IMG/VR virus record: IMGVR_UViG_3300020148_000032 | Reading direction: 5' to 3' (one strand) | Length of the DNA stretch: 64,000 bases | From: a virus | Taxonomy: Duplodnaviria; Caudoviricetes | Shown here: in pieces, positions 1-64,000 of the stretch | How positions within the stretch are numbered: position 1 is the stretch's first letter | Layout of the letters: the number at the start of each line of letters is the position of its first letter | Position numbers and translations under genes: made by a program | The notes under the pieces: generated by a model | What the model was told of the DNA's origin: nothing | Databases searched by the model: none | What the model saw: the letters and a program-made list of their open reading frames with translations, nothing else

Positions 1-103
1 CCTCTTTAAGAAGATCTTTTTCAGTTGACATTTAGACTCCTTTTCAATTGATAAACATAGAAATGCATGTTATTATTATGACAAGAGTGAAAGGAAATTC
101 TTC

Positions 104-475
104 ATGTCAACTACAGTTATTGATTTTATTACAAATCAAAGCTCTCCATATAGTCTTGTATGTGACGTTCTTGAGCTCATCTACGAGAACAAGATTCATT
201 ATCTGGACCTAGTCCTTGTCAAGGCTCCAGATAATAATGATAGCGACGGTTCAGCGCAACACCCATACCCAGTGAACTTTGGCTATAACTCTGCCACTGA
301 GGACGATTTTGCTCTAGCGTCAACAATTGGGGTATACGATTACTTTGGACTTCGCGATTCTTCTTCTGATACATATTCATCTGAAGGTGCTTATACTGGT
401 AATCAGTACGAGAGGGATCCAAATTCATCCTTTACGAGAGCTCTTGTACTTGACCCTCCCGCATACACTCTTTAA
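104..475 (+). CDS. hypothetical protein
   Basis: 123-aa ORF, GAAAGGA RBS, followed by a strong hairpin. Confidence 0.7.
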   Translation: MSTTVIDFITNQSSPYSLVCDVLELIYENKIHYLDLVLVKAPDNNDSDGSAQHPYPVNFGYNSATEDDFALASTIGVYDYFGLRDSSSDTYSSEGAYTGNQYERDPNSSFTRALVLDPPAYTL

Positions 476-513
476 ACTTTTAAGGCGGTGCCGAATGGCA
501 CCGCCTTAAAAGT
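476..513. terminator. bidirectional intrinsic terminator-like hairpin
   Basis: acttttaaggcggtgcc-gaat-ggcaccgccttaaaagt perfect inverted repeat between convergent genes. Confidence 0.8.
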
Positions 514-674
514 AAGAATCTTTATTTGTTTCTATCAGCTGTTTCTTTTTCCCATTGTTTGCGATCCTCTTCCTTTCGTCGGTGATAATCGTCATTTACG
601 AACGGGCCAGCCAAGAAGAAATGTAATAAGTTTAGCGTATACTTTCTTAGTCATTTCTTTCGCACTGTTAGTTA

Positions 675-1145
675 TTATCTTTCTCCCTTAAAAGATGTAT
701 TAATCTTTCTATAATGTTTTTTCACTTGCTGAACAAGTTCATGAATGCTGTTCACTACTTTTACCTCTGGTCTCTCAAGAGAAAGTTGAAATTCAACATC
801 AAAGGCTCGTTTATACTCTGGGTGAACTCCAACAAAAAGAGGTTTGTCCTTCATCATCATTTTCCCTAATTCTAAAAGAGTGATAGGGCAAAGGGTCTCC
901 TTAGGGAACCAGAAAAGTATGGCGCCAGACAATTCAAGAGCTTCAAATTCCCATGAGATTTGAACCCTTGCTATTTCTCCCTCTAAAGTAATCAACTCGT
1001 TACGGCGAGGGTTAGTTACAGTGATATCTAAATCTTCAAGTAATCCTATAATTTCATCCTGCCATAAAGGGCAATTACTAATTCCTCCTGCTAGAAAAAG
1101 ATCTGGATTAGTATTAATAATTTCTGGAGATGTATAAACTTTCAT
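675..1145 (-). CDS. nucleoside 2-deoxyribosyltransferase-like protein (Nuc_deoxyri_tr2 type)
   Basis: LFLAGGI..CPLWQ, NPRR, QISWE, ILFWFPKETLCPITLLELG motifs. Confidence 0.85.
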   Translation of the reverse strand: MKVYTSPEIINTNPDLFLAGGISNCPLWQDEIIGLLEDLDITVTNPRRNELITLEGEIARVQISWEFEALELSGAILFWFPKETLCPITLLELGKMMMKDKPLFVGVHPEYKRAFDVEFQLSLERPEVKVVNSIHELVQQVKKHYRKINTSFKGER

Positions 1146-1266
1146 AAGAACCCCTTTCGCATAATTATTATATCGAGCGGTTGTGTTTTTTAAAACAGCA
1201 TGTTACTATTAGAAATAGGTTTATTGAAAAAGAGATTCTCTCACGGTAGTTAATTAAGGAATAAAA

Positions 1267-1533
1267 ATGACACAAACTTTCATTACTAAGGATGATGTTC
1301 TCTCTATGGCAAACGAGGTCTCTCGCCTTCTGCTTGCAAACGGAGCGTCAATCACCGAGTCGCAAGAGAGCAAGATTGTTACTCTCCTCATGAATCTCTC
1401 AATTCTTGTTAGAGACATTTCGTACTCTGCTGATTCAGACAGGTTGCGGTTTGATTCTGAAGTAGAGGCAGAGGTAACTTTTAATGATCGGCGGCACCTT
1501 GAACTTCTTTCTTCAGGAATGTTTGACAAGTAA
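1267..1533 (+). CDS. hypothetical protein
   Basis: 88-aa ORF with AAGGA RBS. Confidence 0.65.
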   Translation: MTQTFITKDDVLSMANEVSRLLLANGASITESQESKIVTLLMNLSILVRDISYSADSDRLRFDSEVEAEVTFNDRRHLELLSSGMFDK

Positions 1534-1576
1534 CGTATTACCTGTATAGAATAATACTTGTCGAAAGGTTAAGGAA

Positions 1577-1762
1577 ATGATGACACTCACTCGGGCAATG
1601 ATGGTTTTTTCTCTTTACATGATTTCTTTTATCTCGTTTGTATTTTTTGCACTGGCGGCAGGTGGAGTTTTCATTGTTGAGGGTGATTACACTATGATTG
1701 GACTTGCATCTTCTATATTTTCAATGGTGCTGGCTCTAATCATGGACCGCCCTAACGTGTGA
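1577..1762 (+). CDS. small two-TM membrane protein
   Basis: hydrophobic 61-aa ORF with AAGGA RBS. Confidence 0.6.
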   Translation: MMTLTRAMMVFSLYMISFISFVFFALAAGGVFIVEGDYTMIGLASSIFSMVLALIMDRPNV

Positions 1763-1936
1763 AGCAAAAAGAACTCTGGGGTCAACATTTATTTGGTTGA
1801 CCCCAAACAGGGCGTTATTATTCACAACTTCTGTGTTAACCCCACGAGTACTACTCTCTTCGCAATAACAACATTGTTCTTATTCGAGAGAACGCGGATC
1901 TTTTTATAAAGGCTTGCCCTGCATAAAACTAAAGAA

Positions 1937-1976
1937 AACTCTTAAGGCACCCCTTTCTATGGGTGCCTTAAGAGTT
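1937..1976. terminator. intrinsic terminator-like hairpin
   Basis: aactcttaaggcaccc...gggtgccttaagagtt between convergent genes. Confidence 0.75.
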
Positions 1977-2295
1977 AGAGATAAAAATCTACTCTACGCG
2001 GATGTCTTTCCATGTAATATTTATCTTGTCGTGAGTGATCAAGTATGAAACCGAATCGAGAGTAGAAATCACGCAATTGTTCGTTATTCATACCTGGAGC
2101 AAATTGTGCAGCTTCAAGGATAAGGGTTAACCCGTTCTTATCAGCATACTCACAAAGTTTAAGGAATAGGCCGGTTGCATGACCTTCTTTCTTCTTTCGT
2201 GAGTAGACCTCACTCACTGTTGCTCTCTTTGTGTTTTCCCACATCACTAATCTTGCCGATGCTGAATCACAAAAGAATTCAATCTCATCATTCAT
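1975..2295 (-). CDS. GNAT-like acetyltransferase
   Basis: KKEGHATGLFLKLCEYAD...LILEA...LRDFYSRFGF pattern. Confidence 0.7.
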   Translation of the reverse strand: MNDEIEFFCDSASARLVMWENTKRATVSEVYSRKKKEGHATGLFLKLCEYADKNGLTLILEAAQFAPGMNNEQLRDFYSRFGFILDHSRQDKYYMERHPRRVDFYL

Positions 2296-2299
2296 TACA

Positions 2300-2992
2300 T
2301 TATTCCTGCTCTAACTTGTTGATAGGAATTTGATGAACAACTCGAGCGATAGGAATATAACATTCGGAAGTGTTAACACCATTAGTGAGATCAACACAAG
2401 AAAGCTCCAGAACAAATGATTCTTCGTCAACATTCATAGCGACTTCAGAGTAATCTTTTACAAAATAAATTTCATTTTCATATTTGAAGCTATAAAAATC
2501 ATTAGTTCCCCATTCATCAATTTGGTATGTATAATTACTCGTTCCAAGTGATGTTTCTGGCGAAAGAACTAAATTATCAACAATGCTTTCTTTAGGGTAA
2601 TCAGGATGCGGATGTTCTTTTACATATGTTACATCATGAGTGAAAGTGAAAGAGAGAGCAATGACTGACGAGACTACCATGAAAACAGCAGCCGCAATAG
2701 TAACAAGTCTAGCATAAAGGGGAACTACTAGCTTTCTAGTGTAAAAAAGTACAAACAAAAGTACTAGTACGAAAAGTAAGAGGACTATTGGATCAACATC
2801 TCCAACTACATATTGGTATTCCACATTTTTATAAATATTCAAAGAAATAAGACCTAAAATAGCACCTAAAATGCTGGTAACTACTGTAGCGGTGAAGTTA
2901 AATTTCGATCCAGGTTTTAATTGATGCTCTTCTACGAATATAAATTGAAAAAATCCGGCAATCAATATCAAAAATATTGTGATAACAAACAT
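2300..2992 (-). CDS. four-TM membrane protein with soluble C-terminal domain
   Basis: four hydrophobic segments, RBS. Confidence 0.7.
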   Translation of the reverse strand: MFVITIFLILIAGFFQFIFVEEHQLKPGSKFNFTATVVTSILGAILGLISLNIYKNVEYQYVVGDVDPIVLLLFVLVLLFVLFYTRKLVVPLYARLVTIAAAVFMVVSSVIALSFTFTHDVTYVKEHPHPDYPKESIVDNLVLSPETSLGTSNYTYQIDEWGTNDFYSFKYENEIYFVKDYSEVAMNVDEESFVLELSCVDLTNGVNTSECYIPIARVVHQIPINKLEQE

Positions 2993-3041
2993 GTTCTTCC
3001 TTTCTAAAAGATTGTAAAAATTTTAACAAGAAAAAGCAGAT

Positions 3042-3341
3042 TTATTTTTCGTCAAGTATCTTTCGGTACGCTTCAACAGATTCTAGAAGATCCTCACTAG
3101 AGAAAGTCACTCTGCGAACCTTTGATTTCTCCTTCTTCAAAAGAGAATTCCATCCAAAGAAGCTTTCCTTAAAGCAGAAATTATCAACAATTTCATCATC
3201 ATTGTTAATGCGCGAGTATGCGATTACTTCGCAATTATTAATGCTTCCGTGAGAATAATAGCCTCTATTACTAGAATAATCATGAACATTAAGACCCTCG
3301 ATAAGCCCCATGAGAGTAGCAATCATTTCATGATGAGACAC
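3042..3341 (-). CDS. hypothetical protein, possibly a histidine-phosphatase C-terminal remnant
   Basis: frame is open upstream to ~3430 (...NVVVVSHHEMIATL) with no canonical start further upstream. Confidence 0.4.
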   Translation of the reverse strand: MSHHEMIATLMGLIEGLNVHDYSSNRGYYSHGSINNCEVIAYSRINNDDEIVDNFCFKESFFGWNSLLKKEKSKVRRVTFSSEDLLESVEAYRKILDEK

Positions 3342-3426
3342 AACAACTACATTTCTAGAGTTTGAATGTAATTCGAGTTCATGAAGAAACAGTCTTGCGC
3401 GAGGCGAATAAGAGTATGAGGAAGCA

Positions 3427-3780
3427 TTAAGAGGTCACCTTTTCATCAATAGATTTTATATCTTCCATAATTGGGTTAGAGACTGCAACATGCCCATTAT
3501 CGTAAAAAATTGCAATGTTCCCGTGACGGAGGGTGCGAGTGTTCCCACAACATTTATCATAGAAAGCAAGGGCGTCTTTACCATCAATTTTGAAGCCCCA
3601 AATCTCACCATCTAAAATCTTCATGAGTTTTTCTTGAGTTTGATCAGTAAGTGGCACCTCCATTAAAATTATTGACCCATTAGGTCCGTGAAGACCTTTG
3701 CAGCCGAAAGAAGTTGTCGATTCGGAATTTGGATGACAACAAGTGGACGAAGAATGTCCCTCGCATGGTCCCGTATTCAT
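3427..3780 (-). CDS. hypothetical protein
   Basis: ORF coupled to upstream gene by ATGA overlap. Confidence 0.55.
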   Translation of the reverse strand: MNTGPCEGHSSSTCCHPNSESTTSFGCKGLHGPNGSIILMEVPLTDQTQEKLMKILDGEIWGFKIDGKDALAFYDKCCGNTRTLRHGNIAIFYDNGHVAVSNPIMEDIKSIDEKVTS

Positions 3781-4043
3781 AGTTCTCTCCTATTTTCATT
3801 ATTCGCGTTCTCTAGCACACAAAGTATACTTTTAACATTTAGAATCTTTGTATTGTATTTTAAGATTGATGATTCTTTCATGTCTCTAAAGAGGTTAAGC
3901 CTTTCAAGTCTGCGCTCATCATAAACTCTATTTTGGTCCTTCATTGTAAGCTCAATATTCGAGAGTTCTTCAGTAGAAATCTCAAGCTGGTTCTTATAAT
4001 ACATAAGGAGGGTTTTGTAGAAAACCTTTTTTAGTTTATTCAT
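3777..4043 (-). CDS. hypothetical coiled-coil protein
   Basis: GAGGGAG RBS. Confidence 0.6.
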   Translation of the reverse strand: MNKLKKVFYKTLLMYYKNQLEISTEELSNIELTMKDQNRVYDERRLERLNLFRDMKESSILKYNTKILNVKSILCVLENANNENRREL

Positions 4044-4187
4044 GATAAAGCTCCCTCAATAAAGATACCTATTTATCTTATTTTAACCTTATCATATGCG
4101 GACATTAAAATCAAATTTAATCATGGTTGATTTTTATAAGAGTACCGTGTAAAGTATGTATTAATGAATTCTTGAAAGGCGATTATC

Positions 4188-4469
4188 GTGAAGGCTTATA
4201 TTCTGAATCTCATTAAGATTGTTCGGGTCTTTTTTGCAAAGCTTGTTATTCGTCAACATGAATACGCTATGTCTGAACTTGAATTCGAGCGAAAGATGAT
4301 CATTGAATCTTACGAGTCAAAGATTTCTCATTGGTCTCACCTCTCTTGGACTCCTGGATACCGCGATCTAGTTGAAGACTATGATGCTGAACTTAACAAT
4401 CTAGAGTCTCGGATCTCTATCCAAAAGGACTTGTATAATCGAGCAGTGAAGACTCTCGAAAATATTTAA
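4188..4469 (+). CDS. hypothetical protein
   Basis: GTG start with GAAAGG RBS. Confidence 0.6.
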   Translation: MKAYILNLIKIVRVFFAKLVIRQHEYAMSELEFERKMIIESYESKISHWSHLSWTPGYRDLVEDYDAELNNLESRISIQKDLYNRAVKTLENI

Positions 4470-4481
4470 GGCGGTAATGAA

Positions 4482-4799
4482 ATGCTTGAAATAACAATCA
4501 ATGGAAATTCTCATCGTCTTGAGAAGGTAGCCTTTGAAGACATTAAGATGGGAGATCATGTTGCTCATCTTTACATTGACCCAGAGGGTAATGGAAACCA
4601 ACTATGGTATGGAAATGTCAGCGGCGGGCAGCATGATCGACTTGGTGTAATTCGATACTACTGTAAGGCTGATCCTGAATCTTACGATTTCACGGTTGAG
4701 TCCGTAGCAAAGAGTCCCAATAACTCTTCAGAATGGGTTCTTGCTTCTTGGTGGCATGATGATGCCCCTGAGGGTCACTTCCTCTATCGTTTCATTTAA
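4482..4799 (+). CDS. hypothetical protein
   Basis: 105-aa ORF downstream of 4188 gene. Confidence 0.65.
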   Translation: MLEITINGNSHRLEKVAFEDIKMGDHVAHLYIDPEGNGNQLWYGNVSGGQHDRLGVIRYYCKADPESYDFTVESVAKSPNNSSEWVLASWWHDDAPEGHFLYRFI

Positions 4800-5006
4800 C
4801 TTTAAGAGTTGTCCATTTTCATTACTTTACGAAGAGATAGATGTTAGTCTGTCACTATAGAGGGTTATATGAAAATTTGGTGTCATTCATTCAAGCAGTG
4901 ATTAACACTGCTTAAACTGCAGTTTAGATACCCACTAGAGAAATTCTTGAATAATTGAACAAAGAGTATTATTACTAAGCTTCTTCAAATTCTCATCACA
5001 ATATTT

Positions 5007-5420
5007 TTAAGAGAGAATAAAAGTATCAGTCGCGATAACCCTTTTAAAGGTTAGTGATCTAAGGTGAATCCTAATTAACTGAAGTATGATCTCAATGAAT
5101 TCCTCATCAGAACATTCAAGGGTAAAAAATCCATCTTGAAGAGAAGGGTCTTCATTGTAAGGCACCTCTACTTCGGAATAATCACCAGTTGCAAGACTGT
5201 GAATATGAGCTCTTGTGATTATTCTTTTATTATCAACCTTGCGCCACTCATGAATAGGGTCAAAATTTAAGTCAGAGATAACTTTCTTGTAAGCTCGTTT
5301 CAAATCACTAGTTTTTATGTTTTCTTGAATATGAAAAAGTGTAGGGACTTCATCATTACAAAACCTTATGTCAACAATTTCGGTTGCCATTATTTGACTC
5401 CCTCTAAAGAACCGATCCAA
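5007..5420 (-). CDS. hypothetical protein (start probably MATEIV ~5390)
   Basis: part of a minus-strand gene run; GAGGGAG precedes the internal ATG. Confidence 0.6.
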   Translation of the reverse strand: MDRFFRGSQIMATEIVDIRFCNDEVPTLFHIQENIKTSDLKRAYKKVISDLNFDPIHEWRKVDNKRIITRAHIHSLATGDYSEVEVPYNEDPSLQDGFFTLECSDEEFIEIILQLIRIHLRSLTFKRVIATDTFILS

Positions 5421-5584
5421 CGATACTCTCTAATGAGACGCTTCATCGTTAGTTTCTTTGAACATTCTTTAAGATTCTCGATAGTCACTTCTGACCAAGT
5501 TTCGTCTCGAAATATTTCAGTAATTTTAAACACTTCTCTAGTTTGCGGGTTCACCCACACTTGGTTAATCTCAAAAATATTCAC
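5390..5584 (-). CDS. small hypothetical protein
   Basis: AAGGAG RBS, coupled to the next gene. Confidence 0.6.
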   Translation of the reverse strand: MNIFEINQVWVNPQTREVFKITEIFRDETWSEVTIENLKECSKKLTMKRLIREYRWIGSLEGVK

Positions 5585-5608
5585 GAAAGAACTCCTTATC
5601 GAAAGATC

Positions 5609-6499
5609 TTAATTCATTGTATCATCTTTTATGATAATAGTCAAAGCCTTACAATATATTTTTTCTTCAATTTTGAGAGATAAAGGCGTGTAATAAGCAT
5701 TAAAGAGGACAAAACCTACAGTAAGACCTATTGCTGTAGTTAAAAAGTTGGAAAGCGTTGATAAAAGTACAATAAGAGGAAGCACAACAAAAATAGAATA
5801 AGAGTTAAGAACTCTCATTGCTTGTAATGCTATCAAATAATGCTTTTTATTGTCAAGCTTTTTAACTGTCTCAAGTCTTGTTTCATCAAGATCAATCCTG
5901 ATTTGCCCTACGCAAGAATTCTTCTTTAATTCGTTGAATGCTAATGACTGATAAGTATGATCAGTAAATTTTGTGTGAGAATATGAGAAAGAAGTAAGTT
6001 TTGAAACGTAATAAAGAAGAGCCAGAATTACCGCGGCAAGACATAGAAAGACACTGCCTGCGAATGCAATATGAAAAATTGTAGCCAAAGTATGAAAGAC
6101 ATTTTTTCGTGTCTCATTACTCATGTTAAAGAATAGAAAGAGTGACATAAAAAGAAGTAGAGTTGAGAGAACTAGACCGCTTGAAATATACACAATCTTT
6201 TTTAAGGACCCCTTGAAATCTGAAAGAAGTATTTTAGAATCTTCGAGAACGTTGTTAACTATTTCTTCTTCTCTTATGTAACCGTTAGAGTCACTTTTTA
6301 CTAAAAGCTCAGGATGTATAGAATAACCGTCTTTTGAAGAGTATTGGTAACGGATCCCATCAACGGTGTAAAAAGTCTTATCTTTTAAAGGGCCTGATCC
6401 AGGTAGGATGTTGATTTCTTTAATCCTTGCGTAAGATGTAGAATCCTTCTCTTTCTTTGACCGGTATTGTAAAGAATTGTCTAGAATAGTCCTGAACAT
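5609..6499 (-). CDS. four-TM membrane protein, paralog of 6512-7396
   Basis: shared DGI/DAI-x-Y...DGY, ALxxxMRV and TM layout. Confidence 0.75.
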   Translation of the reverse strand: MFRTILDNSLQYRSKKEKDSTSYARIKEINILPGSGPLKDKTFYTVDGIRYQYSSKDGYSIHPELLVKSDSNGYIREEEIVNNVLEDSKILLSDFKGSLKKIVYISSGLVLSTLLLFMSLFLFFNMSNETRKNVFHTLATIFHIAFAGSVFLCLAAVILALLYYVSKLTSFSYSHTKFTDHTYQSLAFNELKKNSCVGQIRIDLDETRLETVKKLDNKKHYLIALQAMRVLNSYSIFVVLPLIVLLSTLSNFLTTAIGLTVGFVLFNAYYTPLSLKIEEKIYCKALTIIIKDDTMN

Positions 6500-6511
6500 G
6501 TTGATTAACTC

Positions 6512-7396
6512 CTAAGCGTTCTTCTTCCTATTATCACTATCAATAGAGAGAGTTAAAGCTACAGAATAGATTGAAAGAACCTCAGCTAAAGCAAAAGGGT
6601 AAAGAAGCATAGTGAACAATGTGCCTACTGCCCATGAAATAATGAATGTAAGGTTGAAAGAGAAAAAGACGAAGAAAAGAGTAGTAAGCCCTATAATGGC
6701 AGTAAGGAAAGGGATTACTCTCATGATTGTCTCTAGAGCAACAATTTCTACTTTAGATTCATTAAGTTTTTGAGTAGTTAACTTTTCACTTTCTTGAATA
6801 TTAATAGTAAGAGAATGGTCAGGTTTATCAAACAAGTCATATCTTTGCACTAAAGCGTTAATTTTAGGGCTTTTAAGATCTTCAATTTTTGAAATCTTTG
6901 TAATTCCCCATATAAGAAATAGAACTGCAAGGACCCCCAAACCTATAGCAACAAATGCTGCAACTCCTTGTAAAATAGAAATAATTTTTTCGTTTACATG
7001 AATAGAATCTTTGAAAAGATAAAGAAGAATGCTAGAAGCAATGATAAAGAATGCTGAAATGAAAGAATTGATAATGAACGAGTTCCTTCGAGCGGTTGGA
7101 GTCACTTTATCTTGCCACAAGGTTTCATTTAACGATTCTTCACGAGTATAAAAATCTGTTTCTTTAATAAGAGTATAATTACTAATCTTGTACCCGTCTT
7201 GTCGGTTATTAAATTCATAACCGATGGCGTCAATAACAAACTTTTCAGTATCTTGAATTTTTAAAGACGGGTGCGGCTCACCAATATATTTGATCGTCTG
7301 CTCTGGTATTTTTGCCCAAGATAACCTGTATTCTGAATGGTAAGTTTCTGATGGTTCAATCTTTGCACTATTCGCCGCGATAAAAAAGTTCTTCAT
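6512..7396 (-). CDS. four-TM membrane protein, paralog of 5609-6499
   Basis: same architecture as the adjacent gene. Confidence 0.75.
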   Translation of the reverse strand: MKNFFIAANSAKIEPSETYHSEYRLSWAKIPEQTIKYIGEPHPSLKIQDTEKFVIDAIGYEFNNRQDGYKISNYTLIKETDFYTREESLNETLWQDKVTPTARRNSFIINSFISAFFIIASSILLYLFKDSIHVNEKIISILQGVAAFVAIGLGVLAVLFLIWGITKISKIEDLKSPKINALVQRYDLFDKPDHSLTINIQESEKLTTQKLNESKVEIVALETIMRVIPFLTAIIGLTTLFFVFFSFNLTFIISWAVGTLFTMLLYPFALAEVLSIYSVALTLSIDSDNRKKNA

Positions 7397-7409
7397 AACA
7401 TTTTCCTTA

Positions 7410-7898
7410 CTATTCAGACTTACTCATTTTATCAAGACCGCAATGTAATCCTTTTGGAGCTAAACGCTCTTTAAGAAGCCTTTCAGAAACTGAGTCCTCG
7501 TGAGAATTCTTAACGAATTCCAAGATTTCGTAGAGAGTAATGACTTCATCAAGAGGTAAAGTAAATGTAAGATCTTGATCATTTAACCTGTGAGAAAGTT
7601 CTTGGTCGAACCTTTTGAAAATAACAATCAAATTTTCAAGAGCTCTAGAGTTTAAAATACCTGAAGTTAAAACAAAACCTTCCCAGTAATATGTAGCGAA
7701 AAAGTCTACCAGAGTGTCAAATTCTGACCTGTTAAGAACTACTTTTGAATCCTTCTTCTCTCTTAACCTTTTGAAATCATTGAGTTGTCTCTCCTCTTTA
7801 AGCTTTTCATACATGTATTTCAGATCAATAAAGCTGCTATTTTTATGCATATTTAATACCCCAACTCTCAAGAAAGCTATCTTTAAAATTAGAGCCAT
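7410..7898 (-). CDS. hypothetical protein (start probably ~7850)
   Basis: DFFATYYWEG motif resembles DFADNYLWDG of the adjacent gene. Confidence 0.6.
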   Translation of the reverse strand: MALILKIAFLRVGVLNMHKNSSFIDLKYMYEKLKEERQLNDFKRLREKKDSKVVLNRSEFDTLVDFFATYYWEGFVLTSGILNSRALENLIVIFKRFDQELSHRLNDQDLTFTLPLDEVITLYEILEFVKNSHEDSVSERLLKERLAPKGLHCGLDKMSKSE

Positions 7899-8310
7899 CT
7901 ATTATTGGGAAGTTTTTGTCAATGTCAGGGAAGCCTTCCCTAATAGCAAAAGTCTCATTTGACTCTCTCAGCAAAAAGTCAGAATTATTCCGGCTATTTT
8001 TAAGATTTTCGAGAGCCAAGGCTTTGTCAGATGAATTAACAAAAAGGTGGATTGTATACAATTGAAGTATTCTATCTTTCGTTTCATTAAACACTAATCT
8101 GCCTTGGTCATTTGGAGCGATTTTTTCTAAATACTCATAAAGATATTCAGATATGTCTCTCATCTGGTCAATATCCCAGTAACCACTACAGGACTTCCAA
8201 CCATCCCACAAATAATTGTCAGCAAAGTCAAAAATTTTCTTTAAGTCTTCTTGTTTGATCGAATACCGACTCAAGCGTAAAAGCTTTTGAAAAAGTTCAT
8301 CTGGATTCAT
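7843..8310 (-). CDS. hypothetical protein
   Basis: GAAAGGGA RBS; weak paralog of 7410-7898. Confidence 0.65.
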   Translation of the reverse strand: MNPDELFQKLLRLSRYSIKQEDLKKIFDFADNYLWDGWKSCSGYWDIDQMRDISEYLYEYLEKIAPNDQGRLVFNETKDRILQLYTIHLFVNSSDKALALENLKNSRNNSDFLLRESNETFAIREGFPDIDKNFPIIDGSNFKDSFLESWGIKYA

Positions 8311-8424
8311 GATTGTCCCTTTCGTTAAATGCGTCGAGATAAAAAGAGAAAGGTTCTTTTCCCTTCAAGCTCGATAATCTATTATCCTTAGAGTTCCAAT
8401 ACCCTAGAGTAGCAATAATAGTAT

Positions 8425-8952
8425 TCAAAAGATACCCCAATAAGACACATTGTCAGAGTGATCCCAATAACCCACCTCTTCATCGACGAAAAGACGCGCG
8501 TGACCGGCTGGGTAAACACATTGATGTTCTGGGTAAGTCGGGTTTACTTTTCCGCAAATTCCATTAGGGTCCGATTCATAATCAATCCCAAGACCATCAA
8601 GAGTTAACTTGTAAATTCCAATGGCTTCTTTCAACATTTCAGAATTAAGATCATTCCTCTTGAAGATTGCCCGTCCAATAAGAGTAGCGTTCTCCTTAAG
8701 TTCTTCGTAAGAGAGAACAGAATTGAAAAGTCTTTCTTCAGATGAAACTCTCACATATTGAGCCCTCTTCACAAGTTTCTGCAAATCATCTTTAGGCAGA
8801 TTCAAGAAATCTTGCACATCCCGAGCCATTTCAGTGTCTGCCTGCCACAATGAGAAGGCAAACCTCACGTCTTTGTTCTTTACTTTCGTTTCTAGAATTC
8901 TAGAAACTTTCTTCGCGTTCTTTTTCGAAAGCGTGTTAAAAATGAGATCCAT
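8425..8952 (-). CDS. hypothetical protein with C-terminal C/H cluster
   Basis: C-x10-C-x4-H...H at the C-terminus. Confidence 0.65.
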   Translation of the reverse strand: MDLIFNTLSKKNAKKVSRILETKVKNKDVRFAFSLWQADTEMARDVQDFLNLPKDDLQKLVKRAQYVRVSSEERLFNSVLSYEELKENATLIGRAIFKRNDLNSEMLKEAIGIYKLTLDGLGIDYESDPNGICGKVNPTYPEHQCVYPAGHARLFVDEEVGYWDHSDNVSYWGIF

Positions 8953-8955
8953 TAT

Positions 8956-9288
8956 TTACTCCGTAAAACTGTCAACAAATTGAAGGGAAAGTGAAATCTT
9001 TGTTCCGTATTCTCGTTCTTCCTCAGCTCTAGAACCGTAGGGGAACTGAACTTCGAAAATTTCTTTCCGGAGGATAAGGGTGGGGTATTCTTTATCAGCT
9101 TGAATCCAACCAGAATAAACTCCGGTCTCATCCTCTTGAATGAGAACCTTCTTTACAGTATCTCCAGGATTAAGGTAGAATTCGATAGCTCTACGCTCTT
9201 GAACTGGGAATACATTCGTAAAGTTTTCAACCGAAGTCTCGATTCCGCCTTGAACAATGACGTAACCATTCCATACTCTCTTATTCAT
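8956..9288 (-). CDS. hypothetical protein
   Basis: 110-aa ORF directly downstream of a sigma70-type promoter. Confidence 0.7.
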   Translation of the reverse strand: MNKRVWNGYVIVQGGIETSVENFTNVFPVQERRAIEFYLNPGDTVKKVLIQEDETGVYSGWIQADKEYPTLILRKEIFEVQFPYGSRAEEEREYGTKISLSLQFVDSFTE

Positions 9289-9321
9289 AACGAGACCCTT
9301 CCGGTTATAGTACTTAGTACT

Positions 9322-9350
9322 ATCCTAACAAATTATTACTCTCGCGTCAA
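9322..9350 (-). promoter_or_regulatory. sigma70-type promoter
   Basis: TTGACG-17nt-TAGGAT with TG extension, upstream of 9288. Confidence 0.65.
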
Positions 9351-9864
9351 TAGGGAGTTTTACATGCTTCTCTGTTCTGGCTTACTCGAAAATATGGAAC
9401 GGAAACTTCTAGAATCTTTCATTAATATTATGGAAGGGACAAAAGTCTTGCGCACTTTGCATCTTCATACTCGTACTCTCCCTAACGTTGACGTTGAAGT
9501 TTTTTTATGATTTAGGTTTTCAAGATCAGAATCAGAGAATCATGGGTAAGAAAGCTAAAGTGATTGCTTATTACATATTAGAATAGTGATAAGTCTAAAA
9601 TCTGGCGCGCTCTCATAAATACTCGTGTTATGGGAATCAAAGTTGAAATTGATAGAGGTAAGGGTGTCAAAATTAGGTTGCCAATTGGGACAAAGTGGAG
9701 ATGTAAATACGGACAGAAGTTTATCATCGTTGATAGAGAAATAGAATTCATTAGTCTTAATAAAGAGAGAAAGACTTACTTTCAGGAAATAGAATAAAAA
9801 AATCGTGTGTTTGATTTTTCTAAGAATCGTGTTATAGTAGTTCTTATCAACGAAAGGTTTTGAA

Positions 9865-10077
9865 ATGACTGTTCAGCTCTTCTTGCATTGGAAACTCTAC
9901 CTTTGAACCCCTCACTAAGGGACCCGAGAACATCGTTCTTGTTATCCACCTGGAGGAAGGATATCTTATGCTAAAAGTCCATCAATTTATGAATCGCTTG
10001 CGATCAATGAAAGATTCGCGGGCGGTCGAATTCTTAAAGTCTTTCGACATGACAAGGAATTTACCGTCTCATTCTGA
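9865..10077 (+). pseudogene. possible frameshifted small gene
   Basis: promoter-like sequence and GAAAGG RBS before the ATG; coding-like segments continue in alternating frames; hairpin follows. Confidence 0.3.
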
Positions 10078-10099
10078 AAGTAAGGATTCTTAACCCTCA

Positions 10100-10151
10100 T
10101 ACTTGAAAACCTTGGTAACTGCTATACTGCGGCTACCAAGGTTTTCAAGTA
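10100..10151. terminator. inverted repeat / terminator
   Basis: tacttgaaaaccttggta...taccaaggttttcaagta. Confidence 0.65.
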
Positions 10152-10255
10152 AATCCATATCGTTACACATGATAATCTAACAATGCTGAACTAACTTAGT
10201 CTCTTGCCGACTACACGTAAAAGAGTCGTACAATCGCGCGAGATATAGACAAGAT

Positions 10256-10804
10256 TTACAAAGAGAGAAACCTTCTCATCTCTTCTAAATTCTTTGGGGT
10301 TAACCCATTCTTACTCTCGCATTCAACAGCAAGAACGCGAGGGTCTTGAAACACTTCATGAGTTTTAGAATAATAAGAGAGCAAGTTTCTATAACTCTTT
10401 ATGTCATCATCACACCAAATTACTTTATCTTCAATAGAAAGCGAGTCAAGTAATTTTTTCACTCCCTCAATTTTCCACCAATACGTTAAATTTCTAGAGA
10501 CCGTCTCTCGAATCCAATCCCAATCAGACCCAAAACCAAGTTCTGGAGCAAGTATTGAAACAGCGCGATCCTTCCACGTGGTACACCACATTCCTTGCGC
10601 TCTAGATTCAGTTAAAAGCTCTTTCAATTCTTTTACTAGATCTTTCGAATAACACACATCATAGACTCCAGCAAGCGTTGTACGAATCCACGATTCTTTA
10701 TCCCAATGAGAGAGATCCTCGTCTGAATCTGGGAGAGCATTCACAACACCATCAATGTCAAAGAGAATAAAAACTTTACCTTCGCTCAGAGTCATTTTTC
10801 TCAC
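10256..10804 (-). CDS. HAD-superfamily phosphatase (HAD_SAK-like)
   Basis: FDIDGVVN, WCTTW, K, VIWCDDD motifs. Confidence 0.85.
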   Translation of the reverse strand: MRKMTLSEGKVFILFDIDGVVNALPDSDEDLSHWDKESWIRTTLAGVYDVCYSKDLVKELKELLTESRAQGMWCTTWKDRAVSILAPELGFGSDWDWIRETVSRNLTYWWKIEGVKKLLDSLSIEDKVIWCDDDIKSYRNLLSYYSKTHEVFQDPRVLAVECESKNGLTPKNLEEMRRFLSL

Positions 10805-10851
10805 CTTTCAAAAGTTCCTCAAAAAGATTATAACGAGAGTTACTCTCTTAC

Positions 10852-10888
10852 TAGCAAACCGCCACCGCATAATGGTGGCGGTTTGCTA
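10852..10888. terminator. intrinsic terminator-like hairpin
   Basis: tagcaaaccgccacc...ggtggcggtttgcta. Confidence 0.7.
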
Positions 10889-10904
10889 TTCAAACGTTCA
10901 AAAC

Positions 10905-11348
10905 CTATCGCTCAATCACAACCTCGGTGGACTTGTTGATGATGGGGAACCAACTGAACAGACCAACACGATAGCCAGTTGTTTCGAAAGTGTAAGTCTC
11001 CCCAACAGTGATGCTTCCATAAATGTCGGCAGAGTTCGTCACGCCCTCGAACCAGTTATCCTTCACTAAGAGAACACCGCAATTGTCAGTGTAAATCCTC
11101 ATGGAGGACAAACCTCCCGAGTTACTCGTGCGATCCTTGTCAGTCACCACACAGTTCTCAAAAGTGCGGACGGGGGAAACATATTGTCCGATTGAGAAGA
11201 GACCAAAAACAATGACCCCAACAAGACCGATAACAAAGAAAACCCTCCCCGAGCTTACATGCGAACTGCGGGACTTATTCCAAGAGGTCTCAACAGTATT
11301 GAATTTTCCGCGGCTCATTTGTCCAGGGAAGAGATATGCCTTACCCAT
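10905..11348 (-). CDS. membrane-anchored phage-type protein
   Basis: one TM followed by VTDKDRT...YTD.CGV...D....SADIYG...G.TY...TTG.R...FSWFP. Confidence 0.7.
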   Translation of the reverse strand: MGKAYLFPGQMSRGKFNTVETSWNKSRSSHVSSGRVFFVIGLVGVIVFGLFSIGQYVSPVRTFENCVVTDKDRTSNSGGLSSMRIYTDNCGVLLVKDNWFEGVTNSADIYGSITVGETYTFETTGYRVGLFSWFPIINKSTEVVIER

Positions 11349-11378
11349 TGCGTCACTCCTTAATAGTTGTTAATCACT

Positions 11379-11408
11379 ATTATAATTGAAACGAATAAGG
11401 CTTGTCAA
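11379..11408 (-). promoter_or_regulatory. consensus sigma70 promoter
   Basis: TTGACA-18nt-TATAAT upstream of the AAGGAG RBS of 11348. Confidence 0.8.
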
Positions 11409-11723
11409 TATCTCTCTTACTTTAAAAGCCACCCGTAGGTGACCTCTAAAGAATTAGTGTTAAAACTAGCTCTAGTCATTCAGAATGACGATAATGAAAG
11501 CCAACCCAAAGGGCGAAAACTCCACCATCCACACTCTCAATCTGAAGTCACTCAAGACTCATCAAAACTTTTAATAATCTACTTATAGTTTGACAAGTCC
11601 ACCTGAAAGTTACCTTAAAAGGAAACCACAGTTGGCTCGCCACGGGTGAGGTTCTAACAGCATATTAGTACTCCACTGACGCATTATTCGTTCCTCAAAT
11701 TGAACCCGGGCGCGCCCAGTTAA

Positions 11724-12326
11724 TCAACCCTCTTCAATTCGTGATCTGACAGAACGAATACGTGCGCGCAAAGCCTCACGGAGCTCGTCAACAAGGTCCA
11801 AACTAGCATAACCCCACCCGTCAGCCATAACAGTAACAGTTTTATCAGACGAGAACACAATTGCACTAAAAGGAACAAGTGCTCCATTAGACAACTTCAC
11901 GTAATAGTCCTTGAAAATAAGGTCATCATCGCTAGGGTCGGAACCCGAGTTCTCGGACAACCAACTTAATTCGGCAAAGACTTCGAAAGCACTTTTAGGA
12001 GCTTCTTCAATGACATTCGCGCCACTCTCAATTGTCACGACCGAATCAATCATCACTGGGTCCTCACCAAGGTTAAAAGCTCCGTCCCCATTCAAACCAA
12101 CCCACGAACCAACAGCCCAACCAACACCACCCCGACGCTTTAACTCTTCCCACTCTGAATTCGTACCACCCGCAAAAATAAAAACCTGCTTCGCATTCAA
12201 ACCATCAAAAAGAATCGCGGGAGTCAGATTGATCCCACACTGGTCAAAAAAAGCAACCCACTGTAAAGAATCATTCGAGCCCTCGCTCTTATACTTCGCA
12301 AGATTATCAATCATTATGAAACCCAC
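11724..12326 (-). CDS. hypothetical protein
   Basis: 200-aa ORF with G/T-ending codons. Confidence 0.65.
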   Translation of the reverse strand: MGFIMIDNLAKYKSEGSNDSLQWVAFFDQCGINLTPAILFDGLNAKQVFIFAGGTNSEWEELKRRGGVGWAVGSWVGLNGDGAFNLGEDPVMIDSVVTIESGANVIEEAPKSAFEVFAELSWLSENSGSDPSDDDLIFKDYYVKLSNGALVPFSAIVFSSDKTVTVMADGWGYASLDLVDELREALRARIRSVRSRIEEG

Positions 12327-13196
12327 TAACCAATTCTAGAGAATTAATCATCACAAGAACTCTTCGTGAACCCCGCAAGGGTGTCCCCCTTTAAAAAGTT
12401 TCTCGCAACAATACTTCTTACCTATTAAATATTATACATAAAAGAAAGGAGAAGTACAATACTTCTCATCACAAAATTAAAAAGACCAGCCTTTTCAAAT
12501 TGACGATTACTTGCAATCTAAATTGACGACCCAAATACCAATTCCACATTTCAAAAAAAAAGAAAACAACAATGACATTCAGAAACTCCAGAATGTTCAC
12601 ACGCCAGAGGACACGACAAGCAAGTAAGATCACGCTCTCAAACAAAAACGGATTTTCACTAATTACCTAATGACAGTCCACCCCTGCAAACACTATTCAC
12701 AAAAACAACCTAAAGGTTCACGACAACCTCGGAACCATCAGGAAGGGTTACAACCGCCACCTGCGAATCCTTATCAATCACGCGAACAAGCACATTCACC
12801 ACAACAAGACCCACTTTCAAAAAGACTTTGATAAACCTCTGGACTAGCGTCAAGACCCTTCAAAACCCCGCACCGTCAAAAACCGCAGTCTCCCAGGATC
12901 ACAACTAAAGACGAACAACGCATCACGGTTTGACTAAAACACTGTTAGAACAAGAACCACTGTTTCTCATAAACACACTAGGTAATAACAAGCAATGACC
13001 CCTGCTAACAGTTTTCAATAATCAAAACAAGTGACTCTACAACCAACCAATCCTTAAAGTTTTATCAAACCCGAACCCTCACCGAGAGGTTTGACAACCG
13101 CTCCCTCATAAACATTTTTTAAAAGTGGCGCCACCCAGTGGATAAATGGTAAAGCCCCTCAACACGCTAGACTCTTTGAAAATTAAAAACAGTAGT

Positions 13197-13568
13197 CTAA
13201 CCCTCGGGGTACAATATAGAGAACGCTGACTGCTCGGGTAATTCACCGAACAAGTAAATCGCATCAGCATAAAACGCAAGGACATCCGCGTGACAAGGCA
13301 ACGGTGCGCAAAAACACTGGAGTCTTTTACCCTGTAAAGACACCACACTATCCAACAAATCAGAGGTTGCAAGAAAATACTCTTCAAACCTTCGAATCAC
13401 AACCTTTCGAGATTCAAGTTTCTCCTCCCGCGACGAACCAGTCAAAGGGTACGGGTTACCCCACTTTGAACCACGACCAACATACACATCAAACGGTGTC
13501 TTATGAAACTTATTCACAACAAGAGTAGGCGTGAAACCAAGACTGTCCACTTTCAACCCGCTTTCCAT
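13197..13568 (-). CDS. DUF4326 family protein
   Basis: DVYVGRGSKWGNPY and LQGKRLQCFCAPLPCHADVL motifs. Confidence 0.9.
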   Translation of the reverse strand: MESGLKVDSLGFTPTLVVNKFHKTPFDVYVGRGSKWGNPYPLTGSSREEKLESRKVVIRRFEEYFLATSDLLDSVVSLQGKRLQCFCAPLPCHADVLAFYADAIYLFGELPEQSAFSILYPEG

Positions 13569-13999
13569 TCTACAAACCTACCCTCTAGTTAAATGTAGAT
13601 CAAATCACCATGCAATCAAAAACCCTTAAACATTTTACCAACAATCAACATAGCGACAATCATCAAGCACAATCGAGTCAGGAGCGGTAATTCACACAAA
13701 CTTTCACAAACACTTTCACAAACACTTATTCCCTCAGCCTCCCCGCCATCAAAAAATCATTATTCAATTTTTATGCTCGTTCGCTAAAAACAAATAGAAT
13801 CCAAAATCAACACAAAACCCTACGCTCACAACCAACACCACCACACAAACAACACTGAACACGCAGACAACCTTTACCACCACAAAAATAAAAACCCTCA
13901 CAATTACGCTTACCACACTCACACAAACAACCACCAAACATCAAAAAAAATCAACCCAAAAAATAAAAAAAAGAAAAAAAAAAGAAAACAACCCTGACA

Positions 14000-15150
14000 T
14001 GGGGAACACTCCAGCGACAGCTGCCACTAGCCACCCTCCACTTACTCTCACTCTAACCACCAAGTGGTCGCCACCCGATGCCACCACTAACCACCGCTTT
14101 TAGACCCCAACGCTTTTAAAGTCCGCTCGCTTTAACAAGCTTTCACCAACACGACAAGTGCCACCCCATATTCTGAACCCCCAACCCCAATAGGGGCTTT
14201 AACCGGCTTTTACAAGCACCGAGGGTCTCACTCACCCAGGCTCAGGCGGACCGGGGTCCGCCTTCGCCACTGGCCTCCACTATACCAACGAGTAGTTCCA
14301 ATCACTCTACAAGTCACTAGGTGTCACGTCCACGCTTGCTCGAGACGTAGCCCAGTGTTCCAATGACACACTCTACACTGTCAGTCACACCTGCGCACTC
14401 GAGTGCCCCCTTCGGGGTTCATCTCGCACCCAGTTGTTCCTACCAAGTGCTTCACGAGTGTGCCACTTCCACACGACCTACTAGCAGCATGTCCGGACAC
14501 CATCGCTCCTTGAGAGCGCCTTCCACTACTCGAGGTACCGTTCCGGACCAGGACTCCCCGCCAAGGGTCCAGCCACCCCAAGTGGGGTGGCTACCCTCGC
14601 GGTCCGTCAAGCGCCGGACCACCACCTTCACCACTAGGGGTCCATGGCTTCCAACAGCCCTTTACCAAGTTTCCGGAAGGGCCAAGTCTTTACTCCCTTA
14701 CCGCTCTGCCCAAGCACAAGTCTACCGTCACCGCCCCAGGGGAGTGCACCGGCGCGAGGCACGCCGGGAGGCGTGCAGAGTGCCAAGGTGCACACGAGCC
14801 AGAGGGGTGAGGACCGGTCCACAGCGAGCACCGCGAGCGTGTGGAGTTGTCCGGTCCACCACTCGGGCGAGTAAGCCACCAAGGAGTGCCGCGCCACGGG
14901 GACGGGGAGCCACAAGTCGTGGAGCGAGGCGACCGGGTAGCAGCGGTGAACTTTTCAATCAGTTTTAGTAAGTGTTGGAAGTTCACCGGTGCGGACCGGT
15001 TGGCGAGCGTAGCGACCTTGGGGTGGACCGGACCACTAGAGTCACTATGAACGAGTAGCACCAAGTAGTGGTGGTAGGGTGAGTAGTGACTCTATGGCTA
15101 CGAGCGGAGTGAGTAGTCCCGGAACGAACGGTAGTGAGGTCCGCGGGTTT
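14000..15150. other. non-coding GC-rich structured island; candidate replication/transfer origin or large structured RNA
   Basis: much higher GC than flanks, many hairpins, repeated GGACCGG, located at a C/A-rich to G/T-rich strand switch. Confidence 0.55.
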
Positions 15151-15387
15151 GGGTTGTTCTTTGATTAATATAGTAGTATTGTGTTTTTGAGGTTTTTGTT
15201 TTAGTAAACGTATTTTTTGTTGGCTATAAGTGGGACTTAGTTTAGTCCGATATTATTTGTGTTGGGAAACTCTGCTGCTACTGGTATTGGTAGTGTGGGT
15301 AGTGGTGTGTTGAGTTTAGTTTGTAGTATATACTATGTATGTAAGACGCCGTTTCACAGTTGAGGTTTTAGCAAGGTTGGTGTTATT

Positions 15388-18300
15388 GTGAATGATAATC
15401 CGTTGAGTGGTTCTAGTGACTCTAGTGATGTTTCTAAGAAGTTTGTGGTACGTGATCCTTTGAATTCTAGAAAGCCGAACCCTTTGAGTTCTCGTGGTAT
15501 TGAGGGTGATGGTGTTATTGATTCTGAACTTGAGAGCAGTGATCCTCATTTTGTGAGTGATGCTTCTAGAGTGAAGAGGGTTGTTAAACCTTTTGCTCCT
15601 AAGGGTTTTGGAGTTCTTGGTTCGGATGATGGTGGAGTAGAATCAGGTGTTGTTCCTGAGGGTGTTGTTCCGGTTAAGCGTCAGGGTCCTGTTTTTAATT
15701 CTAAGAAGGTTGAGGATTTTGGTAGAAGTCGTGTGGCGAGTGAGACTTCTAATAGTGTTGTTCCAGTTGTTGAAAGTGGTGACTCTGGAGTTGTAATTGG
15801 TGTAGAGGGTGGCGAACTTGTTGTGCCTGTTGTGGAGGGTGATGCGGCTCTTGAGTCTGGAATTGGCATTCCTGAACCTGTTATTCATGATTTTGGTGGA
15901 GAGCCTGTTGGTGTTTTTGCTCTTGATTTTAATTCTGTTGGTGGAGATTCTGTTGCTGAGTTCTCTATTGATGATGTTCTTGGAGAGAGTATTGTTCCTG
16001 TGGTGAATGATTTAGTGACCCTTAGTGATGAGGAGGGTCATCATGTGGATGCTCGAGTATTGAGTGTTGGTGTTGATGGTATTGTGAGTGCTCTTGTTGA
16101 TTTTGATTCTTGGCGTGAGGTACCTTTTGGTTCTTTCGATAGTGATTCAAGTGGCGTGGGTTCTGGCGAGGATGATTTTGGCTCTTTTTATTCGAGTGAT
16201 GGACCTGTTAGTGATGACTTTGTGGATGAGGATCCTGTTGGAGAGGATGAGCAGTATTCTTGGGATGAGGAATCTGATTATGTGAGTGAGGGTGGTATTC
16301 CTGGTAGAGTAACTCCAGAGTTCGAGAGCGAATCTTTGGTTATTGAACCTGTTGTTAGTGATGTTTTAGATTCTAATAGTGATTCTGCTAGTGTGGTGAA
16401 CCCTTTTATAGATAGTGATGATTCTGAACTTTCGGGTGATGATTTGGGAGAGGGTGAGGTTGCTGGAGTTGTTAATGATGAACTTGAGGGTGATTCGTTT
16501 GTTGGTTCTGGTGATGATTCTTTAGTTGGTAGTGGTGATTCTCTTTCTCGTGAGCCTTTTAATCCTTTTGTGGATGATGATGGAGTCGAGTATTCTATTG
16601 ATGTGAGCGGTCTTTCTGGAGGTGACTCTCGTTTTGTTGAGAGAGATGAGGATGATAGTGATGGCGTTTTTGAGGGGTTTGATTCACAGCTTGATCAAGT
16701 GTTGAGTGATGATGAGGATGCTGTTGCGGGTAGAGTTTCGAGTAGTGAGAGTGGTGAGGGTGAGAGCGAAATCATTGTTAGTGATGAACCTGTTGAAGCT
16801 TTTAATCCTTTTGTGGGTGATGATGAGGGTGATTTTGATGAGTCTGGTGACTCTTTTGTTGAGGAAGTTGTTGATTCTCGTGGGCGTGTGAGTGAGCCTG
16901 GTGGGGGAGATAACCCATTTATTGGTAGTGATAGTGATGATTTGCCTTATCGTCCTAGGTTGGTTGATGGTGTTCCTGAGCGTGAGTTGTTGCCAGAGGG
17001 TGCTTTGAACCTTGTGAATAGGGTTCGTGAGACTAGTGTGGAGGATCGTGAGCGTATTCAAGCGGCTCGTGAGAAGGGTTCTTTAACGAAGTCTGGAGTT
17101 TTTGATAGTGATTTTAGTCCTAAGAGGGTGACCGAGGTTGTGGTTGATTCTCGTGGTAGGGGAAAAACTCGAGGTAAGGATCCACTTGTGAGGGGTGAAC
17201 CTGAAGGTGAGGGTTCTGGTGAAGAGTTTGGGTCACCTTCGGATTGGGTTGGAGCTACCCCTGTGAGGGAGCGCCAGCGTTACCAGTGGACTCGTGGTGA
17301 TGGTCGTTTGAATGGTAAAGAGTTAGAGTTTTTTAGGAATTTAGAGTTAAGTAAGTCAGAGTTCCAGCGTCGTGGAGATAGTGCGGTATTGTTGAGGAAG
17401 CCTGCTGGTGGTAATGAGAGTGAGGCTGAGCGTAAGGAGAGGGTGAAGCGCCTTACGAGAGCTATTGGTGGTCGTGAGGCTTTAGAACGTGGTACTCGTT
17501 TTCGTTTTGGGTGGAAGGAACGTGAGGTGTTAGAGTTCCTTGCAATGTTTAGGTATGCTACAGCTAAGCATTTGTCTCGAATGTTTAGTGAGGCAGAGTC
17601 TACCATGTATAAGAGGTTGAAGAAACTTCGTTTGCAGGGTCTTGTTATTGATAAGAAATTGTATGGGGCTCGTCCTATTTGGTTCCTTACTGAGGCTGGT
17701 CTTGTGGTAAGTGGGTTTGATTTACCGAGGGTTATCGAGTCCAAGTTAACTTTTAGTATGTTCCCTCACCAGTTCACGGTGAATAATACTGCGGCTAATT
17801 TGTGGGGAGCTAATGTTGATGTGTTGCATTTAGATAATTTTCCAGAGCGTAATCGTGAGGATGAGAAGGGTAATCCACGGTTTGGTGAGAAACTTGTGAG
17901 TGAGTTAGAGATCCAGTCATCGTTTGGTAAGTTGAAGATGTTTGATAAGAGTGATGTGTATAGACCACAGATTATTGGTCTTATTGAGCGTGAGTTTGCT
18001 GCTTGGGAAGAGGCCGGTGGGGTAGAGTTTGGACCTAGTCCAGAACAAGTGTATGGTAATGAGTACATGTGGGCTTTAATGCCTCCTTATAATGTGAAGT
18101 TGGCTTATCACGTTCCTGATTTAGTGGTAAAGCGTCCTCGTAATAGTGATGGTACTCCTAATAGTATTGCTGTTGAGATTGAGATTAATAATAAACCTAG
18201 TGCTAGTTATGAGAAGACTTTAAGGGCGTACTTGTTGGACTCCAGGTTGTATTCAAAAGTGATTTGGGTGTGTAAGAATGTTGGGCCTGCTCGAAAGCTT

Positions 18301-18408
18301 GAAAAGATTGGTAAAGATTTGGGTATGTTGCAGAGTGGTAAGCTTAATATTGTCCCTGTTCTTACTGAGGATGGTGTGTTTAAGGAGCGTGACTTGTGGA
18401 CTTTATAA
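15388..18408 (+). CDS. Replic_Relax-like protein (wHTH + PD-(D/E)XK) with ~520-aa acidic low-complexity N-terminus
   Basis: VLEFLAMFRYATAKHL...RLKKL...GLV...WFLTEAG...HQF...VPDLVV...IAVEIE...YEKTLRAY. Confidence 0.75.
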   Translation: MNDNPLSGSSDSSDVSKKFVVRDPLNSRKPNPLSSRGIEGDGVIDSELESSDPHFVSDASRVKRVVKPFAPKGFGVLGSDDGGVESGVVPEGVVPVKRQGPVFNSKKVEDFGRSRVASETSNSVVPVVESGDSGVVIGVEGGELVVPVVEGDAALESGIGIPEPVIHDFGGEPVGVFALDFNSVGGDSVAEFSIDDVLGESIVPVVNDLVTLSDEEGHHVDARVLSVGVDGIVSALVDFDSWREVPFGSFDSDSSGVGSGEDDFGSFYSSDGPVSDDFVDEDPVGEDEQYSWDEESDYVSEGGIPGRVTPEFESESLVIEPVVSDVLDSNSDSASVVNPFIDSDDSELSGDDLGEGEVAGVVNDELEGDSFVGSGDDSLVGSGDSLSREPFNPFVDDDGVEYSIDVSGLSGGDSRFVERDEDDSDGVFEGFDSQLDQVLSDDEDAVAGRVSSSESGEGESEIIVSDEPVEAFNPFVGDDEGDFDESGDSFVEEVVDSRGRVSEPGGGDNPFIGSDSDDLPYRPRLVDGVPERELLPEGALNLVNRVRETSVEDRERIQAAREKGSLTKSGVFDSDFSPKRVTEVVVDSRGRGKTRGKDPLVRGEPEGEGSGEEFGSPSDWVGATPVRERQRYQWTRGDGRLNGKELEFFRNLELSKSEFQRRGDSAVLLRKPAGGNESEAERKERVKRLTRAIGGREALERGTRFRFGWKEREVLEFLAMFRYATAKHLSRMFSEAESTMYKRLKKLRLQGLVIDKKLYGARPIWFLTEAGLVVSGFDLPRVIESKLTFSMFPHQFTVNNTAANLWGANVDVLHLDNFPERNREDEKGNPRFGEKLVSELEIQSSFGKLKMFDKSDVYRPQIIGLIEREFAAWEEAGGVEFGPSPEQVYGNEYMWALMPPYNVKLAYHVPDLVVKRPRNSDGTPNSIAVEIEINNKPSASYEKTLRAYLLDSRLYSKVIWVCKNVGPARKLEKIGKDLGMLQSGKLNIVPVLTEDGVFKERDLWTL

Positions 18409-18456
18409 CGCGACTTGATGATATTATGTGTAGTGTTTTTATAGGAATAGTGGGTT

Positions 18457-19872
18457 TTGATCGTGGTTTTTGATAATGATTCTGGAGAACTACCTGATGA
18501 GACTAGTGATAGTTTCTCTTTACCTGATGTTAGTCCAGATGAACTTCCAGAATTTCCAGAATTGCCCGATGCGGAAAATTTAGAGGCTCTTATTCAAGAG
18601 GCAATTGAGGATTCTGAAGTTGAAGATGATTTGTTCTCTAGCAGCCTTGATGATCTTATTAAAATGCGTGATTCTTCAGATAACTCTTATGATGAGAATG
18701 ATTCTTTTGGTGGAGTTTCCGATGAAGTTAAAGAGCCGAGAGAGGTTTTATCGAAGTCTTTTGGTGCTTTTGCTGTTGAGGATGATGAGGATCCGTTACT
18801 TGGGTTTAATATTGATAAGGTTTTAAGTGATGCTATTGACCTTGGAGCTTCTGATGTGCATATTAACCCTAATGATCAAGTGAGTTTTACGATACTTGGT
18901 GACATTTATAGACAACCTGGTTATGTAGAATTGACTGGTAATATTACTCAGAGGTTACAACAAAAGATTATTTCCCATGTTCTTGAGGCTGATTTTGTTG
19001 AAGAATTAGAGTTGGACACGAGTTATGTAATAAAGACTGGCAAGCATCGTGGTCGCCGAATGCGTTTGAGTGTTGGTAAAAGTTTCGGTGAAATCTTCAT
19101 GGTTTTCCGTGTGATTGCTGACAAGGTTCCTACTCCTGAAGAGTTGGGTATCAGTGGAGAATTACTTAGTTGGACAGAGCTACCTAATGGTTTGATAATG
19201 GTGAATGGACCTACTGGTACTGGTAAGAGTACTACGCTTGCTAGCATGTTAAAGAAGATTCAGTTAGAGCGCGCGCAGAAGGTTATTACTATTGAGCGAC
19301 CTATTGAGTTCGTGTTTGGTAATGAGGGTAAGGCTTTAGTAACTCAGCGTGAGGTTGGTAAGGATGCGCGTAGTTTCTCTAATGCTTTGACTAGTGCGAT
19401 GCGTCAGGCGCCGGATATTATTATGGTGGGTGAGGTTCGTAATCGTGTTGAGGTGAATGAGTTGTTAAGGGCTGCTGAGACGGGCCACCTTGCTATTAGT
19501 ACTATGCATACGAATAGTGCTCCAGCGACTATTAATCGTATTAAGTCTTTGTATGAGGGTGATGAGCAATTAAGGATTTTGTCTGGACTTAGTGATGTTG
19601 CTCGTGGTTTTGCTAATCAGGTCTTGTTAAAGACTGTTGATGGTAAGGGTCGCTTTGCTGTTCGTGAGGTTCTTCCAGTAACTCGTGAGATTCAAGATTT
19701 GATACTTAAGGGTGATGTGAGAGGTATTCGTGAGTACCAGATTGACAATAAGATTACTATGGAGCATGAACTTGTGAAGGCTGTTAGAAGCGGTAAAGTT
19801 GATGTTCGTACTGCTCGAGGTCAAAGCGCTTACCCTCATTATTTTGATGAGTTAATGAATTCTCGTTTCTAG
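18457..19872 (+). CDS. pilT: PilT/PilU-like pilus ATPase
   Basis: GASDVH, GPTGTGKSTTL, TIERPIE, SAMRQAPDIIMVGEVR, AAETGHLAISTMHTNSA. Confidence 0.9.
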   Translation: MIVVFDNDSGELPDETSDSFSLPDVSPDELPEFPELPDAENLEALIQEAIEDSEVEDDLFSSSLDDLIKMRDSSDNSYDENDSFGGVSDEVKEPREVLSKSFGAFAVEDDEDPLLGFNIDKVLSDAIDLGASDVHINPNDQVSFTILGDIYRQPGYVELTGNITQRLQQKIISHVLEADFVEELELDTSYVIKTGKHRGRRMRLSVGKSFGEIFMVFRVIADKVPTPEELGISGELLSWTELPNGLIMVNGPTGTGKSTTLASMLKKIQLERAQKVITIERPIEFVFGNEGKALVTQREVGKDARSFSNALTSAMRQAPDIIMVGEVRNRVEVNELLRAAETGHLAISTMHTNSAPATINRIKSLYEGDEQLRILSGLSDVARGFANQVLLKTVDGKGRFAVREVLPVTREIQDLILKGDVRGIREYQIDNKITMEHELVKAVRSGKVDVRTARGQSAYPHYFDELMNSRF

Positions 19873-20056
19873 ACATTGGAGTGTAATGATGAATTTTGAT
19901 GCTTATTATAATGATTCACCTATTTATCGTTGTAAGAAGTGTGGTAAGCGGAATGTTGTTGTCTTTGGTAATCTCCCTACTGACTCGAATTTTAAGTGGA
20001 AAGAGTAACATCTTTTTGAAACTTTTTAGAAAAATCATCTAAATTGGAGTCTTTTT

Positions 20057-20833
20057 ATGCCTAAATACCACATCTCTATAAATGGAGAGCCTGCAGTTTG
20101 TAGAGCTTTTAAGCGACCTTGCCCAGTAGGTGGAGAACATTTTGATACGATGAAAGATGCTAGAGGTTGGCTGGAATCAAAACTTGAGGCACTTACGATC
20201 ACGTCATTATCAAAGAATCTTGATTCTTATCCATTAGTGATGAAGAATGGAGAGCTTGTGAGAACCGGACTTGTCATGTCTAGTAATTTTATTAAAGAGG
20301 TTGCAGAGAAAAGCGATAAGAATGAGAAGTGGTCTGGAACTTGGGAAGAACTAGAAAACCTTGTCATGAAGAATATGGATAATTGGTCTCCAGGTACTGG
20401 TAGTGTGGATGGGGATGTTCGTTTAGTTCATGTTCCTTCTGAAGGTTTTTATACTAATATTGTAGAAATAAATGATGAGAACAAGCATCTTGTTGAAACT
20501 GTTTGGGAAGCTCGAGTTGAGAAGGAAGATCCGGTACCGATTAGAGTGATCATGGGGGATGAATATGCTCCTGCTCATCATGTGGATGTAGTTCTTTATA
20601 GAGCTGATGTTCTTGCTAAGGATGATGATAGATCAAGTATTGCTGAGTGGGAAATTGTGAGTGTTAATTCTAAACCTGAAGAATTTGTACCTATGCACCC
20701 TAATACTATGAAAAGGAATGCTTCTAATTCTGTAGGTGGAACGTTAAGGGAATACTCTAAAGAACAGTGGGAAGAGTCCGAAAAGTATTGGGATTCTCAT
20801 GTATATGTTCGTCTTAAGAAGCAAGAATTTTAA
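20057..20833 (+). CDS. HCCH-module protein #1 with DUF3228-like C-terminal domain
   Basis: N-term YHISINGEPAVCRA..CPVGGEH; WEARVEKEDPV, VDVVLY, WEIVSV, PMHPNTMKRNA..GG, YW motifs. Confidence 0.8.
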   Translation: MPKYHISINGEPAVCRAFKRPCPVGGEHFDTMKDARGWLESKLEALTITSLSKNLDSYPLVMKNGELVRTGLVMSSNFIKEVAEKSDKNEKWSGTWEELENLVMKNMDNWSPGTGSVDGDVRLVHVPSEGFYTNIVEINDENKHLVETVWEARVEKEDPVPIRVIMGDEYAPAHHVDVVLYRADVLAKDDDRSSIAEWEIVSVNSKPEEFVPMHPNTMKRNASNSVGGTLREYSKEQWEESEKYWDSHVYVRLKKQEF

Positions 20834-20836
20834 AGT

Positions 20837-21628
20837 TTAAGAGGTTGACCTGAGATTTTCAGAATATTTTTGGTAAATTTCTTTACCTATTTTGAAGGAT
20901 TCTGAGGATGCTTTCTCCATAGTTTTCATGATTTTTTGAGCCCATGGGTGATCAGGTTCGGCTTGCAAGAACTTTAAGACTTCCATTCCTACGAGAGGTT
21001 GGAAGTAAACTGCATATATCGCATCTTCGTCCCAATGATAAAGGTTCCCATTAACTGCAGCATCAGGGTGGTCAGAATTTTTCTTGAATTGTAAAGAAAT
21101 ACAACTTTTGAGAAACAAATATTCGCGGCGGACCTTTTTGAAAGGGTTTTTCTCCTCATTTTCTCTTTTAGAGTTACCGAAAGTTTTTCGTGAGTGAGAA
21201 TATAGTGATATACCCTTCTTAGTCTTTTTAGCGAAAGAGTAATGTTTTCTTTCTTTATAGCGAATGTGTTCTAGATCCTCTATAATCGGATCATATGGTA
21301 GAGGTTCGTGATTAGAGCCAAATTTACATGCATTAAATTCAGCATCGTCAAGTATATTTTGCTGTTTCTTAGTGTAAGAATTAAGGTATTTTTGGTTAAA
21401 GTGTTCTGGAAGATAAGTTTCTTCTTTAAGTAGCTTTTTAGAAACTTTGTCCCCTGCTTCTATGTGCTCTTTTAAGTGGACGACTAAGTCAGTAGCATTG
21501 AAGAATGGTTGATCTTTAAACTTGTGTAGTTTGCATCCATCGCATTTAATATAACCACGGTAGTCAGAAATAATGGTAAGGGCTTCGTCTTTGTTAGTGT
21601 AGCGGTGTTGATTTTTTAACCAATCCAT
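20837..21628 (-). CDS. hypothetical protein with N-terminal C2H2-like motif
   Basis: CDGC...HLKEH; AAGGGAG RBS. Confidence 0.65.
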   Translation of the reverse strand: MDWLKNQHRYTNKDEALTIISDYRGYIKCDGCKLHKFKDQPFFNATDLVVHLKEHIEAGDKVSKKLLKEETYLPEHFNQKYLNSYTKKQQNILDDAEFNACKFGSNHEPLPYDPIIEDLEHIRYKERKHYSFAKKTKKGISLYSHSRKTFGNSKRENEEKNPFKKVRREYLFLKSCISLQFKKNSDHPDAAVNGNLYHWDEDAIYAVYFQPLVGMEVLKFLQAEPDHPWAQKIMKTMEKASSESFKIGKEIYQKYSENLRSTS

Positions 21629-21734
21629 TATGGAACTCCCTTACTTGCTATTCATACTTTCATTTTTTCACTATTATTTTATCAAGTTTTTAACGTCATA
21701 CATTGGTATAATAGTAATAAATGCGGAGGTTAAT

Positions 21735-22232
21735 ATGAATGTTTTTCTTGTTGGAAATTCACAAAAAGACCTCGAGTGGGCTAAATCCTTTATTAAAGAA
21801 CACGATGGAGTTCTTATTGAACGGGATAAAGTTTACTCTAATTTGTTTAAATCTGAACCAACAAGTGGGGATATTATACAGAATGAATTAATTTTTGACG
21901 AGATTCTTTATTCTATCTTTGATCTCATGCAAATTAAAGTGGAAACAATTGTTGTTTCTATTTCGCATTTATCTGATGCTTTCTATACTTTTCTTATCAT
22001 GATGAGACAAGCTCTTGATGATTTCCCTATTAATTCTCTTGTTAAAATCCTTTCTGATGGAGAATCTAAGGACGACTTTACTGACCTTGGTGATGATCTT
22101 GTTAAGGTGTATGGATTGCAAATGGGTTATGGAGAAGTCATCGGAGACGTTCCAATTGAAATGAATTTATTTCTTCAAAGTATAGTTATTGATTTTTATC
22201 CCACGTCTTTAAAAGATGTAAAGTTTTCATAG
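21735..22232 (+). CDS. hypothetical protein, possibly a degenerate P-loop kinase fold
   Basis: GGAGG RBS before ATG 21735; TGGTATAAT upstream. Confidence 0.55.
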   Translation: MNVFLVGNSQKDLEWAKSFIKEHDGVLIERDKVYSNLFKSEPTSGDIIQNELIFDEILYSIFDLMQIKVETIVVSISHLSDAFYTFLIMMRQALDDFPINSLVKILSDGESKDDFTDLGDDLVKVYGLQMGYGEVIGDVPIEMNLFLQSIVIDFYPTSLKDVKFS

Positions 22233-22249
22233 AAAGAAAGTAGTGAATA

Positions 22250-23671
22250 ATGAGTTTATTTCCTGATTTAGAATCTGATAGAGTCGGCGTTCCAAAGTTT
22301 AACGCTAAAGCTCCGCTTGCCGCTAGAATGCGCCCGCAAACTGTTCAAGACTTTTTTGGACAGTCGCAAATCCTTGTCAAGGGTTCACCTGTGGAAAGGT
22401 TCTTAAATCCAGAAACTGCTGATAGTTCTCTTGTTCCACCTAGTCTTATCCTTTGGGGACCTCCCGGAACAGGTAAAACTACACTTGCTTACCTTATAGC
22501 TAAAGAGTCTAACAAGAGGTTCCTTGAATTATCAGCGGTAAGTGACGGTATTCAAGAGGTAAAATTCGCTGTTAATGACGCTAAGGGCCGTCAGGAAGAC
22601 GGTAGAGAGACAATCCTTTTTATTGATGAGATTCATCGTTTTAGTAAGAATCAACAGGATAGTCTTTTACCTGCTGTTGAAAATAAGTCTGTTACTCTTA
22701 TTATGGCAACTACGGAGAACCCAAGTTTTTCTATTGTAGCTCCGTTATTATCACGCTCTTTAATGGTGACTTTACATCCTTTATCTGAGGATAATATTAG
22801 GTCTATTATTAAAAATGCGCTTCTTGATGAACGGGGTTTGAACGGTAAATATACTCTTACTGATGAGGCTTTAGAGATTCTGGCGCGTATTAGTAGTGGT
22901 GATGCTCGTAAAGCATTGACTATTCTTGAGGCTGCCGCTGGTGTTTCTCATAGTTTTAAGAAGAATGTAATTGATAAAGAAGGGCTAGAACTTGCGGCTC
23001 AACAGGCTTTAGTGCGTTGGGATAATGATCAGCATTATGATGTAACGAGCGCTTTTATTAAATCTATGAGAGGTAGCGACCCTCACGCTACACTTCATTA
23101 TCTTGCTAGAATGATTGAAGCAGGAGAAGATCCACGTTTTATTGCTCGTAGAATTATGATTGCTGCTAGTGAAGATGTAGGTCTTGCTGACTCAAGTGTT
23201 TTGCAAACAACAGTGGCTGCTGCTCAAGCTGTCGCTCTTATTGGTTTTCCAGAAGCAAGGATTATTCTTTCACAGGCTGCTCTTTCGGTAGCTAATGCTC
23301 CTAAATCTAATTCGGCACTTGTGGGTATTGATAAGGCTTTGGAAGATGTAAGAATGGGTATTACTGGCCCGGTCCCTTCGCATTTGAGAGACGCTCATTA
23401 TTATGGAGCTAAAGCTCTTGGTAATGGTGTGAAGTATAAATATCCGCATTCTTTCGCTGGGGGTTTTGTCGAGCAACAGTATTTACCTGACGAGTTAGTT
23501 GGCAAAGAATATTACATTTCAAAGAACCCTAATGAAATTTCAATGGGTAATGTTGGAGTAATTCAAGGTACTGTTAGTGAAAATACAGTAAAATCTTCTT
23601 CAAAGTCTAGTGAAGATTTCTTTATTGATGATTCTCCACGAAACGCTCCTCATTCTGACGATATTTTCTAA
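22250..23671 (+). CDS. rarA: replication-associated recombination protein A (RarA/MgsA)
   Basis: PLAARMRP, GPPGTGKT, FIDEIHRF, ATTENPSF, HYDVTSAFIKSMRGSD, ASEDVG. Confidence 0.96.
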   Translation: MSLFPDLESDRVGVPKFNAKAPLAARMRPQTVQDFFGQSQILVKGSPVERFLNPETADSSLVPPSLILWGPPGTGKTTLAYLIAKESNKRFLELSAVSDGIQEVKFAVNDAKGRQEDGRETILFIDEIHRFSKNQQDSLLPAVENKSVTLIMATTENPSFSIVAPLLSRSLMVTLHPLSEDNIRSIIKNALLDERGLNGKYTLTDEALEILARISSGDARKALTILEAAAGVSHSFKKNVIDKEGLELAAQQALVRWDNDQHYDVTSAFIKSMRGSDPHATLHYLARMIEAGEDPRFIARRIMIAASEDVGLADSSVLQTTVAAAQAVALIGFPEARIILSQAALSVANAPKSNSALVGIDKALEDVRMGITGPVPSHLRDAHYYGAKALGNGVKYKYPHSFAGGFVEQQYLPDELVGKEYYISKNPNEISMGNVGVIQGTVSENTVKSSSKSSEDFFIDDSPRNAPHSDDIF

Positions 23672-23850
23672 TTTTTGACGAGTGGAGTCTGTTAGTTTCT
23701 CGATTTTAGAATTAAGATCTGCAATATTTTTCAAATTTTTTCAATATTTTCTGTGATTTTGGGAATTATTTGATAACTTTATCGTTATAATTACTGAGTG
23801 TAATATTAGTTATTACACTTAACATCTACTTTTAAGAAGGAGAGGTAAAC

Positions 23851-24255
23851 ATGTTTAACAGAACACTTGTTACTGTTCCGGAGGCATTTTTCTCAAAGAT
23901 TAATGACCTTGGTGATTTCTTTAGTGAGTTTAAAGACTCTTATAAAGATTTGGCTGATTTTAAGCGTGATGTTGCTGAAGATGGAACTATTACGTTATCG
24001 ATAGAGGTTCCAGGGTTTTCGGCCAAAGATGTAAAAGCTGATTATTCTTCTAAAGATAAGAAACTTTCTATTGTTGCTGAGAAGGAAGAAGCCGGAAGTT
24101 TCTCTAGAAAAGTCGTAGCGTTTTCTATTAATATTAGTCAACCTGAGAAGGTCACAGTCAAAGTAGAAAATGGGATGGCTGTTGTAGTTGTTCCTGCTGT
24201 CGCTTTAAAGAGCGATGAGGAAGATGCGAGCGTCGTTTCAATCCCAGTTGAATAA
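23851..24255 (+). CDS. small heat-shock protein (Hsp20 family)
   Basis: IEVPGF..DV...V.VENG.AVVVVP alpha-crystallin pattern; AAGGAGAGG RBS. Confidence 0.75.
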   Translation: MFNRTLVTVPEAFFSKINDLGDFFSEFKDSYKDLADFKRDVAEDGTITLSIEVPGFSAKDVKADYSSKDKKLSIVAEKEEAGSFSRKVVAFSINISQPEKVTVKVENGMAVVVVPAVALKSDEEDASVVSIPVE

Positions 24256-24272
24256 CACTTTCTAGAGTAAAG

Positions 24273-24311
24273 CAAAACCCCCAAGGTAGGATTATTGCCT
24301 TGGGGGTTTTG
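24273..24311. terminator. intrinsic terminator
   Basis: caaaacccccaaggta...tgccttgggggttttg. Confidence 0.75.
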
Positions 24312-24326
24312 TGTGAGAGATAATAA

Positions 24327-24845
24327 TTATGGGAGCTCCATAAATTCATCATTAATTGAATCATAAATATAAACCCAACCTTCAGACTTAATTTGTTCTA
24401 TTACTTTCGTTGGCTCTTCTAATTCATCTTTAAAAAAAGATGTCTCGTAAAAATCTGTAAGAATATTTTCGGGAGTAGGAATTTCTTTAGTAACAACAAT
24501 ATAACCTCTTTCAGAAACAATTTCAGTTACTAGAATAAAAGCAAGAAAATCAACAAAGAGAACAAAACTTTCTCTCTTTGGGCTATCTGAATGACTTCGT
24601 CGAGTTATCTCTTGAGAAATGTAGGGGAGAGTTCTTGCGTAATCTTTAAAGAGTTGCGTTTCTTTACTATTGTGAATGTGGATATCTTCATAATCTTTAG
24701 TTTTATCTTCATTGTCAAGGTTCTGGTAAAGAGTAAAAAGCTTTTCATTTCCTTTGTATATTTCAACTGTCGCTTGTCTTGTTTTCTGATCAGCTGTAAG
24801 TTTTCGTGCGGAGTATTCTCCAGCGATTTCCCTTAATTTTTTCAT
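24327..24845 (-). CDS. hypothetical protein
   Basis: GGAG RBS, TGGTAAAAT upstream. Confidence 0.65.
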   Translation of the reverse strand: MKKLREIAGEYSARKLTADQKTRQATVEIYKGNEKLFTLYQNLDNEDKTKDYEDIHIHNSKETQLFKDYARTLPYISQEITRRSHSDSPKRESFVLFVDFLAFILVTEIVSERGYIVVTKEIPTPENILTDFYETSFFKDELEEPTKVIEQIKSEGWVYIYDSINDEFMELP

Positions 24846-25087
24846 ATGGAATCTCCATTCGTTGTAAACATTTTACCATTTTAAGCAGCTTAGTTTAAAT
24901 AGTCTCTATCTTTTAATGAGAGATGATGAGTTCCACAGTTTTTGATGTTTTTTATCAAAAATCGATATTTAACAGCTTTTTATCAGCTATAGTAACGCTA
25001 TAGCGTTACTATAGAGCATGTCTAGTAGATGAAAAGTGAGTTACTGTTTAGATAAGTTTTTAAACCTCCCTACATAAGGATTTAATA

Positions 25088-25302
25088 ATGGCTAGAAAAT
25101 TCACATTAATAATGAATCTTATTTAGATCATGTCAAATCAGTTCGATCTAAAGCTATAGAAGATGTAGGTCCCACAAGAATTATTAAAAAATTTGTTGAA
25201 GATTTTAAAGAAAACGGAGAGTAAAAGCCTCTTACTAAGACTCAATCGAGATATGTGCCTGAACGGAAATTGCCTGTTAGACTGCAGTCTCTTGTTAGTT
25301 AG
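25088..25302 (+). pseudogene. relic HCCH-module gene
   Basis: TAGATAA at 25049, AAGGA RBS, ATG GCT AGA AAA TTC then a frameshift into H-I-N-N-E; cysteines missing; in-frame TAA at 25222. Confidence 0.5.
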
Positions 25303-25805
25303 AAGTTCTTTTTGTATGTTTTCATCTGATGAATGTCAATAATAACAACAGGTAACCCCTTTTTAAGAATTTTCTGTACTGCGCTGTATGTTCCTCCGAA
25401 GGTTTTTTCAGAATCCCACACGGCTACAGCTAGATCAGAATCTTTAATCATTGCGTCATTTCTTGCGTGCAAATTTCTTACAGAAAAATGATCTGCTACT
25501 ACTATTTCTCTACTAGCAAGAGAACGTATTCTCTTCCACTCGTCTACATTTTCTTGAGGCCACTTATTAATTTGCGCTTCAAAAGGTATATATGCTGCAA
25601 TAGGAACACCCAACTCTAAATTAATTTGAGCCCACCACGTATCAACTCCTAAAGCCATTCCAGTAATCGCTTCTTGCATACCATAATCATTTTTTAATTT
25701 AGAAGCAATTCTTCGCATTTCTTCAAGAGCGAAAGACTTAGTTTTTGAAGTAAAAACATTAGGTCTGTGACCTGTTACCATTACTGAGTGTAGTTTATTA
25801 TTCAT
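25299..25805 (-). CDS. SLOG family protein (YspA/DUF1273-like)
   Basis: VMVTGHRP, GMALGVDTW, RNDAMIKDSD.AVAVWD, GGT. Confidence 0.85.
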   Translation of the reverse strand: MNNKLHSVMVTGHRPNVFTSKTKSFALEEMRRIASKLKNDYGMQEAITGMALGVDTWWAQINLELGVPIAAYIPFEAQINKWPQENVDEWKRIRSLASREIVVADHFSVRNLHARNDAMIKDSDLAVAVWDSEKTFGGTYSAVQKILKKGLPVVIIDIHQMKTYKKNF

Positions 25806-25861
25806 AAGTAACATTTTATCAAGAGTAGTTAGATAAATAGTTATGAACATAGGAGAACAAT

Positions 25862-26173
25862 ATGCCAAAATTTCATATTAATAATAGCGGGAACGTAGGT
25901 ATCTGTGAAGCACTACAAGGCAATTGCCCTTTTGGCGGCCCAGAAGATCATTATGATTCTATAGTTTCAGCAGCCCGTGCTTTTGAAAAAGAGATGGAAA
26001 ACCAAGCCTTCTCTCAAATGTCAAATACACAAAAGAATGATCTCTATTCCATTGCTATGGACGGGGATGAGGCTTATCACACGGGGCAATCCGTCCACAG
26101 CAATCCCCACCCTGAGGGCTCTCCGGAGTACGAGGTTTGGCTAGACGCTTTCAATAACCCCTCGGATCGTTAA
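25862..26173 (+). CDS. HCCH-module protein #2
   Basis: KFHINNSGNVGICEA...CPFGG...HY; 3' part is GC-richer. Confidence 0.8.
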   Translation: MPKFHINNSGNVGICEALQGNCPFGGPEDHYDSIVSAARAFEKEMENQAFSQMSNTQKNDLYSIAMDGDEAYHTGQSVHSNPHPEGSPEYEVWLDAFNNPSDR

Positions 26174-26253
26174 ATAGACGAAGAGAACATGCCCTACTAC
26201 GAGTCAACGGATGAGAATTTAGCTGAGCAAGAGGCTGAACATAGGAGAACAAT

Positions 26254-26685
26254 ATGCCAAAATTTCATATTAACAATAGCGGGACAGTAGGTGTCTGTCA
26301 AGCACTACAAGGCAATTGCCCTTTTGGTGGCGAGGCAGATCATTATCCAACAGCCGCTAAAGCAAGAGTAGCTTATGAACAAAATAAAAACAATAAATCT
26401 ATACCCGCTGTACTAAAATCGTCAATTATTACTGATAAACCAATAACTGAAGATGACTATATGCAGATTTCCGATACTTTTTATGATCTTTCTGAAAAAT
26501 ACGCAATGATTAAAGATAATCCTGCAGGTGAATCAGTGCGAGAAATTTTTGATGAGATTATCACAACTTCTAATCGTTATCGTAAAAATGAAATAGATAT
26601 GTATATTCAGATGGAGTCAAAGACTGGAGAGCCTCGAGTAGCAAAACTACTTAGAGATTATCTTGACTATATAAAGACTTTATAG
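26254..26685 (+). CDS. HCCH-module protein #3
   Basis: RBS+module nearly identical to #2, unrelated C-terminus. Confidence 0.8.
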   Translation: MPKFHINNSGTVGVCQALQGNCPFGGEADHYPTAAKARVAYEQNKNNKSIPAVLKSSIITDKPITEDDYMQISDTFYDLSEKYAMIKDNPAGESVREIFDEIITTSNRYRKNEIDMYIQMESKTGEPRVAKLLRDYLDYIKTL

Positions 26686-26692
26686 GTGTAAA

Positions 26693-26740
26693 ATAAAAGG
26701 TCGTATATTGATAAATATAATTCAATATACGACCTTTTAT
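26693..26740. terminator. bidirectional terminator-like hairpin
   Basis: taaaaggtcgtatattga...tcaatatacgacctttta between convergent genes. Confidence 0.7.
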
Positions 26741-26761
26741 AATAAGAGAAGCGCCCTATTG

Positions 26762-29026
26762 TTAACTATTAAAAGTTGACGAGAAATCTTCTGGGCTCAT
26801 GAACTTTAGCCCAAGTTTCTTAGCGACCACTGTCTTTGAAGAAGTTGAACTTTCATCTCCAATAATATAAGAAGTATCTTTCTTTGGCGAACTGTGGAAA
26901 ATTCCTCCGTTACTCTCAATATAATCTACCCATGCATTACGATTAGAGAAACCGGGCGGTACACTACCACTAATAGCAAAAGACAATCCGTTAAGAGATG
27001 TTTTGGAGCTCCCTTCAGAACTATCGTCTGTTGATTGTGAAGCTTGTGGAACTGTAAATTCTACTCCATGATCACGAAGTTTCTGAATGAGTGCTGACCT
27101 CATTCTCAACCCATCGTAGATTTTCTTTGCTTTTATATCTCCAAGCCCATCAAGTACTGCTATTTCACTTTCTTTCGCGTTAAGAATTCCATCAATATCT
27201 CCAAAGCGCTTGACAAGCGCTTTGGCAGTAGACGGACCTAGAAGGTCAATATTAAGCGATGGAAGTACTTTAGTAAGTGGTCTTTTCTTTGATAGTTCTA
27301 AATGTTCAAGTATATGTTCAGCGATTTTTTCTCCTAAACGTCGTGGGTTGCCTTGATTAGAGTAACCATAAACACTATTACTTAATTCCTCTTTAGTAAG
27401 AGTATAAAGGTCAGATATATCATTAACCCTGCCTATTTCATTAAAGTGATTAAGTGTAACTTCAGAAAGTTTATCAATGTCTAAGAAGTTCTTACCAACG
27501 GCAGTTTTTAATGCAAAGTAATCTCTTGATGGACAATTAGGGTTATTACAATTAAGGGTTTTCGGTGGCCATACTCCAGCTTCTTCTCTTTTAGCTGAAA
27601 GCTTACCTTTGCACGATGGGCACTCGTTAGGAATTTGTATTTTTTCTGTACCTTCTGGATTTGAAAGTACAGCAACTACTTGAGGAATAATGTCATTAGC
27701 TTTTTCAATAAGAACAATGCTTCCTACTCGAATATCTTTTTGATGAATAAGATTAAAATTATGTAATGAAGCATTGCTAATCTCTGACCCGGCAAGGTTC
27801 ACTGGTTCAACTTTAGCAACTGGAGTTACTCTACCTGATTTACCTACTGTAAGATTAATTCCTATAACTGTAGTTTTTGCTTTCTCTGCAGGGTACTTCC
27901 ATGCTATTTGAGAGACTGGGTGGTGAGAAGTGACCCCACTTTTCTCGTACATTTCACCTTCATTTGATGGTTTAATGACAACACCATCAGTAGGGATAGA
28001 GAAACCAGGTCTGACTTTTCCAAATTCATTAATCGCATCCATTACTTCTTTATTTGTTGAAAGGTTCGTAATAGTAAAAGATAATTGAGTTTCAGTAAGG
28101 TCATCTACACTAAGGAATCCATCATTTGGGCTTAGGTCCTTGAGGTTCTTCATCACTCCGTTTTTAAGAGTTGAATATGTAGAGAATGTGAACTCTACTG
28201 GGTAACCTATTCCTAGTTTGGCTTTTTTGAGAAGCCCGGTTGCAGAATTTCTTGAATTTTTAAAGTGCTCTCCAGTGAGTTTAAATCTTTCATCGTCTGC
28301 TTTTTTAAATTGATCATTAGTGAAGAATAGCTCTCCTCTTACTTCTACTTTTTCTTTTTCCTCTATATAGAGAGGAAGTCCTTGTACTTTTACTGATGGG
28401 TCCTTAATGAGATAAGTTACATCCTCACCTACAGATCCGTCACCTCTTGTGGCAATACGACTAATTTTACCTTCTTTATAGTAAACAGATATCGCTAGAC
28501 CGTCAAGTTTCGCTTGTAATCTAAAACTTGTGGCTCCGTCTTTTCTAGTCTTATCAAGAAAAGACATTAAATCTTCCTCTTTTTTAGCTTTATTGAGGGA
28601 AAGCATTGGTACTTCGTGATGAACAATTTCATCACTGTTAGTTTGTGTACCTAGTGATACGTCACCGTCGAGTAATTTGTACCCGTCTGTCCCTTCTGTA
28701 AACAAATGTTGATACTGACCAGAATCTGAAAGAGAGTGAAGATACGCTTGTTTAGCGTCAAATTCTTCATCACTTAGTTCTGATTCCCCAGAACCTTGAT
28801 AATATTCTTGTGATGCATCTAATAACTCTTTAATGAGATTCTTTACGTCTGATTCTGGTATTTTCTTTTCAACAGTCATTGGTAGAGAGAAACTTTCTTC
28901 ATAGAATGAGCGAGCTTTTTCAATCGTATCAAAATGTTCATCATCAGATCCAAAGGGACATACCCCTGTTGTTACTTTACATAAACCTGATTCTCCAGTT
29001 TGAGTATTAACATGATATTTCGGCAT
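26762..29026 (-). CDS. ligA: NAD-dependent DNA ligase with N-terminal HCCH module (#4)
   Basis: KLDG adenylation motif, TRGDG, EVRGE, DGVVIK, AWKYP, C4 zinc finger, HhH, BRCT. Confidence 0.95.
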   Translation of the reverse strand: MPKYHVNTQTGESGLCKVTTGVCPFGSDDEHFDTIEKARSFYEESFSLPMTVEKKIPESDVKNLIKELLDASQEYYQGSGESELSDEEFDAKQAYLHSLSDSGQYQHLFTEGTDGYKLLDGDVSLGTQTNSDEIVHHEVPMLSLNKAKKEEDLMSFLDKTRKDGATSFRLQAKLDGLAISVYYKEGKISRIATRGDGSVGEDVTYLIKDPSVKVQGLPLYIEEKEKVEVRGELFFTNDQFKKADDERFKLTGEHFKNSRNSATGLLKKAKLGIGYPVEFTFSTYSTLKNGVMKNLKDLSPNDGFLSVDDLTETQLSFTITNLSTNKEVMDAINEFGKVRPGFSIPTDGVVIKPSNEGEMYEKSGVTSHHPVSQIAWKYPAEKAKTTVIGINLTVGKSGRVTPVAKVEPVNLAGSEISNASLHNFNLIHQKDIRVGSIVLIEKANDIIPQVVAVLSNPEGTEKIQIPNECPSCKGKLSAKREEAGVWPPKTLNCNNPNCPSRDYFALKTAVGKNFLDIDKLSEVTLNHFNEIGRVNDISDLYTLTKEELSNSVYGYSNQGNPRRLGEKIAEHILEHLELSKKRPLTKVLPSLNIDLLGPSTAKALVKRFGDIDGILNAKESEIAVLDGLGDIKAKKIYDGLRMRSALIQKLRDHGVEFTVPQASQSTDDSSEGSSKTSLNGLSFAISGSVPPGFSNRNAWVDYIESNGGIFHSSPKKDTSYIIGDESSTSSKTVVAKKLGLKFMSPEDFSSTFNS

Positions 29027-29079
29027 TAAAAAGCTCCTTAAACGTATTCATATTATACTAATCTTTCTATATAAAACTC

Positions 29080-29122
29080 GAAAAGCACGGACTCCCCCTA
29101 CCACCGGTTCGTCCGTGCTTTT
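29080..29122. terminator. terminator of the Tad operon
   Basis: gaaaagcacgga...tccgtgcttttc downstream of the cpaE-like gene. Confidence 0.6.
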
Positions 29123-29157
29123 CTTTATTTTTTCTCAAAAGAGAAATTTTATATTAA

Positions 29158-30510
29158 TCAAGGAATTGGAGTCAATTTATATTTTTGTCCAGTAATTGCT
29201 CTAGCAAGTTTAGCAATCGCTTCTTTGAATGCTCCGTGTTGAAGTAACATATCCATTGATTGAGTGTTAGCAGCCAGCGCGGCGAGCTTTGGCTGTGAAG
29301 GAACAACAGTAATAATAGGTAATCCACTTACAGCTTGTTTAATCTTATCATCAGAATTTACACCTGCAAGAGATTTGTTCACTACAATACCTATTTTATT
29401 TCGACTAATTCCCATTCCTTGCTTCTCACGAGGCCCAGTTGTTTCCCTAATCCATCGAGTCATAGAGAAGATAGAGTTGATTACAATGTCAGTAACGAAG
29501 ACTATCTGATCTGCCATTGGGTAAGCGACCTTTTCAAGTAATGGGTCGAGATAATTAACGGAAGTGTCAAGAATGATATAATCATATCTTGATTTTAAGT
29601 TTTGCAATAGCTCTACGAAAAATTCAGGTGGAAGATCATTAGCATGACGACCAAATTTAGGAGCTAAAAGTAAATCAATCCCTAACCTATTATTCTTAAT
29701 AATAGTATCATCAATACTTTGCTCACTCATATTTCCCTTATGAATGTTAAGCATCGTTGGAGAATAATTATTAGTAATAAAACCTAACTGTCCATCACGC
29801 ACGTCAAGATCAACTAAAAGAATTTTTAATTTTTCTTTTTCCCTTTTCATCTTTACAGACTCGACAGAAGAAACAGCCATATAGTTAGCAAGAGTAATAG
29901 CAACAGTTGATTTACCAGATCCACCTTTACTAGATGTAACAACAACTATTTGACCAAGGGTACCACTATTATTTACATTTTCTTTAGAAACGTTAAATTC
30001 GGACTGTCTTTCTTCTTCGTCCTCTTTTCTCTTCTTATTGAAATCCTCGGTTGAAGTGTTTCCAGAAATAATATCTGCAGTCTCTGTATTATCAGTTGTT
30101 CTCAAATAAAGAGATATTGCCTCATCTAAATCTTTCTTTGCCTGAGTTTTTGAAATAAAGTAATATTGAATTTGACCGCTATTGCTTGTAGCGTATGCTT
30201 CAGCTTCGATTCTTTCACGAATCATGTCATTGTTTTCCGGGGTGTAATTAATAATACCTAGAAAACAATATGGAGCCATTGAATTAATAAGATTTTCGAA
30301 CTCTTTATTTTCTCCGTTAGGATCAAAGAAAGCATCATGAACAAGAAGTATTTGAACTTCACTATCTATAGTTCCGTCTCCAAGACCAGACCAAAGTTGA
30401 GCGATACTAGGAATTGAACCTTTAAAATCCCACGATGGATTCATTGCTGCAATTGCTTTTCCAATCTTCTCATTCCCAACGAATAATGCTGATGGATTTT
30501 TTTTCGTCAT
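29158..30510 (-). CDS. CpaE/TadZ-like MinD/ParA ATPase
   Basis: SKGGSGKST, LVDLD, YDYIILDT; Tad context. Confidence 0.8.
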   Translation of the reverse strand: MTKKNPSALFVGNEKIGKAIAAMNPSWDFKGSIPSIAQLWSGLGDGTIDSEVQILLVHDAFFDPNGENKEFENLINSMAPYCFLGIINYTPENNDMIRERIEAEAYATSNSGQIQYYFISKTQAKKDLDEAISLYLRTTDNTETADIISGNTSTEDFNKKRKEDEEERQSEFNVSKENVNNSGTLGQIVVVTSSKGGSGKSTVAITLANYMAVSSVESVKMKREKEKLKILLVDLDVRDGQLGFITNNYSPTMLNIHKGNMSEQSIDDTIIKNNRLGIDLLLAPKFGRHANDLPPEFFVELLQNLKSRYDYIILDTSVNYLDPLLEKVAYPMADQIVFVTDIVINSIFSMTRWIRETTGPREKQGMGISRNKIGIVVNKSLAGVNSDDKIKQAVSGLPIITVVPSQPKLAALAANTQSMDMLLQHGAFKEAIAKLARAITGQKYKLTPIP

Positions 30511-30561
30511 ATTAGGGCCTCGTCTTTCAAAAATATAATATATCTTTGGTGGTAGTTAAAA

Positions 30562-31602
30562 CTAGGGTTGTGGAGTTGGAGTAACGCTTGACTCCACAGT
30601 TGGTTCAACTGTAGCTTCAGTAGTTGGCTTGATTGTAGCCTCAACTGTTGGTTTAGTTGTTGGTGTAGTATCAATATCAGTATCAGTGTCTTTTGAAGGG
30701 TTGGTACCTTCACACTCAGTAGTGGCACTCCAGTTGAAGTGATTATTACCGGCTTTATCAATACATCCGTAAAGACCATTAATTGGACGACCATATTTGT
30801 CACGCTCAATGTCTTGGAAAGTGTAATTAGTAATTTCACCTGAATTAGATTCACCAGGCCATATCACACCATTCTCATAAATATTGTAACTAAATAGACC
30901 AGCGTATGAAGCTAATTGAGGTTTATTGTACTCGTTTTGTCTTGGAGAGAGAACAAGTTTAATGCTATTTCCATAACGAGAAACAATATCTTGAAGTAGT
31001 GCTGCATTTTCTGGAGACATACCTACGACATATTGTGAAGTTTGACCAGATTTAGCTTCAGAAGTATCGGCAGCGTTATTTGATGATGCATTATTAAGAT
31101 CAACAGAAGTATCAAGAACTAATACGTTAACAAAAGGGTAGAAAGAACCTTCAGTAGTCGTGACAAGCATATCGAAGTAATAACCACGTTTAATACGTCC
31201 TCCAACAGCATCATCAGCATCTACAGAGAAATTAGTAATAACCCAATTATCTGGCACTCCGACAGATATATCATCAAGGGCTCCAACGTTACTAGATGTA
31301 AGAATGTCGCCAGCTACAAGAGGATACTTAGAATAATAAGCTCCTGATTGAATTTCAGCAATTCCAAAAGATGTAGGAGGCTCAGTTCCGTCAGACGTTA
31401 CTATTGCTGTTAACATGTCTGGAGTAATAAGAGTTCTTGTTGCAACATCTTGATTAATAACATAATAAGTGCTAGTCTGATAAATACTCTGTAAGAAAGT
31501 AAGTGTCCCCACAAACACAAGAACAACTAAAACAGCAATTCCACCAAAAATGAGTTTATTGTTGGTTAAAGAATTCAAGCCTCTACTATTTTTTGCAGCC
31601 AT
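30562..31602 (-). CDS. CpaB/RcpC-like SAF-domain pilus protein with P/T-rich tail
   Basis: N-terminal TM, SAF pattern (LITPDML...PLVAGDILT), AVGGRIKRG.YFD. Confidence 0.75.
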   Translation of the reverse strand: MAAKNSRGLNSLTNNKLIFGGIAVLVVLVFVGTLTFLQSIYQTSTYYVINQDVATRTLITPDMLTAIVTSDGTEPPTSFGIAEIQSGAYYSKYPLVAGDILTSSNVGALDDISVGVPDNWVITNFSVDADDAVGGRIKRGYYFDMLVTTTEGSFYPFVNVLVLDTSVDLNNASSNNAADTSEAKSGQTSQYVVGMSPENAALLQDIVSRYGNSIKLVLSPRQNEYNKPQLASYAGLFSYNIYENGVIWPGESNSGEITNYTFQDIERDKYGRPINGLYGCIDKAGNNHFNWSATTECEGTNPSKDTDTDIDTTPTTKPTVEATIKPTTEATVEPTVESSVTPTPQP

Positions 31603-31655
31603 AGAAAGCGCACCTTTCTCCTTTTGTTTTTATAACAAAAATAATATCACTAAAG

Positions 31656-32813
31656 TTAAGAAACTTTTGTAAGCGGATTACTATTAAAGGCCTGAGCCCA
31701 ATCTTTCTTCCAATTACTTATTTGTACTGTAGAGCATCTACCCAAAAAGTCTTGCATGAGACATTCCCCTTTTCGAAGACTTGGAAGGGTATCTTCAAAT
31801 CCTTCATTTTCTGGAAGACCCATATCATCAACGATCCTTAATGCCTCATCACTATCAGTTCTGAACGCAAACCTTGTAGAAATAGTGTTCTTAATGTCTA
31901 ATCCGTCAAAATGACTAACATTTTGTGATAAAAGCATTAATCCAATATTTTTAGAACGACCAAGAAGAGCAACAGATTGAACAACTCCAGCTCCATATTT
32001 ATTCATAAGAATATTCCAAGCCTCATCAATAATGAGCATTTTGGGTTGTTTAGAGTCCATATTTTCCATCACTTTACGAATAAAGTCTGTTAGAAGGAAA
32101 AGAATACCCGATACTAATCTTCCTGAATTACTCTTGGCTTCTTCCTCAGTTTTTGGTAACGGCATTCCCGGTAAAGTAACAATAGTGACACCTGTTTTGA
32201 AATTAATTAAGCCTCGGCTAGAATTACCTGGAGCGAAGCATAGTTTTGAATATTTCATATTCTGAATAAGATCTAACTTAGTACCAAGATCTCTTGCTTC
32301 CTGACGTTGACTGCCTCTTAATTCAAGAACAACTTTTTGTAATGAAGGGTTTGGCAAATCAATAATATCTTTAAGAATTGGCGCTAATACAGTCATCTGT
32401 GTATCACTAAGACCCCCTACGAAAAGGTCAATGACACTTACAGAAAGATTTAGCTTATCCTCGGGGGTATCTCCTAGGTTAAAAGGGTCAAGTATTCCTG
32501 CTCGACCACCGTTAGAGTCAGTTAAATTCCATAGGTTACATGAACCTAATTCTTTCTGAAGATTAGTAAGAGGAATAAAGTCACCTTTTGGATCAAGAAC
32601 TACTGTAGTCTTACCTAAAACCCATGAGAGAGTAGTGACTGTTAATCCGAAGAATGTTTTACCACTACCTGGAGCTCCAGTAACAATAGAACATGGAGGT
32701 CTATTATTATACATTGGAGTGTTTGCGTCCCAAAATACTGGCATTTTTACGCCTCTTGTAGTTTCTCCAATGAACATACTAGATCCATATATGAAATCAT
32801 TATCAATAGGCAT
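31656..32813 (-). CDS. short VirB4-like (TcpF/ConE-type) ATPase
   Basis: GAPGSGKT, VLDPKGD, LDPF, IIDEAW, GRS, LSQ; TAATG-coupled to the upstream gene. Confidence 0.8.
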   Translation of the reverse strand: MPIDNDFIYGSSMFIGETTRGVKMPVFWDANTPMYNNRPPCSIVTGAPGSGKTFFGLTVTTLSWVLGKTTVVLDPKGDFIPLTNLQKELGSCNLWNLTDSNGGRAGILDPFNLGDTPEDKLNLSVSVIDLFVGGLSDTQMTVLAPILKDIIDLPNPSLQKVVLELRGSQRQEARDLGTKLDLIQNMKYSKLCFAPGNSSRGLINFKTGVTIVTLPGMPLPKTEEEAKSNSGRLVSGILFLLTDFIRKVMENMDSKQPKMLIIDEAWNILMNKYGAGVVQSVALLGRSKNIGLMLLSQNVSHFDGLDIKNTISTRFAFRTDSDEALRIVDDMGLPENEGFEDTLPSLRKGECLMQDFLGRCSTVQISNWKKDWAQAFNSNPLTKVS

Positions 32814-33247
32814 TATTGACCGCCGTCCATTTGAGCAAGCTCTTGTAATTCTCTTCTTCTTGAGATCCAAATTTCAGATTCAACAAAATATTCATCGTCA
32901 AATGAATTAGTTGCATAAAGATCATTCCAACCTTTTGGTTCTCGCATGTAATTTATAGACACTTTAGTGAAATCTAACAAACTTCTTCCAGCAAAAAGAG
33001 GTTTAGATCCGTAATACCCAAGGGCTATAGGTGGAGCTAGAGCAAAAGAAGCAAAAAAGATATTAAGGTGAATCCCGAAAATTAATACTATTGGGAGAGT
33101 CCATATAATAAGAAATACAGTAGTATAACCGACTTTTTTCAAAGAAACTGGTTTCTTGAATTTTATGTCTCCCAAAGAATACATGAAGAGCTCTCTATTA
33201 AAGAAGTTCGTCATGTTAATTGTAGTAAGATGATAATTATTAGACAT
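32813..33247 (-). CDS. TcpE/VirB3-like conjugation membrane protein
   Basis: NFFNRE..MYSLGDIKFKKPVSL followed by two TMs, directly upstream of the VirB4-like gene. Confidence 0.6.
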   Translation of the reverse strand: MSNNYHLTTINMTNFFNRELFMYSLGDIKFKKPVSLKKVGYTTVFLIIWTLPIVLIFGIHLNIFFASFALAPPIALGYYGSKPLFAGRSLLDFTKVSINYMREPKGWNDLYATNSFDDEYFVESEIWISRRRELQELAQMDGGQ

Positions 33248-33252
33248 TAAAG

Positions 33253-33870
33253 TTATTCCTCAGTCATTAATTCTGGATTAATAATATATTGGTTAATATC
33301 ATTTTCAGTCACTTCTTCAAAGTTTAGGATTATTTTAAATTTATCTTTCGAACCAGAAAGTCCACCATATCTAAAAGACATTTCAAGAAGATTTGTATAT
33401 TGATCATCTTCCCACCAACTTGAATCAGTAAATCCATCAATAAGATGCTTAATAGTTGGATAAAGATTTGGGGGATCAAACCTTCTTTTTGACGGCGGAC
33501 ATACTGTTACAACTACTTTAAATTTTTCAAACAAGAATGGGCATTTTATTTCAGAACTCTTAACTTCATGATGAAGAAGATCAATTTTGTCTAGTTCCTC
33601 TTTTATCGCTTCTTCACTTTCACCCTTTTTATTCATTCTTTTTCTCGTGCGGGCTTTAGCTGTTGCAATTTCAGCCTCATGATTAATAGCATTAAGCCTT
33701 TCTTGAGCTTTTATTGGGTCAATGTGTTCTAAAACACCAATGTCAGCAGCCATATTTCTAAGATTAGATGCAATTTTAGATTTCACTATATAATGATTAG
33801 GCATTGCATTAGAATTAAGTAGCTCTCCTCGCGAAAGCTCGAAAACTACTTCTTTTTTTAATAAAGACAT
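33253..33870 (-). CDS. RusA-like Holliday junction resolvase
   Basis: RRFDPPNLYPTIKHLIDG...WEDD (D-x2-N...K...D...DD). Confidence 0.7.
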   Translation of the reverse strand: MSLLKKEVVFELSRGELLNSNAMPNHYIVKSKIASNLRNMAADIGVLEHIDPIKAQERLNAINHEAEIATAKARTRKRMNKKGESEEAIKEELDKIDLLHHEVKSSEIKCPFLFEKFKVVVTVCPPSKRRFDPPNLYPTIKHLIDGFTDSSWWEDDQYTNLLEMSFRYGGLSGSKDKFKIILNFEEVTENDINQYIINPELMTEE

Positions 33871-33884
33871 ATATTTCCTTTATC

Positions 33885-34835
33885 TTATAGATTTTTAATA
33901 TTATTAATAAGTCGTCTTGTAAAGTAAATACCAAAAACGTAAAGTACTGCTACAACAATAAGAACTATCCAAGAAATTGGATTAACAAACCAGAAAGCGC
34001 GAGCACCAGAATCAAAGAGGTATGTTACTAGGAATGAACCTGGAATTACGAAAGTAGAAACAAGAATAGAAGGCATAGTCGCATTAGACGCTCTACTTAT
34101 CTCGTTACTAATTTTTTGACGGTCATTAAGAACATTCTGAATAGTAGCAATCTGATGTTCAATATTAGTTCCACTGTTAGAGGCTTGAATCATACATGCA
34201 GCCAAAAATTTTAAATCATTAGAGGAGGTTTTAGCGGATAATTCATCAAGAGCTTCTTTGAAAGTTGCATTAGCAAGCAATCTGTTCTTTACAATAATAA
34301 GATCATCGTAAAGAGGGCTTGGCATACTATCAACAACTTTAATGAGAGCCCTTTCAGGAGTTTCATTTGCCTGAATGTTAGCTTTTAGAGCAAAAAGAAA
34401 ACCTGGAAGTTGATTGTTAATAGCGTCAGATTTTTTATTAATAAGAATGTTAATTCCAATAGAAAGCAACCATAAACTAATTCCAGCAACAGCAATTCCT
34501 ACAAGAGGGTTCATGAAAAGTGTGGAGAAAAGAACAGCCAATGCAAGACTGATTACAATAATATCTCTACCACCAGTATTGTCAGAATCAGAATAGCGAG
34601 CAAGTCCTGTTTCTTTCAGAATTTTACCCCAGTGAGTACTCCATCTGTAGTAAAGAGTATTCTTTAACTGCTCTGTTTCAAATTCGTCTTCAAAGATTGC
34701 TTGTAATTGATCTTCGTAAGTTTTATTAGACCCATTCTTTTTAAAGATTAAATATCCAAGAGCTATAATAAGGCCGATAACAACAGCAATACCAGCAGCC
34801 ATTAAATAAATAAAGTAAGGGCTATTTAGAGGCAT
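33885..34835 (-). CDS. tadB: TadB-like platform protein (T2SSF)
   Basis: QLP.FL..L...QA, TM pattern, adjacent to CpaF. Confidence 0.8.
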   Translation of the reverse strand: MPLNSPYFIYLMAAGIAVVIGLIIALGYLIFKKNGSNKTYEDQLQAIFEDEFETEQLKNTLYYRWSTHWGKILKETGLARYSDSDNTGGRDIIVISLALAVLFSTLFMNPLVGIAVAGISLWLLSIGINILINKKSDAINNQLPGFLFALKANIQANETPERALIKVVDSMPSPLYDDLIIVKNRLLANATFKEALDELSAKTSSNDLKFLAACMIQASNSGTNIEHQIATIQNVLNDRQKISNEISRASNATMPSILVSTFVIPGSFLVTYLFDSGARAFWFVNPISWIVLIVVAVLYVFGIYFTRRLINNIKNL

Positions 34836-34836
34836 C

Positions 34837-36693
34837 TTATTCTCCGTATTCTATTTTACTCAATTCGACTAGCTCTTCCCAATTGAGGTCCTTTTCAATA
34901 TCAAGGTGGCGTCTCTGTCGGCGAGTCTCGCTCATACTTCCAACTTTAACCCAATCCCCAAATATTCTACCATCTTGAGTTAAACCTTTGTTATTAAATT
35001 TCCAAAGAGGTTTAGTTTTTAATGTTAATTGTCCGTCTTTCCCACGAGTTGCAACAGTATCGATTTCAGAAATTGAAGAAATTCTACGCGAACCATCAAC
35101 AGGATAGTGTTCTAGATAGATAACAAAATCAAATGCGGCAGCAATAAGAGGATAAATAGATTCTCCGTGAGCAAGACCACTTTGAGCCACAAGGGAAGCA
35201 ATACGATAAATACCGTCAGCTTCATCATTAGCGTGAAGAGTAGAAGCTCCAAAATGACCAGTGTTTAAAGCTTGGCACAAATCATATGCTGCTCCATCAG
35301 TAACCTCACCAATAATAATTCCGTCAGGCCTTAATTGTAGAGAGGCTTTAACAAGATCTCTCATTGTAACACCCTCTCCTTCACGATCTGCTCGTGATGG
35401 AATACATTCCATAGCAGCAGCTAGGAACTTATTAGGGTTCGGCTTCATTTCGAGGTTATCTTCGAGAGTAAGAATTCTTACAGAATCTCTATAGAACCCA
35501 GTAAGGGCATTTAACATAGAGGTTTTACCTGTAGAAGTACCCCCTAGAACTAGGAAAGAACATCCTTTATAAATAAGGTTTCCAATTTCAGTCATCATTG
35601 GAATACTTGCTGAACCTTTAGAAATAATACCTTCTGGAGTCCAATATCCTGCTGGATGACGTCGGATAGAGAAGTTAGGTCCTTCTGGAGCTACACTATT
35701 ATGTACTGCAAACATTCTACTCTTATCATGCAGTCTACCTTTAACAAGAGGGGTAGTTCGAGAAACGTTTTTCCCTATAGAAGCGTAAAGTTTTTCAATA
35801 AGACCCATCATGTGATCTACATCTCTGAATTTACATGATGGGACTTTGTAAAGCTGCCCAGCTATTTCTACTTGAACATCAAAAGGTCCATTACAAATAA
35901 TTTCATCAATCCTTCGGTCTCTCCATAAAGGATCAAGTCGTCCCATACCTAGAAGCTCATTAATCACCATTATTGATACAAGTTGACGTTCAATTCCTTT
36001 ATAAGGAAGTTTATCAAGTTCTGTTAAAAGAATTGAATTAATAGTACGGTATGCGTTATCCTGAAGGGCGTCATTAGTTGGGTCATTTTGAGCATTACCA
36101 ATAATAGAGGATTGTCCGTTATTAGTGACTTGATTTTGAACTGAAACCAGAGTTTTTCTTATATGATCTTCATATTTATCGAAATATCCATAAGGCGCGC
36201 TAAGGAGAATCTCTGCAGTAAGGAATCGCGCTCTTTTAATACCACCAGCAGGATACTTATCCATTAATGATTGAGATGACTTTTCAAGAGCTCTTAATAT
36301 TTCATCACCAGAAACATGATATTGCGAATTATTGTAACGGTCTTTTGATTCTTGAGTTGCAACATATGTTGATAATTCTTCATCCTCAAAAGCATCAATA
36401 AAAGGATTATTTGTTGGATTAATAGGCAATCCACTTCCAGCATTAGGTTTTTGAGGTTGGACTGTAACCTCTTTTTCTTCTATGTTATTAGTTTTGTCTA
36501 CAGGTGTAGAAACTTGAGGAACAACAAAGTCTTGCATAATAGCTGGTTTTTGATCGAAGCTTTGTAATGGTTCAATATTAGTATTATTTTGACTCTCAGC
36601 ATTAACTGGCTGGAAGACACCAGGGGTGGAATTATTAATAACGGCTTGATTATCAACCTTTGGTTCTTCGTCTTCAAAAGGACTAAAACTCAT
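34837..36693 (-). CDS. cpaF: CpaF/TadA pilus assembly ATPase
   Basis: G.LDPL..D..IDEIICNG, GGTSTGKT, TLEDNLE, LRPD.IIIGEV, LNTGH..STLHAN. Confidence 0.92.
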   Translation of the reverse strand: MSFSPFEDEEPKVDNQAVINNSTPGVFQPVNAESQNNTNIEPLQSFDQKPAIMQDFVVPQVSTPVDKTNNIEEKEVTVQPQKPNAGSGLPINPTNNPFIDAFEDEELSTYVATQESKDRYNNSQYHVSGDEILRALEKSSQSLMDKYPAGGIKRARFLTAEILLSAPYGYFDKYEDHIRKTLVSVQNQVTNNGQSSIIGNAQNDPTNDALQDNAYRTINSILLTELDKLPYKGIERQLVSIMVINELLGMGRLDPLWRDRRIDEIICNGPFDVQVEIAGQLYKVPSCKFRDVDHMMGLIEKLYASIGKNVSRTTPLVKGRLHDKSRMFAVHNSVAPEGPNFSIRRHPAGYWTPEGIISKGSASIPMMTEIGNLIYKGCSFLVLGGTSTGKTSMLNALTGFYRDSVRILTLEDNLEMKPNPNKFLAAAMECIPSRADREGEGVTMRDLVKASLQLRPDGIIIGEVTDGAAYDLCQALNTGHFGASTLHANDEADGIYRIASLVAQSGLAHGESIYPLIAAAFDFVIYLEHYPVDGSRRISSISEIDTVATRGKDGQLTLKTKPLWKFNNKGLTQDGRIFGDWVKVGSMSETRRQRRHLDIEKDLNWEELVELSKIEYGE

Positions 36694-36696
36694 TTT

Positions 36697-37599
36697 TTAC
36701 GCTCCAAACGATGAAATAAGAGAGTATACAGCAGGGGTACCAACAACAAGCACAAGCGCTGGCAAAAGAGTAGGAATAAGAACAATCACCATTTTATGTT
36801 CTAGAGAGGCGGTTTTTGATCTAATAACAGCAAAGAAGTCTTGTCTAGAAGCGTCAGCTCTTGATTGGAGAATTTCAATCATAGGGACATTCAACTCATT
36901 TGCTTCTTGAACAGCTCTAATAAAAGTAGTAATATTTTCGTTAGGAGCTCTATTCGCAAAATCGTTAAGAGCCTCTGACATACCTTTACCAGCATCTAAA
37001 GATCTACTAATATCTCTGAATTCCTCTTTAAGGACTCCAGGTTTCATATTAGGGATGGACTCTCTTAAAGCTTGATTGAATGTATTGCCTCCCGAAAGAG
37101 AAATAATAAGTAAATCAAGAGCATCAGGTAATGACCTTTTGAATTCTAAATCTCTTTCTTTTGCATAAGAGGAATACTTTATTCTAGGTATAAAGAAACC
37201 AAAAATTACTCCAAAAGGAATAAAGATAAACCAAGGAATTGTAATAACTGTTGCAAGAACAAACCAAAGAACGACTGATATGATAGCGCCTAAGAAACCT
37301 GTAATATATTGGAAGAATACAAATTCATTTGGAGTTAGTTTCCATGGATTTCCTGATTTAGTAAGCAATGATTGAACTCTATTATAACCAGGTCTAGAAT
37401 TCCTGTCAAGCATGCTAGCAGGAAGTGTAGAATGCAATTCTCCACCAACATATGTCACAAGCTTTAAAAGCTTGTTTTTACTTTGTTCTTCTTTATTATT
37501 TGGCGCGAAACTTTCTGTAGATCGCGGAACAAAAATAGCATATGTAAATAATCCTGCTATAAGAGAAAGAAGAACAGAAATGACTATAGGATTATCCAT
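36697..37599 (-). CDS. tadC: TadC-like platform protein
   Basis: LPDALDLLIISL.GG.TF.QAL, L.EEF, TM pattern. Confidence 0.85.
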   Translation of the reverse strand: MDNPIVISVLLSLIAGLFTYAIFVPRSTESFAPNNKEEQSKNKLLKLVTYVGGELHSTLPASMLDRNSRPGYNRVQSLLTKSGNPWKLTPNEFVFFQYITGFLGAIISVVLWFVLATVITIPWFIFIPFGVIFGFFIPRIKYSSYAKERDLEFKRSLPDALDLLIISLSGGNTFNQALRESIPNMKPGVLKEEFRDISRSLDAGKGMSEALNDFANRAPNENITTFIRAVQEANELNVPMIEILQSRADASRQDFFAVIRSKTASLEHKMVIVLIPTLLPALVLVVGTPAVYSLISSFGA

Positions 37600-37645
37600 A
37601 CTGTTTCCTAACTATTCGACTACATTTTAATATCACTATAAACAT

Positions 37646-37677
37646 CTTTGGGGACCAACAATCGTTGGTCCCCAAAG
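37646..37677. terminator. terminator after the pilin gene
   Basis: ctttggggaccaac-aatc-gttggtccccaaag. Confidence 0.75.
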
Positions 37678-37698
37678 GAAAGACTAACTTAATATAAA

Positions 37699-37983
37699 TT
37701 AGCTACCGAAGCGATCTTGCCAGCTTGCATCATCCTGATAAGAATCATCAATTCCATCACCATCTGCACAAGCAGTAATAGAATCTGATGCATTCAAAGC
37801 GTTTGAACCTTCAATACAAGCTGCAACATCTGAACCTTTGTTAAGAACAGCAGATGAAATCCACCCTACGAAAAGAATTGCAGCGATAGCGAAACCTGCT
37901 ACAAGAATAATAGTCTCAACAAGACTACCTCTTTCGTCGTTCTTATTGAAAGATTCTTTAATCTTATTAATGAATTTTCTCAT
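37699..37983 (-). CDS. Flp-like prepilin
   Basis: basic leader, ERG|SLVE cleavage-like site with conserved Glu, hydrophobic helix. Confidence 0.8.
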   Translation of the reverse strand: MRKFINKIKESFNKNDERGSLVETIILVAGFAIAAILFVGWISSAVLNKGSDVAACIEGSNALNASDSITACADGDGIDDSYQDDASWQDRFGS

Positions 37984-38117
37984 TGGAATTCCTCATTTTA
38001 TAGTTAACTTTGTCGAAACTAGGCCTTATAATGTCCCGACAATAAAAATATCAGGAAAAATAAAAGAATCGACACAATATTTTCTATATCATGTCGATTC
38101 TTTATTTAGTTAACTAT

Positions 38118-39074
38118 TTAACTAAGGATTTTTTCAACTTCCGAGATGCTCCACTTCCACATTGCGAGCGATTTCTTCACAATAAGTTCTTTCCACTCAA
38201 CAAGAGAATCTTTGTCTTTCATTACATCTTTAGTAAGAGGATAGAATGTTCTAATTACTTCAAAAACGAGTGCGCGTGCGCGAGTGTGAGAACCGGCTGA
38301 CATATCAGGTTTCTCCATCTTACCTTCATAAATACCAAGTTGTATTTCATTAGAAGCATGAAGAAGAACTTTAGCGAGAGTCGTTCGTGCAGTATCTGAA
38401 AGTTCTCCTAATTCAGGATTAGAACGCTCGTAATCCAGAACGAAAGAGTACAGGTTAAGAGGAACACTAACAGCAATACTTCCTACGTTAATAGTTCCGT
38501 CATTATTACGAGTGATATATGGAGCGGGCTCGAATCCATTATTATTTGCTGCAGGACGCGCGGCTGAAGGAGAGGTTACTTTACCTCCAGTGAAAGATTC
38601 AAGATCCATAGCGTATGGGTCAACATGTGAAGCATCAACTGGATCCTCCTCAAAACGTGTCTTCATATAAGGAGAGGTAGTCCAATTTTCATCATCGGCT
38701 CTTTTAACAGCGGCGAGCGAACGGAACGTGTTGTCTCTGGCAGCAGCCATATTACCCTTAGGAGCAAGTTCATCAATAGTCTTAGTGCGATCAACATTGT
38801 CTTTACGGCGTTGCTCAATACGGAAATGAATTGCTTCACCTGATTCAGAGGCGGCTTTAACTATTGCCATTACTGGATCATCAATAGGCGCCCAACCAGC
38901 TGGTAAATATTTAGTATTTTCAACACGGAATGAAACATTCTGTGATTTTCCCTTATCAGAAGGGTTAATTTTTTCAGGAACCCCAAAACCGGTGATTACC
39001 TTTACCTCAGCTCTTACACCGTTCTCATCAATTTTGTCATGTGTGATAAACGGTTTTCTTGAATATGTATCCAT
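38118..39074 (-). CDS. hypothetical protein
   Basis: 318-aa ORF, TGGTAAAAT upstream, terminator-like hairpin at ~38061-38106. Confidence 0.8.
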   Translation of the reverse strand: MDTYSRKPFITHDKIDENGVRAEVKVITGFGVPEKINPSDKGKSQNVSFRVENTKYLPAGWAPIDDPVMAIVKAASESGEAIHFRIEQRRKDNVDRTKTIDELAPKGNMAAARDNTFRSLAAVKRADDENWTTSPYMKTRFEEDPVDASHVDPYAMDLESFTGGKVTSPSAARPAANNNGFEPAPYITRNNDGTINVGSIAVSVPLNLYSFVLDYERSNPELGELSDTARTTLAKVLLHASNEIQLGIYEGKMEKPDMSAGSHTRARALVFEVIRTFYPLTKDVMKDKDSLVEWKELIVKKSLAMWKWSISEVEKILS

Positions 39075-39153
39075 CTTTCATAGTCCTTTACTTACTTGAA
39101 CGGAATAATTCCGAATACATCTATTTTACCAACTAGATCTATAAAAAGAACGA

Positions 39154-39384
39154 TTATGATGGAGCAGAGACACCTTCTCTAAAGAGTGGATTATCAGAAA
39201 AAATTTCAGAAATTTTGATAACAATTCCCGATAATACAGTCCAAAGCCAGTCAACAATTCCAAAAAGATCCCAATTAAAATGACGAGCAAAAGCAAGGAG
39301 CATTCCAGCTATTACAAGAAAAAATAAACCCTTCATTAAGAAGTTTGAAATAGATCTTCCAATACTACGCATTATATACTCCAA
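39154..39384 (-). CDS. small membrane protein
   Basis: hydrophobic ORF; start probably MRSIG. Confidence 0.65.
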   Translation of the reverse strand: MEYIMRSIGRSISNFLMKGLFFLVIAGMLLAFARHFNWDLFGIVDWLWTVLSGIVIKISEIFSDNPLFREGVSAPS

Positions 39385-39387
39385 AAA

Positions 39388-39885
39388 TTAATTATTTGTA
39401 TCATTTATTTCTAATGAATTCTTCTCTTCATATTCTTTATCTTGCTTTTGCATTCTTTCGGCTCTCTCTTGTCGCAAACGTAGAATTTCTTCTTTACTTG
39501 GAGGAACCCTTAAATGAGGTAGAAAGAGACTAGCAGCGCTATTAAGATCATCAACATCAAAAGATTCATCTTCTTCAATATAACTAAACATCTGATCAAG
39601 AGTTAACCCTCCGTTGCGTCCAGCTCTAATAGCTTCTTTAGAGGCACCCTTAAGCTTTTTGTACTTTTTACCAGTTCTAGAATCAATTTCCCAATTTTCA
39701 TCTGAAATAGGCTCATTGAAGACTTCTTCAACTTCTACTTTTTCCTGAAAAACCGGAACTACCGGAGGTGCTGTTGGTTGAGATAATTCGGGAGTAGACG
39801 GTAATTCTTCCTCATAAACTTTAGGAATAGGTCTCGGTTGCGAAAGTCTATCATTATTCATTGGATTATTAATTGGTAAAGCCAC
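39388..39885 (-). CDS. hypothetical protein with P/E-rich N-terminus
   Basis: GTG start, GAAAGGG RBS. Confidence 0.7.
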   Translation of the reverse strand: MALPINNPMNNDRLSQPRPIPKVYEEELPSTPELSQPTAPPVVPVFQEKVEVEEVFNEPISDENWEIDSRTGKKYKKLKGASKEAIRAGRNGGLTLDQMFSYIEEDESFDVDDLNSAASLFLPHLRVPPSKEEILRLRQERAERMQKQDKEYEEKNSLEINDTNN

Positions 39886-39927
39886 TCTACAACACCCTTT
39901 CGAGAAGAATTATAAAAAGAATATCAA

Positions 39928-41310
39928 TTAACCTTTAAAAAATTTAAGTAACTCTTTAACCGATGAAATATATTCAACTTTAATAGTTTTTGGCTTGTAC
40001 TTGACTGATTTTTCAGAAGTTTTAGGAAGAACAATCCTATCAAAACCTAAACGATCAGCTTCTCGAATCTTGTTATCAATCATGAAAGATCCACGCACTT
40101 GACCAGTAAGACCTAATTCTCCAACAAAACATATTCTCTCTTTAAATGATTTAGACTTTAAAGACGAAAGTATACTTGCAGCCATACTAAGATCAGAAAG
40201 AGGGTCAATAACTTTCACTCCATTAACAGTGCTTACAAAAACATCATTTTCATAAAGTCTAGCATCACAGAACTTATCAAGAATAGCGCAGACAATTTGA
40301 CCTCTATTATAATGAACTCCATTAAATTGCTTTCGTGGAGTAGGAAGAGTGCTCTTTGTAACAAGAGCTTGTATTTCAATAGGTATTTGTCGTACACCCT
40401 CACTCATAAAACTACAAGAAGTTCCAGTCACTTCATCAGGAGAATCATTCTCTAAAAAGATACCACCCGGATCAAGAACCTCCTCAAGACCGCTCTCAGA
40501 ATGTTGAAATACACCCACCTCAGTAGTATCACCGAAACGATTCTTTGTTGCCCTCAAAAATTTCAGTGGAGTATCACTGTCGGAATCTAACATAAGAGCT
40601 GCATCGACAATGTGCTGGATTGATTCTGAACCAGAGAATTCTCCAGATTTAATAATCTGATTAATAAGAATCATTGTAATATTAGAAGTCTTAGCTAAAC
40701 GGGTAAGAGTATGAGCAGCTTCTTTAGACTGTTGAATGCTACCAATAGATCCAGTAATTTCTGAAGAAGCAATAGTTTGAAGAGAGTCGACAATAAGGAA
40801 GTCGGGTTTCTCTTCTTGAATATGACCAAGTAAGGTTTCAAGGTTAGTTTCATTAATGATAAGAATATTCTCATGTGAAACATTCATTCTTTTAGCACGA
40901 AGACCAATTTGCTGTTCTGATTCCTCTCCTGAAGAATAAAGAACTTTCTTACCTAATTCTGCATACTTTTCAGCAACACGTAATGACAATGTAGACTTTC
41001 CGGATCCAGGCTGGCCTGCAAATAGAATTACTTCAGCATCAACAAAGCCACCACCGAGAACTCGATCAAGTTCTTGAATACCAGTTTTAGTTCTTACGAT
41101 AGGGTGAGAGTTCAAGTCAGAGATATTACGAGCTCTCTTTGTAGGTGTGATTGCACCAGAAGATTTAAGACCCGCCCGTTCGACAGAAACAGTGCTTACT
41201 GTCGCTTCTTTAAGAGTGTCAAAATTCTTACATGATGGACACCTTGCGAGCCATCGACCGAATTCGTTATCACACTCGGTACATTTAAATATTTTCTTTT
41301 CTTTAGCCAT
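39928..41310 (-). CDS. radA: DNA repair protein RadA/Sms
   Basis: C4 zinc finger, ELDRVLGGG, GQPGSGKST, KNRFG, Lon-like C-terminus (GELGLTG). Confidence 0.97.
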   Translation of the reverse strand: MAKEKKIFKCTECDNEFGRWLARCPSCKNFDTLKEATVSTVSVERAGLKSSGAITPTKRARNISDLNSHPIVRTKTGIQELDRVLGGGFVDAEVILFAGQPGSGKSTLSLRVAEKYAELGKKVLYSSGEESEQQIGLRAKRMNVSHENILIINETNLETLLGHIQEEKPDFLIVDSLQTIASSEITGSIGSIQQSKEAAHTLTRLAKTSNITMILINQIIKSGEFSGSESIQHIVDAALMLDSDSDTPLKFLRATKNRFGDTTEVGVFQHSESGLEEVLDPGGIFLENDSPDEVTGTSCSFMSEGVRQIPIEIQALVTKSTLPTPRKQFNGVHYNRGQIVCAILDKFCDARLYENDVFVSTVNGVKVIDPLSDLSMAASILSSLKSKSFKERICFVGELGLTGQVRGSFMIDNKIREADRLGFDRIVLPKTSEKSVKYKPKTIKVEYISSVKELLKFFKG

Positions 41311-41332
41311 ACATGTATTTTAACAAAAAACA

Positions 41333-41377
41333 AAAGAATCCGTCTACTCTACAACAGAGTTTAAGACGGATTCTTTT
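41333..41377. terminator. inverted repeat / terminator
   Basis: aaaagaatccgtct...agacggattctttt. Confidence 0.6.
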
Positions 41378-41437
41378 AGAGGTAAAGAACTCATCACTAT
41401 TGACATAAAATGCCGAGTAGTGACAGACTAACGTTGT

Positions 41438-41995
41438 TTAGTTCATATTAAAAGCGCGCAATTGACCACTGAATACATCTTCAGGATTGATTTTGTTATT
41501 TGGAGAATCATCCATGATATCAATATTACTGGACCCAAAAGCGTCAGTGACAGGAGTCTTTGAAAGTTCATCAAAAGAGACTAATTGAACTTTGTTCTCG
41601 TTTTTGATGAGTTCTACAATAGCTTTCTTCGTAGGTTCGTTTAACTCTGGAAAACCTTCAACAGTTTTCTTAATTCTAGAATAAAGTTCATAATTTCCGC
41701 CGAACCACTTCTCTACTAATTCATCAGTACTTGAAACATCAACAAGTGTTTCCTTATCTTTAAGACCAAGATTAAGAAGAGTTCCTTTTAATAAATCTCT
41801 ATTTTGTGAGAACAATGACTTTTTTACTGAAACGGAGGCTGATCCAAATTCAGACACTAAAGATTCTTGAGCAGATTTAACTGCGGCTTCTTTAGAAGTA
41901 AAATGATTGTCCTGACCAGAGTCACCACCGAAGCGACATTTGATCTTAGCGTGACAAACCTTTACTTCGCCTTTAGCATTAATATGATACTTCAT
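41438..41995 (-). CDS. HCCH-module protein #5
   Basis: KYHINAKGEVKVCHAKIKCRFGG....HF. Confidence 0.8.
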   Translation of the reverse strand: MKYHINAKGEVKVCHAKIKCRFGGDSGQDNHFTSKEAAVKSAQESLVSEFGSASVSVKKSLFSQNRDLLKGTLLNLGLKDKETLVDVSSTDELVEKWFGGNYELYSRIKKTVEGFPELNEPTKKAIVELIKNENKVQLVSFDELSKTPVTDAFGSSNIDIMDDSPNNKINPEDVFSGQLRAFNMN

Positions 41996-42036
41996 GAGAA
42001 ATCCTCGATTAATTTTATTTATTTTCTAACTCATTA

Positions 42037-42963
42037 TTAAGAAAAGATTGTTGATAAAAACTTCCAACCCGATAAGACAATAAGAACTCCAAAGAACGGA
42101 ACGAAAAGATAACGCTCCACAACTCCACCTGCTTTAATACTTGTAAAACGAGTATTCCACCAGAATTTACCTTTAAGTTTTGCAGATAATGGGAACAAAA
42201 TTGGAACTCCAGCAGTAGTGAAAGCATCACCAACAATATGAATAATCATACCAAGGGCAACAGAAACCCCAAGCCACCAATAATCTAAATCTTTAGGTAA
42301 ATTCACAAATATAGAATATGTCACCACAAAACTTACCACAAAGGCAATAAGCTCACCAAGAGGACCCGACGTCTTAATAGATTTCATAAAATCTTTACCA
42401 ATACTTGACAAAGACAAGTGAACAAGAATATAGGTAATAAGTAATGCAACAAGAGTTCCATACTCAATATTCCCAATCATAGGTAGTGTAGTTGAACCAC
42501 CTATTCTAGTTCCAAGTATAGTCATACCCCCAAGGAACAAAGCCGCCGGTATAGTATGCCAAGCTCCACGGTGAGGGTTAGGGGTTAGGTCATCCCTCTT
42601 AGTGCGAATAGTCGTTTGTAAGAAAACAGACGAACCTCTAAAGATAGCTGATAAAATGTTACCTAACAATCCAAGACTATTCTCAGCAGTAGAGACACTA
42701 TTATCAAGGTCATTAATGAGAGCGGCTCCAGCCGTCACAATACATGCAAGAGTTACAACCCAAACGTCATAAGTTCCAAAAAGTCTTTCAAAGTAATCAG
42801 GCCAAAAAGCAAAAAAAGTAAGGAAAAGAGCAATAGCACTAAGTGAATGAGTGAACCCCATAAAACCGTGGGCTTCATAATATCTCTTTTTAAGATAATG
42901 TAAAACTATAGAGAAGTCATTCCCTCTAGGGGGATGGATAAGACATTCGTCTTGGTTTTGCAT
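42037..42963 (-). CDS. YdjM-like membrane metal-dependent hydrolase
   Basis: MGFTH, DLD, HRGAWHT, HIVGDAFT..GVP motifs, multi-TM. Confidence 0.85.
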   Translation of the reverse strand: MQNQDECLIHPPRGNDFSIVLHYLKKRYYEAHGFMGFTHSLSAIALFLTFFAFWPDYFERLFGTYDVWVVTLACIVTAGAALINDLDNSVSTAENSLGLLGNILSAIFRGSSVFLQTTIRTKRDDLTPNPHRGAWHTIPAALFLGGMTILGTRIGGSTTLPMIGNIEYGTLVALLITYILVHLSLSSIGKDFMKSIKTSGPLGELIAFVVSFVVTYSIFVNLPKDLDYWWLGVSVALGMIIHIVGDAFTTAGVPILFPLSAKLKGKFWWNTRFTSIKAGGVVERYLFVPFFGVLIVLSGWKFLSTIFS

Positions 42964-43047
42964 ATAATCCTCTTTCAATATGTTGAGTAAAAAGAAATAT
43001 CGGTTCTTGAAAACTCTAAGAACCGATACTTCCCTAACAAACAGTTA

Positions 43048-45492
43048 TTACACTATTTGAGAATGACCAAAATTTATATCTCCAGTAAAGTCAACACCAC
43101 GAGCGGCACGCTTCGAAAGGGTCGGAAGAATAGACGCATTATGGAATTTTGCCATAGACATAATAGGGTTATTAGAGATAAACGCTTGAACAAGTCGGGT
43201 TTCACCCTTCTTGAAAGTATGCAAAGCAACACCCTGCGCACCCTTATTCTTTGTTGGAATCTCAGTAATAGGAGTAGCTTTCAATGTTTGATCCCCTTGA
43301 GAGTAAATAAAGGTGTCTTTATCCTTGATAGACTTCACCCAACCAAAGTAAATAGCCTCATCAGAGTCATTCTTCAACTTGATACCTCGGACACCACCAG
43401 CTTTAGAACCAGAAGCTCGAATAGAAGCAGCATCAAAAACAAGTATGTTTGATTCCTTAGTGACAAACGAGAAGTGTGTGCCATCGAGTGACTTATCAAG
43501 CCAAACGGCTGAAAGAACAGCGTCATCATCGTCAATAAGAATAACTGGGAATTCATCCTTATTCGGGAAATCAACCTTAGAAACTTTCACAAGTCCCTTC
43601 TTTGTACCAAGAGCAACACCAACATCATTCTTACCAAGAGTATCCTTAGCAATACCAATGATAGTGACTCCCTTAGGTAGGTCAAGGCCAAGAGTTCTTG
43701 GTGTACTAACAGCATCAGTATTCAAGTATGAAAGAGGAATGCGACGACCAATACCGTCGCTTCCAATAAGAACAATATTATCATTCGTATTCATACTCAA
43801 TTGACCAAGTATCGGCCCATTCTTGAACTTCTTCAAAGTGGGGTTATACTTGAATGCCGAATCACCCTTAATAATGACATTATCAACAAACAAGTTTACA
43901 AAGCAAGGACTGTCTTTTACCTCAACCTTAATATCTTTAGCAAGAGCCTTTTCAGTCTCAATAGCCTCTTCAGTTGTCATATTAGAGATAACAGTCTTAC
44001 GTTCGTCTCCAATAATTTTGAGAGTTTCATCAAACTCTTTAATGAGGTAATCACGAAGAACACCCTCATCACGCAAAAGTTTCTTAATGTAAGAAATCTC
44101 TGCAGTAAGCTCTTTCTTCTCAGTTTGAAGAGCAACAGAATCCATCTTAGTTAAACGACGAAGTTTAAGCTCAAGAACATAATTAGCCTGCTCTTCATCA
44201 ATTTTGAAAGTTTTCTGAAGTTTAGTATTAGCAACAGTATCGTTATCTGACTTACGAATAATAGCGATAGCAGCATCAATATCTAAAAGGGTTTTCAAAA
44301 GACCCTCAATAAGATGAAGTCGATTATTTTTCTTGTTAAGAGAGTGAGTCATCTTATTCTTGATACACATTTTGCGGAATTCAATAAAATCAAGCAGCAA
44401 ATCCTTCATTGAAGATACTACCGGGCGATTATTCACAATAGTAGTAATGTTCACTGAGAAGTTAGATTCAAGGCTTGTCCCAGCAAAAAGATCTTTAAGA
44501 ACCTTCTTGTAGTTCACTCCATTCTTCGTTTCAATCACAAGTCGAATAGGGTGCTTGAGGTCTGACAAGTCCTTATAATTAGCAATTTCCTTAAAACCTC
44601 CAGTTGCAGACTTTTTCTGTATTTCTTCAATAATCTTTTCTGGATAAGTACCGAAAGGAATTTCGTAAAATTCAATCCTTGTGCTGCCGCGCTGACCAGG
44701 GATAACATCATACTGACCACGAATCTTGAATGAACCCTTACCAGTCTCGAGGTACTCTTTAATACCATCATTAGAAGTAATAAGACCACCCATGTTAAAG
44801 TCAGGTCCCTGAACAATTTTTGCAATAGAAGCAGTAGTAGCATTAGGGTTACGCACTAAAGTCTTACATGCCTGCATGATCTCAGTAGGATTATGAGAAG
44901 GCATAGATGAAGCATAACCAACAGCGATACCAGAACCCCCGTTAATGACAGCAATTGGCCAACGCACTGGAAGTCGAGTAGGTTCATCAAGTTTGCCGTC
45001 ATAGTTTTTACCCATAGTGACAGCGTTCTCGGCGAGCTCTTCAACATTCAACCAAGCGGCTTTATTAAGTCTTGCCTCAAGATAACGACCAGCAGCACCA
45101 GGAGTACCAGGAACACCGAAGTCGCCCTTACCGTCAATAAGAGGTACGCGGAAAATGTGGTCACGAGCAAGATTCTTCAAAGCGTCACTTACTGACGAGT
45201 CACCGTGAGGGTGGTACGCAAGAACACGACCAGCAAGAGTTGCAACCTTAGATCTGTTAGAGTTAGGAGTCAAACCATCCTTATACATTGAGTAAAGAAT
45301 ACGTTTCTGAACTGGCTTAAGACCCGAAACGTCTACAAGAGCTCGATCAAGAACATATGACCAAGAATATGGGAGGAAGTTATCAGTCAAAAATTTTTCA
45401 ACTGGAGTAACCTCAACAGTTCCAGCAATATTTTGGAATTTAGCCTTCTTTGCTTTGAGGTCCTCATCATTCAATACTTTCTTACGTGCCAT
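43048..45492 (-). CDS. type IIA topoisomerase subunit A (GyrA/ParC-like)
   Basis: GLKPVQKRILY, YHPHGD, AAGRY (catalytic Tyr), GIAVG, GPDF, pinwheel CTD. Confidence 0.95.
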   Translation of the reverse strand: MARKKVLNDEDLKAKKAKFQNIAGTVEVTPVEKFLTDNFLPYSWSYVLDRALVDVSGLKPVQKRILYSMYKDGLTPNSNRSKVATLAGRVLAYHPHGDSSVSDALKNLARDHIFRVPLIDGKGDFGVPGTPGAAGRYLEARLNKAAWLNVEELAENAVTMGKNYDGKLDEPTRLPVRWPIAVINGGSGIAVGYASSMPSHNPTEIMQACKTLVRNPNATTASIAKIVQGPDFNMGGLITSNDGIKEYLETGKGSFKIRGQYDVIPGQRGSTRIEFYEIPFGTYPEKIIEEIQKKSATGGFKEIANYKDLSDLKHPIRLVIETKNGVNYKKVLKDLFAGTSLESNFSVNITTIVNNRPVVSSMKDLLLDFIEFRKMCIKNKMTHSLNKKNNRLHLIEGLLKTLLDIDAAIAIIRKSDNDTVANTKLQKTFKIDEEQANYVLELKLRRLTKMDSVALQTEKKELTAEISYIKKLLRDEGVLRDYLIKEFDETLKIIGDERKTVISNMTTEEAIETEKALAKDIKVEVKDSPCFVNLFVDNVIIKGDSAFKYNPTLKKFKNGPILGQLSMNTNDNIVLIGSDGIGRRIPLSYLNTDAVSTPRTLGLDLPKGVTIIGIAKDTLGKNDVGVALGTKKGLVKVSKVDFPNKDEFPVILIDDDDAVLSAVWLDKSLDGTHFSFVTKESNILVFDAASIRASGSKAGGVRGIKLKNDSDEAIYFGWVKSIKDKDTFIYSQGDQTLKATPITEIPTKNKGAQGVALHTFKKGETRLVQAFISNNPIMSMAKFHNASILPTLSKRAARGVDFTGDINFGHSQIV

Positions 45493-45618
45493 TACTTACT
45501 TACCATCCTTGCGTTAAAAATAGAGTACATCACTACTATTTTATCAAAATCGAACGTAGAATTAATATATCAACTTTAAAGGAGTTAGAAAATATTCTAA
45601 CAACAAAGGTAGGTTCTT

Positions 45619-46527
45619 ATGAAAATCCACATTACCCGAGAAGGTGACGCACGGCCATGTTTCGCTGAGAAAGGAAACTGTCCATTCGGTGGCGAAAGCG
45701 ACCATTATCCAAACGCTCAAGTTGCACGAGAAGCATACGAAGAAAAAATGGCGAACATTGGAAATGCTCTCAAAAGCATCACCTCTCAAGAACAAAGAGA
45801 ATTAGATGAGCTTGAGGCAAAAATCTATAAAGATCACACTGATCTTCCAGATGACTGGCGAATATCAAAAAGCCGTTACTCTCTAGAATTGTCCTCTATC
45901 ACTCCAACTCTAGGACTTGCCCCAACCGGACCGAACGGATCTCCATTAAAATTGCTTGATGGAAACCCACGCACTGAAGAGAAAGATGGATTATGGGTAG
46001 TCACAAGTGCAGAAATTGCCATCTCAGGTCCATTCTCAACAGTCAAAGACGTGAAAGACTACTTTGCTCAATACAGGAAAGATGCTAGTGAAGGGAAACT
46101 ACCTGGTACTGGAGTGACTCCAGACATGTGGGACGGAGCGCCACCATCACGAAAGCGTTCACCACGAACAACTAAACCCCACTCATCACAAAAAACTAGG
46201 TCTAGCTCTTCACTTCCAGTTCGAAAGACTAAAAAAGGTGAATACATCTGGTTTAACACTGAGGAAAAAGCAAAAGCCACTCGAAAAGAACTAGACTCTC
46301 AAGGTTATGATGTTTCAAAACTTCCAAAAGAGGACTACAGTAAAAAATACTTTATCTCTCGATCAGCAACATCATTCTCTAAAAGAATCGAAAGAGGTTT
46401 CGCAACAAAAGCACAACTTGATAAATACATGAAAGACTGGAATCGTTATGATCACCTCCATGACAGTATAGAGGTTATTGACAGAGACACTATCCTCAAT
46501 CAAGCCGGAAGAAAACTCATTCCATAA
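45619..46527 (+). CDS. HCCH-module protein #6
   Basis: KIHITREGDARPCFAEKGNCPFGGESDHY...AREAYE. Confidence 0.8.
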   Translation: MKIHITREGDARPCFAEKGNCPFGGESDHYPNAQVAREAYEEKMANIGNALKSITSQEQRELDELEAKIYKDHTDLPDDWRISKSRYSLELSSITPTLGLAPTGPNGSPLKLLDGNPRTEEKDGLWVVTSAEIAISGPFSTVKDVKDYFAQYRKDASEGKLPGTGVTPDMWDGAPPSRKRSPRTTKPHSSQKTRSSSSLPVRKTKKGEYIWFNTEEKAKATRKELDSQGYDVSKLPKEDYSKKYFISRSATSFSKRIERGFATKAQLDKYMKDWNRYDHLHDSIEVIDRDTILNQAGRKLIP

Positions 46528-46543
46528 CACGCCTCCTCTAAAA

Positions 46544-46587
46544 AGTAAGGCACCGCGGGTTACCCTCCTTTACCGCGGTGTCTTACT
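46544..46587. terminator. terminator-like hairpin
   Basis: agtaaggcaccgcgg...ccgcggtgtcttact between convergent genes. Confidence 0.7.
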
Positions 46588-46642
46588 AGAAAGAGCTAAT
46601 TAGTTGGCTGTCGAGTAATAGTAATAAAAAAGCTATCATTTA

Positions 46643-47335
46643 TCAAAGCTTTCTACAAGTACTACAATACAATCGCACCTTGGCTCTCTTATTAGACTCA
46701 GACACACAATACTCTCTATCACAACGAGAACACGTTAGCTCTACTCCACCAAAAGACAATGAATAACACTTACGAGAGCAATACTTACCCCTGCCATCCC
46801 TTACCCTGCTAGGGTTAGTAGAGAACAACTCAGAACATTGTAAACATTCTCTCAAAAAAGTCGTCCGCATAGAATCATACAAACAATCAAGTGAGCAATA
46901 CTTCGCATTCCAACGCTCAGAGCGAGTGAAAGTCACCCGGAAGGAAGTACCACACATTTCACAAAAAATATCTACCGCCGGAAGCAAACTTCTAGGTGAC
47001 TCTAACTCTTCCATTACTAAAGACCGCAAACGCTTAATTAATATTTCAGTCACTTCCTGTGCTTGCCTTACCTCATTACACAACAAATGCGCAGGTTTAA
47101 TATTTTCTATCGTGTCACTACCACCTAAAGATTTCGGAATAACATGATCTTCGCTGAAAGAAAGAACATTCTGAACACGAGAACCATCAGGATAAAACAC
47201 ATAAGAATCAAGAGTAGTGTCAATAGAGTAACCACAAATCCAACACAACTCCGACTTTGCCCAATAAAGACCCTTCACATAAGCGGACTTTCGAAACTTT
47301 TCTAGATTACTCACAGGTAAGAACTCCACAATCAA
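46643..47335 (-). CDS. HNH endonuclease with C-terminal zinc-ribbon repeats
   Basis: CWICG...EDHVIPKSLGG.D...NIKPAH..CN; repeated CxxC...KYCSxxC. Confidence 0.85.
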   Translation of the reverse strand: MIVEFLPVSNLEKFRKSAYVKGLYWAKSELCWICGYSIDTTLDSYVFYPDGSRVQNVLSFSEDHVIPKSLGGSDTIENIKPAHLLCNEVRQAQEVTEILIKRLRSLVMEELESPRSLLPAVDIFCEMCGTSFRVTFTRSERWNAKYCSLDCLYDSMRTTFLRECLQCSELFSTNPSRVRDGRGKYCSRKCYSLSFGGVELTCSRCDREYCVSESNKRAKVRLYCSTCRKL

Positions 47336-47507
47336 ACACTTCTAAAGAGTTATATTTCTTGCAATAGTTAAAGTAATAAAAGGTCATTCTCCCTTTGTGC
47401 TTCTGTTTGAAATTTTTATGACAAGTAGAGCAAGAGCTCTCAAAAGAAACAGCACCGCAATACTTACAATTAGCGGTGCTGTTTCCACAAAGGGAGCAAA
47501 TATTCAC
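47307..47507 (-). CDS. small Cys-rich protein
   Basis: three CxxC pairs, directly downstream of the topoisomerase B gene. Confidence 0.4.
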   Translation of the reverse strand: MNICSLCGNSTANCKYCGAVSFESSCSTCHKNFKQKHKGRMTFYYFNYCKKYNSLEVFDCGVLTCE

Positions 47508-47513
47508 AAATAT

Positions 47514-49643
47514 TTAATCCGTACCAGACTCAAAACCCTCAACAAGTCCAGTTTCAACGGCTACCGAGAAGTTATCACTCATGAAATCCTTACGTTCTTG
47601 TGATGAATCACCCATAGTAAGAATAAGAGCTTCCTCGGCTTTCTTCACGTCTTCAAGTGTAATGCGCTTGAGGACACGCTTCTCAGGATCAAGTACAGTG
47701 TCATAGAAGCTTTGCGGCTCCATCTCTCCTAATCCTTTGTTTCGGTCAACCTTATACGTCTTACCATTCTTCTCAAGTCGCTTCAAAATCTGTGCAAGTT
47801 CTGGCTCACCAGCCGCATACTCAACAACCTGATTCTTACCAGTACCAACAGTGACCTCAAAAAGTGGCGGTACAGTCTGATACACACGACCCTCAGCAAC
47901 CATATCCTTAAACAAACGATGGAAGACTGTATAAAGAAGGTTGTTAATTTGCAGACCATCCACGTCGGCGTCGGCAGCGAATAATACTCTACCATACCTT
48001 ACCTTCGAGATATCAAAATGATTACCAAAACCACCACCTAAAGCCTTAGCAATATCCATTACTTCCTTATTAGCAAGAATAGCAGAATTAGCAGCCTTCA
48101 AACTATTCAAAACCTTACCACGCACAGGAAGAACAGCCTGATAAGTAGCATCACGAGCCTTCTTAATAGTACCAGCAGCCGAATCACCCTCGCAAATCAA
48201 CAACTCGCACTCATCAGTACCAGTAAGATCACAATCAGCAAGTTTAGCAGGCATAGAACTACTCGACACCTGATTAGACTTACGCTTAGCAAGCTTCGCC
48301 TCGCTAGCAGCCAAACGATTCTTACTAGCTTGAACAACCTTCTCAAACATCGGTTTCAAAAATGCCTGATTACCAGAAGCCTCAACAAAACGACCCAACA
48401 AATCAGTAAAAGCCTTAGTCAAAGCCTTCTCCAACTCAGGGCCACTAATCTTATCCTTCTGCTGACCAGCAAACTGTGGCTCAGGAACATTCACACTCAA
48501 AGCCACAGTAAGACCCTCAAAATAATCATCAAGAATAGGTGGCTCATCCTTAGCGCTCAACACACCACGCATACTAGACATACGATCACCAAAAGTCTTC
48601 ACAAGAGCCTTCTCGAAAGCACGCTCATGCACACCCCCAAGGTGCGTGTGAATCGTATTTACGAAGCTTGCAAAAGACTTCTCATAACCAACACCATACC
48701 TAAACGCAACCTCAGCAGTCGCCACACGACTCACATCACTCAAATGACCAGCCTCATCAGCAGCAATCTCACTATAATGAGCCTCAGTCTTCAAATGATA
48801 AATACCCTTACTAGTAAAAATATTACCCTTACTATTCGTACCAGGGAGGAGCTCATCACTACTCAAAGCTTCAACCATCTCAGGAAGACCATGCTCGCTA
48901 TAAAATTCCCACGAATAAAAACTTCCATCCTCATACTGACGATTTTCATCCACAACAGTAATACGCAACTTAGGAACAATATAAGAAATATAACGCAAAC
49001 GATCAACAAGATTATCAATGTCAATACGCTCATCCGCAGGGAAACGATCCTGATTATACCACAACCGAATCAACGTACCAGTTTTAAACAACTTCTTATC
49101 AGCCGCCGGGCGAGTATCAGCAACGCTCTTTACCTTATCACCAGGAGTAAACTTAGCATCTGGACCTTCCCCCGCAAAATGACCCGAATAACCATTCTGG
49201 AAACTCAACGAGAATTCTTTACCCTCTTTATAAACAATAGCATCAAAACGCTTAGATAAAGCATTCGTTACTGAGGCACCCACACCGTTTAGACCAGCTC
49301 CAGCCTTACCCGCAGCCACGTTATTACTAAAGTTCGCACCAGCATGAAGTGTTGCCATTGTAAGTATGATACCGTTGACGCCGGTTTTCTTGTTAATGTC
49401 TGTTGGAAGCCCCCGCCCGTCGTCTTGGACGCTTGCCATACCGTCTTTACCGAAGGTGACGTGGACTCTAGTGGCGTAGCCTCTTAAAGATTCATGAACA
49501 GAGTTATCGATGATTTCTCGTAAACCTACAGATTGTTGACTACCTCTGTCACCGAGGTACATACTCGGTCTTTTCCATACTGAGATGGGATATTCAAGTT
49601 TAGTAATTTCGTCAGCTGTATAGCTATCGTTTTTTGTTGTCAT
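47514..49643 (-). CDS. type IIA topoisomerase subunit B (GyrB/ParE-like)
   Basis: RPSMYLG, EIIDNS, DDGRGLP, GLNGVG.S..NALS, EGDSA, PVRGK, DADVDG, KGLGEM. Confidence 0.96.
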   Translation of the reverse strand: MTTKNDSYTADEITKLEYPISVWKRPSMYLGDRGSQQSVGLREIIDNSVHESLRGYATRVHVTFGKDGMASVQDDGRGLPTDINKKTGVNGIILTMATLHAGANFSNNVAAGKAGAGLNGVGASVTNALSKRFDAIVYKEGKEFSLSFQNGYSGHFAGEGPDAKFTPGDKVKSVADTRPAADKKLFKTGTLIRLWYNQDRFPADERIDIDNLVDRLRYISYIVPKLRITVVDENRQYEDGSFYSWEFYSEHGLPEMVEALSSDELLPGTNSKGNIFTSKGIYHLKTEAHYSEIAADEAGHLSDVSRVATAEVAFRYGVGYEKSFASFVNTIHTHLGGVHERAFEKALVKTFGDRMSSMRGVLSAKDEPPILDDYFEGLTVALSVNVPEPQFAGQQKDKISGPELEKALTKAFTDLLGRFVEASGNQAFLKPMFEKVVQASKNRLAASEAKLAKRKSNQVSSSSMPAKLADCDLTGTDECELLICEGDSAAGTIKKARDATYQAVLPVRGKVLNSLKAANSAILANKEVMDIAKALGGGFGNHFDISKVRYGRVLFAADADVDGLQINNLLYTVFHRLFKDMVAEGRVYQTVPPLFEVTVGTGKNQVVEYAAGEPELAQILKRLEKNGKTYKVDRNKGLGEMEPQSFYDTVLDPEKRVLKRITLEDVKKAEEALILTMGDSSQERKDFMSDNFSVAVETGLVEGFESGTD

Positions 49644-49661
49644 GTATACTTACTCCATTTG

Positions 49662-50393
49662 TTACTTGCGTAGTTTAGATATATTATCAGGTAGATGTGC
49701 GAGCGTCGAATCTATAAGGTTTTTATAAGACCCGTCTCGAATCTCGTCTTCCCATATGTCTATTATTATTATACCGAATTGTTGTGCAGCTAGTTCTTTT
49801 TTAAGTAAATGATAACTAGGTCCATTTTTGAAACGGGTATCGTTTTCTTTTAAAGAGAGTGGGATAGAGTCAGAGTATTTGTCATGTGTTTTGAAGTCTT
49901 GTATTTCGAACCCTATATTGTAATCTTCTAGTAATATGTCTATTTCAAGAAGGGTATTTTTGTATTTGATTGGTCGAGTGTTTCTTTTGTAAGAAATGTT
50001 TAGAGAATCGAGGTATGAGCAGATTGGGTCTTCTAAAGACGCTTTCTTTTTATTATCTAGGTGGGGTAGAGCAGAGTTTCTTATTTTAGTAATTCCAAAA
50101 TAGAGTAAGTAATCTACTCGTGTTGGTAAACGTTGATTATTTTTGTGGAAGTCTTTTGCCCATTGTTGAGGGTTTTCGTAGTAATGCTTGATTTCTTGAT
50201 TTACGTTTTTTGTTGATTTGTTTAAATTGAGACATGTTTGAGAGCAGTATTCTTTTGTTCGTGATTTGATGATTGGAAACTTTTGTTGACATGTAGGGCA
50301 TTTTCTTGTGTGTTTTCCACAGTTTTTAGTATTACTAGTTGTTGTGGGGAACTCTTTTTCGCAAATGTTACATTTTCTGGTTTTTGTTTTTAA
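49662..50393 (-). CDS. zinc-finger + Vsr/PD-(D/E)XK-type putative homing endonuclease, absent from the ORF track, start codon unclear
   Basis: manual translation: LKTKTRKCNICEKEF..CPTC..YCSQTC...LEIDILLEDYNIGFEIQD...YHLLKKELAAQQFGIIIIDIWEDEI...KLRK*; no in-frame ATG/GTG/TTG. Confidence 0.75.
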   Translation of the reverse strand, partial: LKTKTRKCNICEKEFPTTTSNTKNCGKHTRKCPTCQQKFPIIKSRTKEYCSQTCLNLNKSTKNVNQEIKHYYENPQQWAKDFHKNNQRLPTRVDYLLYFGITKIRNSALPHLDNKKKASLEDPICSYLDSLNISYKRNTRPIKYKNTLLEIDILLEDYNIGFEIQDFKTHDKYSDSIPLSLKENDTRFKNGPSYHLLKKELAAQQFGIIIIDIWEDEIRDGSYKNLIDSTLAHLPDNISKLRK

Positions 50394-50791
50394 ATGTCGG
50401 AGATTGTGAATTGCTGTGCATCTTTTTCCGCAGAGTTTCTTAGTAGAGAGCGAACATTGTCTCTATATTTAAGATATTCGCCGTTTACCTTATTTTCTAT
50501 TTCTGATAACTCTTTGTTATTTTGTATAAGCTCTAACACATCGTACAAAACGGCAAATTTCTCTAGATCTGTTTTATCCTCCCAACCTTTTTGCTCCCAA
50601 GGGGTTAAGTTTTTTGAAATTTTAGAGAAACTATTCTCGTATTCTTTACTTAGTTTTTGCATATACATGATTGATGCTTCGGCAGGGGTCGCTGCATCGA
50701 AGTGAGAGTCAGCGCCTCCGAATGGGCAGTTCACTTTAGTTGCTTTACAAATAGCAATGTCGCCGTTAGAATTTAAATGATATTTCGCCAT
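50390..50791 (-). CDS. HCCH-module protein #7
   Basis: KYHLNSNGDIAICKATKVNCPFGG...HF; paralog of the N-part of #9. Confidence 0.8.
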   Translation of the reverse strand: MAKYHLNSNGDIAICKATKVNCPFGGADSHFDAATPAEASIMYMQKLSKEYENSFSKISKNLTPWEQKGWEDKTDLEKFAVLYDVLELIQNNKELSEIENKVNGEYLKYRDNVRSLLRNSAEKDAQQFTISDI

Positions 50792-50819
50792 AAGAATAGT
50801 TCTTTATCGTAATATAAGT

Positions 50820-50835
50820 TTTTCTATATAGAAAA
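50820..50835. promoter_or_regulatory. palindromic double TAGAAAA motif serving divergent HCCH genes
   Basis: TTTTCTATATAGAAAA, 35 and 33 nt from the starts at 50791 and 50862. Confidence 0.65.
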
Positions 50836-50861
50836 ATATATGATTAATTTTAGGAGATAAG

Positions 50862-51686
50862 ATGACTGTTAAGTATCATATTAGTGCTGATGGTAATGTT
50901 CGCCAGTGTCGCGCCAAAACTCCAGATTCGTGTAGAGCTACAAAAACAGGGTTCAATGATCATTTTGATGATAAAGATTCTGCACGAAAAGCTTATGAGG
51001 ACAAGCAACGTGAGCAAATGAATAAAATAATGTCTACATTTAATAAAATGGAAAAGAAAGAAACTGTTGCTTCTAACGCGAATGTTACAGCTGAGGTTCT
51101 TGCACATCAAGAAGTTTTGAAAAAAGCGGAATCCATTTTATCTAAAATTACCCCGCAAGATAAAGACGAACGCGGATATTATGAAAGCGATCTTTATTAT
51201 CCACTTTTCGTTAATTCGAAAAGGTGTATTGAGGGAACTCGAGAGATAAAAGATACTGTCAAATATGATCCAAAAGTGGTGTCAAGTTACACTAACTTTA
51301 TTGTTTCTTTAAACACATTTGAATTGATAAAATCTGGGTCTAAGATAGATTCAGACGTGAAAAAATCATTCCAAGACTTGTATAAGAAAGCTATTCTTGC
51401 TAGAGAGAAAATTGCGGGAGTTGAGGGTTTCCCTAAAGTAGACTTGGTTGAATTTGTAAAAAATGCTGCTTCTAATGACTCTAGAACTAAATTATTGAAC
51501 CTTAGAAATGAATCTATTTTAGCTCATGCAGCTTTTGATATTCACAGAGGAATTCCATTGGGGACCAGCATGAAACTAGACCCTGATTATTTGAACGAGT
51601 ACCCACGGGCACGCAAACTTTTAAGACAGAATGATAGACTCAATCAATTAAGGAAGAAATTAGGTCTGAAGGAAACAGGCTTTTAA
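50862..51686 (+). CDS. HCCH-module protein #8
   Basis: KYHISADGNVRQCRAKTPDSC...HF; shares FDIHRG.PLGT with #10. Confidence 0.8.
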   Translation: MTVKYHISADGNVRQCRAKTPDSCRATKTGFNDHFDDKDSARKAYEDKQREQMNKIMSTFNKMEKKETVASNANVTAEVLAHQEVLKKAESILSKITPQDKDERGYYESDLYYPLFVNSKRCIEGTREIKDTVKYDPKVVSSYTNFIVSLNTFELIKSGSKIDSDVKKSFQDLYKKAILAREKIAGVEGFPKVDLVEFVKNAASNDSRTKLLNLRNESILAHAAFDIHRGIPLGTSMKLDPDYLNEYPRARKLLRQNDRLNQLRKKLGLKETGF

Positions 51687-51827
51687 ACAGATTTGAGACA
51701 TTGTTATTCTAGAATTTGTAGTTCTATTCTTTACATACAAAAGACTGTTAGACTGCAAGAGACTGACAAAGAGAGCGTATTCTACACCTTTAATTAGGTA
51801 AATAATTCTTTCTAGAGAGTATTTTAT

Positions 51828-51874
51828 AAAAGAAAGCCGGCGTAAGTTACTTTACATTACGCCGGCTTTCTTTT
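51828..51874. terminator. terminator hairpin
   Basis: aaaagaaagccggcgtaa...ttacgccggctttctttt. Confidence 0.75.
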
Positions 51875-51886
51875 TAATTCTTGTGA

Positions 51887-53173
51887 TTAAAAATCAACAT
51901 ATGGCGACCCTTCACCAACATATTCTTTATTTTTGAGTCGATTAAGAAGATGTTTCTTTTGAGCTCTACTAAGTTTGAGTTTACGAGGTTTTGCCTCTAA
52001 AAGAGCATTAATTCCTCTTAAAGAAAGGTGAGGGCTTGTGACAAAAGAATCAATGACTTCTCTATCGTCAGAGTGTAATACTATTTGTCTTACATGAGCA
52101 TTGTGAAAGTTAGGGTTTTTTGATAATTGTATTAGTCTTTTCTTTGCGAAATTTTTGTAATTTTTATCTGTATGAGATAGGCTCATCTCAATAGCAAACC
52201 TTTCAACATAACTAGAACTTATATCCCTAGTTTTTTCGGCTAGCTCGTCAGCAGCTTTAGAATCATTAAGATAATATGATTCAAGTATTAAATCAGCTCG
52301 CGAAGAATTTTTTACTATTTTCTCTGTTAAAGAGTTATTTGAGTGACCATTACGTTTTAATCTTAATACCTCGTAAGAAAGATCATAATTATCGGCCAAT
52401 TCTTTATCAGTTACAATTTGAGTGAAAGCTTCTATATCTTTTTCAGAACCGTCTTTCAAGATATAATAACCAGCTTCACTCACTCCGTTTTCTTTCATTT
52501 TTGTAAGAACTTCTTTTCTTTTCTCATCATTAAGAGTTTTAAGATATGCTTTTAGCTTGTACGGACGAGTATAGTCATCTTCAGTAAACTCTTTACCGTT
52601 AGAGTACTCATCGGCGAGTTCTTGTATAGACTTGTTTTCAAATTCTTCATCAATTTCTCTATTATATTGATCAAGATAATCTTTCATTGTTGCAGTAAAG
52701 AGAACTCTTCTCCCTTGTGCTGGTGAGAGATTCTTGTTTCCTATGAGTCTTAAAGGGTTCACTATTTCTGGATTGTTAAGGTAATCGTCAAAAGTTTTTT
52801 CGTCTTCTGCATAAAATATTTCTGCATTGAGCTCTCCTGTAGCTTCAGAAATTCTGTATCGAACCTCAGAATAAAGATCTTCATTATCTAGTACTCCTTT
52901 TTTGTGAAGTGCTGATTCTATTTCTTTGAGTATTATTATTTTTTGGACATAGGTGAGAGAATTCCACGAAGTTTTAATCCATGGCTTGAGAGCGTTATGA
53001 GTTTGTAAAATTTTTCCTTCGTACTCATCATTCAATCTTTGCATGTATTGAACATTAGCCTCTTGAGCATTATTTGCATCAAAATGTAACTCTTCTCCCC
53101 CAAGCGGACAATTCACTTTAGTGGCTTTACAAAGGGTGATTTCGCCTTTTTTATTAACGTGGTATTTAGACAT
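51887..53173 (-). CDS. HCCH-module protein #9
   Basis: KYHVNKKGEITLCKATKVNCPLGG...HF; helical C-terminal region. Confidence 0.8.
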   Translation of the reverse strand: MSKYHVNKKGEITLCKATKVNCPLGGEELHFDANNAQEANVQYMQRLNDEYEGKILQTHNALKPWIKTSWNSLTYVQKIIILKEIESALHKKGVLDNEDLYSEVRYRISEATGELNAEIFYAEDEKTFDDYLNNPEIVNPLRLIGNKNLSPAQGRRVLFTATMKDYLDQYNREIDEEFENKSIQELADEYSNGKEFTEDDYTRPYKLKAYLKTLNDEKRKEVLTKMKENGVSEAGYYILKDGSEKDIEAFTQIVTDKELADNYDLSYEVLRLKRNGHSNNSLTEKIVKNSSRADLILESYYLNDSKAADELAEKTRDISSSYVERFAIEMSLSHTDKNYKNFAKKRLIQLSKNPNFHNAHVRQIVLHSDDREVIDSFVTSPHLSLRGINALLEAKPRKLKLSRAQKKHLLNRLKNKEYVGEGSPYVDF

Positions 53174-53318
53174 AAAGTTCTCCTTAAAGATATTGTCTTT
53201 TCTATATAAAAAAAACTTTAATGAACTTAAATTATTTTTTTAAAATACCCCTTATTCTTATTCCTTCTAATAAGTATTTAGAAAAGGATTCATCAAATGA
53301 ATTATAAGGAGTGAATTT

Positions 53319-54221
53319 ATGAGTAACAAATTTCATATAAGCCCTGATGGTAATGTGCGCCAATGCCGAGCACAAACACCTGAGTCATGTAGAGCTACTG
53401 TTAGTAGATTCAAAGAACATTTTGACACTAAAGAAGAGGCAAGAGAGGGCTATGAAGCGAAAATGAAGAAGCTTTACCCGCAGGCAGGGATAGTTAAGAG
53501 AGCAACCGCCCCTAATCCCACTGCACCGAAAAAGTACAAGTTTAAATTTAATGATGAAGACCTTAAAGAAATAGCAGAACTTGAAGGTGAAATTAAAAAC
53601 ATAAAGGATATTATTCAGGAAGAAAAAGAAATCATGTATGGTTTCCAAAAAAGCGAGTTCTCCATTATTAAAGTAACTTCTCCAAAAGCTTTAGTGAGAA
53701 GAACTAAACATATAAAACCTAGTGTTAAGCACCCTGAAGATGTAAAAAAAGCTTATATAAACCTTGCAACCGCATTAAAAGATATTAAAGATTTACCTAA
53801 AAGAGATGTAACTCCTGACGAAATAAGGAACACTTTTAAAAGATTGAAGGAAAGTTCAGAAATCGCTCAGAATTCTTTGAAAACAGATTTACTTTCCGAA
53901 TTTAACTTTAGAAAGCTTCCTGAAATCCTTACTAATACACATAATTCTCGCACTTACTTTAGCCAAGATTATAAAATAACAAAAATGTTAGATCGAATTG
54001 GATTTGATATCCATCGGGGTTTCCCATTGGGGACTACACATAGAAACGTTGAAGATTTCGTAGAAGAATATCTAGAAAAAGAAAGAATTAAACGGAAAGC
54101 TCGTGAGGCTCGAAAGCAAACGATTACAGACATTCTTAAAGAAGAAGCCGAGAGTGTAGCAAAGGAAGAGAAAAAGAATAGAAGAGACAATATTTTGTCA
54201 AGAATCTTTAATAGATCTTAA
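53319..54221 (+). CDS. HCCH-module protein #10
   Basis: KFHISPDGNVRQCRAQTPESC...HFDTKEEAREGYE. Confidence 0.8.
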   Translation: MSNKFHISPDGNVRQCRAQTPESCRATVSRFKEHFDTKEEAREGYEAKMKKLYPQAGIVKRATAPNPTAPKKYKFKFNDEDLKEIAELEGEIKNIKDIIQEEKEIMYGFQKSEFSIIKVTSPKALVRRTKHIKPSVKHPEDVKKAYINLATALKDIKDLPKRDVTPDEIRNTFKRLKESSEIAQNSLKTDLLSEFNFRKLPEILTNTHNSRTYFSQDYKITKMLDRIGFDIHRGFPLGTTHRNVEDFVEEYLEKERIKRKAREARKQTITDILKEEAESVAKEEKKNRRDNILSRIFNRS

Positions 54222-55051
54222 TATCTTTCATAATCATGTTCGATGAAATCTGGGATGAAATGTGGTTTCTCTGCCCAAGATTTAAGAAAACTTGGTAAAA
54301 GAAGACGCTTGTCTCTTTCTTCAGATAGCAAAAGTGTTTTTACGAGATACCTTGCATGTAAAGATTTAAAATAGTGATCTTTATTGAAATATTCTTCATC
54401 AATGATAACTCTAAAAGAATCAGGGACCTCAATCGCGTAATCTTCTTTCATGAATCTTTTAATGAGTTCCCAATACTCTTCGCTAGAAAGACCTAATTCA
54501 AATTCTCTTCCATTTAATTCTTTGAATGAGTGAGAGTTTACAACATCATCTGGAAGGGATACTCTCTTGTCAATTTCTGAAAGTTGAAAAATAATACTAT
54601 TAATCTCTAACTCTTGACAGAAGTTATATGCTTCGCGTAAGGGTCCTGTTTTCCCTTTTACTAGAGAGGAGATAACGTCTGTATTGAGAACGTGAAATAT
54701 CTCATGAAGAAGAACTCCCGCTCTTTCGGAATCTTTTAATTCTGAAAAATAATCAAAGTCAATGGAAATTTCTAATTCCTTATTCGCTTGAGCACGAATT
54801 ATACGGTACTTATCTCTTTCCTTTTTATTTACTTTCTCGAAAGCAAAGTATTTTAGTTCTGGGATAATGCAAGACATTTCTGGTATAATTTCTTGAATAG
54901 TATAAAGAGTGTCATAAATAATAGAAAGTTCGCTTTTAGTTAATTCTCTTCTTTCTCTTTTAGAGAGATTTCTTTCATTTGCTTTCTGAGTATGGTACTC
55001 ATCAACAAGTGTATACATGTCTGAATTATCTTTCTCAGTCATTGATAACAC
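54218..55051 (-). CDS. HExxH metallopeptidase-like protein
   Basis: VLLHEIFHVL...N...ELEIN, resembles DUF2201-type peptidase domains. Confidence 0.6.
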   Translation of the reverse strand: MLSMTEKDNSDMYTLVDEYHTQKANERNLSKRERRELTKSELSIIYDTLYTIQEIIPEMSCIIPELKYFAFEKVNKKERDKYRIIRAQANKELEISIDFDYFSELKDSERAGVLLHEIFHVLNTDVISSLVKGKTGPLREAYNFCQELEINSIIFQLSEIDKRVSLPDDVVNSHSFKELNGREFELGLSSEEYWELIKRFMKEDYAIEVPDSFRVIIDEEYFNKDHYFKSLHARYLVKTLLLSEERDKRLLLPSFLKSWAEKPHFIPDFIEHDYERY

Positions 55052-56162
55052 TCTTTAACCATTCTTTATCTTCTTCATTATCTGTAATATTGCTAATAAA
55101 AGCGTCTGGAAATAAAGAACCTAAAGAGTTAGCACGATAAACGGAACGAGTGTCACGCCCATTAATGCTTGTTCCATTAGTAAAATTCCAAATCTTACCT
55201 ATTTCAATCTGAGAAACAATATAAGAGTTCTTTGTTTCTCTTGCTTTGATTTTAACGTACCATGTCGTAAAATATTTTGGATTCCTCTCTTGAATAGAAT
55301 GTTTCAAGTCATTTACGCTTGCAAGGGTTGTTGGTGCTCCCTCATATGCAATTGTTGTTTTTACTTCAAAGTCGATTTGATAATGATTATTAAAAACGAT
55401 TTTTAAATCTGGAAACGTATTCATTCCGTTAGGTTCTTTGATAAGTTTTTTAATTTCTTTTTTCTTAAGGTTCGCAATAATTGTTGCAATAACGTTTTCC
55501 ATATAAGAAGAAAATTGAATGTTTTCTTTTAACTCGAAACCAAAATTAGGGTCAATAACAGTTCTTTCTTTCATAATTTCTTTATCAAGGAGAATCTCAT
55601 TAAGAGTATTCTCTAAATTTTTAACAAAAGGCGGCTTTTTACTAGAGAAAGAATACTTAATATTAGTGAAGAAAGTATTTGCTGGGTAAAGAAGACTCAT
55701 TTCTTTGTCATTCTCTTTCTTTCGGATAAGTTTTAGTTCTTTCGCACAAATTCCTGTCACTTGCTTGAATTTTTTATATGTTACTTTACCTGGGACTAAT
55801 AACTCTTTTGCAAAGGCAAATGCGTAAGTATTATTAATAACATCTTTAATCTCATAATATGAGTCTTGAATAAGACCATTATCTAATTCTTTCATTTTAA
55901 GAACCCAGAGCATAGCGTAAGCATAGAACTTGAAAGAATGTTGTGGAAGTCTAGAAGAAATCTGAACAACAGACTTCTCTTTATTAATACTAGTCAACGT
56001 ATCTTTATAACGGGGATTTGTAGTTTCAAGAGAGTAACCAAAAGCTTTGTATAACTCTTTAACGTCTGGTTCTGCACCGAATCGTTTTACTAGTTCATTT
56101 GCAACCCTCAAGGGCTCATTATAAAGAGTCTTTACTTCTTTTGGCTTATGAATAATGAGCAT
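55035..56162 (-). CDS. degenerate ImmA/IrrE-like domain fused to a PD-(D/E)XK nuclease
   Basis: N-half A..FAKELL.P without HExxH; C-half FPDLKI...DFEVKTT. Confidence 0.55.
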   Translation of the reverse strand: MLIIHKPKEVKTLYNEPLRVANELVKRFGAEPDVKELYKAFGYSLETTNPRYKDTLTSINKEKSVVQISSRLPQHSFKFYAYAMLWVLKMKELDNGLIQDSYYEIKDVINNTYAFAFAKELLVPGKVTYKKFKQVTGICAKELKLIRKKENDKEMSLLYPANTFFTNIKYSFSSKKPPFVKNLENTLNEILLDKEIMKERTVIDPNFGFELKENIQFSSYMENVIATIIANLKKKEIKKLIKEPNGMNTFPDLKIVFNNHYQIDFEVKTTIAYEGAPTTLASVNDLKHSIQERNPKYFTTWYVKIKARETKNSYIVSQIEIGKIWNFTNGTSINGRDTRSVYRANSLGSLFPDAFISNITDNEEDKEWLKSVIND

Positions 56163-56225
56163 GTATAAATCCTTTTCATAAAGTGTAGTTAATAGTTAGT
56201 ATCGTCCTTTTTAGGATATAGAACA

Positions 56226-56966
56226 TTATTCGAATTCTTTAGCAAATTTCTTTGAAAGCTTGTGTGTTACTTTGGAAAGAAGCGCAGTTTCTTTATAGTT
56301 AGTTGTCTGGCTCCCAGCACATATCTCAGGAGTAAAAGATTTGCGTAGAATATTGAACATATAAACAGAGATTAAGGCTTCAACTGCTGTGAGGATTTCA
56401 CTAGAGGAAAGCCCGCGAGTGATGCTGCGTCGCCGAGCGAAAAAGAAATCATATCCGCTTACCCTTTCATAAGGTTCATGCTGAGCAATGTGTCCGTCAA
56501 TAACATGGAATTTGGGTGAAGAGTAAGCGTCACTAGCAAGATCATTGAAATAATCAAAGCAACTACGGTGATTAGTAAAATCATACTCATAAGTCTCATC
56601 TTTAAAATACGTGAGCATTTCATCGTATACTGACTCGTGAATAAGAATGAGCTTCACTGTGGTAGTAGCTTCTGAAGAGAAGAATCGCGAGTTATTATCT
56701 TTCTCACTTTCGCCAGAACCCACTTTGAGGAATTCCGAAACATCATCAATTGTGGCAGGCAAAAACTCCGAAAGATTATCCAACTCTCCAGTATCTGGAT
56801 CAATTCCACCATAAGTGTTATATGTACCACGAATAGGACCCCCGAATGGCTTCCATTCCCACGGATTATAAAACTGAGAGTTGCTAGTCACTAGCCATGC
56901 GACAACTCTATCTTTGTATCCAATAGAAAGATTGGAAAGAGAACACGTTGCATCCCAAGAACCCAT
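56226..56966 (-). CDS. hypothetical phage-type protein
   Basis: MGSWDATCSLSNLSI...G.YNTYG; AGGAG RBS. Confidence 0.7.
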   Translation of the reverse strand: MGSWDATCSLSNLSIGYKDRVVAWLVTSNSQFYNPWEWKPFGGPIRGTYNTYGGIDPDTGELDNLSEFLPATIDDVSEFLKVGSGESEKDNNSRFFSSEATTTVKLILIHESVYDEMLTYFKDETYEYDFTNHRSCFDYFNDLASDAYSSPKFHVIDGHIAQHEPYERVSGYDFFFARRRSITRGLSSSEILTAVEALISVYMFNILRKSFTPEICAGSQTTNYKETALLSKVTHKLSKKFAKEFE

Positions 56967-57166
56967 TTTAACTCCTAAAATATTCGTATTTATATTTTAT
57001 ATGAAAGTTGAAAATAAGTCAAATGGTTCTCTCTTAGATAAGAATAAAGAAAATTTTAATTACTTAAATAATATTAAATTTTAATTGATAGTTTTTCTTT
57101 TATTTATATAACATAAAAACACAATCTCTATATTTAAACATTTAGAAAATATAAAGAGGAGGTATT

Positions 57167-57547
57167 ATGCCAAGATATCATGTGAATTTAGAAACTGGAG
57201 AGCCAGGGATTTGTAAAGCAGAAATAAAATGCCCTTTCGGAGAGGAAAAACTTCATTTTGATTCTTCTGCTGATGCACGAAAAAGTTACGAGTTAAGCCA
57301 AAAGGGGATTCCTGGTTTCTTACACAAAGAAATTATTAGTGGGAAAACTAATAGAGAGATACTTGCTGCGAGGTACCCTGGAGATATGGTTGATTACATT
57401 TTTAAGGGAGATGAAGATATTACTCTTGAGAATGCTTTTGAAGCAGCACATTGGCTTGAAACCGATTATGCTAACCAGTTGAGTTATCAAGAGGATATGG
57501 AAAGACTTTATCAAGAAGAATACGATAAACTTAACCCTAATTACTAA
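57167..57547 (+). CDS. HCCH-module protein #11
   Basis: RYHVNLETGEPGICKAEIKCPFG...HF...ARKSYE. Confidence 0.8.
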   Translation: MPRYHVNLETGEPGICKAEIKCPFGEEKLHFDSSADARKSYELSQKGIPGFLHKEIISGKTNREILAARYPGDMVDYIFKGDEDITLENAFEAAHWLETDYANQLSYQEDMERLYQEEYDKLNPNY

Positions 57548-57590
57548 ATCTTTTTAGAAAAGATTGTGTTATTTTTATTAGTGGAGAAGA

Positions 57591-58418
57591 ATGACTACTT
57601 ATCACATTAATCCTAAAGGTGAGCTCACTTCTTGTAAAGCTGAATACAGGTGCCCTTTTGAAGGAGTATCTTTACACTTAGAGGCGGAATCTTTAGCTGA
57701 CGCTTATTCGCAATATGAGGAGAAGCTTCGTTCTTTTTATGAGAAAGAGATAAATAACACTACGGCAGAAGACTCTGAAAGAATTAGTGAAGAATTTTAT
57801 GAAAACGGCGAAGTGACCGTTGATGGATATCTCTTTAAAAAAGTATATAATGAAAGAAGTTATTCTTACCAGGCAGTATATTCGGTACCTAATAGCATTT
57901 ATGATGAAGAAATAGTCGTTAATGCTAATGACATAAACAATTACGAATCTGCTTATATTAAGTCTCCTTATAAAGAATTACAACGAATGTCTCTAGAAAA
58001 TCTTAATGGTGAAGAATCAATGGGCTTGAGTATCTTAAAAACTGTAAAAGAGCTAAAAGAGAATAGTGGAAAGTATTTCCCCCAACAAGATGAACTTTTA
58101 GAAGAATACAAGAAAATAGAATCGCAAACGGAAGCATATATTCCTGAATATGATCTAAAGTTAGAAAGAACTGGTTATTCTAGTCCAGAAACTTATGAAG
58201 CCGAAGATGATGAAAACATTGCATATTTACGAGTTCGTTGGGGTGTTGCTAGTCTTAAAATAATACGAAAAGATCAATCCTCTGACGATCAAAAGAACGA
58301 AGTTCAATATGATAAAGTCATTGGAGATTCTCTTCAAGGGAGTTTTGATGATACAACACAAAGAAATATTTTCTTGACTGAAGCTTCTTTATATTTTAAA
58401 AATGTGCGTAAGACTTAA
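57591..58418 (+). CDS. HCCH-module protein #12
   Basis: YHINPKGELTSCKAEYRCPF....H. Confidence 0.8.
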   Translation: MTTYHINPKGELTSCKAEYRCPFEGVSLHLEAESLADAYSQYEEKLRSFYEKEINNTTAEDSERISEEFYENGEVTVDGYLFKKVYNERSYSYQAVYSVPNSIYDEEIVVNANDINNYESAYIKSPYKELQRMSLENLNGEESMGLSILKTVKELKENSGKYFPQQDELLEEYKKIESQTEAYIPEYDLKLERTGYSSPETYEAEDDENIAYLRVRWGVASLKIIRKDQSSDDQKNEVQYDKVIGDSLQGSFDDTTQRNIFLTEASLYFKNVRKT

Positions 58419-58453
58419 TTAGAAAAGTTTATAACTATTTGTTGGAGAATATT

Positions 58454-59275
58454 GTGTCAAAATTTCATATTAATAGTAAAGGTGAACCTGGAATTTGCAA
58501 AGCAACAAGCGGTAGTTGTCCATTCGGTTCTGTCGAAGAACACTATTCTTCTAAGGAAGAAGCAACTCTTGCATATGAGAAAGCTCAAGAAGCAAACCTT
58601 GTCTCTACTTTGAAAAGAATTGCTGATTCAGATGATCCGGGGCCGCGTCGCATGGCGGCCAAGAACCATCGCACCCCAACAGAAGTACTGACACAGCTGG
58701 CATCGGACAGGGACATGTACGTGCGCCGGGCGGTGGCCGGGAACCCGAGTGCTCCAGCAGAGGTGCGGGTACAGTTGGAGTCGGATAAGGAGGCGACCGT
58801 GCGCACTGGCGTGGCCTACAACCCCAATACCCCCGCGGAGACGCTGGAAGCGCTGGCGTCGGACAGGTCCGCGGACGTGCGCCACTGGGTGGCCCGGAAC
58901 CCGATCACCCCAGTGGAGGTGTTGGTGGTGTTGTCGTCGGACGAGGACAGTGGCGTGCGCTGGTACGTGGCCCAGCACCCGAACGCCCCAGCGGAATCAA
59001 TGCCACTGCTGGCATCGGATGAGAACAGATGGGTGCGGCGGGCGGTGGCCGAGAACCCGAGGGCTCCCATCTCCGTTGTTGCGGAGCTCATGGGTGATAG
59101 CAGCCCTCTTATCGCATCTACTGCCCGCAATCGGTTCACCTTGTGGGCGCAGAAATCACTTGATCTTGGTTCTGTTCCCACTGGGCAACTCATTGACAGG
59201 TTGGTGGCGCTGAAGGCGTGGGAGTTGGACCCCAAGGACCCGGCTGTCACTGCTGCTGTTGTGTTGTGCAACTGA
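58454..59275 (+). CDS. HCCH-module protein #13 fused to GC-rich LRV/HEAT-like repeats
   Basis: GTG 58454 after GGAG RBS; about seven 24-aa repeats L.SD....VR..VA.NP..P. Confidence 0.85.
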   Translation: MSKFHINSKGEPGICKATSGSCPFGSVEEHYSSKEEATLAYEKAQEANLVSTLKRIADSDDPGPRRMAAKNHRTPTEVLTQLASDRDMYVRRAVAGNPSAPAEVRVQLESDKEATVRTGVAYNPNTPAETLEALASDRSADVRHWVARNPITPVEVLVVLSSDEDSGVRWYVAQHPNAPAESMPLLASDENRWVRRAVAENPRAPISVVAELMGDSSPLIASTARNRFTLWAQKSLDLGSVPTGQLIDRLVALKAWELDPKDPAVTAAVVLCN

Positions 59276-59507
59276 GCACCGAATACTGTGTGCCGGCATG
59301 GCCAGATGCACCGCCCCTAAGTTCGCCATCACTATTTACTTCGTTTGCTAATTGTATTATCTTTACTCAAGAATATCTTTCAAACCCAGAAAGTATTTAC
59401 CAATTTTAAAATGAGAAGGATTAACAAGCTCTTCTAATAGGGATATTATTTCATACCTTTCGTAAGAATGATTTAGAAAAGTTTGTAACTATTTATTGGA
59501 GAATATT

Positions 59508-60200
59508 ATGTCAAAATTTCATATTAACACTAAAGATGGAACTGTAGGTCTTTGTAAAGCAACTAAAGGTCAATGCCCTTTTGGTGGAGAAAGTGAACAT
59601 TATCCTTCAATTGTAGAGGCGGCTAAAGGTTACGAATTAATGATGAATTCTGAAACTATTAATACTGTTTCTAAGAATGAAATGAAAATACCTTTTGTTT
59701 CTGTTGAAAATTACGAAGTATCTAAAGAAACGCTTAGAGGTCGAGATTTTGATGATTTTATTCATTATGACTCTCAAAGAGCTTCTGATTATCTTAACTT
59801 AAGAAATAGCGCTGGTCCAGTGGTTACTCATAAAGAGGCGAGAGATATAGCGTATACAATAAAATTGATAAGAGAAAACCCTGCTTTAAGAAGAAAATTC
59901 TCTGAAGAAACCCTAGGAAATGAAGATGATTTTTATGATATTTCAGTTCAATTCATAAAAGACAACTATAAAGACACTTTATATCATACTCTTTATAGTT
60001 CTAAAGAATTAGAAGAAAATATTTGGGAGAATCTTAATAATGCAATAAATGCTAAAAGGCCTTTTGGCTTCCCAGAGGATGAAATGACTCGTTATCAACA
60101 AAATGCTAATGAAAAAGGTTATGTTGAAGCACTAAAGACACTTACAGGTCTAGATGAAACTGAAGTTCGAAGAATTGCTTTAAATAAAGAATACCTTTAA
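59508..60200 (+). CDS. HCCH-module protein #14
   Basis: leader nearly identical to #13; KFHINTKDGTVGLCKATKGQCPFGG...HY. Confidence 0.8.
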   Translation: MSKFHINTKDGTVGLCKATKGQCPFGGESEHYPSIVEAAKGYELMMNSETINTVSKNEMKIPFVSVENYEVSKETLRGRDFDDFIHYDSQRASDYLNLRNSAGPVVTHKEARDIAYTIKLIRENPALRRKFSEETLGNEDDFYDISVQFIKDNYKDTLYHTLYSSKELEENIWENLNNAINAKRPFGFPEDEMTRYQQNANEKGYVEALKTLTGLDETEVRRIALNKEYL

Positions 60201-60724
60201 GAAATAATATCTAATTCTTTAAGTCTCTCTTCAATAATATTAGTTGGAACTTCATACACTTTTGCGAGCATTTCTACTGCTTGAAAATAAGAGAATACAT
60301 TGAACAAATCAGAGTAGTCCTCTTCTATCATTGAAGACGGAAGAAGAATTTCATGTGCAAAAACGAATGCATCTGTCCCTTTTAATGATTCATAACTATC
60401 TATAGGGATAAGAATACTTTCGGAATCTTTATAAAAGTTTCTTTCATAGAGAGAATACCACAACATTGCATAAGAATAAATTTTGAATAAATAAAGCGGG
60501 TTCTTGTTAGAGACACCTATATAATCTCCCGAAGGGTGTCTACCTCTAAAATTAATATAAGCATCTAGATTTTTATTTGGGAAGAGTTTACTTTGTGTTT
60601 GAAAAACTCTCAATGTCAAACCAAGATCATTAAAAAGTATGATTGGATCAACACTCTCTGAAAAGCTTTCAATAACTGCTAAAGCTTCCTTTACTGGATC
60701 TGAAGATGTGAATTTAGAAAGCAA
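60197..60724 (-). CDS. degenerate ImmA/IrrE-like protein
   Basis: VDP....LGL, A..FAHEILLP, LA..YEVP...IEERLKEL; HExxH replaced by YAMLW. Confidence 0.55.
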   Translation of the reverse strand: MLSKFTSSDPVKEALAVIESFSESVDPIILFNDLGLTLRVFQTQSKLFPNKNLDAYINFRGRHPSGDYIGVSNKNPLYLFKIYSYAMLWYSLYERNFYKDSESILIPIDSYESLKGTDAFVFAHEILLPSSMIEEDYSDLFNVFSYFQAVEMLAKVYEVPTNIIEERLKELDIIS

Positions 60725-60756
60725 GATATTTTCCTTAGAAAGTTATTATCATTATT

Positions 60757-61440
60757 TTAACTATAAACTTGCTTTTTTATTACTTTAAGAACAAGGTCTA
60801 TCTCAGAATAGCTGAGGTTTCGTCCGAAGATATCAAATTTGTTATCCTCAACCATTTCATCAAACTTTTTTACAGAAATGAGAACATCGTTTTTAGTTAT
60901 TTTATTAAGGACACATATTTCAAACACAAGCTTTCTAGTGTAAGGTGTGTCGATTTCTGAATCAGTTCTAACAAGAGACTTTAATTGTGCATTCTTGTCC
61001 GAGATATATTCTTTTACTTGGTCAATAGTTTTAACTGATGGAACGTTACCTATCTTAGGGAAATGAGTATCAACGATAAGATTACGTGAATTTGAACCGA
61101 GGATTGGTTCGGAATGATATGAAAAACCTAATCTTTCAAATTCTTCCATATCATTAATGTCAGTATCTTTAATAGTAAAAATTATTGTAGAAGTTTCTGA
61201 TTGATCAAGTTTTGCCTTAGGGAACTTTAAGAAAATATCATTGATAAGTTGATACTTTCCCTCTTCAGTAATTTCCTTTTTCTGAGAGGAAAGAATATTA
61301 TCATGCATTCCTTTCTCGAAAGCGACATATGCTTCATTTGAAGTAGAATAATGTTGATCATCTGAGCCAAATGGACATTGCCCTTTAGTTGCATTGCATT
61401 TGGAAACGTTACCTTTATCGTTGATATGAAACTTTGACAT
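60757..61440 (-). CDS. HCCH-module protein #15
   Basis: ATG 61440 after AGGAG; KFHINDKGNVSKCNATKGQCPFG...HY. Confidence 0.8.
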   Translation of the reverse strand: MSKFHINDKGNVSKCNATKGQCPFGSDDQHYSTSNEAYVAFEKGMHDNILSSQKKEITEEGKYQLINDIFLKFPKAKLDQSETSTIIFTIKDTDINDMEEFERLGFSYHSEPILGSNSRNLIVDTHFPKIGNVPSVKTIDQVKEYISDKNAQLKSLVRTDSEIDTPYTRKLVFEICVLNKITKNDVLISVKKFDEMVEDNKFDIFGRNLSYSEIDLVLKVIKKQVYS

Positions 61441-61487
61441 TCGAACTCCTCTGATATAATCTTTTCTATAAAGCAAGAATATAAGGA

Positions 61488-62207
61488 TTATCTAAGAGAT
61501 TCAATATATTCTTTTAATGCTCCAGGTACTGACCAATCATCAGTATATCTTTCACCGTTGATGATTATTGTAGGAACTTGTGAAATGTTATTTTTGCTAC
61601 TTAAATCTTCGGAAGCAACAATCCATTTCTGGAATGGTCTATCTTCAAATTTTTCATAAGTGGACTGGTCAATATTGGCAGAAATAGCAAGTTCAACAAG
61701 TTCTTCATCCGTTAGTCCCGCTGTCCCTTCAGCAGGAGCGTTATCATAAAGAACAGAAAGGTAATCAAACATCTTTTCTGGTTCGTCATTTTGTACTACA
61801 ACAAGAGCATTAACAGCGCGTGTAGAGTATTGAGTCCCAAGAGATTGAGAGTCAAGGAACGTCATTGGGTGCCATTTAAGGAATAGAGTTCCATTATTAA
61901 CGAGAGCGTCAATATCTTCATCATTAATATTCATAAAATAAGTACAAGCAATACACATGGGATCTTCATATAAATCCATTACAACTGGAGCTGATGAATC
62001 TCCGTAAAGAAGAGCTCCGTCATCTGATGTATTGAGGGGGATTTCTTCAGGGGCGAAATCCGCAATAGGAGTTTTATTGGCTTCAGTTATAATAAATGCG
62101 ACTATTGAAGAGAAAACAAAGAAAACTAGAGAAATTAAAACAAATCGTAACGCTATTTTCTTTCTTCTGTTGTATGTTTCAATATTATTTTTAGAACTTT
62201 TTGACAT
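61488..62207 (-). CDS. membrane-anchored DsbA-like thioredoxin-fold protein
   Basis: TM, LYEDPMCIAC, FLD...YSTRA, cis-Pro VPTIIING. Confidence 0.85.
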   Translation of the reverse strand: MSKSSKNNIETYNRRKKIALRFVLISLVFFVFSSIVAFIITEANKTPIADFAPEEIPLNTSDDGALLYGDSSAPVVMDLYEDPMCIACTYFMNINDEDIDALVNNGTLFLKWHPMTFLDSQSLGTQYSTRAVNALVVVQNDEPEKMFDYLSVLYDNAPAEGTAGLTDEELVELAISANIDQSTYEKFEDRPFQKWIVASEDLSSKNNISQVPTIIINGERYTDDWSVPGALKEYIESLR

Positions 62208-62245
62208 GGAGACCCCTTATTTTATCTTGTTATTATTTTAACAAT

Positions 62246-62731
62246 TTATTCAACAGGGTATTTCTCATAACCTTTGGTTTGATTTTCAATAATTCGAGGG
62301 TTAGAATTCAAAGTAGTAAGTTCAACAGTAAGATCAGAATTAAATTTTGAGTCACTTGTCACTTTAAAATCATAGATTCTGTAATCATCAGTGCATATCT
62401 CGCCATACACTGTAAAATTAAGAGATAATGTATTATCAGAATATATTGCGTTAGTGAGAATTGGCGGACATGAACCAGACCCACCACTTCTTACATAAAC
62501 AGTTTTTAAATCCTCACTAAGTATAAAATATTCACCCCAATGAACTTCTCCTCCATTAAGTTCATCAAGTCTTGAAATGTAAGAGTCTTGTTCATATTGT
62601 GCAGTAAGATTACCTTGCTCTAAAGTGTCAGTTAATTTCATTGGTCTGTCTGTTGCTACTTTTACAACACAGAAACCAAGTATAACAAAACTCATGATGA
62701 GAATTGAAGCAATAGTGTATTTGTATTTCAT
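62246..62731 (-). CDS. exported/membrane-anchored protein with a probable disulfide
   Basis: signal/TM, GSGSCPP...ICTDD. Confidence 0.65.
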   Translation of the reverse strand: MKYKYTIASILIMSFVILGFCVVKVATDRPMKLTDTLEQGNLTAQYEQDSYISRLDELNGGEVHWGEYFILSEDLKTVYVRSGGSGSCPPILTNAIYSDNTLSLNFTVYGEICTDDYRIYDFKVTSDSKFNSDLTVELTTLNSNPRIIENQTKGYEKYPVE

Positions 62732-62791
62732 ACTCTTACTCCCCGAAAATCTTTATAAAAATATCGACTTGCGGGGAGTAAGTTGACTAAT

Positions 62792-63775
62792 TTAATCAGT
62801 AGTATCGTAAGTGATAGAGATAGTACCTTCGTCCGCATCATATTGATGGCGAATGAAGTTATATCTGTTGTAATATGTATAGAGGTTATTTACATCATCA
62901 AGTGTTAAACCGAATTCTGTAATTTTATCCTTATCAAGAGTAATCTTTGATTGTGAATAACCCCTAAATCTTCCTGATGGGTAAACTGTATTATTATTTT
63001 CTATAATTTCTTTTTGTAAATCTTCTAATGTGAGGTTTTTGCTGTCAGCGATATCTTTAGCCTTTAAAAGAGCGGCATCATAAGGAGAATTCTTCCTTAA
63101 ATCCTCCTTAGCAAAATCTGGTAGTTTTGGATTTAATACCATTTCTTTGTTTCTATAACCGGCTTCGTACATATCTCCAAGCATTTCAGGGGTAAGGTTC
63201 TCATTTTGATAAAGTCCAGAGTAAAGTTTATTTCTGACTTGTTCATCGTTTTCTTCGTTAATCTTTTTGAAAATGACAGGAAGATATTTTTCAGGAAATT
63301 TAGTAAGCTCATACCAATCTCGACCATCAAGTTTAATATTTAAATAAACAACATTTGGATCAATTTTCCCGGAAGCAATAACATCCCACTTGAACTCATC
63401 TTGTTGATATAAGAAGAAGTCTTGACGAACTGAATCACTAATTCTATTATTAGGATTTCTTAAAGCGCCTTTCATTTGAGTTCTACTAAGGAGATTCTTA
63501 TCTTTAATATGTTCGTCACCAATATAATTTTGACCATCGATAGTTCTGAAGGTACCTCTGAACATATAGTCAGTTTTTAGTTTCACTCTTAACTCATCAG
63601 GAGTGTACTCTATTTCTCTATTAGCAAACCCACCGTCTTGATTAAGTCTCTCGTAATGTTCACGGGCTGCTTCTTTCGTATCAAAATGGTCAGCAGCTCC
63701 ACCAAAAGGGCAAGGTCGTGTTCGCGCTCGGCAAGCGCCCGGCTCGCCGTTATTATTAACGTGGTATCTTGGCAT
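62792..63775 (-). CDS. HCCH-module protein #16
   Basis: RYHVNNNGEPGACRARTRPCPFGG...HFDTKEAAREHYE. Confidence 0.8.
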   Translation of the reverse strand: MPRYHVNNNGEPGACRARTRPCPFGGAADHFDTKEAAREHYERLNQDGGFANREIEYTPDELRVKLKTDYMFRGTFRTIDGQNYIGDEHIKDKNLLSRTQMKGALRNPNNRISDSVRQDFFLYQQDEFKWDVIASGKIDPNVVYLNIKLDGRDWYELTKFPEKYLPVIFKKINEENDEQVRNKLYSGLYQNENLTPEMLGDMYEAGYRNKEMVLNPKLPDFAKEDLRKNSPYDAALLKAKDIADSKNLTLEDLQKEIIENNNTVYPSGRFRGYSQSKITLDKDKITEFGLTLDDVNNLYTYYNRYNFIRHQYDADEGTISITYDTTD

Positions 63776-63868
63776 TATTACTCCAATATAAAAGTGGGTA
63801 TATATACTTATCTATACAAAATAAAATATTTTTTTGTTAGAAAATTTAATAACTTTAGGAGATCATAT

Positions 63869-64000
63869 ATGTACCACATTAATTCTGACGGAAATGTTCG
63901 TCAATGCAGAGCAACATCTAAACCATGTCCTTTTGGGGGGAATGATGGAAATCAGAATCATTATTCCACTAAAGAAGAAGCATTGAAAGCGTTCGAAAAA
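63869..64000 (+). CDS. HCCH-module protein #17 (5' part, truncated by window end; not in ORF track)
   Basis: AGGAG RBS; MYHINSDGNVRQCRATSKPCPFGGNDGNQNHYSTKEEALKAFEK. Confidence 0.85.
   Translation, partial: MYHINSDGNVRQCRATSKPCPFGGNDGNQNHYSTKEEALKAFEK

Follow-up and report, generated by a model that had tools for sequence, protein, structure and literature searches.

The window analysed here, a stretch of 64,000 nt from an uncultured 437-kb plasmid- or phage-like element, contains a gene-free gap of 1.8 kb (13569-15387, as delimited by the ORF list and Pfam) between two diverging gene blocks. On the left, the gap is flanked by a DUF4326 gene on the - strand (13197-13568; Pfam), and on the right, by a + strand gene for a 1006-aa protein (15388-18408), so that the flanking genes point away from each other, as an earlier reading of the sequence alone (hereafter, the sequence-only reading) had stated. 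Further to the right follows a + strand gene for a PilT/VirB11-type (T2SSE) ATPase (18457-19872; Pfam), which is syntenic with the 1006-aa gene in relatives, and a ParA-like ATPase gene located 10-14 kb from the gap's core is also syntenic in several lineages. This core is a GC-rich island with hairpins and repeats (14000-15150), in which the GC content reaches 0.55-0.66 (300-nt windows, 14050-15100), compared with 0.38-0.46 in the arms and about 0.35 in the bulk of the window. Both the elevated GC content and the non-coding status claimed for the island hold, and the gene-free gap is wider than originally described. On its left, the GC-rich core is bordered by an A-rich tract on the + strand (13934-13990; the most A-rich 30 nt contain 27 A), a candidate DNA-unwinding tract, and the 1006-aa gene is preceded by an AT-rich, C-poor stretch (15151-15387, + strand), presumably its promoter or leader.

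No ORF of the core is conserved in relatives, and tblastn with six-frame pieces of the core yielded no match in their sequences. Recoding of TAG as Gln was considered and rejected because it yields only low-complexity frames rich in P, R, S and T. No tRNA or tmRNA was found; the TTAGAnA box is absent from the gap; no sigma-70 consensus site was detected in 15151-15387; and scans of the gap for sigma-70 promoters and terminators gave results not above those for shuffled sequences. A blastn search of 13000-16500 against the PLSDB plasmids and INPHARED phages returned no match. A physical genome end at the island is ruled out by at least 10 independent assemblies that run straight across it.

The core contains three perfect hairpins (stem of at least 7 bp, 4-nt loop), against 0.49 +/- 0.70 in dinucleotide shuffles: 14244-14263 (8-bp stem, including a GGACCGG site), 14571-14592 (9-bp stem, AAGT loop) and 14759-14776 (7-bp stem, GGGA loop). 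All three had been listed in the sequence-only reading, and two further stems from its list were recovered as well, one claimed at 14944-14988 (9 bp, 14947/14979) and one at 15037-15047/15084-15094 (11 bp), but the ccc-TTCG-ggg stem at 14408 is weak (3-4 bp). The possibility of one giant palindrome was dismissed, as no long inverted repeat links the C-rich left half of the island with the G-rich right half. The word GGACCGG occurs exactly where it had been reported (14248, 14811, 14993 and 15025) and is otherwise absent from the 64 kb, which amounts to 4 copies in the core against 0.14 expected. The reversed site at 14851 is real too, CCGGTCC being present at 14814, 14851 and, as the only other copy in the 64 kb, at an unrelated position, 23369. 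Four sites of this type (14811, 14851 reversed, 14993, 15025) cluster in 14806-15036, with the fifth at 14248, and the one at 14811 is a 10-bp palindrome, GGACCGGTCC. The previously noticed repeat cactat..aacgagtag turned out to be part of a bipartite direct repeat on the + strand, the left copy of which (14245-14301) reads GGYGGACCGG ... CCACTA..AACGAGTAG..CCAA, with the right copy at 15022-15064. The core is further characterized by an ApT odds ratio of 0.30 and by 2.7-5-fold over-representation of GGWCC, CACTA, CGAG and CAAG.

Across the island, the strand composition is inverted. GC skew is -0.64 at 13600-14050 and +0.52 at 15100-15400, with the cumulative minimum at 14737 for GC skew and at 14897 for keto (G+T) skew, in agreement with the switch near 14.73 kb perceived in the sequence-only reading. 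In the left arm (10000-13999), the + strand is C/A-rich (keto 0.27-0.44), weakening leftward, whereas in the right arm (15151-24000), it is G/T-rich, with the keto fraction declining from 0.71 to 0.55; the skew fades over 10-15 kb and, in the window, has done so by about 25 kb. In the 1006-aa gene, the third codon positions consist of 0.11 A, 0.05 C, 0.26 G and 0.58 T. On the outward strand, C and A are both depleted, and T and G are both enriched, the pattern expected of deamination on exposed single strands.

The skew does not follow gene direction. Right-arm - strand genes with a solid Pfam identity retain third positions that are G/T-rich on the + strand, as illustrated by the GC3 skew of the ligase (+0.75) and ParA (+0.46) genes of L009 and of an SMC-like gene of L006 (+0.70), and the - strand ORF 20837-21628 within the right arm of the window behaves in the same manner (+0.34); the + strand ORFs of the left arm carry the left-arm sign. 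In G002, a whole relative of 345 kb, one strand carries 217 of the 239 ORFs; positive keto3 in - strand genes is confined to a single 15-kb bin, the one immediately right of the island, and the positive arm spans about 15-20 kb of the 345 kb before the weak genome-wide sign returns. Replichore-wide skew, the hallmark of a chromosome-type bidirectional origin, was seen neither in G002 nor in the window. Independence from gene direction combined with decay over 10-15 kb suggests that the skew stems not from transcription but from a process acting on the DNA strands and spreading outward from the island. A double-strand break with 5' resection was discarded by reasoning only, as it predicts the opposite sign of the skew.

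The same arrangement is found far beyond the window. Gene-free gaps of 1.5-3.5 kb are located upstream of the same gene in every related giant element examined, and a keto-skew minimum lies upstream of the homologous gene, at a distance of about 250-3200 nt (mostly below 2000), in 10 of the 10 loci compared first and in 22 of another 24 for which sufficient upstream sequence was available; in the remaining two of these 24, the minimum is past the left end of the fetched DNA. The comparison covers protein identities down to about 30% and contigs of up to 0.83 Mb, and the layout consisting of the gap, the skew flip and the gene for the same winged-helix nuclease recurs in about thirty related giant elements.

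The motif GTG(T)-N(0-10)-CACAC(Y) is present in 3-9 copies, oriented in the direction of the gene, 300-1300 nt upstream of it, and CACAC arrays were found in L001/5, L002/3, L004, L006, L007, L008, L041, L048, L050, L058 and L060; in the shuffle control for these arrays, any 8-mer reaches 4-5 copies at most. The spacing of the repeats is irregular (35-320 bp). In two whole relatives, the motif is restricted to the island, with 5+5 matches within 600 bp in the 309-kb genome and 3 matches within 250 bp in the 345-kb genome. The version of the motif in the window, picked out after the motifs of the relatives were known, is AGTGT-N-CACAC, with + strand copies at 14354-14371, 14457-14474 and, as AGTG-N-CACAC, 14779-14795; the pattern AGTG.{3,10}CACAC has 3 matches in the 64 kb, all on the + strand and all inside the island. 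A-rich tracts at the left edge of the core are also present in L001/L005 and L006 and, in a weaker form, in L003, being clearest in low-GC members, and each of the ten first loci contains AAAAAAGA/AAAAAGAA upstream of the gene. By contrast, the sequence of the island itself is neither conserved nor alignable between lineages, as could be expected of a functionless spacer that is GC-rich by chance, or of residual foreign DNA. This explanation is extremely improbable and is already contradicted by the comparative data: about thirty loci share the layout, the skew flip, the repeat arrays and the excess of hairpins, shuffled sequences come nowhere near the observed motif counts and folding, and covariation is detectable in one sublineage (see below).

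The 1006-aa protein consists of an acidic disordered N-terminus, a winged helix and a nuclease domain of the PD-(D/E)XK fold, as predicted by Pfam, AF2 and structure matching, and has 249 homologues, many of them encoded on contigs of 0.3-0.83 Mb. The AF2 models for the family (pLDDT 85 and 90) contain a MarR-like winged helix (structural Z 8-10) and a nuclease part for which the top structural matches are proteins of the restriction endonuclease fold (Z 5-7); the D, E-x-E and K residues are invariant in 72 homologous sequences. An HTH domain followed by a PD-(D/E)XK core with acidic and lysine residues is the architecture of Replic_Relax (PF13814), a family tied to plasmid replication and relaxation (PMC3424549). 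The fold make-up of the neighbour protein thus fits the Replic_Relax-like label given to it in the sequence-only reading, but the Pfam score, 16.4 bits, is under the gathering cut-off of 25.3; among the nine relatives tested, two pass (P0114, 26.9 bits; P0120, 28.5 bits), and five others score 21-23. The protein resembles the Replic_Relax proteins encoded in the replication/relaxation regions of Gram-positive plasmids in the fusion of HTH to PD-(D/E)XK (PMC3424549), and differs from them in the weakness of the match, a 2-5 times greater length and the long acidic disordered N-terminus, as well as in the absence of its relatives from the plasmid and phage collections searched: tblastn with the conserved domain detected none in 72,556 plasmid (PLSDB) or 50,697 phage (INPHARED) records. 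Pfam gave no Rep family match and no HUH or MOB relaxase domain for this protein, leaving the weak Replic_Relax match as its sole relaxase signature. Across the family, the correlation between the recognition helix and the motif type is suggestive at best.

With such a neighbour, the island might be an origin of transfer, as the sequence-only reading had also suggested: the Replic_Relax-like nuclease would nick an island hairpin, and the strand would be exported with the help of the PilT/VirB11-type ATPase and pilus genes. The HTH and nuclease domains of the neighbour, the syntenic T2SSE ATPase gene and the inverted repeats, which, next to short repeats, recall nic regions, are compatible with this scenario. 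However, transfer exposes one strand all the way round and accordingly predicts neither an inversion of the skew nor two-sided decay, whereas a sharp inversion is observed at 14737-14897 and in relatives; moreover, the protein lacks a HUH or MOB domain, and same-direction repeat arrays accompanied by A-rich DNA are found more typically at vegetative origins. We know of no nic consensus for the Replic_Relax family. We consider the transfer origin highly unlikely.

The right part of the island is a structured module (14880-15150, + strand) composed of a long hairpin (14932-15000), the hairpin 15037-15094 and enclosing helices. These 271 nt fold with z = -6.6 on the + strand, and in a second folding run, z was -7.0 on the + strand compared with -3.9 on the - strand. 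Comparable modules are present 250-500 nt upstream of the homologous gene in L001, L004, L009, L041 and L044, and the + strand fold is favoured in L001 (-8.0 vs -4.4), L004 (-6.6 vs -3.0), L041, L048 and L008. Over ten lineages, excess folding is concentrated within about 400 nt of the skew switch (mean z -0.6 to -1.7) and drops to about 0 beyond 600 nt, and the ten-lineage average displays no strand preference of folding on either side of the switch, nor the mirror-image preference of hairpins across it that had been considered. Modules of this type are not alignable between lineages, including the window, but among members of the L048 sublineage, conservation reaches 65-90% over a block of 300 nt, compared with 39-66% in its flanks. 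In this block, 19 pairs are changed on both sides, and 94.7% of the cells are paired, a level reached by 0 of 500 shuffles; slid controls gave 0-5 pairs. Thus, in one sublineage, the pairing is under selection. These compensatory changes are Watson-Crick and therefore fit DNA hairpins as well as RNA; the covariation term slightly favours the + strand (-3.9 vs -1.3). The covariance model of the block (R1) detects a weaker opposite-strand copy 400-600 nt leftward in L048-L051, L054, L057 and L058 (E 2e-5 to 0.1). Outside its own sublineage, R1 has one significant match (L058, 30.4 bits), the others being marginal (E >=0.7), and in the window, it has no match.

The large structured RNA on the + strand envisaged in the sequence-only reading is therefore reduced to a shorter element. 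A single 1.1-kb RNA spanning the island is not supported because there is no Rfam match, the strand bias in base composition is reversed halfway through the island, and the lineages cannot be aligned. No Rfam family matched anywhere in the 64 kb at the gathering threshold, and with Rfam 15 (GOLLD, ROOL, group II introns and tmRNA included), the best hit at E <=10 in 13400-15700 scored 20 bits against a cut-off of 55. What stands is the module of about 270 nt, which, with its preference for the + strand, could possibly function as RNA or as single-stranded DNA. One explanation of the entire region builds on the RNA alternative: the module would be the 5' leader of the 1006-aa gene or a non-coding RNA, perhaps with a - strand counterpart, in a divergent promoter gap where strong outward transcription creates the skew. 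The folding scores, the G-U pairs in the long stems, the + preference shared with the five other lineages and the slightly better + strand covariation all agree with such an RNA, and the leftward opposite-strand copy of R1 would suit two diverging RNAs. Conversely, the lack of an Rfam match, a module that is unalignable across lineages and missed by the covariance model in the window, the lack of a strand preference in the ten-lineage average, compensatory changes equally good for DNA hairpins, and the absence of promoter or terminator consensus above background all weigh against it, and the skew retained in genes of opposite direction is inexplicable by transcription of those genes. On balance, we regard this explanation as unlikely.

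The repeats themselves admit a different interpretation, namely, a control region with multiple operators serving the diverging gene blocks, or a centromere bound by the partner of the ParA-like ATPase, with the skew being unrelated. The palindromes (GGACCGGTCC and the GTGT..ACAC arms) resemble operators of dimeric winged-helix proteins, plasmid centromeres also typically carry repeat arrays, and the ParA-like gene is syntenic, as noted above. Such a site, however, leaves unexplained why the strongest strand asymmetry of the genome is centred here in every lineage regardless of gene direction; furthermore, centromere repeats are usually packed tightly, and a hairpin block under selection for pairing is unexpected for duplex operators. 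A regulatory or segregational role for the island as a whole appears improbable.

The anatomy of the region is conserved, and its skew is independent of gene direction. The conserved gap, the skew flip next to the gene for the same winged-helix nuclease, the family-wide same-direction repeats and the direction-independent skew jointly argue that the 437-kb element has the core of its replication origin region in the island, where DNA synthesis would start. We assign this reading a probability of roughly 55%; of the proposals in the sequence-only reading, an origin next to the Replic_Relax-like gene is the best supported, in its layout, skew flip and repeat arrays, with origin activity itself being a prediction from these features. 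As to which protein binds and where the duplex opens, we infer the following sequence of events. A sequence-specific protein, for which the adjacent winged-helix/PD-(D/E)XK protein is the most economical candidate, would bind the GGACCGG(TCC) palindromes together with the AGTGT-N-CACAC copies, which all share one direction. The duplex would then open at or near the A-rich tract, or be nicked, and DNA synthesis would exit the island both ways. On each side, the outward-running parental strand would be temporarily single-stranded and, over evolutionary time, would gain C-to-T and A-to-G changes, resulting in a G+T-rich + strand rightward and - strand leftward, an effect that peaks at the island and is lost over 10-15 kb. 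The GC-rich hairpins by the switch might act in the single-stranded form, as priming or protein-loading signals, a structured primer or a leader RNA.

Several observations weigh against an origin. The skew is local, so that a classical symmetric bidirectional origin is not what is recorded, and the model has to invoke either strong asymmetry of the origin or strand displacement over a short range. A DnaA-box cluster is lacking, with no TTATCCACA site (<=1 mismatch) in 13519-16220, and the repeats are irregularly spaced, in contrast to tight iteron arrays of about 22 bp. The neighbour protein is outside the known initiator families and has no relatives in the plasmid and phage records. In principle, - strand genes could also acquire the skew through strong transcription reading through them in the outward direction. 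A more specific version of the origin reading, which we find doubtful, is a new origin type, in which a winged-helix/PD-(D/E)XK nuclease, rather than Rep or DnaA, would open or nick a field of GC-rich hairpins, and two-sided strand displacement over multiple kb (D-loop or R-loop, possibly primed by the module as RNA) would leave a deamination gradient similar to that of mitochondria.

Giant plasmid- or phage-like elements of 0.3-0.8 Mb are emerging in many microbiomes, and their replication is almost uncharted. For this poorly known class, the present analysis narrows a candidate origin to a 1.8-kb region with a layout common to about thirty elements and names testable parts: the repeat motifs, the melting tract, the hairpin block and the neighbouring predicted DNA-binding nuclease. 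A very strong, short-range and direction-independent strand bias is unusual among bacterial replicons; should it record a strand-displacement start phase, origins in uncultured elements could be found from sequence alone. In that case, the region would also provide a minimal replicon for vector building or for tracking of the elements.

Among known systems, the closest parallels differ from the island in distinct ways. Iteron plasmid origins with an adjacent rep gene, such as those of pPS10, RK2 (oriV), P1 (oriR) and F (oriS), share with it at least three same-direction copies of a short site (in the island, candidate initiator sites), an adjoining A+T-rich tract (here, the candidate unwinding tract 13934-13990), an adjacent gene whose product contains a winged helix and binds DNA (putatively so for the 1006-aa protein), and drift of the site sequence between lineages. 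Unlike these origins, the island has wide, irregular spacing (35-320 bp, as opposed to helical-phase spacing of about 22 bp), no DnaA boxes, a neighbour protein with a nuclease domain instead of a RepA-like one, and a GC-rich, hairpin-dense core in a region of 1.8 kb rather than 200-400 bp. R-loop and D-loop origins with hairpin priming on the displaced strand, exemplified by ColE1 (RNA II, primosome assembly sites) and pAMbeta1 (ssiA), resemble the island, as modelled here, in having a structured, GC-rich start segment, with hairpins functioning on the single strand once it is displaced, and early leading-strand synthesis uncoupled from the lagging strand; however, they fire one way over a few hundred bp, whereas two-sidedness of the island is implied by the skew only.

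The animal mitochondrial control region is likewise non-coding, contains stem-loops and is where a G+T-rich strand bias is set; the bias at silent sites is independent of gene direction and is ascribed to the time spent single-stranded in replication (PMC4182315). In mitochondria, one strand is biased genome-wide, whereas the bias at the island inverts and fades within 10-15 kb, although the genome exceeds 300 kb.

The Inocle elements of oral Streptococcus are described, in the portion of the report considered here, as giant circular, plasmid-like extrachromosomal elements of 245-370 kb with a marker gene, InoC, that encodes an N-terminal PF13814 domain and is more than 70% identical within the family; cumulative GC skew served to predict the origin and terminus, where the ORFs also change direction (PMC12340149). 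That portion contains no description of a gap, repeats, hairpins, short-range extreme skew or direction independence, and the element in the window differs from Inocle in its size of 437 kb and its source, an ant-associated metagenome. The likeness, assessed by domain make-up and size class only, lies in a giant plasmid-like element with one conserved marker gene containing a PF13814-type domain, and the relative G002 (344,889 bp) falls within the Inocle size class (PMC12340149).

The GC-rich island at 14000-15150 is probably (at roughly 0.55, in our estimate) a replication origin, in which initiator sites and a melting tract would be combined with hairpins that act in single-stranded DNA. This reading rests on a conserved, gene-free control region whose same-direction repeats are confined to it, an A-rich tract and a field of hairpins apparently selected for pairing, an adjoining DNA-binding nuclease of a replication-associated superfamily, and the strongest strand asymmetry of the genome, which is centred on the island and independent of gene direction.

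In 300-nt windows, the GC content of the island is 55-66%, compared with 38-46% in the skewed arms that flank it and about 35% in the bulk of the window. The island lies in a gene-free gap (13569-15387) between diverging genes: that for DUF4326 (13197-13568) points left, and that for a 1006-aa protein (15388-18408) points right. None of its reading frames is conserved in relatives, and treating TAG as sense yields low-complexity frames only. The non-coding status claimed in the sequence-only reading stands, and so does the GC excess. In the island core, the ApT odds ratio is 0.30, and GGWCC, CACTA, CGAG and CAAG are over-represented 2.7-5-fold. Within the left arm, 870 nt (12327-13196) are strongly C/A-rich without a convincing ORF, and could be small genes or more non-coding DNA of the skewed zone. 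Other genes of the window encode NAD-ligase, gyrase A and B, a ParA-like ATPase and a RadA-like protein; the gyrase A/B region (42000-50000) is a second, milder compositional anomaly, with GC raised to 0.38-0.42 and GC skew down to -0.21. Near-identical fragments turn up on contigs from ant, compost, fermentation and manure metagenomes, which shows that the sequence is real and widespread and is silent on function. Short contigs from the compost, fermentation and manure runs (X4-X6) are 90-99% identical to parts of 11500-19500; thus, the element also has close relatives outside the ant-associated samples.

GC skew is -0.64 immediately to the left of the island and +0.52 immediately to its right, with cumulative minima at 14737 for GC skew and 14897 for keto (the G+T fraction), in agreement with the previously noted switch of strand composition between diverging genes. 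The skewed zone is local, about 10-24 kb of the window, with weak skew beyond. The result that separates the explanations is the independence of this skew from gene direction. In the right arms of the window and of loci around homologs of the 1006-aa gene (L005, L006 and L009), - strand genes of clear identity keep G/T-rich third codon positions on the + strand: in + strand terms, third-position GC skew is +0.75 for the ligase and +0.46 for the ParA gene of L009, +0.70 for an SMC-like gene of L006 and about +0.5 for two of its neighbors, +0.49 for a gene of L005, and +0.34 for window ORF 20837-21628. Conversely, + strand ORFs of the left arms retain the left-arm sign. In G002, a whole relative of 344,889 bp with weakly negative genome-wide skew, 217 of 239 long ORFs are on one strand, and - strand genes with positive third-position keto skew occur only in the 15-kb bin right of the island. 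Given this asymmetry, the possibility that the conserved gene-free region is instead a control or partition site appears quite improbable.

The outward strand is poor in both C and A and rich in both T and G; the 1006-aa gene has A 0.11, C 0.05, G 0.26 and T 0.58 at its third positions. Deamination acting on exposed single-stranded DNA would produce such a pattern, and has been proposed as the source of bias in the vertebrate mitochondrial heavy strand (PMC4182315). The sign is that expected if polymerases leave the island both ways, displacing the strand that runs outward, and is opposite to the sign that a break with 5' resection, also considered as a source of the skew, would give. Over 10-15 kb the bias fades, and hence it does not record two equal replichores. 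With so short a range, the origin would be either very asymmetric, with one fork limited to about 15 kb and the other copying almost the entire genome, nearly all of which is transcribed in one direction, or replication might open with a strand-displacement phase over some kilobases.

The same layout recurs in loci around homologs collected from IMG/VR, JGI, ENA, NCBI and Logan assemblies. In the conserved order, small genes pointing left are followed by 1.5-3.5 kb free of genes, the winged helix (wHTH)-nuclease gene and a T2SSE ATPase, and then usually by NAD-ligase and ParA-like genes. The skew inversion is found upstream of the wHTH-nuclease gene in all 10 loci examined first; among 24 further loci with enough upstream DNA, the keto-skew minimum lies about 250-3200 nt (mostly <2000) upstream in 22, with keto fractions of 0.22-0.44 on the left and 0.51-0.77 on the right across these further loci, and in the remaining two the switch is beyond the fetched edge. 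Most loci have a GC-rich peak inside the gap, and gap DNA is not alignable between lineages. In distant homologs (L038-L040; about 30% identity, IMG/VR contigs of 307-361 kb), the gene is deep in a G/T-rich arm (keto 0.65-0.88) that reaches >4 kb upstream, the switch being farther from the gene than in the clade of the window. The first and last 50 nt of G002 (loci L013-L030) are perfect reverse complements, labeled 'inverted terminal repeats' in IMG/VR; because identity is at background by 200 nt, these ends may be an assembly artefact.

At 300-1300 nt upstream of the wHTH-nuclease gene, eleven lineages have short motifs of a related type in 3-9 copies, all oriented like that gene: CGCACAC(Y) preceded by GTG(T) in L001/5, L002/3, L004, L006, L041, L048 and L050, and GTGTCACAC in L007, L008, L058 and L060. 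In shuffles, the maximum count of any 8-mer is 4-5. The motifs are confined to the island in both whole relatives, with 5+5 matches within 600 bp of the 309-kb G001 and three within 250 bp of the 345-kb G002. In L001, a second repeat family, CGCTGACGCG (4333-4635 and 5021-5036; five copies in one direction, one or two inverted), is interspersed among the GTGT..CGCACAC sites and is likewise island-only in its 309-kb genome. CGCACAC arrays are absent from the window. GGACCGG occurs at exactly the four sites given in the sequence-only reading (14248, 14811, 14993 and 15025), with no further copy in 64 kb and against a core expectation of 0.14; the cactat..aacgagtag repeat it reported proved to be part of a bipartite direct repeat bracketing the core (14245-14301 and 15022-15064). 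Three + strand copies of AGTGT-N-CACAC (14354, 14457 and 14779) are the only matches to AGTG.{3,10}CACAC in 64 kb, but, having been recognized after the relatives were seen, count for less than the GGACCGG statistics. In low-GC members, the core is bounded on its left by an A-rich tract. The region would work like an iteron-type origin, but lacks the textbook regular repeat spacing and DnaA boxes (no DnaA-box cluster was detected), and its neighbor protein is outside the Rep families.

The island contains three perfect hairpins with 7-9-bp stems and 4-nt loops, against 0.49 +/- 0.70 in dinucleotide shuffles; among the stems listed earlier, all recovered, only ccc-TTCG-ggg is weak. The segment 14880-15150 folds with z = -6.6 versus shuffles, and in a second run with -7.0 on the + strand versus -3.9 on the - strand. 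A structured RNA as the main product of the island, also proposed from the sequence, nevertheless seems unlikely: the island matched no Rfam family, and the mean over ten lineages places the excess folding no more than about 400 nt from the skew switch and favors neither strand consistently. Comparable multi-hairpin modules 250-500 nt upstream of the gene (z of -7.8 in L001, -6.7 in L004, -4.3 in L009, -8.5 in L044 and -5.8 in L041) are not universal at that position. In the one sublineage with an alignable gap (L048, L049, L050, L051 and L054), a 300-nt block is 65-90% identical, compared with 39-66% in the flanks. In its consensus hairpins, both partners have changed at 19 pairs, and 94.7% of cells are paired, a level reached by 0 of 500 shuffles (slid controls, 0-5 pairs), in five sequences forming about three groups and with the structure derived from the same alignment. 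These hairpins thus appear to be selected for pairing, and the changes, being Watson-Crick, fit either strand and either nucleic acid. RNA and origin roles would be mutually compatible; ColE1-type origins combine them. A covariance model built on a portion of the block, with no match in the window, detects a weaker double-hairpin copy on the - strand in these loci and in L058, lying 400-600 nt leftward (L048 2838-2927, L051 2774-2880, L054 2507-2633, L050 1811-1925, L058 2783-2883), so that related modules would form a diverging pair of + and - strand copies. The loops of the opposite-strand copies are GCC-AGC / GCGCCAGC. In the L044 cluster (1780-2150), several stems are capped by UAGC-containing loops (GUU-UAGC-AAC, AGU-UAGC-ACU, GCGC-UAGC), which suggests a repeated hairpin recognized by one factor.

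The 1006-aa protein has 249 homologs, none of them named and many on contigs of 0.3-0.83 Mb, and its conservation is confined to the last ~420 residues. AlphaFold models from a 72-sequence alignment (pLDDT 85 and 90 for the conserved part) show first a MarR-like winged helix (structural-match Z 8-10); the best matches of the last 220 residues, including AF1548, NucS, LlaBIII, BspD6I, Can2/Card1, BsaWI and SgrAI, are nearly all of the restriction-endonuclease fold, at moderate but uniform Z of 5-7. One Asp, Glu-x-Glu and one Lys are invariant. The Pfam Replic_Relax match is weak (16.4 bits, cut-off 25.3), a threshold exceeded by two of nine relatives tested; that family has the same combination of HTH and PD-(D/E)XK domains and is tied to plasmid replication and relaxation (PMC3424549). 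A transfer origin, the other role raised in the sequence-only reading, is very improbable in our assessment. The conserved domain has no relative among 72,556 plasmid or 50,697 phage records. By its published description, the nearest case to the element of the window is the Inocle family, giant circular plasmid-like elements of oral Streptococcus, in which the marker gene InoC has an N-terminal PF13814 domain, and GC skew was used to predict the origin and terminus, where ORF direction also switches (PMC12340149). The 1006-aa protein begins with ~600 residues (15388-17180) of acidic, D/E/S/G/V-rich sequence predicted to be disordered, an extension that varies widely in length among homologs of 553-1044 aa in total.

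Follow-up and report, generated by a model that had tools for sequence, protein, structure and literature searches.

Phages, and one plasmid, pBS32, are already known to have short dedicated promoters that are read by a sigma factor or polymerase of their own. The T4 late promoter, TATAAATA, is read with gp55. The late promoters of Kayvirus consist of a long -10 box, TGTTATATTA, lack a -35 element and are recognized by a phage sigma factor (PMC7698491). In SPO1, late promoters have the bipartite form CGTTAGA(N17-19)GATATT and are read by gp34 together with gp33 (PMC3601020), and in jumbo phage AR9 a sigma-less multisubunit polymerase of the phage serves late promoters of the form AACA-(6N)-T(A/G)+1 (PMC5312081). 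On pBS32 of Bacillus subtilis, the plasmid-private sigma factor SigN (ZpdN) drives a plasmid-borne regulon including a gyrase-like operon (PMC6751061, Table 2); its promoters carry the -10 element TAGATAAA, TAGATATAA or AGATATAA, require the -35 element TTTACGTTT, and place the transcription start 16 nt downstream of the T in TAGA (PMC6751061).

Here, a window of 64 kb (the whole stretch of DNA analyzed) from a 437-kb uncultured mobile element was examined, in which a short box precedes the genes of one tagged family. The 17 N-termini of this HCCH family could be aligned, with H5, G10, C15 and H28 invariant and a second Cys in nearly all, and differing cargo was found behind the one conserved tag. 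With a probability of roughly 0.6, we propose that the box forms the -10-type core of a promoter that stands alone, with no -35 element, heads HCCH-first units, is likely served by a separate reader and would unite these units in one regulon. What is new is the link of the box to a protein tag instead of a functional module, which holds across very divergent uncultured giant elements.

The box and its sites in the window

The box TAGA(A/T)A(A/G) was located 24-43 nt upstream of the start codon in 16 of the 17 HCCH genes, 13 times as TAGAAAA, twice as TAGATAA and once as TAGAAAG. An earlier note on this DNA had left room for the motif being equally common before non-HCCH genes; within 20-50 nt upstream it was found at 16/17 HCCH genes compared with 1/66 other ORFs (Fisher p=5.5e-15), the single exception being a TAGAAAG that overlaps the Shine-Dalgarno region. 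Across the whole window the 7-mer occurred 78 times, with 79.9 copies expected, so the signal is purely positional. TAGAAAA itself had 33 copies in the window and the word is thus insufficient on its own. The preceding bases were T at -4 in 12/16 sites, A at -3 in 11/16, T at -2 in 11/16 and T or A at -1 in 16/16, which gave the consensus (T/A)TAGAAAA and agreed with the mostly TAGAAAA words and T- or TA-rich preceding bases described previously.

All 16 positions, strands and start-codon distances of the earlier note were recovered from the sequence. On the plus strand, TAGAAAA at 20027-20033 stands 30 nt before an HCCH gene with DUF3228 cargo (20057-20833), and TAGATAA at 25830-25836 stands 32 nt before the gene 25862-26173. 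The latter is the first of a tandem pair, and the second member (26254-26685, plus strand) is the box-less exception already recognized; a 17-nt leader is the only upstream part that the two genes have in common. The minus-strand gene of an HCCH-tagged ligase-like protein (26762-29026) follows TAGAAAG at 29063-29069 by 43 nt, and this weakest of the 16 sites has a perfect TATAAT 12 nt downstream. TAGAAAA was further found at 42022-42028 on the minus strand, 33 nt before the gene 41438-41995, and at 45586-45592 on the plus strand, 33 nt before the gene 45619-46527.

At one divergent junction two TAGAAAA boxes stand back to back. The box at 50820-50826 (minus strand) lies 35 nt before the gene 50390-50791, the head of a minus-strand run that reaches the gyrB-like gene 47514-49643, and the box at 50829-50835 (plus strand) lies 33 nt before the gene 50862-51686; together they form one palindrome, TTTTCTATATAGAAAA. 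A palindromic operator was rejected as an account of the box because this site pair alone forms a palindrome. TAGAAAA also occurs at 53198-53204 on the minus strand (31 nt before 51887-53173) and, on the plus strand, at 53279-53285 (40 nt before 53319-54221), 57143-57149 (24 nt before 57167-57547), 57555-57561 (36 nt before 57591-58418, beginning 8 nt past the stop of the preceding HCCH gene), 58420-58426 (34 nt before 58454-59275, a gene with a GTG start and LRV/HEAT repeats) and 59474-59480 (34 nt before 59508-60200). The 58420 and 59474 units are recent duplicates with a flank identity of 0.71, and their similarity starts at the box. The remaining sites were TAGAAAA at 61462-61468 (minus strand, 28 nt before 60757-61440), TAGATAA at 63808-63814 (minus strand, 39 nt before 62792-63775) and TAGAAAA at 63838-63844 (plus strand, 31 nt before the gene that begins at 63869 and runs off the window at 64000). 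Additionally, a relic unit was detected at 25049-25224 on the plus strand, in which the box TAGATAA (25049-25055) is followed by a decayed HCCH-like start, "KIHINNES...", with TAG in the start-codon position and the Cys residues gone. The relic box had the top flank score among all non-HCCH copies.

Conservation, unit position and neighboring signals

A set of 112 related metagenomic loci (about 0.9 Mb), retrieved by the HCCH coding-sequence pattern only, was compared with the window. In relatives with a GC content of 0.48-0.62, TTAGAnA was present upstream of 31/62 HCCH genes versus 1/159 controls (p=2e-19) in one count, and of 40/77 versus 2/225 (p=6e-26) in another; the consensus was (G)TTAGAnA, and CGTTAG and GTTAGA were among the most enriched 6-mers 5' of HCCH genes. 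A well-placed box was found at 9 of 842 non-HCCH ORFs, and at least 5 of these 9 were HCCH variants missed by the regular expression. The frequency of the box depended on the place of the HCCH gene: it was 82% at divergent junctions, 67% where the gap to the previous gene was at least 60 nt, 50% at gaps of 25-60 nt and 17% at gaps below 25 nt. The box is therefore kept at the heads of transcription units and mostly lost inside operons. In a low-GC lineage, TGATATW took the place of the box (73% versus 13%, p=8e-12), with 93-100% occurrence at unit heads and 0% within operons. None of the five HCCH genes of the cultured Nesterenkonia alba had a well-placed box. IMG/VR was scanned with the ligase-like and the GyrA-like protein without a match, a collection scan with the HCCH coding-sequence pattern returned 0 matches, and HCCH heads had no real match in tblastn searches of cultured phages and plasmids.

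The flanks of the 16 window sites were unrelated, with a mean identity of 0.36 compared with 0.33 expected from composition. The sole conserved block in window and relatives comprised box positions -2 to +6, and no column upstream of -2 was conserved. Flank context nevertheless set the 16 sites apart from the other 62 copies (leave-one-out 3.4 versus -11.6 bits, p=1.9e-8). The lack of a conserved -35 box reported earlier was confirmed. Housekeeping sigma-A promoters have TTGACA 16-18 bp before the -10 hexamer TAtaaT; here, TTGACA with at most one mismatch was found within 40 nt 5' of the box at 1/16 window sites and 14/92 relative boxes, in scattered positions, and TTTACG with at most one mismatch at 3/16 window sites (distances 15, 27 and 36) and 10/92 relatives. 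Other genes of the window have TTGACA and TATAAT-TAAAAT promoter boxes.

Downstream, a step resembling an initiator was observed at a fixed distance. TA occupied box positions +12/+13 in 10/16 sites versus 5/62 other copies (p=1.2e-5), and a pyrimidine-purine step was present there in 13/16 versus 14/62. In relatives of the class with a well-separated Shine-Dalgarno sequence, a G-poor pyrimidine run at 9-12 was followed by 84% purine at 13-14, a moderately significant difference from other copies (p=0.016 and 0.009). The spacing from box to Shine-Dalgarno sequence and ATG was variable (24-43 nt to the start codon), whereas that from box to step was fixed, and the position of the step fits a predicted transcription start about 6 nt past the box.

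Two other roles of the box within a promoter were considered and rejected. Were the box a -35 element, its -10 partner 17-19 bp downstream would run into the conserved GGAG; besides, the box-ATG spacing varies (24-43 nt). If it were an upstream element and the actual -10 began at box +12, a T would be expected in sixth place, and this was found at just 3 of 10 sites.

The promoter reading and its alternatives

The earlier note had interpreted the motif as a short dedicated promoter without a -35 box, read by an element-encoded sigma factor or RNA polymerase. The first half of this interpretation gained support from the family specificity, the conservation across distant elements that differ widely in GC content, the fixed pyrimidine-purine step and the unit-head placement; for the second half, neither the window nor the loci yielded a corresponding gene. 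This search for a reader covered 64 kb of the 437-kb element and about 0.9 Mb of related loci. No genes of the sigma70 family, of the SPO1 gp28/gp34 type or like SigN were detected in the window and the fetched loci, and neither Pfam analysis of about 50 window proteins nor PHROGs analysis of 20 revealed a sigma or RNA polymerase gene. Every large ORF of the window was assigned to another function, and split beta/beta-prime genes were not seen there. In window and loci, phmmer/hmmsearch with 13 bacterial sigma ORFs found no reader, SPO1 gp27, gp28, gp33 and gp34 as queries gave no match at E<0.01, and phmmer with SigN from NZ_CP020103 gave nothing better than E=0.08. In three HCCH-bearing genomes, PF04542 and PF00623 had no match on any HCCH contig; PF00623 matched host rpoC only in two of them and nothing in the third, with no extra beta-prime gene. 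Clustering of the ORFs of the loci for a conserved neighbor returned merely families of one over-sampled gut lineage.

Host RNA polymerase holoenzyme might read the box without a private sigma factor or polymerase, either as an unusual weak -10 or extended -10 element with an activator or sigma-appropriating protein of the element, as in T4 MotA/AsiA and Mu C, or through an alternative sigma factor of the host. We regard this as unlikely, though it is the strongest of the alternatives. It agrees with the failure to find a sigma or polymerase gene in the HCCH-bearing DNA that was accessible, with the TA..A. shape that the box has in common with the TAAAAT -10 boxes of the element itself, and with the similarity of the low-GC TGATATW to the Firmicute extended -10 (TGnTAT..). 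However, sigma-A promoters need the key T(-7), and the hexamer at the box is TAGAAA or TAGATA, whose last position is A and never T in 16/16 window sites; the same holds for 104 relative sites, there by definition of the match. Neither a -35 element nor an activator-type upstream site is conserved, the box stands before fewer than 1% of the other genes in the same elements, and it is unchanged although the hosts evidently differ (GC 0.34-0.58).

A function of the box in RNA, as a 5'-leader element recognized by a translational regulator, endoribonuclease or stabilizer, with the transcription start further upstream, appeared still less probable. The box is always on the coding strand and 24-43 nt from the start codon, and the tandem boxes 57555 and 58420 lie directly past the previous stop and would be present in read-through transcripts. 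In this AT-rich DNA chance matches to sigma-70 promoters are many, several of chance level lie 5' of boxes, and sigma-A-type -10 hexamers (TAnAAT) were not significantly depleted 5' of the HCCH genes of the window (5/16 versus 15/30, p=0.35), so a host-type promoter could lie upstream of some boxes, which also weighs against the reading of the box as a promoter. Against a role in RNA, it is the distance to the Shine-Dalgarno sequence and ATG that varies and the distance to the pyrimidine-purine step that is fixed; operon-internal HCCH genes are mostly box-less (17% versus 82%), which is unexpected if the box is needed for translation; and divergent junctions leave scant space for a second promoter, the boxes 50826 and 50829 being 2 nt apart. 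It is very improbable that the box only marks a mobile box-RBS-tag cassette, whether copied passively by duplication or used as a recombination junction in cargo shuffling, with no role in expression: the 58420/59474 duplicates, the box retained by the decayed relic and the varied cargo behind the conserved tag fit such a mark, but the 25862/26254 duplication leaves the box out, box presence follows operon position, and the 7-mer is invariant amid flanks at random identity (save one pair) in elements of GC 0.34 to 0.58, which calls for selection on the word itself.

The reading as a promoter core with its own reader was thus preferred. The predicted first base of the transcripts is a purine 13 (±1) nt downstream of the T in TAGA, about 6 nt past the box, and the leaders would therefore be 11-30 nt long with an ordinary GGAG ribosome site. 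Because A occupies the position of the T(-7) of sigma-A and other genes use TTGACA/TA(A/T)AAT, a separate specificity factor is most likely; candidates for it are a divergent sigma factor, a sigma-appropriating protein and a second polymerase of the element. Under such a factor the tagged genes would form a single regulon, and joint expression of their products "at one stage", as the earlier note put it, would be expected from the shared box. The replacement of the box by TGATATW in the low-GC lineage is the outcome expected from a co-evolving reader. A more far-reaching version is put forward tentatively, and we hold it to be doubtful: box, ribosome site and HCCH tag may form a portable expression-and-targeting cassette, served by an orthogonal factor or polymerase that current sigma and polymerase profiles would not recognize and that co-evolved with the box as this changed from TTAGAnA to TGATATW among the lineages of uncultured elements of 0.3-0.7 Mb. 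Such a cassette would constitute a private transcription channel for tagged accessory enzymes, including the ligase-like protein and the head gene of the gyrB-like run.

If the promoter reading is correct, the box provides a sequence handle for listing the whole regulon in any such element, and a gene with clades that parallel the two classes of box would point to the reader. Metatranscriptomes could check the predicted starts to the single base. A candidate orthogonal promoter/factor pair would be at hand, and tagged proteins acting together in time would narrow the possible purpose of the tag.

Comparison with known systems

The analogy to the T4 late promoter drawn in the earlier note applied to the architecture and not to the sequence, which is nearer to the -10 of pBS32 SigN. 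As in T4 and Kayvirus late promoters, one long -10-type box without a -35 serves a dedicated gene class, with a start predicted here about 6 nt downstream. TAGAAAA matches TATAAATA at 5/8 positions, and (T/A)TAGAAAA also departs from the Kayvirus consensus TGTTATATTA. The T4 and Kayvirus promoters drive virion and lysis genes, whereas a tagged accessory-enzyme family is concerned here, and no gp55- or gp34-type gene was seen in the accessible DNA. Both halves of the SPO1 late promoter have counterparts, CGTTAG/GTTAGA being enriched before HCCH genes and GATATT being used by the low-GC lineage; unlike in SPO1, each half occurs singly in the -10 position, and TTAGA-N16-20-GATAT, the bipartite form, was present in 1/235 regions upstream of HCCH genes and at one place in the window. 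The arrangement in AR9 of a short box, six free bases, a T and an initiating purine recurs as TAGAnA-(6N)-TA in 10/16 sites versus 5/62 other copies, likewise in a giant element that encodes replication genes of its own, but the box sequence differs and the window showed no split beta/beta-prime genes.

The SigN regulon offered the closest resemblance in sequence. Its -10 contains the TAGATAA variant of the window and the GATATA of the low-GC lineage; of the SigN type (T)AGATA(T/A)AA, TAGATAA is present in two boxes and the relic, and 13 boxes have TAGAAAA. The -35 TTTACGTTT of SigN promoters is absent here, and the start is predicted 13 nt after the T compared with 16 in SigN. Like the gyrase-like operon under SigN, a gyrB-like run is headed here by a boxed HCCH gene; in contrast to SigN, most boxes are TAGAAAA and the regulon is defined by a common protein tag.

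HCCH genes and the upstream box in the window

The window, with a GC content of about 35-36%, contained a GyrA-like gene (43048-45492), a GyrB-like gene (47514-49643, minus strand), a Tad/type-IV-like pilus and transfer block (29158-37983), further replication and repair genes (RadA-like, RarA-like and ligase-like) and numerous small genes without assigned function. N-terminal alignment showed that 17 genes open with a common head of about 45 residues, M-x-K-(Y/F)-H-(I/V)-N-x2-G-x4-C-x-A-x4-C-P-F-G-x3-H, which had no Pfam model, and that is followed by mutually unrelated cargoes (DUF3228, LRV/HEAT repeats, a ligase-like protein and proteins without assignment). Close to one of these HCCH genes (50390-50791), a 265-codon open frame at 49665-50459 (minus strand) contained CxxC zinc-ribbon repeats, no ATG, GTG or TTG codon and no Pfam match. 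It lies in a different frame, overlaps the last ~70 nt of the HCCH gene and stops shortly before the gyrB-like gene; candidate explanations are a frameshift that has separated the cargo from that gene, a programmed shift, and a pseudogene.

The box TAGA(A/T)A(A/G) had been claimed in the earlier note for 16 of the 17 HCCH genes, and all 16 copies were found with position, strand and start-codon distance in agreement. The motif was far from equally common before other genes: with ORFs from a simple gene call and a distance band of 20-50 nt upstream, TAGA[AT]A[AG] preceded 16/17 HCCH genes and 1/66 other ORFs (p = 5.5e-15). Since the word occurred 78 times in the whole window against 79.9 expected, the signal is positional and not compositional. 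Apart from the recently duplicated pair of boxes at 58420 and 59474 (flank identity 0.71), the 45-nt flanks showed a mean identity of 36%, compared to 33% expected from base composition; the 7-mer is thus conserved within unrelated flanks, which excludes simple hitch-hiking of the box on gene duplication.

The boxes of one divergent pair overlap back to back at 50820-50835 and form a perfect 16-nt palindrome, TTTTCTATATAGAAAA. Among the non-HCCH copies, the top flank score belonged to a TAGATAA in the region 25049-25224 (plus strand), followed by an HCCH-like start (KIHINNES...) with TAG at the start-codon position and lost Cys residues; the unit probably represents an 18th member of the family that has decayed but retained its box. 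An extra TAGAAAA at 38060-38100 (minus strand) was located within a 7-nt hairpin loop; the hairpin is followed by a T-run and lies ~100 nt upstream of the first gene of the pilus operon, which encodes a Flp-like pilin (37699-37983). The copy may have arisen by chance within a terminator, or a terminator and a promoter may overlap at this site and tie the pilus genes to the regulon.

The window box took the form (T/A)TAGAAAA with T-A-T-like bases just before it and no conserved column further upstream. Neither TTGACA nor the SigN-type TTTACG occurred at any fixed place upstream, so the absence of a conserved -35 box claimed earlier was confirmed. A second signal was detected downstream: with the T of TAGA as position 0, T was present at +12 in 12/16 and A at +13 in 12/16 boxes. 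The dinucleotide TA at +12/+13 followed 10/16 boxes but 5/62 other window copies of the word (p = 1.2e-5), and a pyrimidine-purine step 13/16 and 14/62, respectively. Bacterial and phage transcription usually starts at a purine after a pyrimidine, about 6 nt downstream of a -10-type box. The predicted leaders of the boxed HCCH genes were 11-30 nt long, with an ordinary GGAG ribosome site. A hidden -10 hexamer starting at +12 was ruled out, with the sixth-place T present in just 3/10 cases.

Conservation and transcription-unit position in related loci

To sample relatives, a degenerate DNA pattern confined to the coding part of HCCH genes was run against public metagenome contigs; the upstream region thus had no influence on the sampling. 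The scan yielded 112 loci on contigs of up to 727 kb (GC 0.28-0.58). Some of them had non-HCCH genes in common with the window, including GyrA-like (43% identity), GyrB-like (37%) and YpsA-type (51%) genes, a PilT-like ATPase and a DsbA-like protein; such loci are genuine relatives. Both the window (47514-50826, minus strand) and the related locus L037 (4886-8310) had a boxed HCCH gene immediately before the gyrB-like gene and co-oriented with it; the two GyrB-like proteins were 37% identical and the two HCCH cargoes unrelated.

In the relatives, the top enriched 6-mers upstream of HCCH genes were all fragments of (C)GTTAGA(T/G/A)A. Box frequency was stratified by GC with other genes as controls, and at GC 0.48-0.62 TTAGA[AGT]A was found at 31/62 HCCH genes versus 1/159 controls (p = 2e-19) in one GC stratum and 40/77 versus 2/225 (p = 6e-26) in the other. 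The 104 aligned sites had T(-1) in 88% and G(-2) in 58%, and positions 9-12 were G-poor and pyrimidine-rich. At sites with a well-separated ribosome site, purine reached 84% at positions 13-14, and the step was moderately significant against other copies of the word (p = 0.016 and 0.009). A well-placed box was present in 9/842 ORFs not called HCCH by the regular expression, at least 5 of which proved on inspection to be HCCH variants.

In loci with GC >=0.40, the box was present at 82% of the HCCH genes of divergent junctions. Among co-directional HCCH genes its frequency fell with the gap, from 67% at >=60 nt to 50% at 25-60 nt and 17% at <25 nt. The promoter prediction, that the box is retained at unit starts and dispensable within operons, held, and the lone box-less HCCH gene of the window, the second of a tandem pair, agrees with this rule. 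The same gradient argues against the box as an element that every tagged mRNA requires for translation.

A different box was found in elements of GC 0.25-0.33, including contigs binned with a 'Clostridiales' MAG. This lineage comprised L113-L147 (contigs of one HCCH-bearing genome, G001), L003, L015, L019, L041 and others, with GC 0.28-0.33 and contigs of up to 330 kb. TTAGAnA was present at 1/33 of its HCCH genes, and TGATAT(T/A) took the same place at 24/33 versus 22/172 controls (p = 8e-12), with T(-1) in 96% of sites, at 93-100% of unit heads and at 0% within operons. The window (GC ~0.36) used TAGAAAA and contigs of this lineage at GC 0.34-0.36 used GATATT, so box type is not set by GC alone. 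Membership stayed constant while the box changed, as expected of a private, co-evolving reader.

The cultured actinobacterium Nesterenkonia alba DSM 19423 carried five HCCH genes (loci L116, L119, L122, L126, L128 and L131 on contigs C18 and C20; fetched loci ~51% GC). These five had a common conserved 20-nt leader, acaggagtacaggaacag, and no well-placed box. N. alba could be a tractable system for tag studies.

Promoter classes and the search for a reader

Ordinary promoter boxes were present before non-HCCH window genes that have an upstream gap, such as TTGACA-N17-TATAAT at 10905-11348 and TTGACA-N17-TAGAAT at 1580-1762, together with many TAAAAT boxes, part of them immediately preceded by TG or TTGA. 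Promoters of this element therefore fall into at least two classes. TAnAAT was not significantly depleted before the HCCH genes of the AT-rich window (5/16 versus 15/30), and no weight is placed on this comparison.

Pfam searches of ~50 window proteins and PHROGs searches of 20 gave no sigma factor and no polymerase. Local sequence searches of the window and fetched-loci ORFs for sigma factors, with 13 bacterial sigma ORFs, a profile made from them, SPO1 gp27/28/33/34 and SigN of plasmid pBS32 as queries, reached a best E of 0.04. In three HCCH-bearing genomes (two MAGs and N. alba), sigma70 region-2 matches were never on HCCH contigs, and the only rpoC genes were those of the host, matched in two of the three. 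These negatives weigh little, covering the 64-kb window of a 437-kb element, the fetched loci and a small share of each relative. Phage sigma factors are often unrecognisable from sequence.

As for the earlier proposal, the short dedicated promoter was supported by specificity, conservation across distant elements, the start-like step and operon position; for its other part, an element-encoded reader, no gene was found in the DNA searched. Judged from sequence, the box is probably a promoter (about 0.8), and the full statement, a promoter with a dedicated non-housekeeping reader, is favoured somewhat less strongly.

Comparison with known promoter systems

The nearest sequence match to the box was the -10 element of the SigN promoters of B. 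subtilis plasmid pBS32 (TAGATAAA, TAGATATAA, AGATATAA), which also require the -35 element TTTACGTTT (PMC6751061). The published sigN promoter string lies 94 nt upstream of the sigma gene as annotated in the sequence record. Both the window variant TAGATAA and GATATA, used by the low-GC lineage, are contained in this -10 element. However, TTTACGTTT is absent at the HCCH boxes, and +1 lies 16 nt after the T of TAGA in SigN promoters, compared with the 13 predicted here. Compared by type only, the window (675-1145, 33253-33870, 61488-62207, 43048-49643) and pBS32 (L161, L162) had in common a nucleoside 2-deoxyribosyltransferase-like gene, a RusA-like gene, a thioredoxin-fold gene, two topoisomerase subunits and a ligase.

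The two HCCH boxes, of TTAGA and GATATT type, each match one half of the SPO1 late consensus, CGTTAGA(N17-19)GATATT (PMC3601020), but this bipartite arrangement is absent at HCCH genes (1/235 upstream regions). Kayvirus late promoters likewise have a pyrimidine-purine start ~6 nt downstream of a -10-type box (PMC7698491), and the AR9 late motif AACA-(6N)-T(A/G) has a layout like that of the HCCH box (PMC5312081). The closest architecture, a single box without -35 and a start ~6 nt downstream, was that of the T4, Kayvirus and AR9 late promoters. The HCCH box is filed here as a member of none of the SigN, SPO1, T4, Kayvirus and AR9 regulons, and as an element that works like a -10-only private promoter.

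Follow-up and report, generated by a model that had tools for sequence, protein, structure and literature searches.

Seventeen genes of the 64,000-nt window, the whole stretch of DNA analysed here, encoded proteins that began with the same module of approximately 45 residues containing invariant His, Cys, Cys and His, continued into largely unrelated cargo, and nearly all shared an upstream motif. The module very probably represents a real folded domain family together with a regulon. Roughly one gene in four of a 44-kb stretch carried it (17 of approximately 69 ORFs of the whole window), and the element of origin was an uncultured giant mobile element of 436,884 bp with a GC content of about 0.36.

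A six-frame search of the window with a profile HMM built from the 17 N-termini (alignment A1; filters off) returned exactly 17 module sites scoring 61.5 to 83.2 bits (Table 1). The next-best match scored 5 bits, and positions 1 to 20000 held no module site. Every match began at profile position 1 or 2, on a start codon, no protein had a second copy, and all 17 starts translated to M-x-K-[YF]-H-[IVL]-[NST]...G...C-x-A...C-[PR]...H-[FY]...A. All four of His, Cys, Cys and His were present in 17/17 modules; in 50862 and 53319, which both read ..SC-R-A-T.., the MAFFT alignment put the second Cys in the wrong column. Among 147 homologues from elements of 31 to 57% GC, H5, C15, A17, C22, H30 and A37 were invariant, as was the ligand spacing H-x9-10-C-x5-6-C-x6-9-H, and the polar Asn7 and Glu42 were nearly so. 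A search of 1.84 billion proteins with the profile gave 5,274 clusters, and the module started at residue 1 or 2 in approximately 145 of the best 150 of them. The original prediction of a shared, strictly N-terminal module with invariant H, C, C and H was confirmed on each of these points. Its statement that the module is always single held in the window but not elsewhere, where rare tandem double modules occurred (e.g., P0001).

Table 1. Module-bearing genes and backbone operon in the window (genes are named in the text by their start; motif positions in window coordinates).
Coordinates	Strand	Product	Module HMM (bits)	Upstream motif and remarks
20057..20833	+	258 aa, module + DUF3228 cargo (E 3.6e-17)	66.3	TAGAAAA at 20027, 30 nt upstream
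25862..26173	+	103 aa, orphan cargo	82.2	TAGATAA at 25830, 32 nt upstream
26254..26685	+	143 aa, orphan cargo	83.2	No own motif; 80 nt after 25862, same RBS region
26762..29026	-	NAD-dependent DNA ligase LigA, 754 aa: module 1-48, linker ~49-57, complete ligase	73.8	TAGAAAG at 29069
29158..37599	-	Backbone operon: CpaE/ParA-like, 346-aa unknown, VirB4-like AAA_10 ATPase, TcpE, TadC-like, CpaF-like ATPase, TadB-like		Assigned by Pfam
41438..41995	-	185 aa, orphan cargo	61.5	42028, 33 nt upstream
45619..46527	+	302 aa, basic orphan cargo	70.7	45586; between gyrA and HNH/gyrB genes
50390..50791	-	133 aa	75.6	50826; palindromic divergent pair with 50829
50862..51686	+	274 aa, paralogue of 53319 (BLASTP E 8e-10)	66.1	50829
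51887..53173	-	428 aa, cargo weakly helical-repeat-like (lead)	75.5	53204
53319..54221	+	300 aa, basic cargo	65.8	53279
57167..57547	+	126 aa	71.5	57143
57591..58418	+	275 aa, acidic cargo	62.3	57555
58454..59275	+	273 aa, LRV/HEAT-repeat cargo (LRV E 6e-33)	75.6	58420; GTG start
59508..60200	+	230 aa	79.2	59474; upstream 60 nt 80% identical to those of 58454
60757..61440	-	227 aa	78.7	61468
62792..63775	-	327 aa; same protein on 5 contigs	79.5	63814
63869..64000	+	Cut by window end; ~186-187 aa in overlapping contig L005	67.7	63838

No curated family accounted for the module (Pfam-A, NCBIfam 20, PHROGs v4 and PADLOC 2). Pfam-A had no family over residues 1 to 48 of any of the 17 tagged proteins, NCBIfam 20 and PHROGs v4 had none over the module in the 10 tagged proteins scanned, none covered it in the 150 relatives, and the precomputed Pfam columns for the tagged genes of related loci were empty. 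A profile search of the PDB gave 0 matches at E ≤ 10. The module therefore stayed outside any named family, as had been claimed. AlphaFold2 predicted it alone as a beta-hairpin (residues 4 to 6 and 12 to 14), a ligand loop and a helix (residues 34 to 47), with a pLDDT of 81. On LigA the same fold was predicted again and gave way to a linker of pLDDT < 50, which suggests that the module sits on its cargo as a separate bead. The best structural matches carried no convincing likeness, whether to a classical beta-beta-alpha finger, a treble clef, a zinc ribbon or another fold (Foldseek, Kunitz inhibitors, E 1.4; VIA-align, Z 3.2). With four Cys/His ligands at fixed spacing in a small predicted fold, the module is probably a structural zinc-binding mini-domain, and the earlier suggestion that the H/C/C/H spacing suits a metal site held, the spacing being invariant in 147 sequences.

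Cargo differed from protein to protein, as had been noted. Apart from the DUF3228, LigA and LRV cargoes, no Pfam, NCBIfam or PHROG family was found in the cargoes of the window (17 proteins scanned with Pfam, 10 with NCBIfam and PHROGs). All-against-all BLASTP past residue 48 clearly paired 50862 with 53319 as paralogues and marginally 50791 with 53173 (E 0.005), so that of the two pairs originally named only 50862/53319 was clearly recovered; every other cargo was unrelated. The cargo of 53173 had structural matches in the Atlas to HEAT/LRV clusters at TM < 0.5, and a word-indexed search of 5.8 billion clusters with the 53319 protein gave only itself. Among the 150 relatives, tagged proteins of 65 to 466 aa carried a single cargo, mostly orphan, with zeta-type kinase/AAA_33, GNAT and Rnl1 among the assigned families. 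A membrane-like segment was present in 1/150 cargoes, and signal peptides and membrane segments were otherwise absent. Enzymatic effectors have been proposed to travel with invading DNA (PMC5512222), and the kinds of tagged cargo found elsewhere, an RNase_T exonuclease included, overlap with them.

The motif TTAGA(A/G)A, new in this analysis, was located 24 to 46 nt upstream of 16/17 tagged genes and of 1/52 untagged genes of the window (Fisher p = 1.5e-13). The link between motif and tag also occurred in related elements of 46 to 56% GC: in L001 (56% GC) the motif preceded 7/10 tagged and 0/19 untagged genes (p = 8e-5), and in L009 three motif matches correctly pointed to three tagged genes ahead of the HMM search. 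In L004, two tagged genes had the motif 14 nt ahead of their ATG, where a leaderless mRNA would have its -10 element. The motif is promoter-like, and the promoter class is possibly element-specific. The exception in the window, 26254, is probably co-transcribed with 25862, because the gap between them is short and their RBS region is common. Promoter element, ribosome-binding site and tag are probably inherited as one 5' cassette, so that the tagged genes very probably make up a single regulon, its one-gene units dispersed along the element backbone. The pair 58454/59508 was 80% identical upstream, 63% identical in the module and at background level in the cargo, which suggests that a 5' part was joined to new C-terminal parts.

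Module carriers were metagenomic contigs of 0.4 to 0.8 Mb with a common Tad-like/VirB4-like backbone, and the module was nearly absent from 185,579 species genomes (3 pattern matches only). In the window the backbone operon adjoined the tagged LigA gene and is a candidate machine for the tagged proteins. In sister elements that had this Tad/VirB4 backbone and an untagged LigA, including L012 with the same gene order as the operon, no tagged gene occurred in 22 kb each; the machine therefore does not need the tag, and the tag family was confined to a subclade of the backbone-sharing elements (22 kb sampled per sister). No capsid, portal, prohead protease or tail protein was matched among 49 untagged ORFs of the window, no type III or type VII secretion genes were seen in it, and AAA_10 and TcpE were the only finds there towards a VirD4-type coupling protein, of which none was identified. 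Replic_Relax, also listed originally, was matched by none of the untagged ORFs in the window (E ≤ 1e-3).

The module is very probably an autonomous mini-domain of about 45 residues that combines a beta-hairpin and a helix with a Cys-Pro-Phe-Gly loop. Its invariant His-Cys-Cys-His most likely hold one metal ion, probably zinc, and a predicted flexible linker joins it to unrelated, soluble, mostly fast-evolving cargo. The tag is probably a common handle, which would be recognised by one partner. That partner may be a delivery route by which tagged proteins, among them the ligase, the exonuclease, enzymes of RNA repair and orphan effectors, would accompany the element DNA into a new host cell and act there early; the route could be the hybrid Tad-like/VirB4-like apparatus or a particle. 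Delivery specifically is a tentative choice, slightly favoured over docking inside the cell, and the whole reading, from metal-binding handle and promoter-plus-tag cassette to single partner and delivery with DNA, is advanced as a reasonable possibility. It fits the dedicated promoter, the effector-like cargo found elsewhere (zeta-type kinase, GNAT, Rnl1) and the adjoining Tad/VirB4-like genes. Known type IV secretion signals lie at the C-terminus, and a metal domain with a stable fold would be ill suited to lead a protein through a narrow channel; the extreme N-terminal position of the module speaks against this route, as do the capsid, portal and tail unmatched in the window, the sister elements without a tagged gene in 22 kb each, and stand-alone modules of 65 to 79 aa among the relatives. 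The strict N-terminal position could also follow from inheritance of the 5' cassette alone. The folded address tag of the original prediction was partly supported: the domain is real, undescribed, N-terminal, predicted to fold and placed on unrelated cargo, but the sister elements had the same backbone and no tag in the 22 kb sampled.

The tag on LigA was kept in orthologues of 53 to 59% identity on contigs of 573 to 828 kb, and an RNase_T/DnaQ-type exonuclease was tagged in L009. Both look like in-cell replication enzymes, which tells against delivery, and their conserved tag fits equally well an intracellular role, in which the tag would bind an element-made hub or scaffold (a hub of the replisome or clamp type, a scaffold for partition or condensates, or a compartment). 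Such a partner would gather the ligase, the exonuclease, enzymes of RNA repair and accessory proteins where element DNA and RNA are handled, in outline as dockerin-cohesin or PIP-box/PCNA pairs do. The fold predicted by AlphaFold2, a compact domain with a flexible linker behind it, would suit such docking, and restriction of the tag to a subclade of backbone-sharing elements would be expected if a subclade-specific hub arose. No candidate hub was identified, however, most cargoes were orphans without a link to nucleic acids, and the strict N-terminal position would then need an explanation by cassette descent. Docking on a hub is a possibility only slightly less favoured than delivery.

The invariant ligands are redox-sensitive, the tagged genes are co-regulated through the common motif, Asn7 and Glu42 are polar and nearly invariant, and the module ends in A-[YF]-E, which resembles the S/A/G-x-E sites that phiKZ-type prohead proteases cut. 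These observations would agree with a regulatory switch or degradation tag, whose site would sense zinc or oxidation or whose domain would be recognised by a protease or chaperone, the regulon being stabilised or removed together. Such a function is improbable: no protease or sensor candidate was found, and A-[YF]-E, which the confident structure prediction places within a helix, may be purely structural.

Tethering of cargo to DNA or RNA by a nucleic-acid-binding or nick-sensing zinc finger, as with the N-terminal zinc finger of eukaryotic DNA ligase III, would agree with the ligand set and with LigA, RNase_T and Rnl1 as cargoes, but is highly improbable. The module was slightly acidic on average (mean net charge of residues 1 to 45, -0.65; 150 members), the consensus of 147 homologues had no evident conserved basic patch, solved nucleic-acid-binding fingers were without a match (PDB profile, Foldseek and VIA-align; a weak negative), and most cargoes were orphans. 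The earlier idea that the tag docks cargo on the element DNA was accordingly disfavoured by the charge. Least probable of all is a large paralogue set without common function, its N-terminal fold and promoter kept by descent as a folding or stability cap: the modules are old (mean nucleotide identity 59% vs. about 50% background) and the cassette could spread by duplication and terminal reassortment, but six columns were invariant in 147 sequences from elements of 31 to 57% GC, the tag was kept on LigA over a long time, and it was joined to cargo repeatedly, because the cargoes (LigA, DUF3228, LRV) are unrelated folds.

Among known systems, the effector repertoires of type III secretion, whose promoters carry an hrp box and whose N-terminal signals are reassorted, likewise combine unrelated cargoes, a common N-terminus and a dedicated promoter, and the 58454/59508 pair resembles their terminal reassortment; their signal is a disordered peptide, whereas the module is folded and probably binds metal, its promoter motif reads TTAGARA and type III genes are absent. 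The T4 capsid-targeting sequence and the processed head proteins of phiKZ-type phages also place an N-terminal address on unrelated proteins, but the former is a short peptide, removed by the prohead protease, and not a 45-residue His/Cys domain. PE/PPE and LXG proteins of type VII systems show similarly large expansions, a conserved N-terminal domain, variable C-termini and a large coding share; their domains are helical, of 100 to 200 residues and without metal, whereas the module has about 45 residues and no Pfam match. The dockerin of cellulosomes is likewise a small metal-binding module with a linker on dozens of unrelated enzymes, docking on a common partner, but it binds calcium and is usually C-terminal and extracellular, whereas the module is N-terminal on cargo without signal peptides. 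Substrates of type IV systems carry a C-terminal or internal signal read by a coupling protein, unlike the N-terminal module. MuF-domain polymorphic toxins, polyvalent proteins and the N-terminal header domain ArdC-N, proposed to couple cargo to the conjugation apparatus, embody the same concept of enzymes delivered with invading DNA (PMC5512222). No MuF, ArdC-N or other recognised header domain was matched by Pfam in the 17 tagged proteins or the 150 relatives, and polyvalent proteins are one giant fusion, whereas here separate small genes each have their own tag and promoter.

Thousands of metagenomic protein clusters carry this domain, absent from curated libraries and with its own conserved promoter element, in a poorly known class of elements of 0.4 to 0.8 Mb. 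Even with a modest function it deserves a database entry, by which thousands of hypothetical proteins would be annotated. If it is a delivery or docking handle, TTAGARA plus HCCH would be a sequence rule by which all effectors of these elements could be catalogued, and the module would be a bait for the machine or hub recognising the tag and could be fused to other proteins to move or co-localise them. That the elements mark a large accessory set with a folded zinc handle and a dedicated promoter class, and load it into a Tad/VirB4-like apparatus or particle for co-transfer, is unlikely; if true, no conjugative or phage-like element would before have had a folded N-terminal domain that delivers so many substrates.

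At the level of the element, Inocles, giant extrachromosomal elements of oral Streptococcus (PMC12340149), were similar by description: giant, low in GC and absent from isolate genomes. The paper on them (PMC12340149) does not mention the module. By description, Inocles (PMC12340149) and the module-carrying elements both have VirB4, gyrase, Pol III, an exonuclease, a RecD-like helicase and an S26 peptidase; an Inocle-type element would further carry VirD4 and a sortase. Inocles measure 245 to 395 kb with 24 to 32% GC (PMC12340149), compared with 437 kb and about 36% GC for the present element.

The N-terminal pattern was present in all 17 window proteins on translation from their starts. In the MAFFT alignment of these N-termini, Met1, His5, Gly10, Cys15, His28 and Ala35 were invariant (n = 17); the second Cys also occurred in 17 of 17 proteins, and was misplaced by MAFFT in the 50862/53319 pair. 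The alignment HMM, run with filters off on all stop-to-stop segments in six frames of the window, recovered exactly the same 17 sites (61.5-83.2 bits; runner-up 5 bits) and no site within 1-20000, in agreement with the original prediction of a shared His-Cys-Cys-His module on 17 proteins. This 17-site pattern exceeds chance by far. In all 17 proteins the match opened at the start codon with profile position 1 or 2, and the proposed location at the extreme N-terminus was thereby confirmed in the window. That the module always occurs in one copy held for the 17 window sites but not elsewhere: protein P0001 of the related metagenome locus L001 (10001-10828) carried a true tandem double with a degenerate second module (33 bits), and an internal module is therefore possible following duplication.

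Among 1.84 billion representative proteins, the module profile matched 5,274 clusters at E ≤ 1e-3, of which 1,734 passed E ≤ 1e-10. The match began at residue 1-2 in approximately 145 of the best 150 clusters, which extends the strict N-terminal position to public proteins; three offset matches among the best 150 resembled mis-called starts, and six of the best 150 had a second module stretch. H5, C15, A17, C22, H30 and A37 were invariant in 147 aligned members, and M1, N7, G10, P23, F24, G25 and E42 were conserved in at least 90% of them. Members in the best 150 clusters were 65-466 aa long, and a few therefore consist of the module alone.

As anticipated, the module could not be assigned to a named family: no family covered it in Pfam, NCBIfam or PHROGs, also for 150 relatives, PADLOC matched none of 150 members, and among all PDB sequences none matched the profile at E ≤ 10. 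Fold searches of the BFVD and Atlas collections matched solely further members of the family. The 11 BFVD members all trace to a single GenBank entry, 'Siphoviridae sp. ctHip2', which is probably the origin of the 'Viruses' labels in Atlas. In GenBank phages, tblastn found no match for the module or for one tagged protein; for GyrA and LigA, identity to records of phages or plasmids was no higher than about 30%. Literature searches returned no description of the module. Proteins with variable cargo behind a conserved N-terminal module are a known kind of arrangement; there appears to be no earlier description of this domain, of its link with a conserved promoter element, of the scale on which it occurs or of the elements that carry it.

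AlphaFold2 (147-row alignment) predicted the module with a pLDDT of 81, as strands 4-6 and 12-14 and helix 34-47. The same elements recurred when residues 1-150 of the tagged ligase were modelled with 20 tagged orthologues (strands 4-6 and 13-15, helix 35-45), followed by a low-confidence stretch past the module (pLDDT < 50 at residues 49-52) and then by domain Ia of the ligase, whose helices begin at residue 58. Because of this succession the module is modelled as a separate bead on a linker, and the predictions showed a conserved, independently folding His/Cys mini-domain with a flexible linker; the mini-domain may well bind metal. Foldseek (best E 1.4) and VIA-align (best Z 3.2) gave only weak Kunitz-like topology matches, with hairpin and helix as in the module but cross-linked differently, and the fold is treated as unassigned.

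Three tagged cargoes were classified (Table); the remaining 14 had no Pfam, NCBIfam or PHROG family (17 scanned against Pfam, 10 against NCBIfam and PHROGs). Beyond residue 48, all-against-all BLASTP found 50862 and 53319 clearly related (E 8e-10) and 50791 and 53173 marginally so. The cargo was mostly unrelated, as proposed, and of the only two paralogue pairs named one stood and the other was marginal. A word-indexed search of 5.8 billion clusters found no match for 53319 besides the protein itself, and the 428-aa cargo of 53173(-) gave helical-repeat leads, all sub-threshold. Cargoes were called soluble because membrane-like segments occurred in 0 of 17 window cargoes and 1 of 150 relatives. 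Pfam cargo among the best 150 relatives consisted only of Rnl1, zeta-toxin/AAA_33 kinase and GNAT acetyltransferase. Three untagged genes were of nucleotide- or RNA-repair type (Table), and untagged window ORFs also included matches to a RusA-like resolvase and DUF4326.

Table. Features of the window by position
Position	Strand	Feature	Remark
675-1145		nucleoside 2-deoxyribosyltransferase-like protein	untagged
10256-10804		HAD domain of 'Swiss Army Knife' RNA-repair proteins	untagged
15388-18408		1006-aa Asp/Ser/Glu/Val/Gly-rich low-complexity ORF	no family
18457-19872		CpaF-like ATPase, long acidic N-terminal extension	follows 1006-aa ORF
20057		DUF3228 cargo	tagged
25299-25868		YspA SLOG protein	untagged
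29026	-	complete NAD-dependent DNA ligase cargo	tagged
29158-37599	-	two T2SSF, CpaF-like ATPase, CpaE/ParA-like protein	Tad-type parts
29158-37599	-	TcpE, short 404-aa VirB4-like AAA_10 ATPase	conjugation-type parts
58454		LRV/HEAT-repeat cargo	tagged

The motif TAGA(A/T)A(A/G) stood 24-43 nt upstream of 16 of the 17 tagged starts in the window and upstream of 1 of 52 untagged ORFs (Fisher p = 1.5e-13); the tagged gene lacking it was 26254, 80 nt behind 25862. In L001 (828-kb contig, 56% GC), TTAGA(A/G)A occurred 33-46 nt upstream in 7 of 10 tagged and 0 of 19 untagged genes (p = 8e-5). In L009 (53% GC), three motif hits flagged genes 3460, 4884 and 7286 before the HMM was applied, and 3 of 3 were tagged. 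In L004 (46% GC), the motif lay 14 nt before the ATG in two tagged genes, a spacing as for the -10 element of a leaderless transcript. The sequence at L004 6223-6240 and 9987-10003 was TTAGAAAC, and because it precedes the ATG by 14 nt with no Shine-Dalgarno sequence, leaderless mRNAs are implied for these genes. No -35-like partner of the motif was evident. At the level of sequence, a conserved, private promoter-like element was shown to accompany the tagged genes. Some L001 motifs were directly preceded by hairpins, from which tagged genes would be single transcription units. Divergent tagged pairs had back-to-back motifs at window 50815-50845 (50791/50862) and 63805-63850; the motifs at 50826/50829 overlap in a near-perfect palindrome (TTTTCTATATAGAAAA), which suggests a bidirectional promoter. 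Modules are old, since their mean nucleotide identity was 59% vs. a background of about 50%. Identity between 58454 and 59508 was 80% upstream and 63% in the module and fell to background level in the cargo, and a 5' cassette would therefore have been joined to new cargo.

The window, from a contig of 436,884 bp, encodes GyrA, GyrB, RadA, RarA, two secretion ATPases, TadB/C-like proteins, TcpE and a VirB4-like ATPase; no rRNA, tRNA, capsid, portal or tail match was found in it. Ligase orthologues with 53-59% identity on contigs of 573, 670, 683 and 828 kb kept the tag, and ligases further removed in sequence, about 690 aa long and encoded on 211-727 kb contigs, were without it. Locus L012 (697 kb) had the gene order of the window (TadB, CpaF, TadC, TcpE, VirB4-like, CpaE-like, ligase), followed beyond the ligase by a second secretion ATPase and a protein of about 960 aa, as in the window; its ligase was untagged, and no module occurred in its 22 kb. 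L013 (727 kb), syntenic with tag-bearing L004, also had no module in the 22 kb sampled. The tag family is therefore taken to mark a subclade of a wider giant-element group with a shared backbone. By their published description, Inocle elements resemble this backbone. A DNA pattern for the common tag form (M-[AS]-K-[YF]-H-I-N...C.A...CP), which covers part of the family only and makes absence weak evidence, gave three hits among 185,579 species genomes, all in short MAG contigs; three tag DNA patterns, likewise partial, had 0 hits in the viral contig set, a weak negative. L006 ('Clostridiales' MAG) and L007 (3.5 kb, four tagged genes, 'Pararhizobium' MAG) were short, tagged-gene-rich contigs binned with unrelated taxa, and are probably mis-binned giant-element fragments.

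The tag would be recognised by one common partner. Tentatively, tagged proteins may be sent along with the element DNA; likeness to effector sets with a common promoter and N-terminal address, the cargo types and the adjoining Tad/VirB4-like genes point to this, and the 'header domain' idea (PMC5512222) is a precedent in concept. Docking inside the cell follows closely and is slightly more doubtful; the tag is folded, it is conserved on ligase and a DnaQ-type exonuclease, and the backbone occurs without tags (L012, L013). A regulatory or degradation role is improbable. Nucleic-acid binding is a little less probable again, since a mean net charge of -0.65 over residues 1-45 (150 members) disfavours a generic nucleic-acid-binding finger. 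That the tagged proteins have no common function is the least probable of these.

The composite operon joining Tad-type and conjugation-type parts (Table) kept its order in L012 (1-9865). Window 10000-19872 had extreme strand composition (GC skew -0.39 to +0.47), and a pair resembling its low-complexity ORF and ATPase was kept in L012 (961 aa and a 593-aa T2SSE). The window gyrA/gyrB genes (43048-49643, minus strand) were split by tagged 45619 (plus strand) and an HNH endonuclease gene (46643-47335), both of which appear to have been inserted into a backbone operon. Repeated DUF4379 zinc-ribbon proteins flanked the ligase in tag-less L013 (7307-13446) and tag-bearing L004 (17552-18724); as an analogous tag in sister elements they were ruled out, the ribbons being internal and repeated, not N-terminal. 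In L013, an IS605 OrfB/Cas12f-like TnpB gene adjoined the DUF4379 proteins.

Follow-up and report, generated by a model that had tools for sequence, protein, structure and literature searches.

A native HCCH-module gene 5' end probably fused to captured high-GC LRV-repeat DNA in a giant AT-rich mobile element

The gene located at 58454..59275 (+) of the DNA analysed here (the window, a stretch of 64,000 nucleotides from the virus record IMGVR_UViG_3300020148_000032) is in all likelihood a real chimera, composed of a native 5' part and the 3' part of a captured high-GC LRV gene. It forms a single open frame, with a GTG start at 58454 and a TGA stop codon at 59273-59275, and encodes 273 aa. The native leader (58418..58453), which starts directly at the stop codon of the gene 57591..58418, contains the box ATTAGAAAAG at 58418-58427, with one mismatch to T[TA]TAGAAA[AG], and the RBS GGAG at 58444-58447. 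Codons 1-60 (58454..58632) are AT-rich and encode a native HCCH module and a helical linker. They are followed by six 26-aa LRV repeats (58633..59110, residues 64-219, PF01816) and by a non-repeat C-terminal helical domain of 54-68 aa, which ends at the stop codon (59111..59275). A 3' flank having a GC of about 0.6 (59276..59326) appears to have come with the gene fragment; all these parts lie on the + strand. The closest paralog and the neighbouring gene have ATG in the same context, and the GTG start of the chimera suggests a possibly weaker translation.

The composition of the island was compared with that of its surroundings. In 200-bp windows the GC was 0.275-0.345 on the AT-rich left side (58300-58599), then 0.60, 0.69, 0.685, 0.645, 0.58 and 0.565 in succession over 58600-59299, and back down to 0.325 over 59300-59499. 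The rise, from about 0.32, occurs at 58633 and the fall at about 59326. Over 700 bp the island showed a GC of 0.62, the mean of the whole window being 0.376 (sd 0.051; about 36% GC overall). The GC3 was 0.18 in codons 1-60, 0.81 in the LRV part (0.69-0.92 in the six single repeats) and 0.62-0.63 in the C-terminal part (0.63 over 59111..59275), while 16 other genes, module genes included, gave 0.16-0.37, except for one 59-codon tail of 0.54. The GC3 shift indicates that codon choice was altered, beyond the amino-acid content alone. The 70 nt beyond the stop codon (59276-59345), which are non-coding, still had a GC of 0.54. Both composition and codon usage therefore deviate sharply, the non-coding 3' flank (0.54-0.6) included, as in a horizontally acquired island. 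The original prediction, made from the sequence alone, had placed AT-rich DNA in the first 60 or so codons, an abrupt switch at about 58634 and an elevated GC past the stop codon until about 59330; the sliding GC and GC3 analysis agreed with it, moving the switch to 58633 and the end to about 59326.

One other patch of the window, at 14000-15140, is as GC-rich as the island. It consists of about 1.1 kb of non-coding DNA of 55-64% GC and is located exactly at the sign switch of the strand skew, with a CA-rich stretch on its left and a GT-rich stretch on its right. No Rfam match was obtained for it, and short inverted repeats only were present.

The left junction could be defined by comparison with a second gene, P0041. 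The sequence 58454-58632 is identical to the 5' end of that gene (L001 606-783) at 170 of 178 nt (95.5%), and the identity stops exactly at 58632, beyond which P0041 continues with an unrelated AT-rich tail of 205 aa. Since P0041 and the window's own proteins are both recorded with a longest contig of 436,884 bp, and the P0041-type locus has a depth similar to that of the window in three runs (5.7 vs 7.4-8.0 and 123.2 vs 114-117, each pair in the same run), P0041 most likely represents a paralog belonging to the genome of the window. The foreign DNA had been proposed to lie behind a promoter, an RBS and the module, and the native box, the RBS and the P0041-like module up to 58632 are in accordance with this. 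The 5' end of the chimera is itself a mosaic: from -47 to +53 it shares 83.5% identity with the leader of gene 59508, which follows it, and from +2 to +179 it resembles P0041. A putative microhomology at the left junction, the only candidate visible, is TC[A/G]GAT.

On the right side, the island is followed by 59327..59345 (+), a probable native remainder, its limit being taken from a loose end at 59327 in run X2; it possibly represents the final codons of the replaced cargo gene. Then comes the relic of a metallophosphatase-like gene, of which the last 21 codons or so and the stop are left (59346..59409, +). By tblastn the relic shows 79% aa identity over 24 residues (59335-59406) with the gene L001 2..502; the similarity begins at Ala-Asn-Cys, at 59346, and the DNA is 96% identical to L001 439-513. 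This intact homolog is located upstream of P0041 in the paralogous locus, and no intact copy was found in the window. The phosphoesterase-like relic next to the junction may stem from another event. Island-free sequence is thus available on both sides, through P0041 and L001 on the left and through the relic from 59346 on the right. With respect to the paralogous locus the native flanks have the order b...a, not a-b (joint of 59484 to 58455, with 28 letters between), which fits repeated rearrangement among module units. The next native unit (59410..60200, +) consists of a spacer, a box, an RBS and the module gene 59508..60200.

In run X2 a rarer contig was also observed, which matches from 59327 rightwards and continues leftwards into unrelated sequence of about 50% GC (AGGTTTGAACTGGACCGCTAAGAAGTCTGG) that is not present in the window. 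As a hint, this variant may represent either an allele lacking the island or a related element.

Regarding the origin of the foreign part, the best LRV proteins in the database share 41-47% identity with it, and none of those inspected carries the module. For the C-terminal domain (query 59069-59272), an exhaustive search of 1.84 billion representatives gave one related cluster, P0122, of 127 aa with one repeat (64% aa identity, 71% nt identity, E 1e-20). P0122 is located on the 62%-GC Logan contigs L002, L014 and L015, on which hmmsearch with the module HMM found no module. The dN/dS against P0122 is 0.32 and the dS 0.8, which means that the C-terminal domain is real and constrained and that P0122, being only distantly related, is to be discounted as the donor. 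In the compost run X4 several GC-rich variants of 58948-59290 were found (85-97% identity) with GC-rich continuations; these contigs can be aligned past the stop codon and have loose ends at 59256 and 59290. The closest relatives of the island, namely the P0122 contigs and the X4 variants, thus occur in DNA of donor-like composition, and the native context of the C-terminal domain is high-GC DNA. The claim that a foreign high-GC fragment is involved is upheld by the GC3 of the LRV part, by the GC-rich 3' flank and by this sole C-terminal relative; whether homologs on the donor side lack the module had also been raised, and both the P0122 contigs and the inspected LRV proteins do. The further description of the capture as being in progress is rhetorical, the island being already identical in several samples.

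Two observations were made on these contigs. One compost contig of run X4 seems to skip 288 nt within 58755-59044, with 24 letters on one side; this would mean fewer LRV repeats, although the indication is weak. Next to the P0122 gene, L002 contains at 1715-2023 (-) a fragment with a Fic/Doc-like FDGNKRTA motif, for which no Pfam match was obtained at E<=0.01.

Other searches for the source were negative. No match was found for 58633-59345 among phages and plasmids by blastn. A degenerate exact 20-mer gave 11 loci in GTDB genomes and JGI metagenome contigs, all of them due to chance and without homology. A region-restricted word search with the C-terminal domain returned nothing, though the exhaustive search had given P0122. 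Since no donor above 72% nt identity was found in phages, plasmids, IMG/VR, GTDB genomes, JGI contigs or the representatives, the direction and the mechanism of the event, as proposed below, are deduced from composition and from a single distant relative.

That the gene is native, its GC arising without transfer from an LRV motif rich in Ala, Arg, Pro and Val, is hardly credible. The LRV residues do use GC-rich codons, and codon positions 1 and 2 have a GC of 0.69 and 0.52; against this reading, however, the GC3 reaches 0.81 where native genes have 0.16-0.37, and the non-coding 3' flank is GC-rich too and has a homologous flank in the GC-rich compost contigs. An assembly error that combined reads of the AT-rich element with reads of a high-GC organism is also very improbable. 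The sequence does come from a metagenome assembly, and the two-copy module makes de Bruijn graphs branch at 58455-58632; but native sequence is present on both sides of the foreign piece, and a single Logan unitig of 7,631 bp extends from 58603 across the island and covers 7 kb of the AT-rich right flank, with 0 differences. Unitigs covering 58603-60300+ with 0 differences occur in runs X1 and X2. With 30 native letters left of 58633 the Logan unitig falls just below the threshold of 31 letters on both sides. The native stretch is cut short by the presence of the module in two copies, and the graph is interrupted only within 58455-58632, by k-mers common to both. The depths of island and left flank are equal in two samples differing 15-fold in depth (7.97 vs 7.36 and 117.4 vs 114.1). 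Three assemblies, which may all stem from one study, carry the join. Two contigs among them encode the exact 273-aa protein: a 63,254-bp ENA k141 contig, with 100% identity over 6,822 bp, and, from a separate assembly, one of 1,049 bp that spans both junctions and has one SNP. Moreover, in an independent JGI sample (L001) the other module variant, having 7 differences, is linked to the P0041 tail. Run X3 has no contig over 58633-59015, a gap that carries no weight. A check of the junction by spanning reads had been proposed; unitigs and assembled contigs cross it, and the objection that the join is an assembly chimera is largely refuted.

A third explanation, that a whole module-LRV gene was imported from a GC-richer related element and that its 5' part was later converted from the resident P0041, is unlikely, though better founded. 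Module genes do occur in a 52.5%-GC element (L016, seven within 10 kb), the amino-acid composition of some module proteins is of the GC type, and the mosaic 5' end, with its gene 59508-like leader and P0041-like module, shows that conversion between copies occurs. The P0041-type sequence, however, runs through the non-conserved linker up to 58632, and the foreign side offers no homology at which a conversion tract could have ended, so that an illegitimate join would be needed even then. In addition, LRV repeats, sought by PF01816 or by an LRV-like motif, were present in 0 of the best 120 of 392 module proteins, and the GC-rich contigs with the C-terminal relative show no module. A related element with a module-LRV gene as the donor is possible, the module family being found also in higher-GC elements such as L016.

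According to the preferred reading, that of a native 5' part joined to captured LRV DNA, the 5' part, with its promoter-like box, RBS, 45-aa module and linker, would be a recent copy of that of P0041, and the former cargo would have been replaced from 58633 on by about 694 bp from a high-GC genome. The captured piece would be the 3' part of an LRV gene, cut near a repeat boundary and bringing six repeats, the C-terminal domain and about 50 bp of 3' flank. Because the join is in frame and lacks long homology, illegitimate recombination, at most guided by microhomology, is the most likely route, and the old cargo may have been deleted in the same event.

The nature of the repeats was established with Pfam. 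PF01816 (LRV) matched six stretches with an E value of 6.3e-33 (111.3 bits against a cut-off of 21.6), and PF25591 (LRV_2) scored 39.6 against a cut-off of 27. The original prediction of 24-aa LRV/HEAT-like repeats was thus right about the LRV family, while the period is 26 aa and not 24. At the DNA level no tandem repeat was detected in the island by TRF, because the repeats have diverged.

The AlphaFold2 model of the whole protein had a pLDDT of 93.5 and a pTM of 0.85, with a pLDDT of about 98 across the junction and in the solenoid. It consists of a beta-hairpin, a Cys loop, a helix (34-57), twelve short helices (62-212) and three C-terminal helices. The best PDB match of the model in Foldseek was 1lrv (E 3.3e-6, TM 0.55/0.63, 30% identity over 206 columns), followed by alphaRep and PP2A-A HEAT solenoids, and the predicted structure is a right-handed alpha/alpha solenoid like that of 1LRV. 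By its register, the native linker LVSTLKRIADSD corresponds to the second helix of an LRV repeat (L-x2-L-A-x-D-x-D). The fusion therefore looks structurally seamless in the model, with a single continuous solenoid predicted behind the module. Such a fit may have resulted from selection among random joins, or from the TC[A/G]GAT microhomology. The product would be a protein-binding scaffold, placed under the box of the module regulon and handled like the other module proteins. With the LRV protein of Azotobacter vinelandii (PDB 1LRV; PF01816) the chimera shares tandem LRV repeats and a predicted alpha-solenoid; unlike it, the chimera ends in a rare C-terminal domain and has the HCCH module in front in place of the N-terminal 4Fe-4S domain (PF05484, no match at E<=0.1).

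At least 17 genes of the window open with the same module of about 45 aa, described by the pattern M-x-K-[YF]-H-[IV]-N-x2-3-G-x4-C-x-A-x3-4-C-P-F-G-x4-H-[YF]-x5-A-x3-[YF]-E. When the module of the chimera was aligned with 16 other copies from the window, H5, C15, C22 and H30 were invariant. AlphaFold2 predicted for the module alone a beta-hairpin, a Cys loop and a long helix (pLDDT 80). The module belongs to no family in Pfam, NCBIfam or PHROG and has no sequence match in the PDB; its fold gave no significant Foldseek match (Kunitz-like rows at E>1 were disregarded), and the ESM Atlas feature search gave scores of <=0.80, which reflect the LRV part only. By tblastn a module gene had no match among phages and plasmids. 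In IMG/VR neither the island protein nor the module had a relative, and a module 30-mer was absent as well. A sample of 401 genomes from the Allokutzneria phylum, which says nothing about hosts, did not contain the module, and a literature search gave nothing on the module or on these elements. The database holds 392 module proteins, with cargo that is varied or without Pfam match. As a working hypothesis, the module could be a docking or delivery tag, or a zinc-dependent binder.

The box T[TA]TAGAAA[AG] recurs in front of at least 10 other module genes, 25-40 nt upstream (e.g. at 20025, 50827, 53277, 57141, 57553 and 59472). It has 18 exact matches in the window, mostly upstream of module genes, 10.3 being expected, and is likely a shared promoter element. 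The 12-nt motif TTAGAAAAGTTT was rejected, as it is not general while the shorter box is.

Some other module genes of the window also deviate in composition. In the gene 25862..26173 the module has a GC3 of 0.27 and the tail one of 0.54, a weaker second case of a GC-richer tail; the raised GC persists through the spacer as far as the next module gene (25862-26235), and the RBS and module are 91% identical to those of that next gene, 26254. In the gene 62792-63775 (-) the module has a higher GC (0.51) than the cargo (0.33), and its residues resemble the modules of GC-richer relatives, so that module exchange between elements of differing GC is possible.

Among the genes of the window are those for type IIA topoisomerase subunits, NAD-ligase, RadA, RarA and two T2SSE-type ATPases; tRNA genes are absent from it. 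Pfam analysis of the genes around the chimera and of the neighbours of P0122 gave only a DsbA-like thioredoxin. The element is a giant one: the gene sits on the 436,884-bp contig, of about 36% GC, of an uncultured mobile element, and module-bearing relatives are found on metagenomic scaffolds of up to 764,730 bp. On the largest of these (L016, 764,730 bp, 52.5% GC) the seven module genes stand in a row at 6600-16900, adjoining genes for a 1,514-aa TrbL-like protein, an RNA ligase, an HNH protein, TnpB and a metallophosphatase.

In polymorphic toxins and effectors such as Rhs, CdiA and MafB the N-terminal part is conserved and the C-terminal cargo is displaced. The present family is similar in having a conserved N-terminal module, carried by 17 copies in the window, many paralogs with unrelated C-termini, and remnants adjoining the gene. 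It differs in that the new cargo is an LRV solenoid and not a toxin, and is followed by the relic and a module gene, not by an immunity gene. The cargo, moreover, came from outside the family, from a genome of very different GC, and was joined without homology and not via a conserved pre-toxin motif; at the N-terminus stands an HCCH mini-domain that is undescribed. Homology-facilitated or microhomology-mediated illegitimate recombination inserts a foreign fragment while resident DNA is deleted. The features of the present locus are alike, with sharp junctions, no long homology, deleted resident DNA and an unameliorated composition. Short addressing signals on unrelated cargo are represented by the capsid-targeting sequence of T4 and by the XVIPCD of the X-Tfe type IV effectors. 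Here too a short shared part is present on many unrelated proteins of a mobile element, and the module-bearing elements encode pilus- and conjugation-type genes (the T2SSE-type ATPases, and the TrbL-like protein in a relative); in contrast to these signals, the module is a predicted folded Cys/His domain.

The formation of chimeric genes from horizontally acquired DNA and the replacement of C-terminal cargo are already known in principle. The new aspect is the context, that of an undescribed module in giant uncultured elements. The locus offers a natural snapshot of gene birth by fusion, in which the junctions, the sister gene, the relics and the unameliorated foreign part can all be seen, and it indicates that the HCCH-module family can gain cargo from beyond its own gene pool, besides the shuffling of paralogs. 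It is tempting to speculate, though doubtful, that the module genes form an open cargo-acquisition system, in which box, RBS, module and linker serve as a landing platform that tags DNA fragments of a high-GC, possibly actinobacterial, host. The foreign piece may offer a way to trace the host or the neighbours of these elements, and if the landing-platform reading were true, the captured LRV fragment would name the host lineage of the AT-rich elements of 0.3-0.8 Mb.
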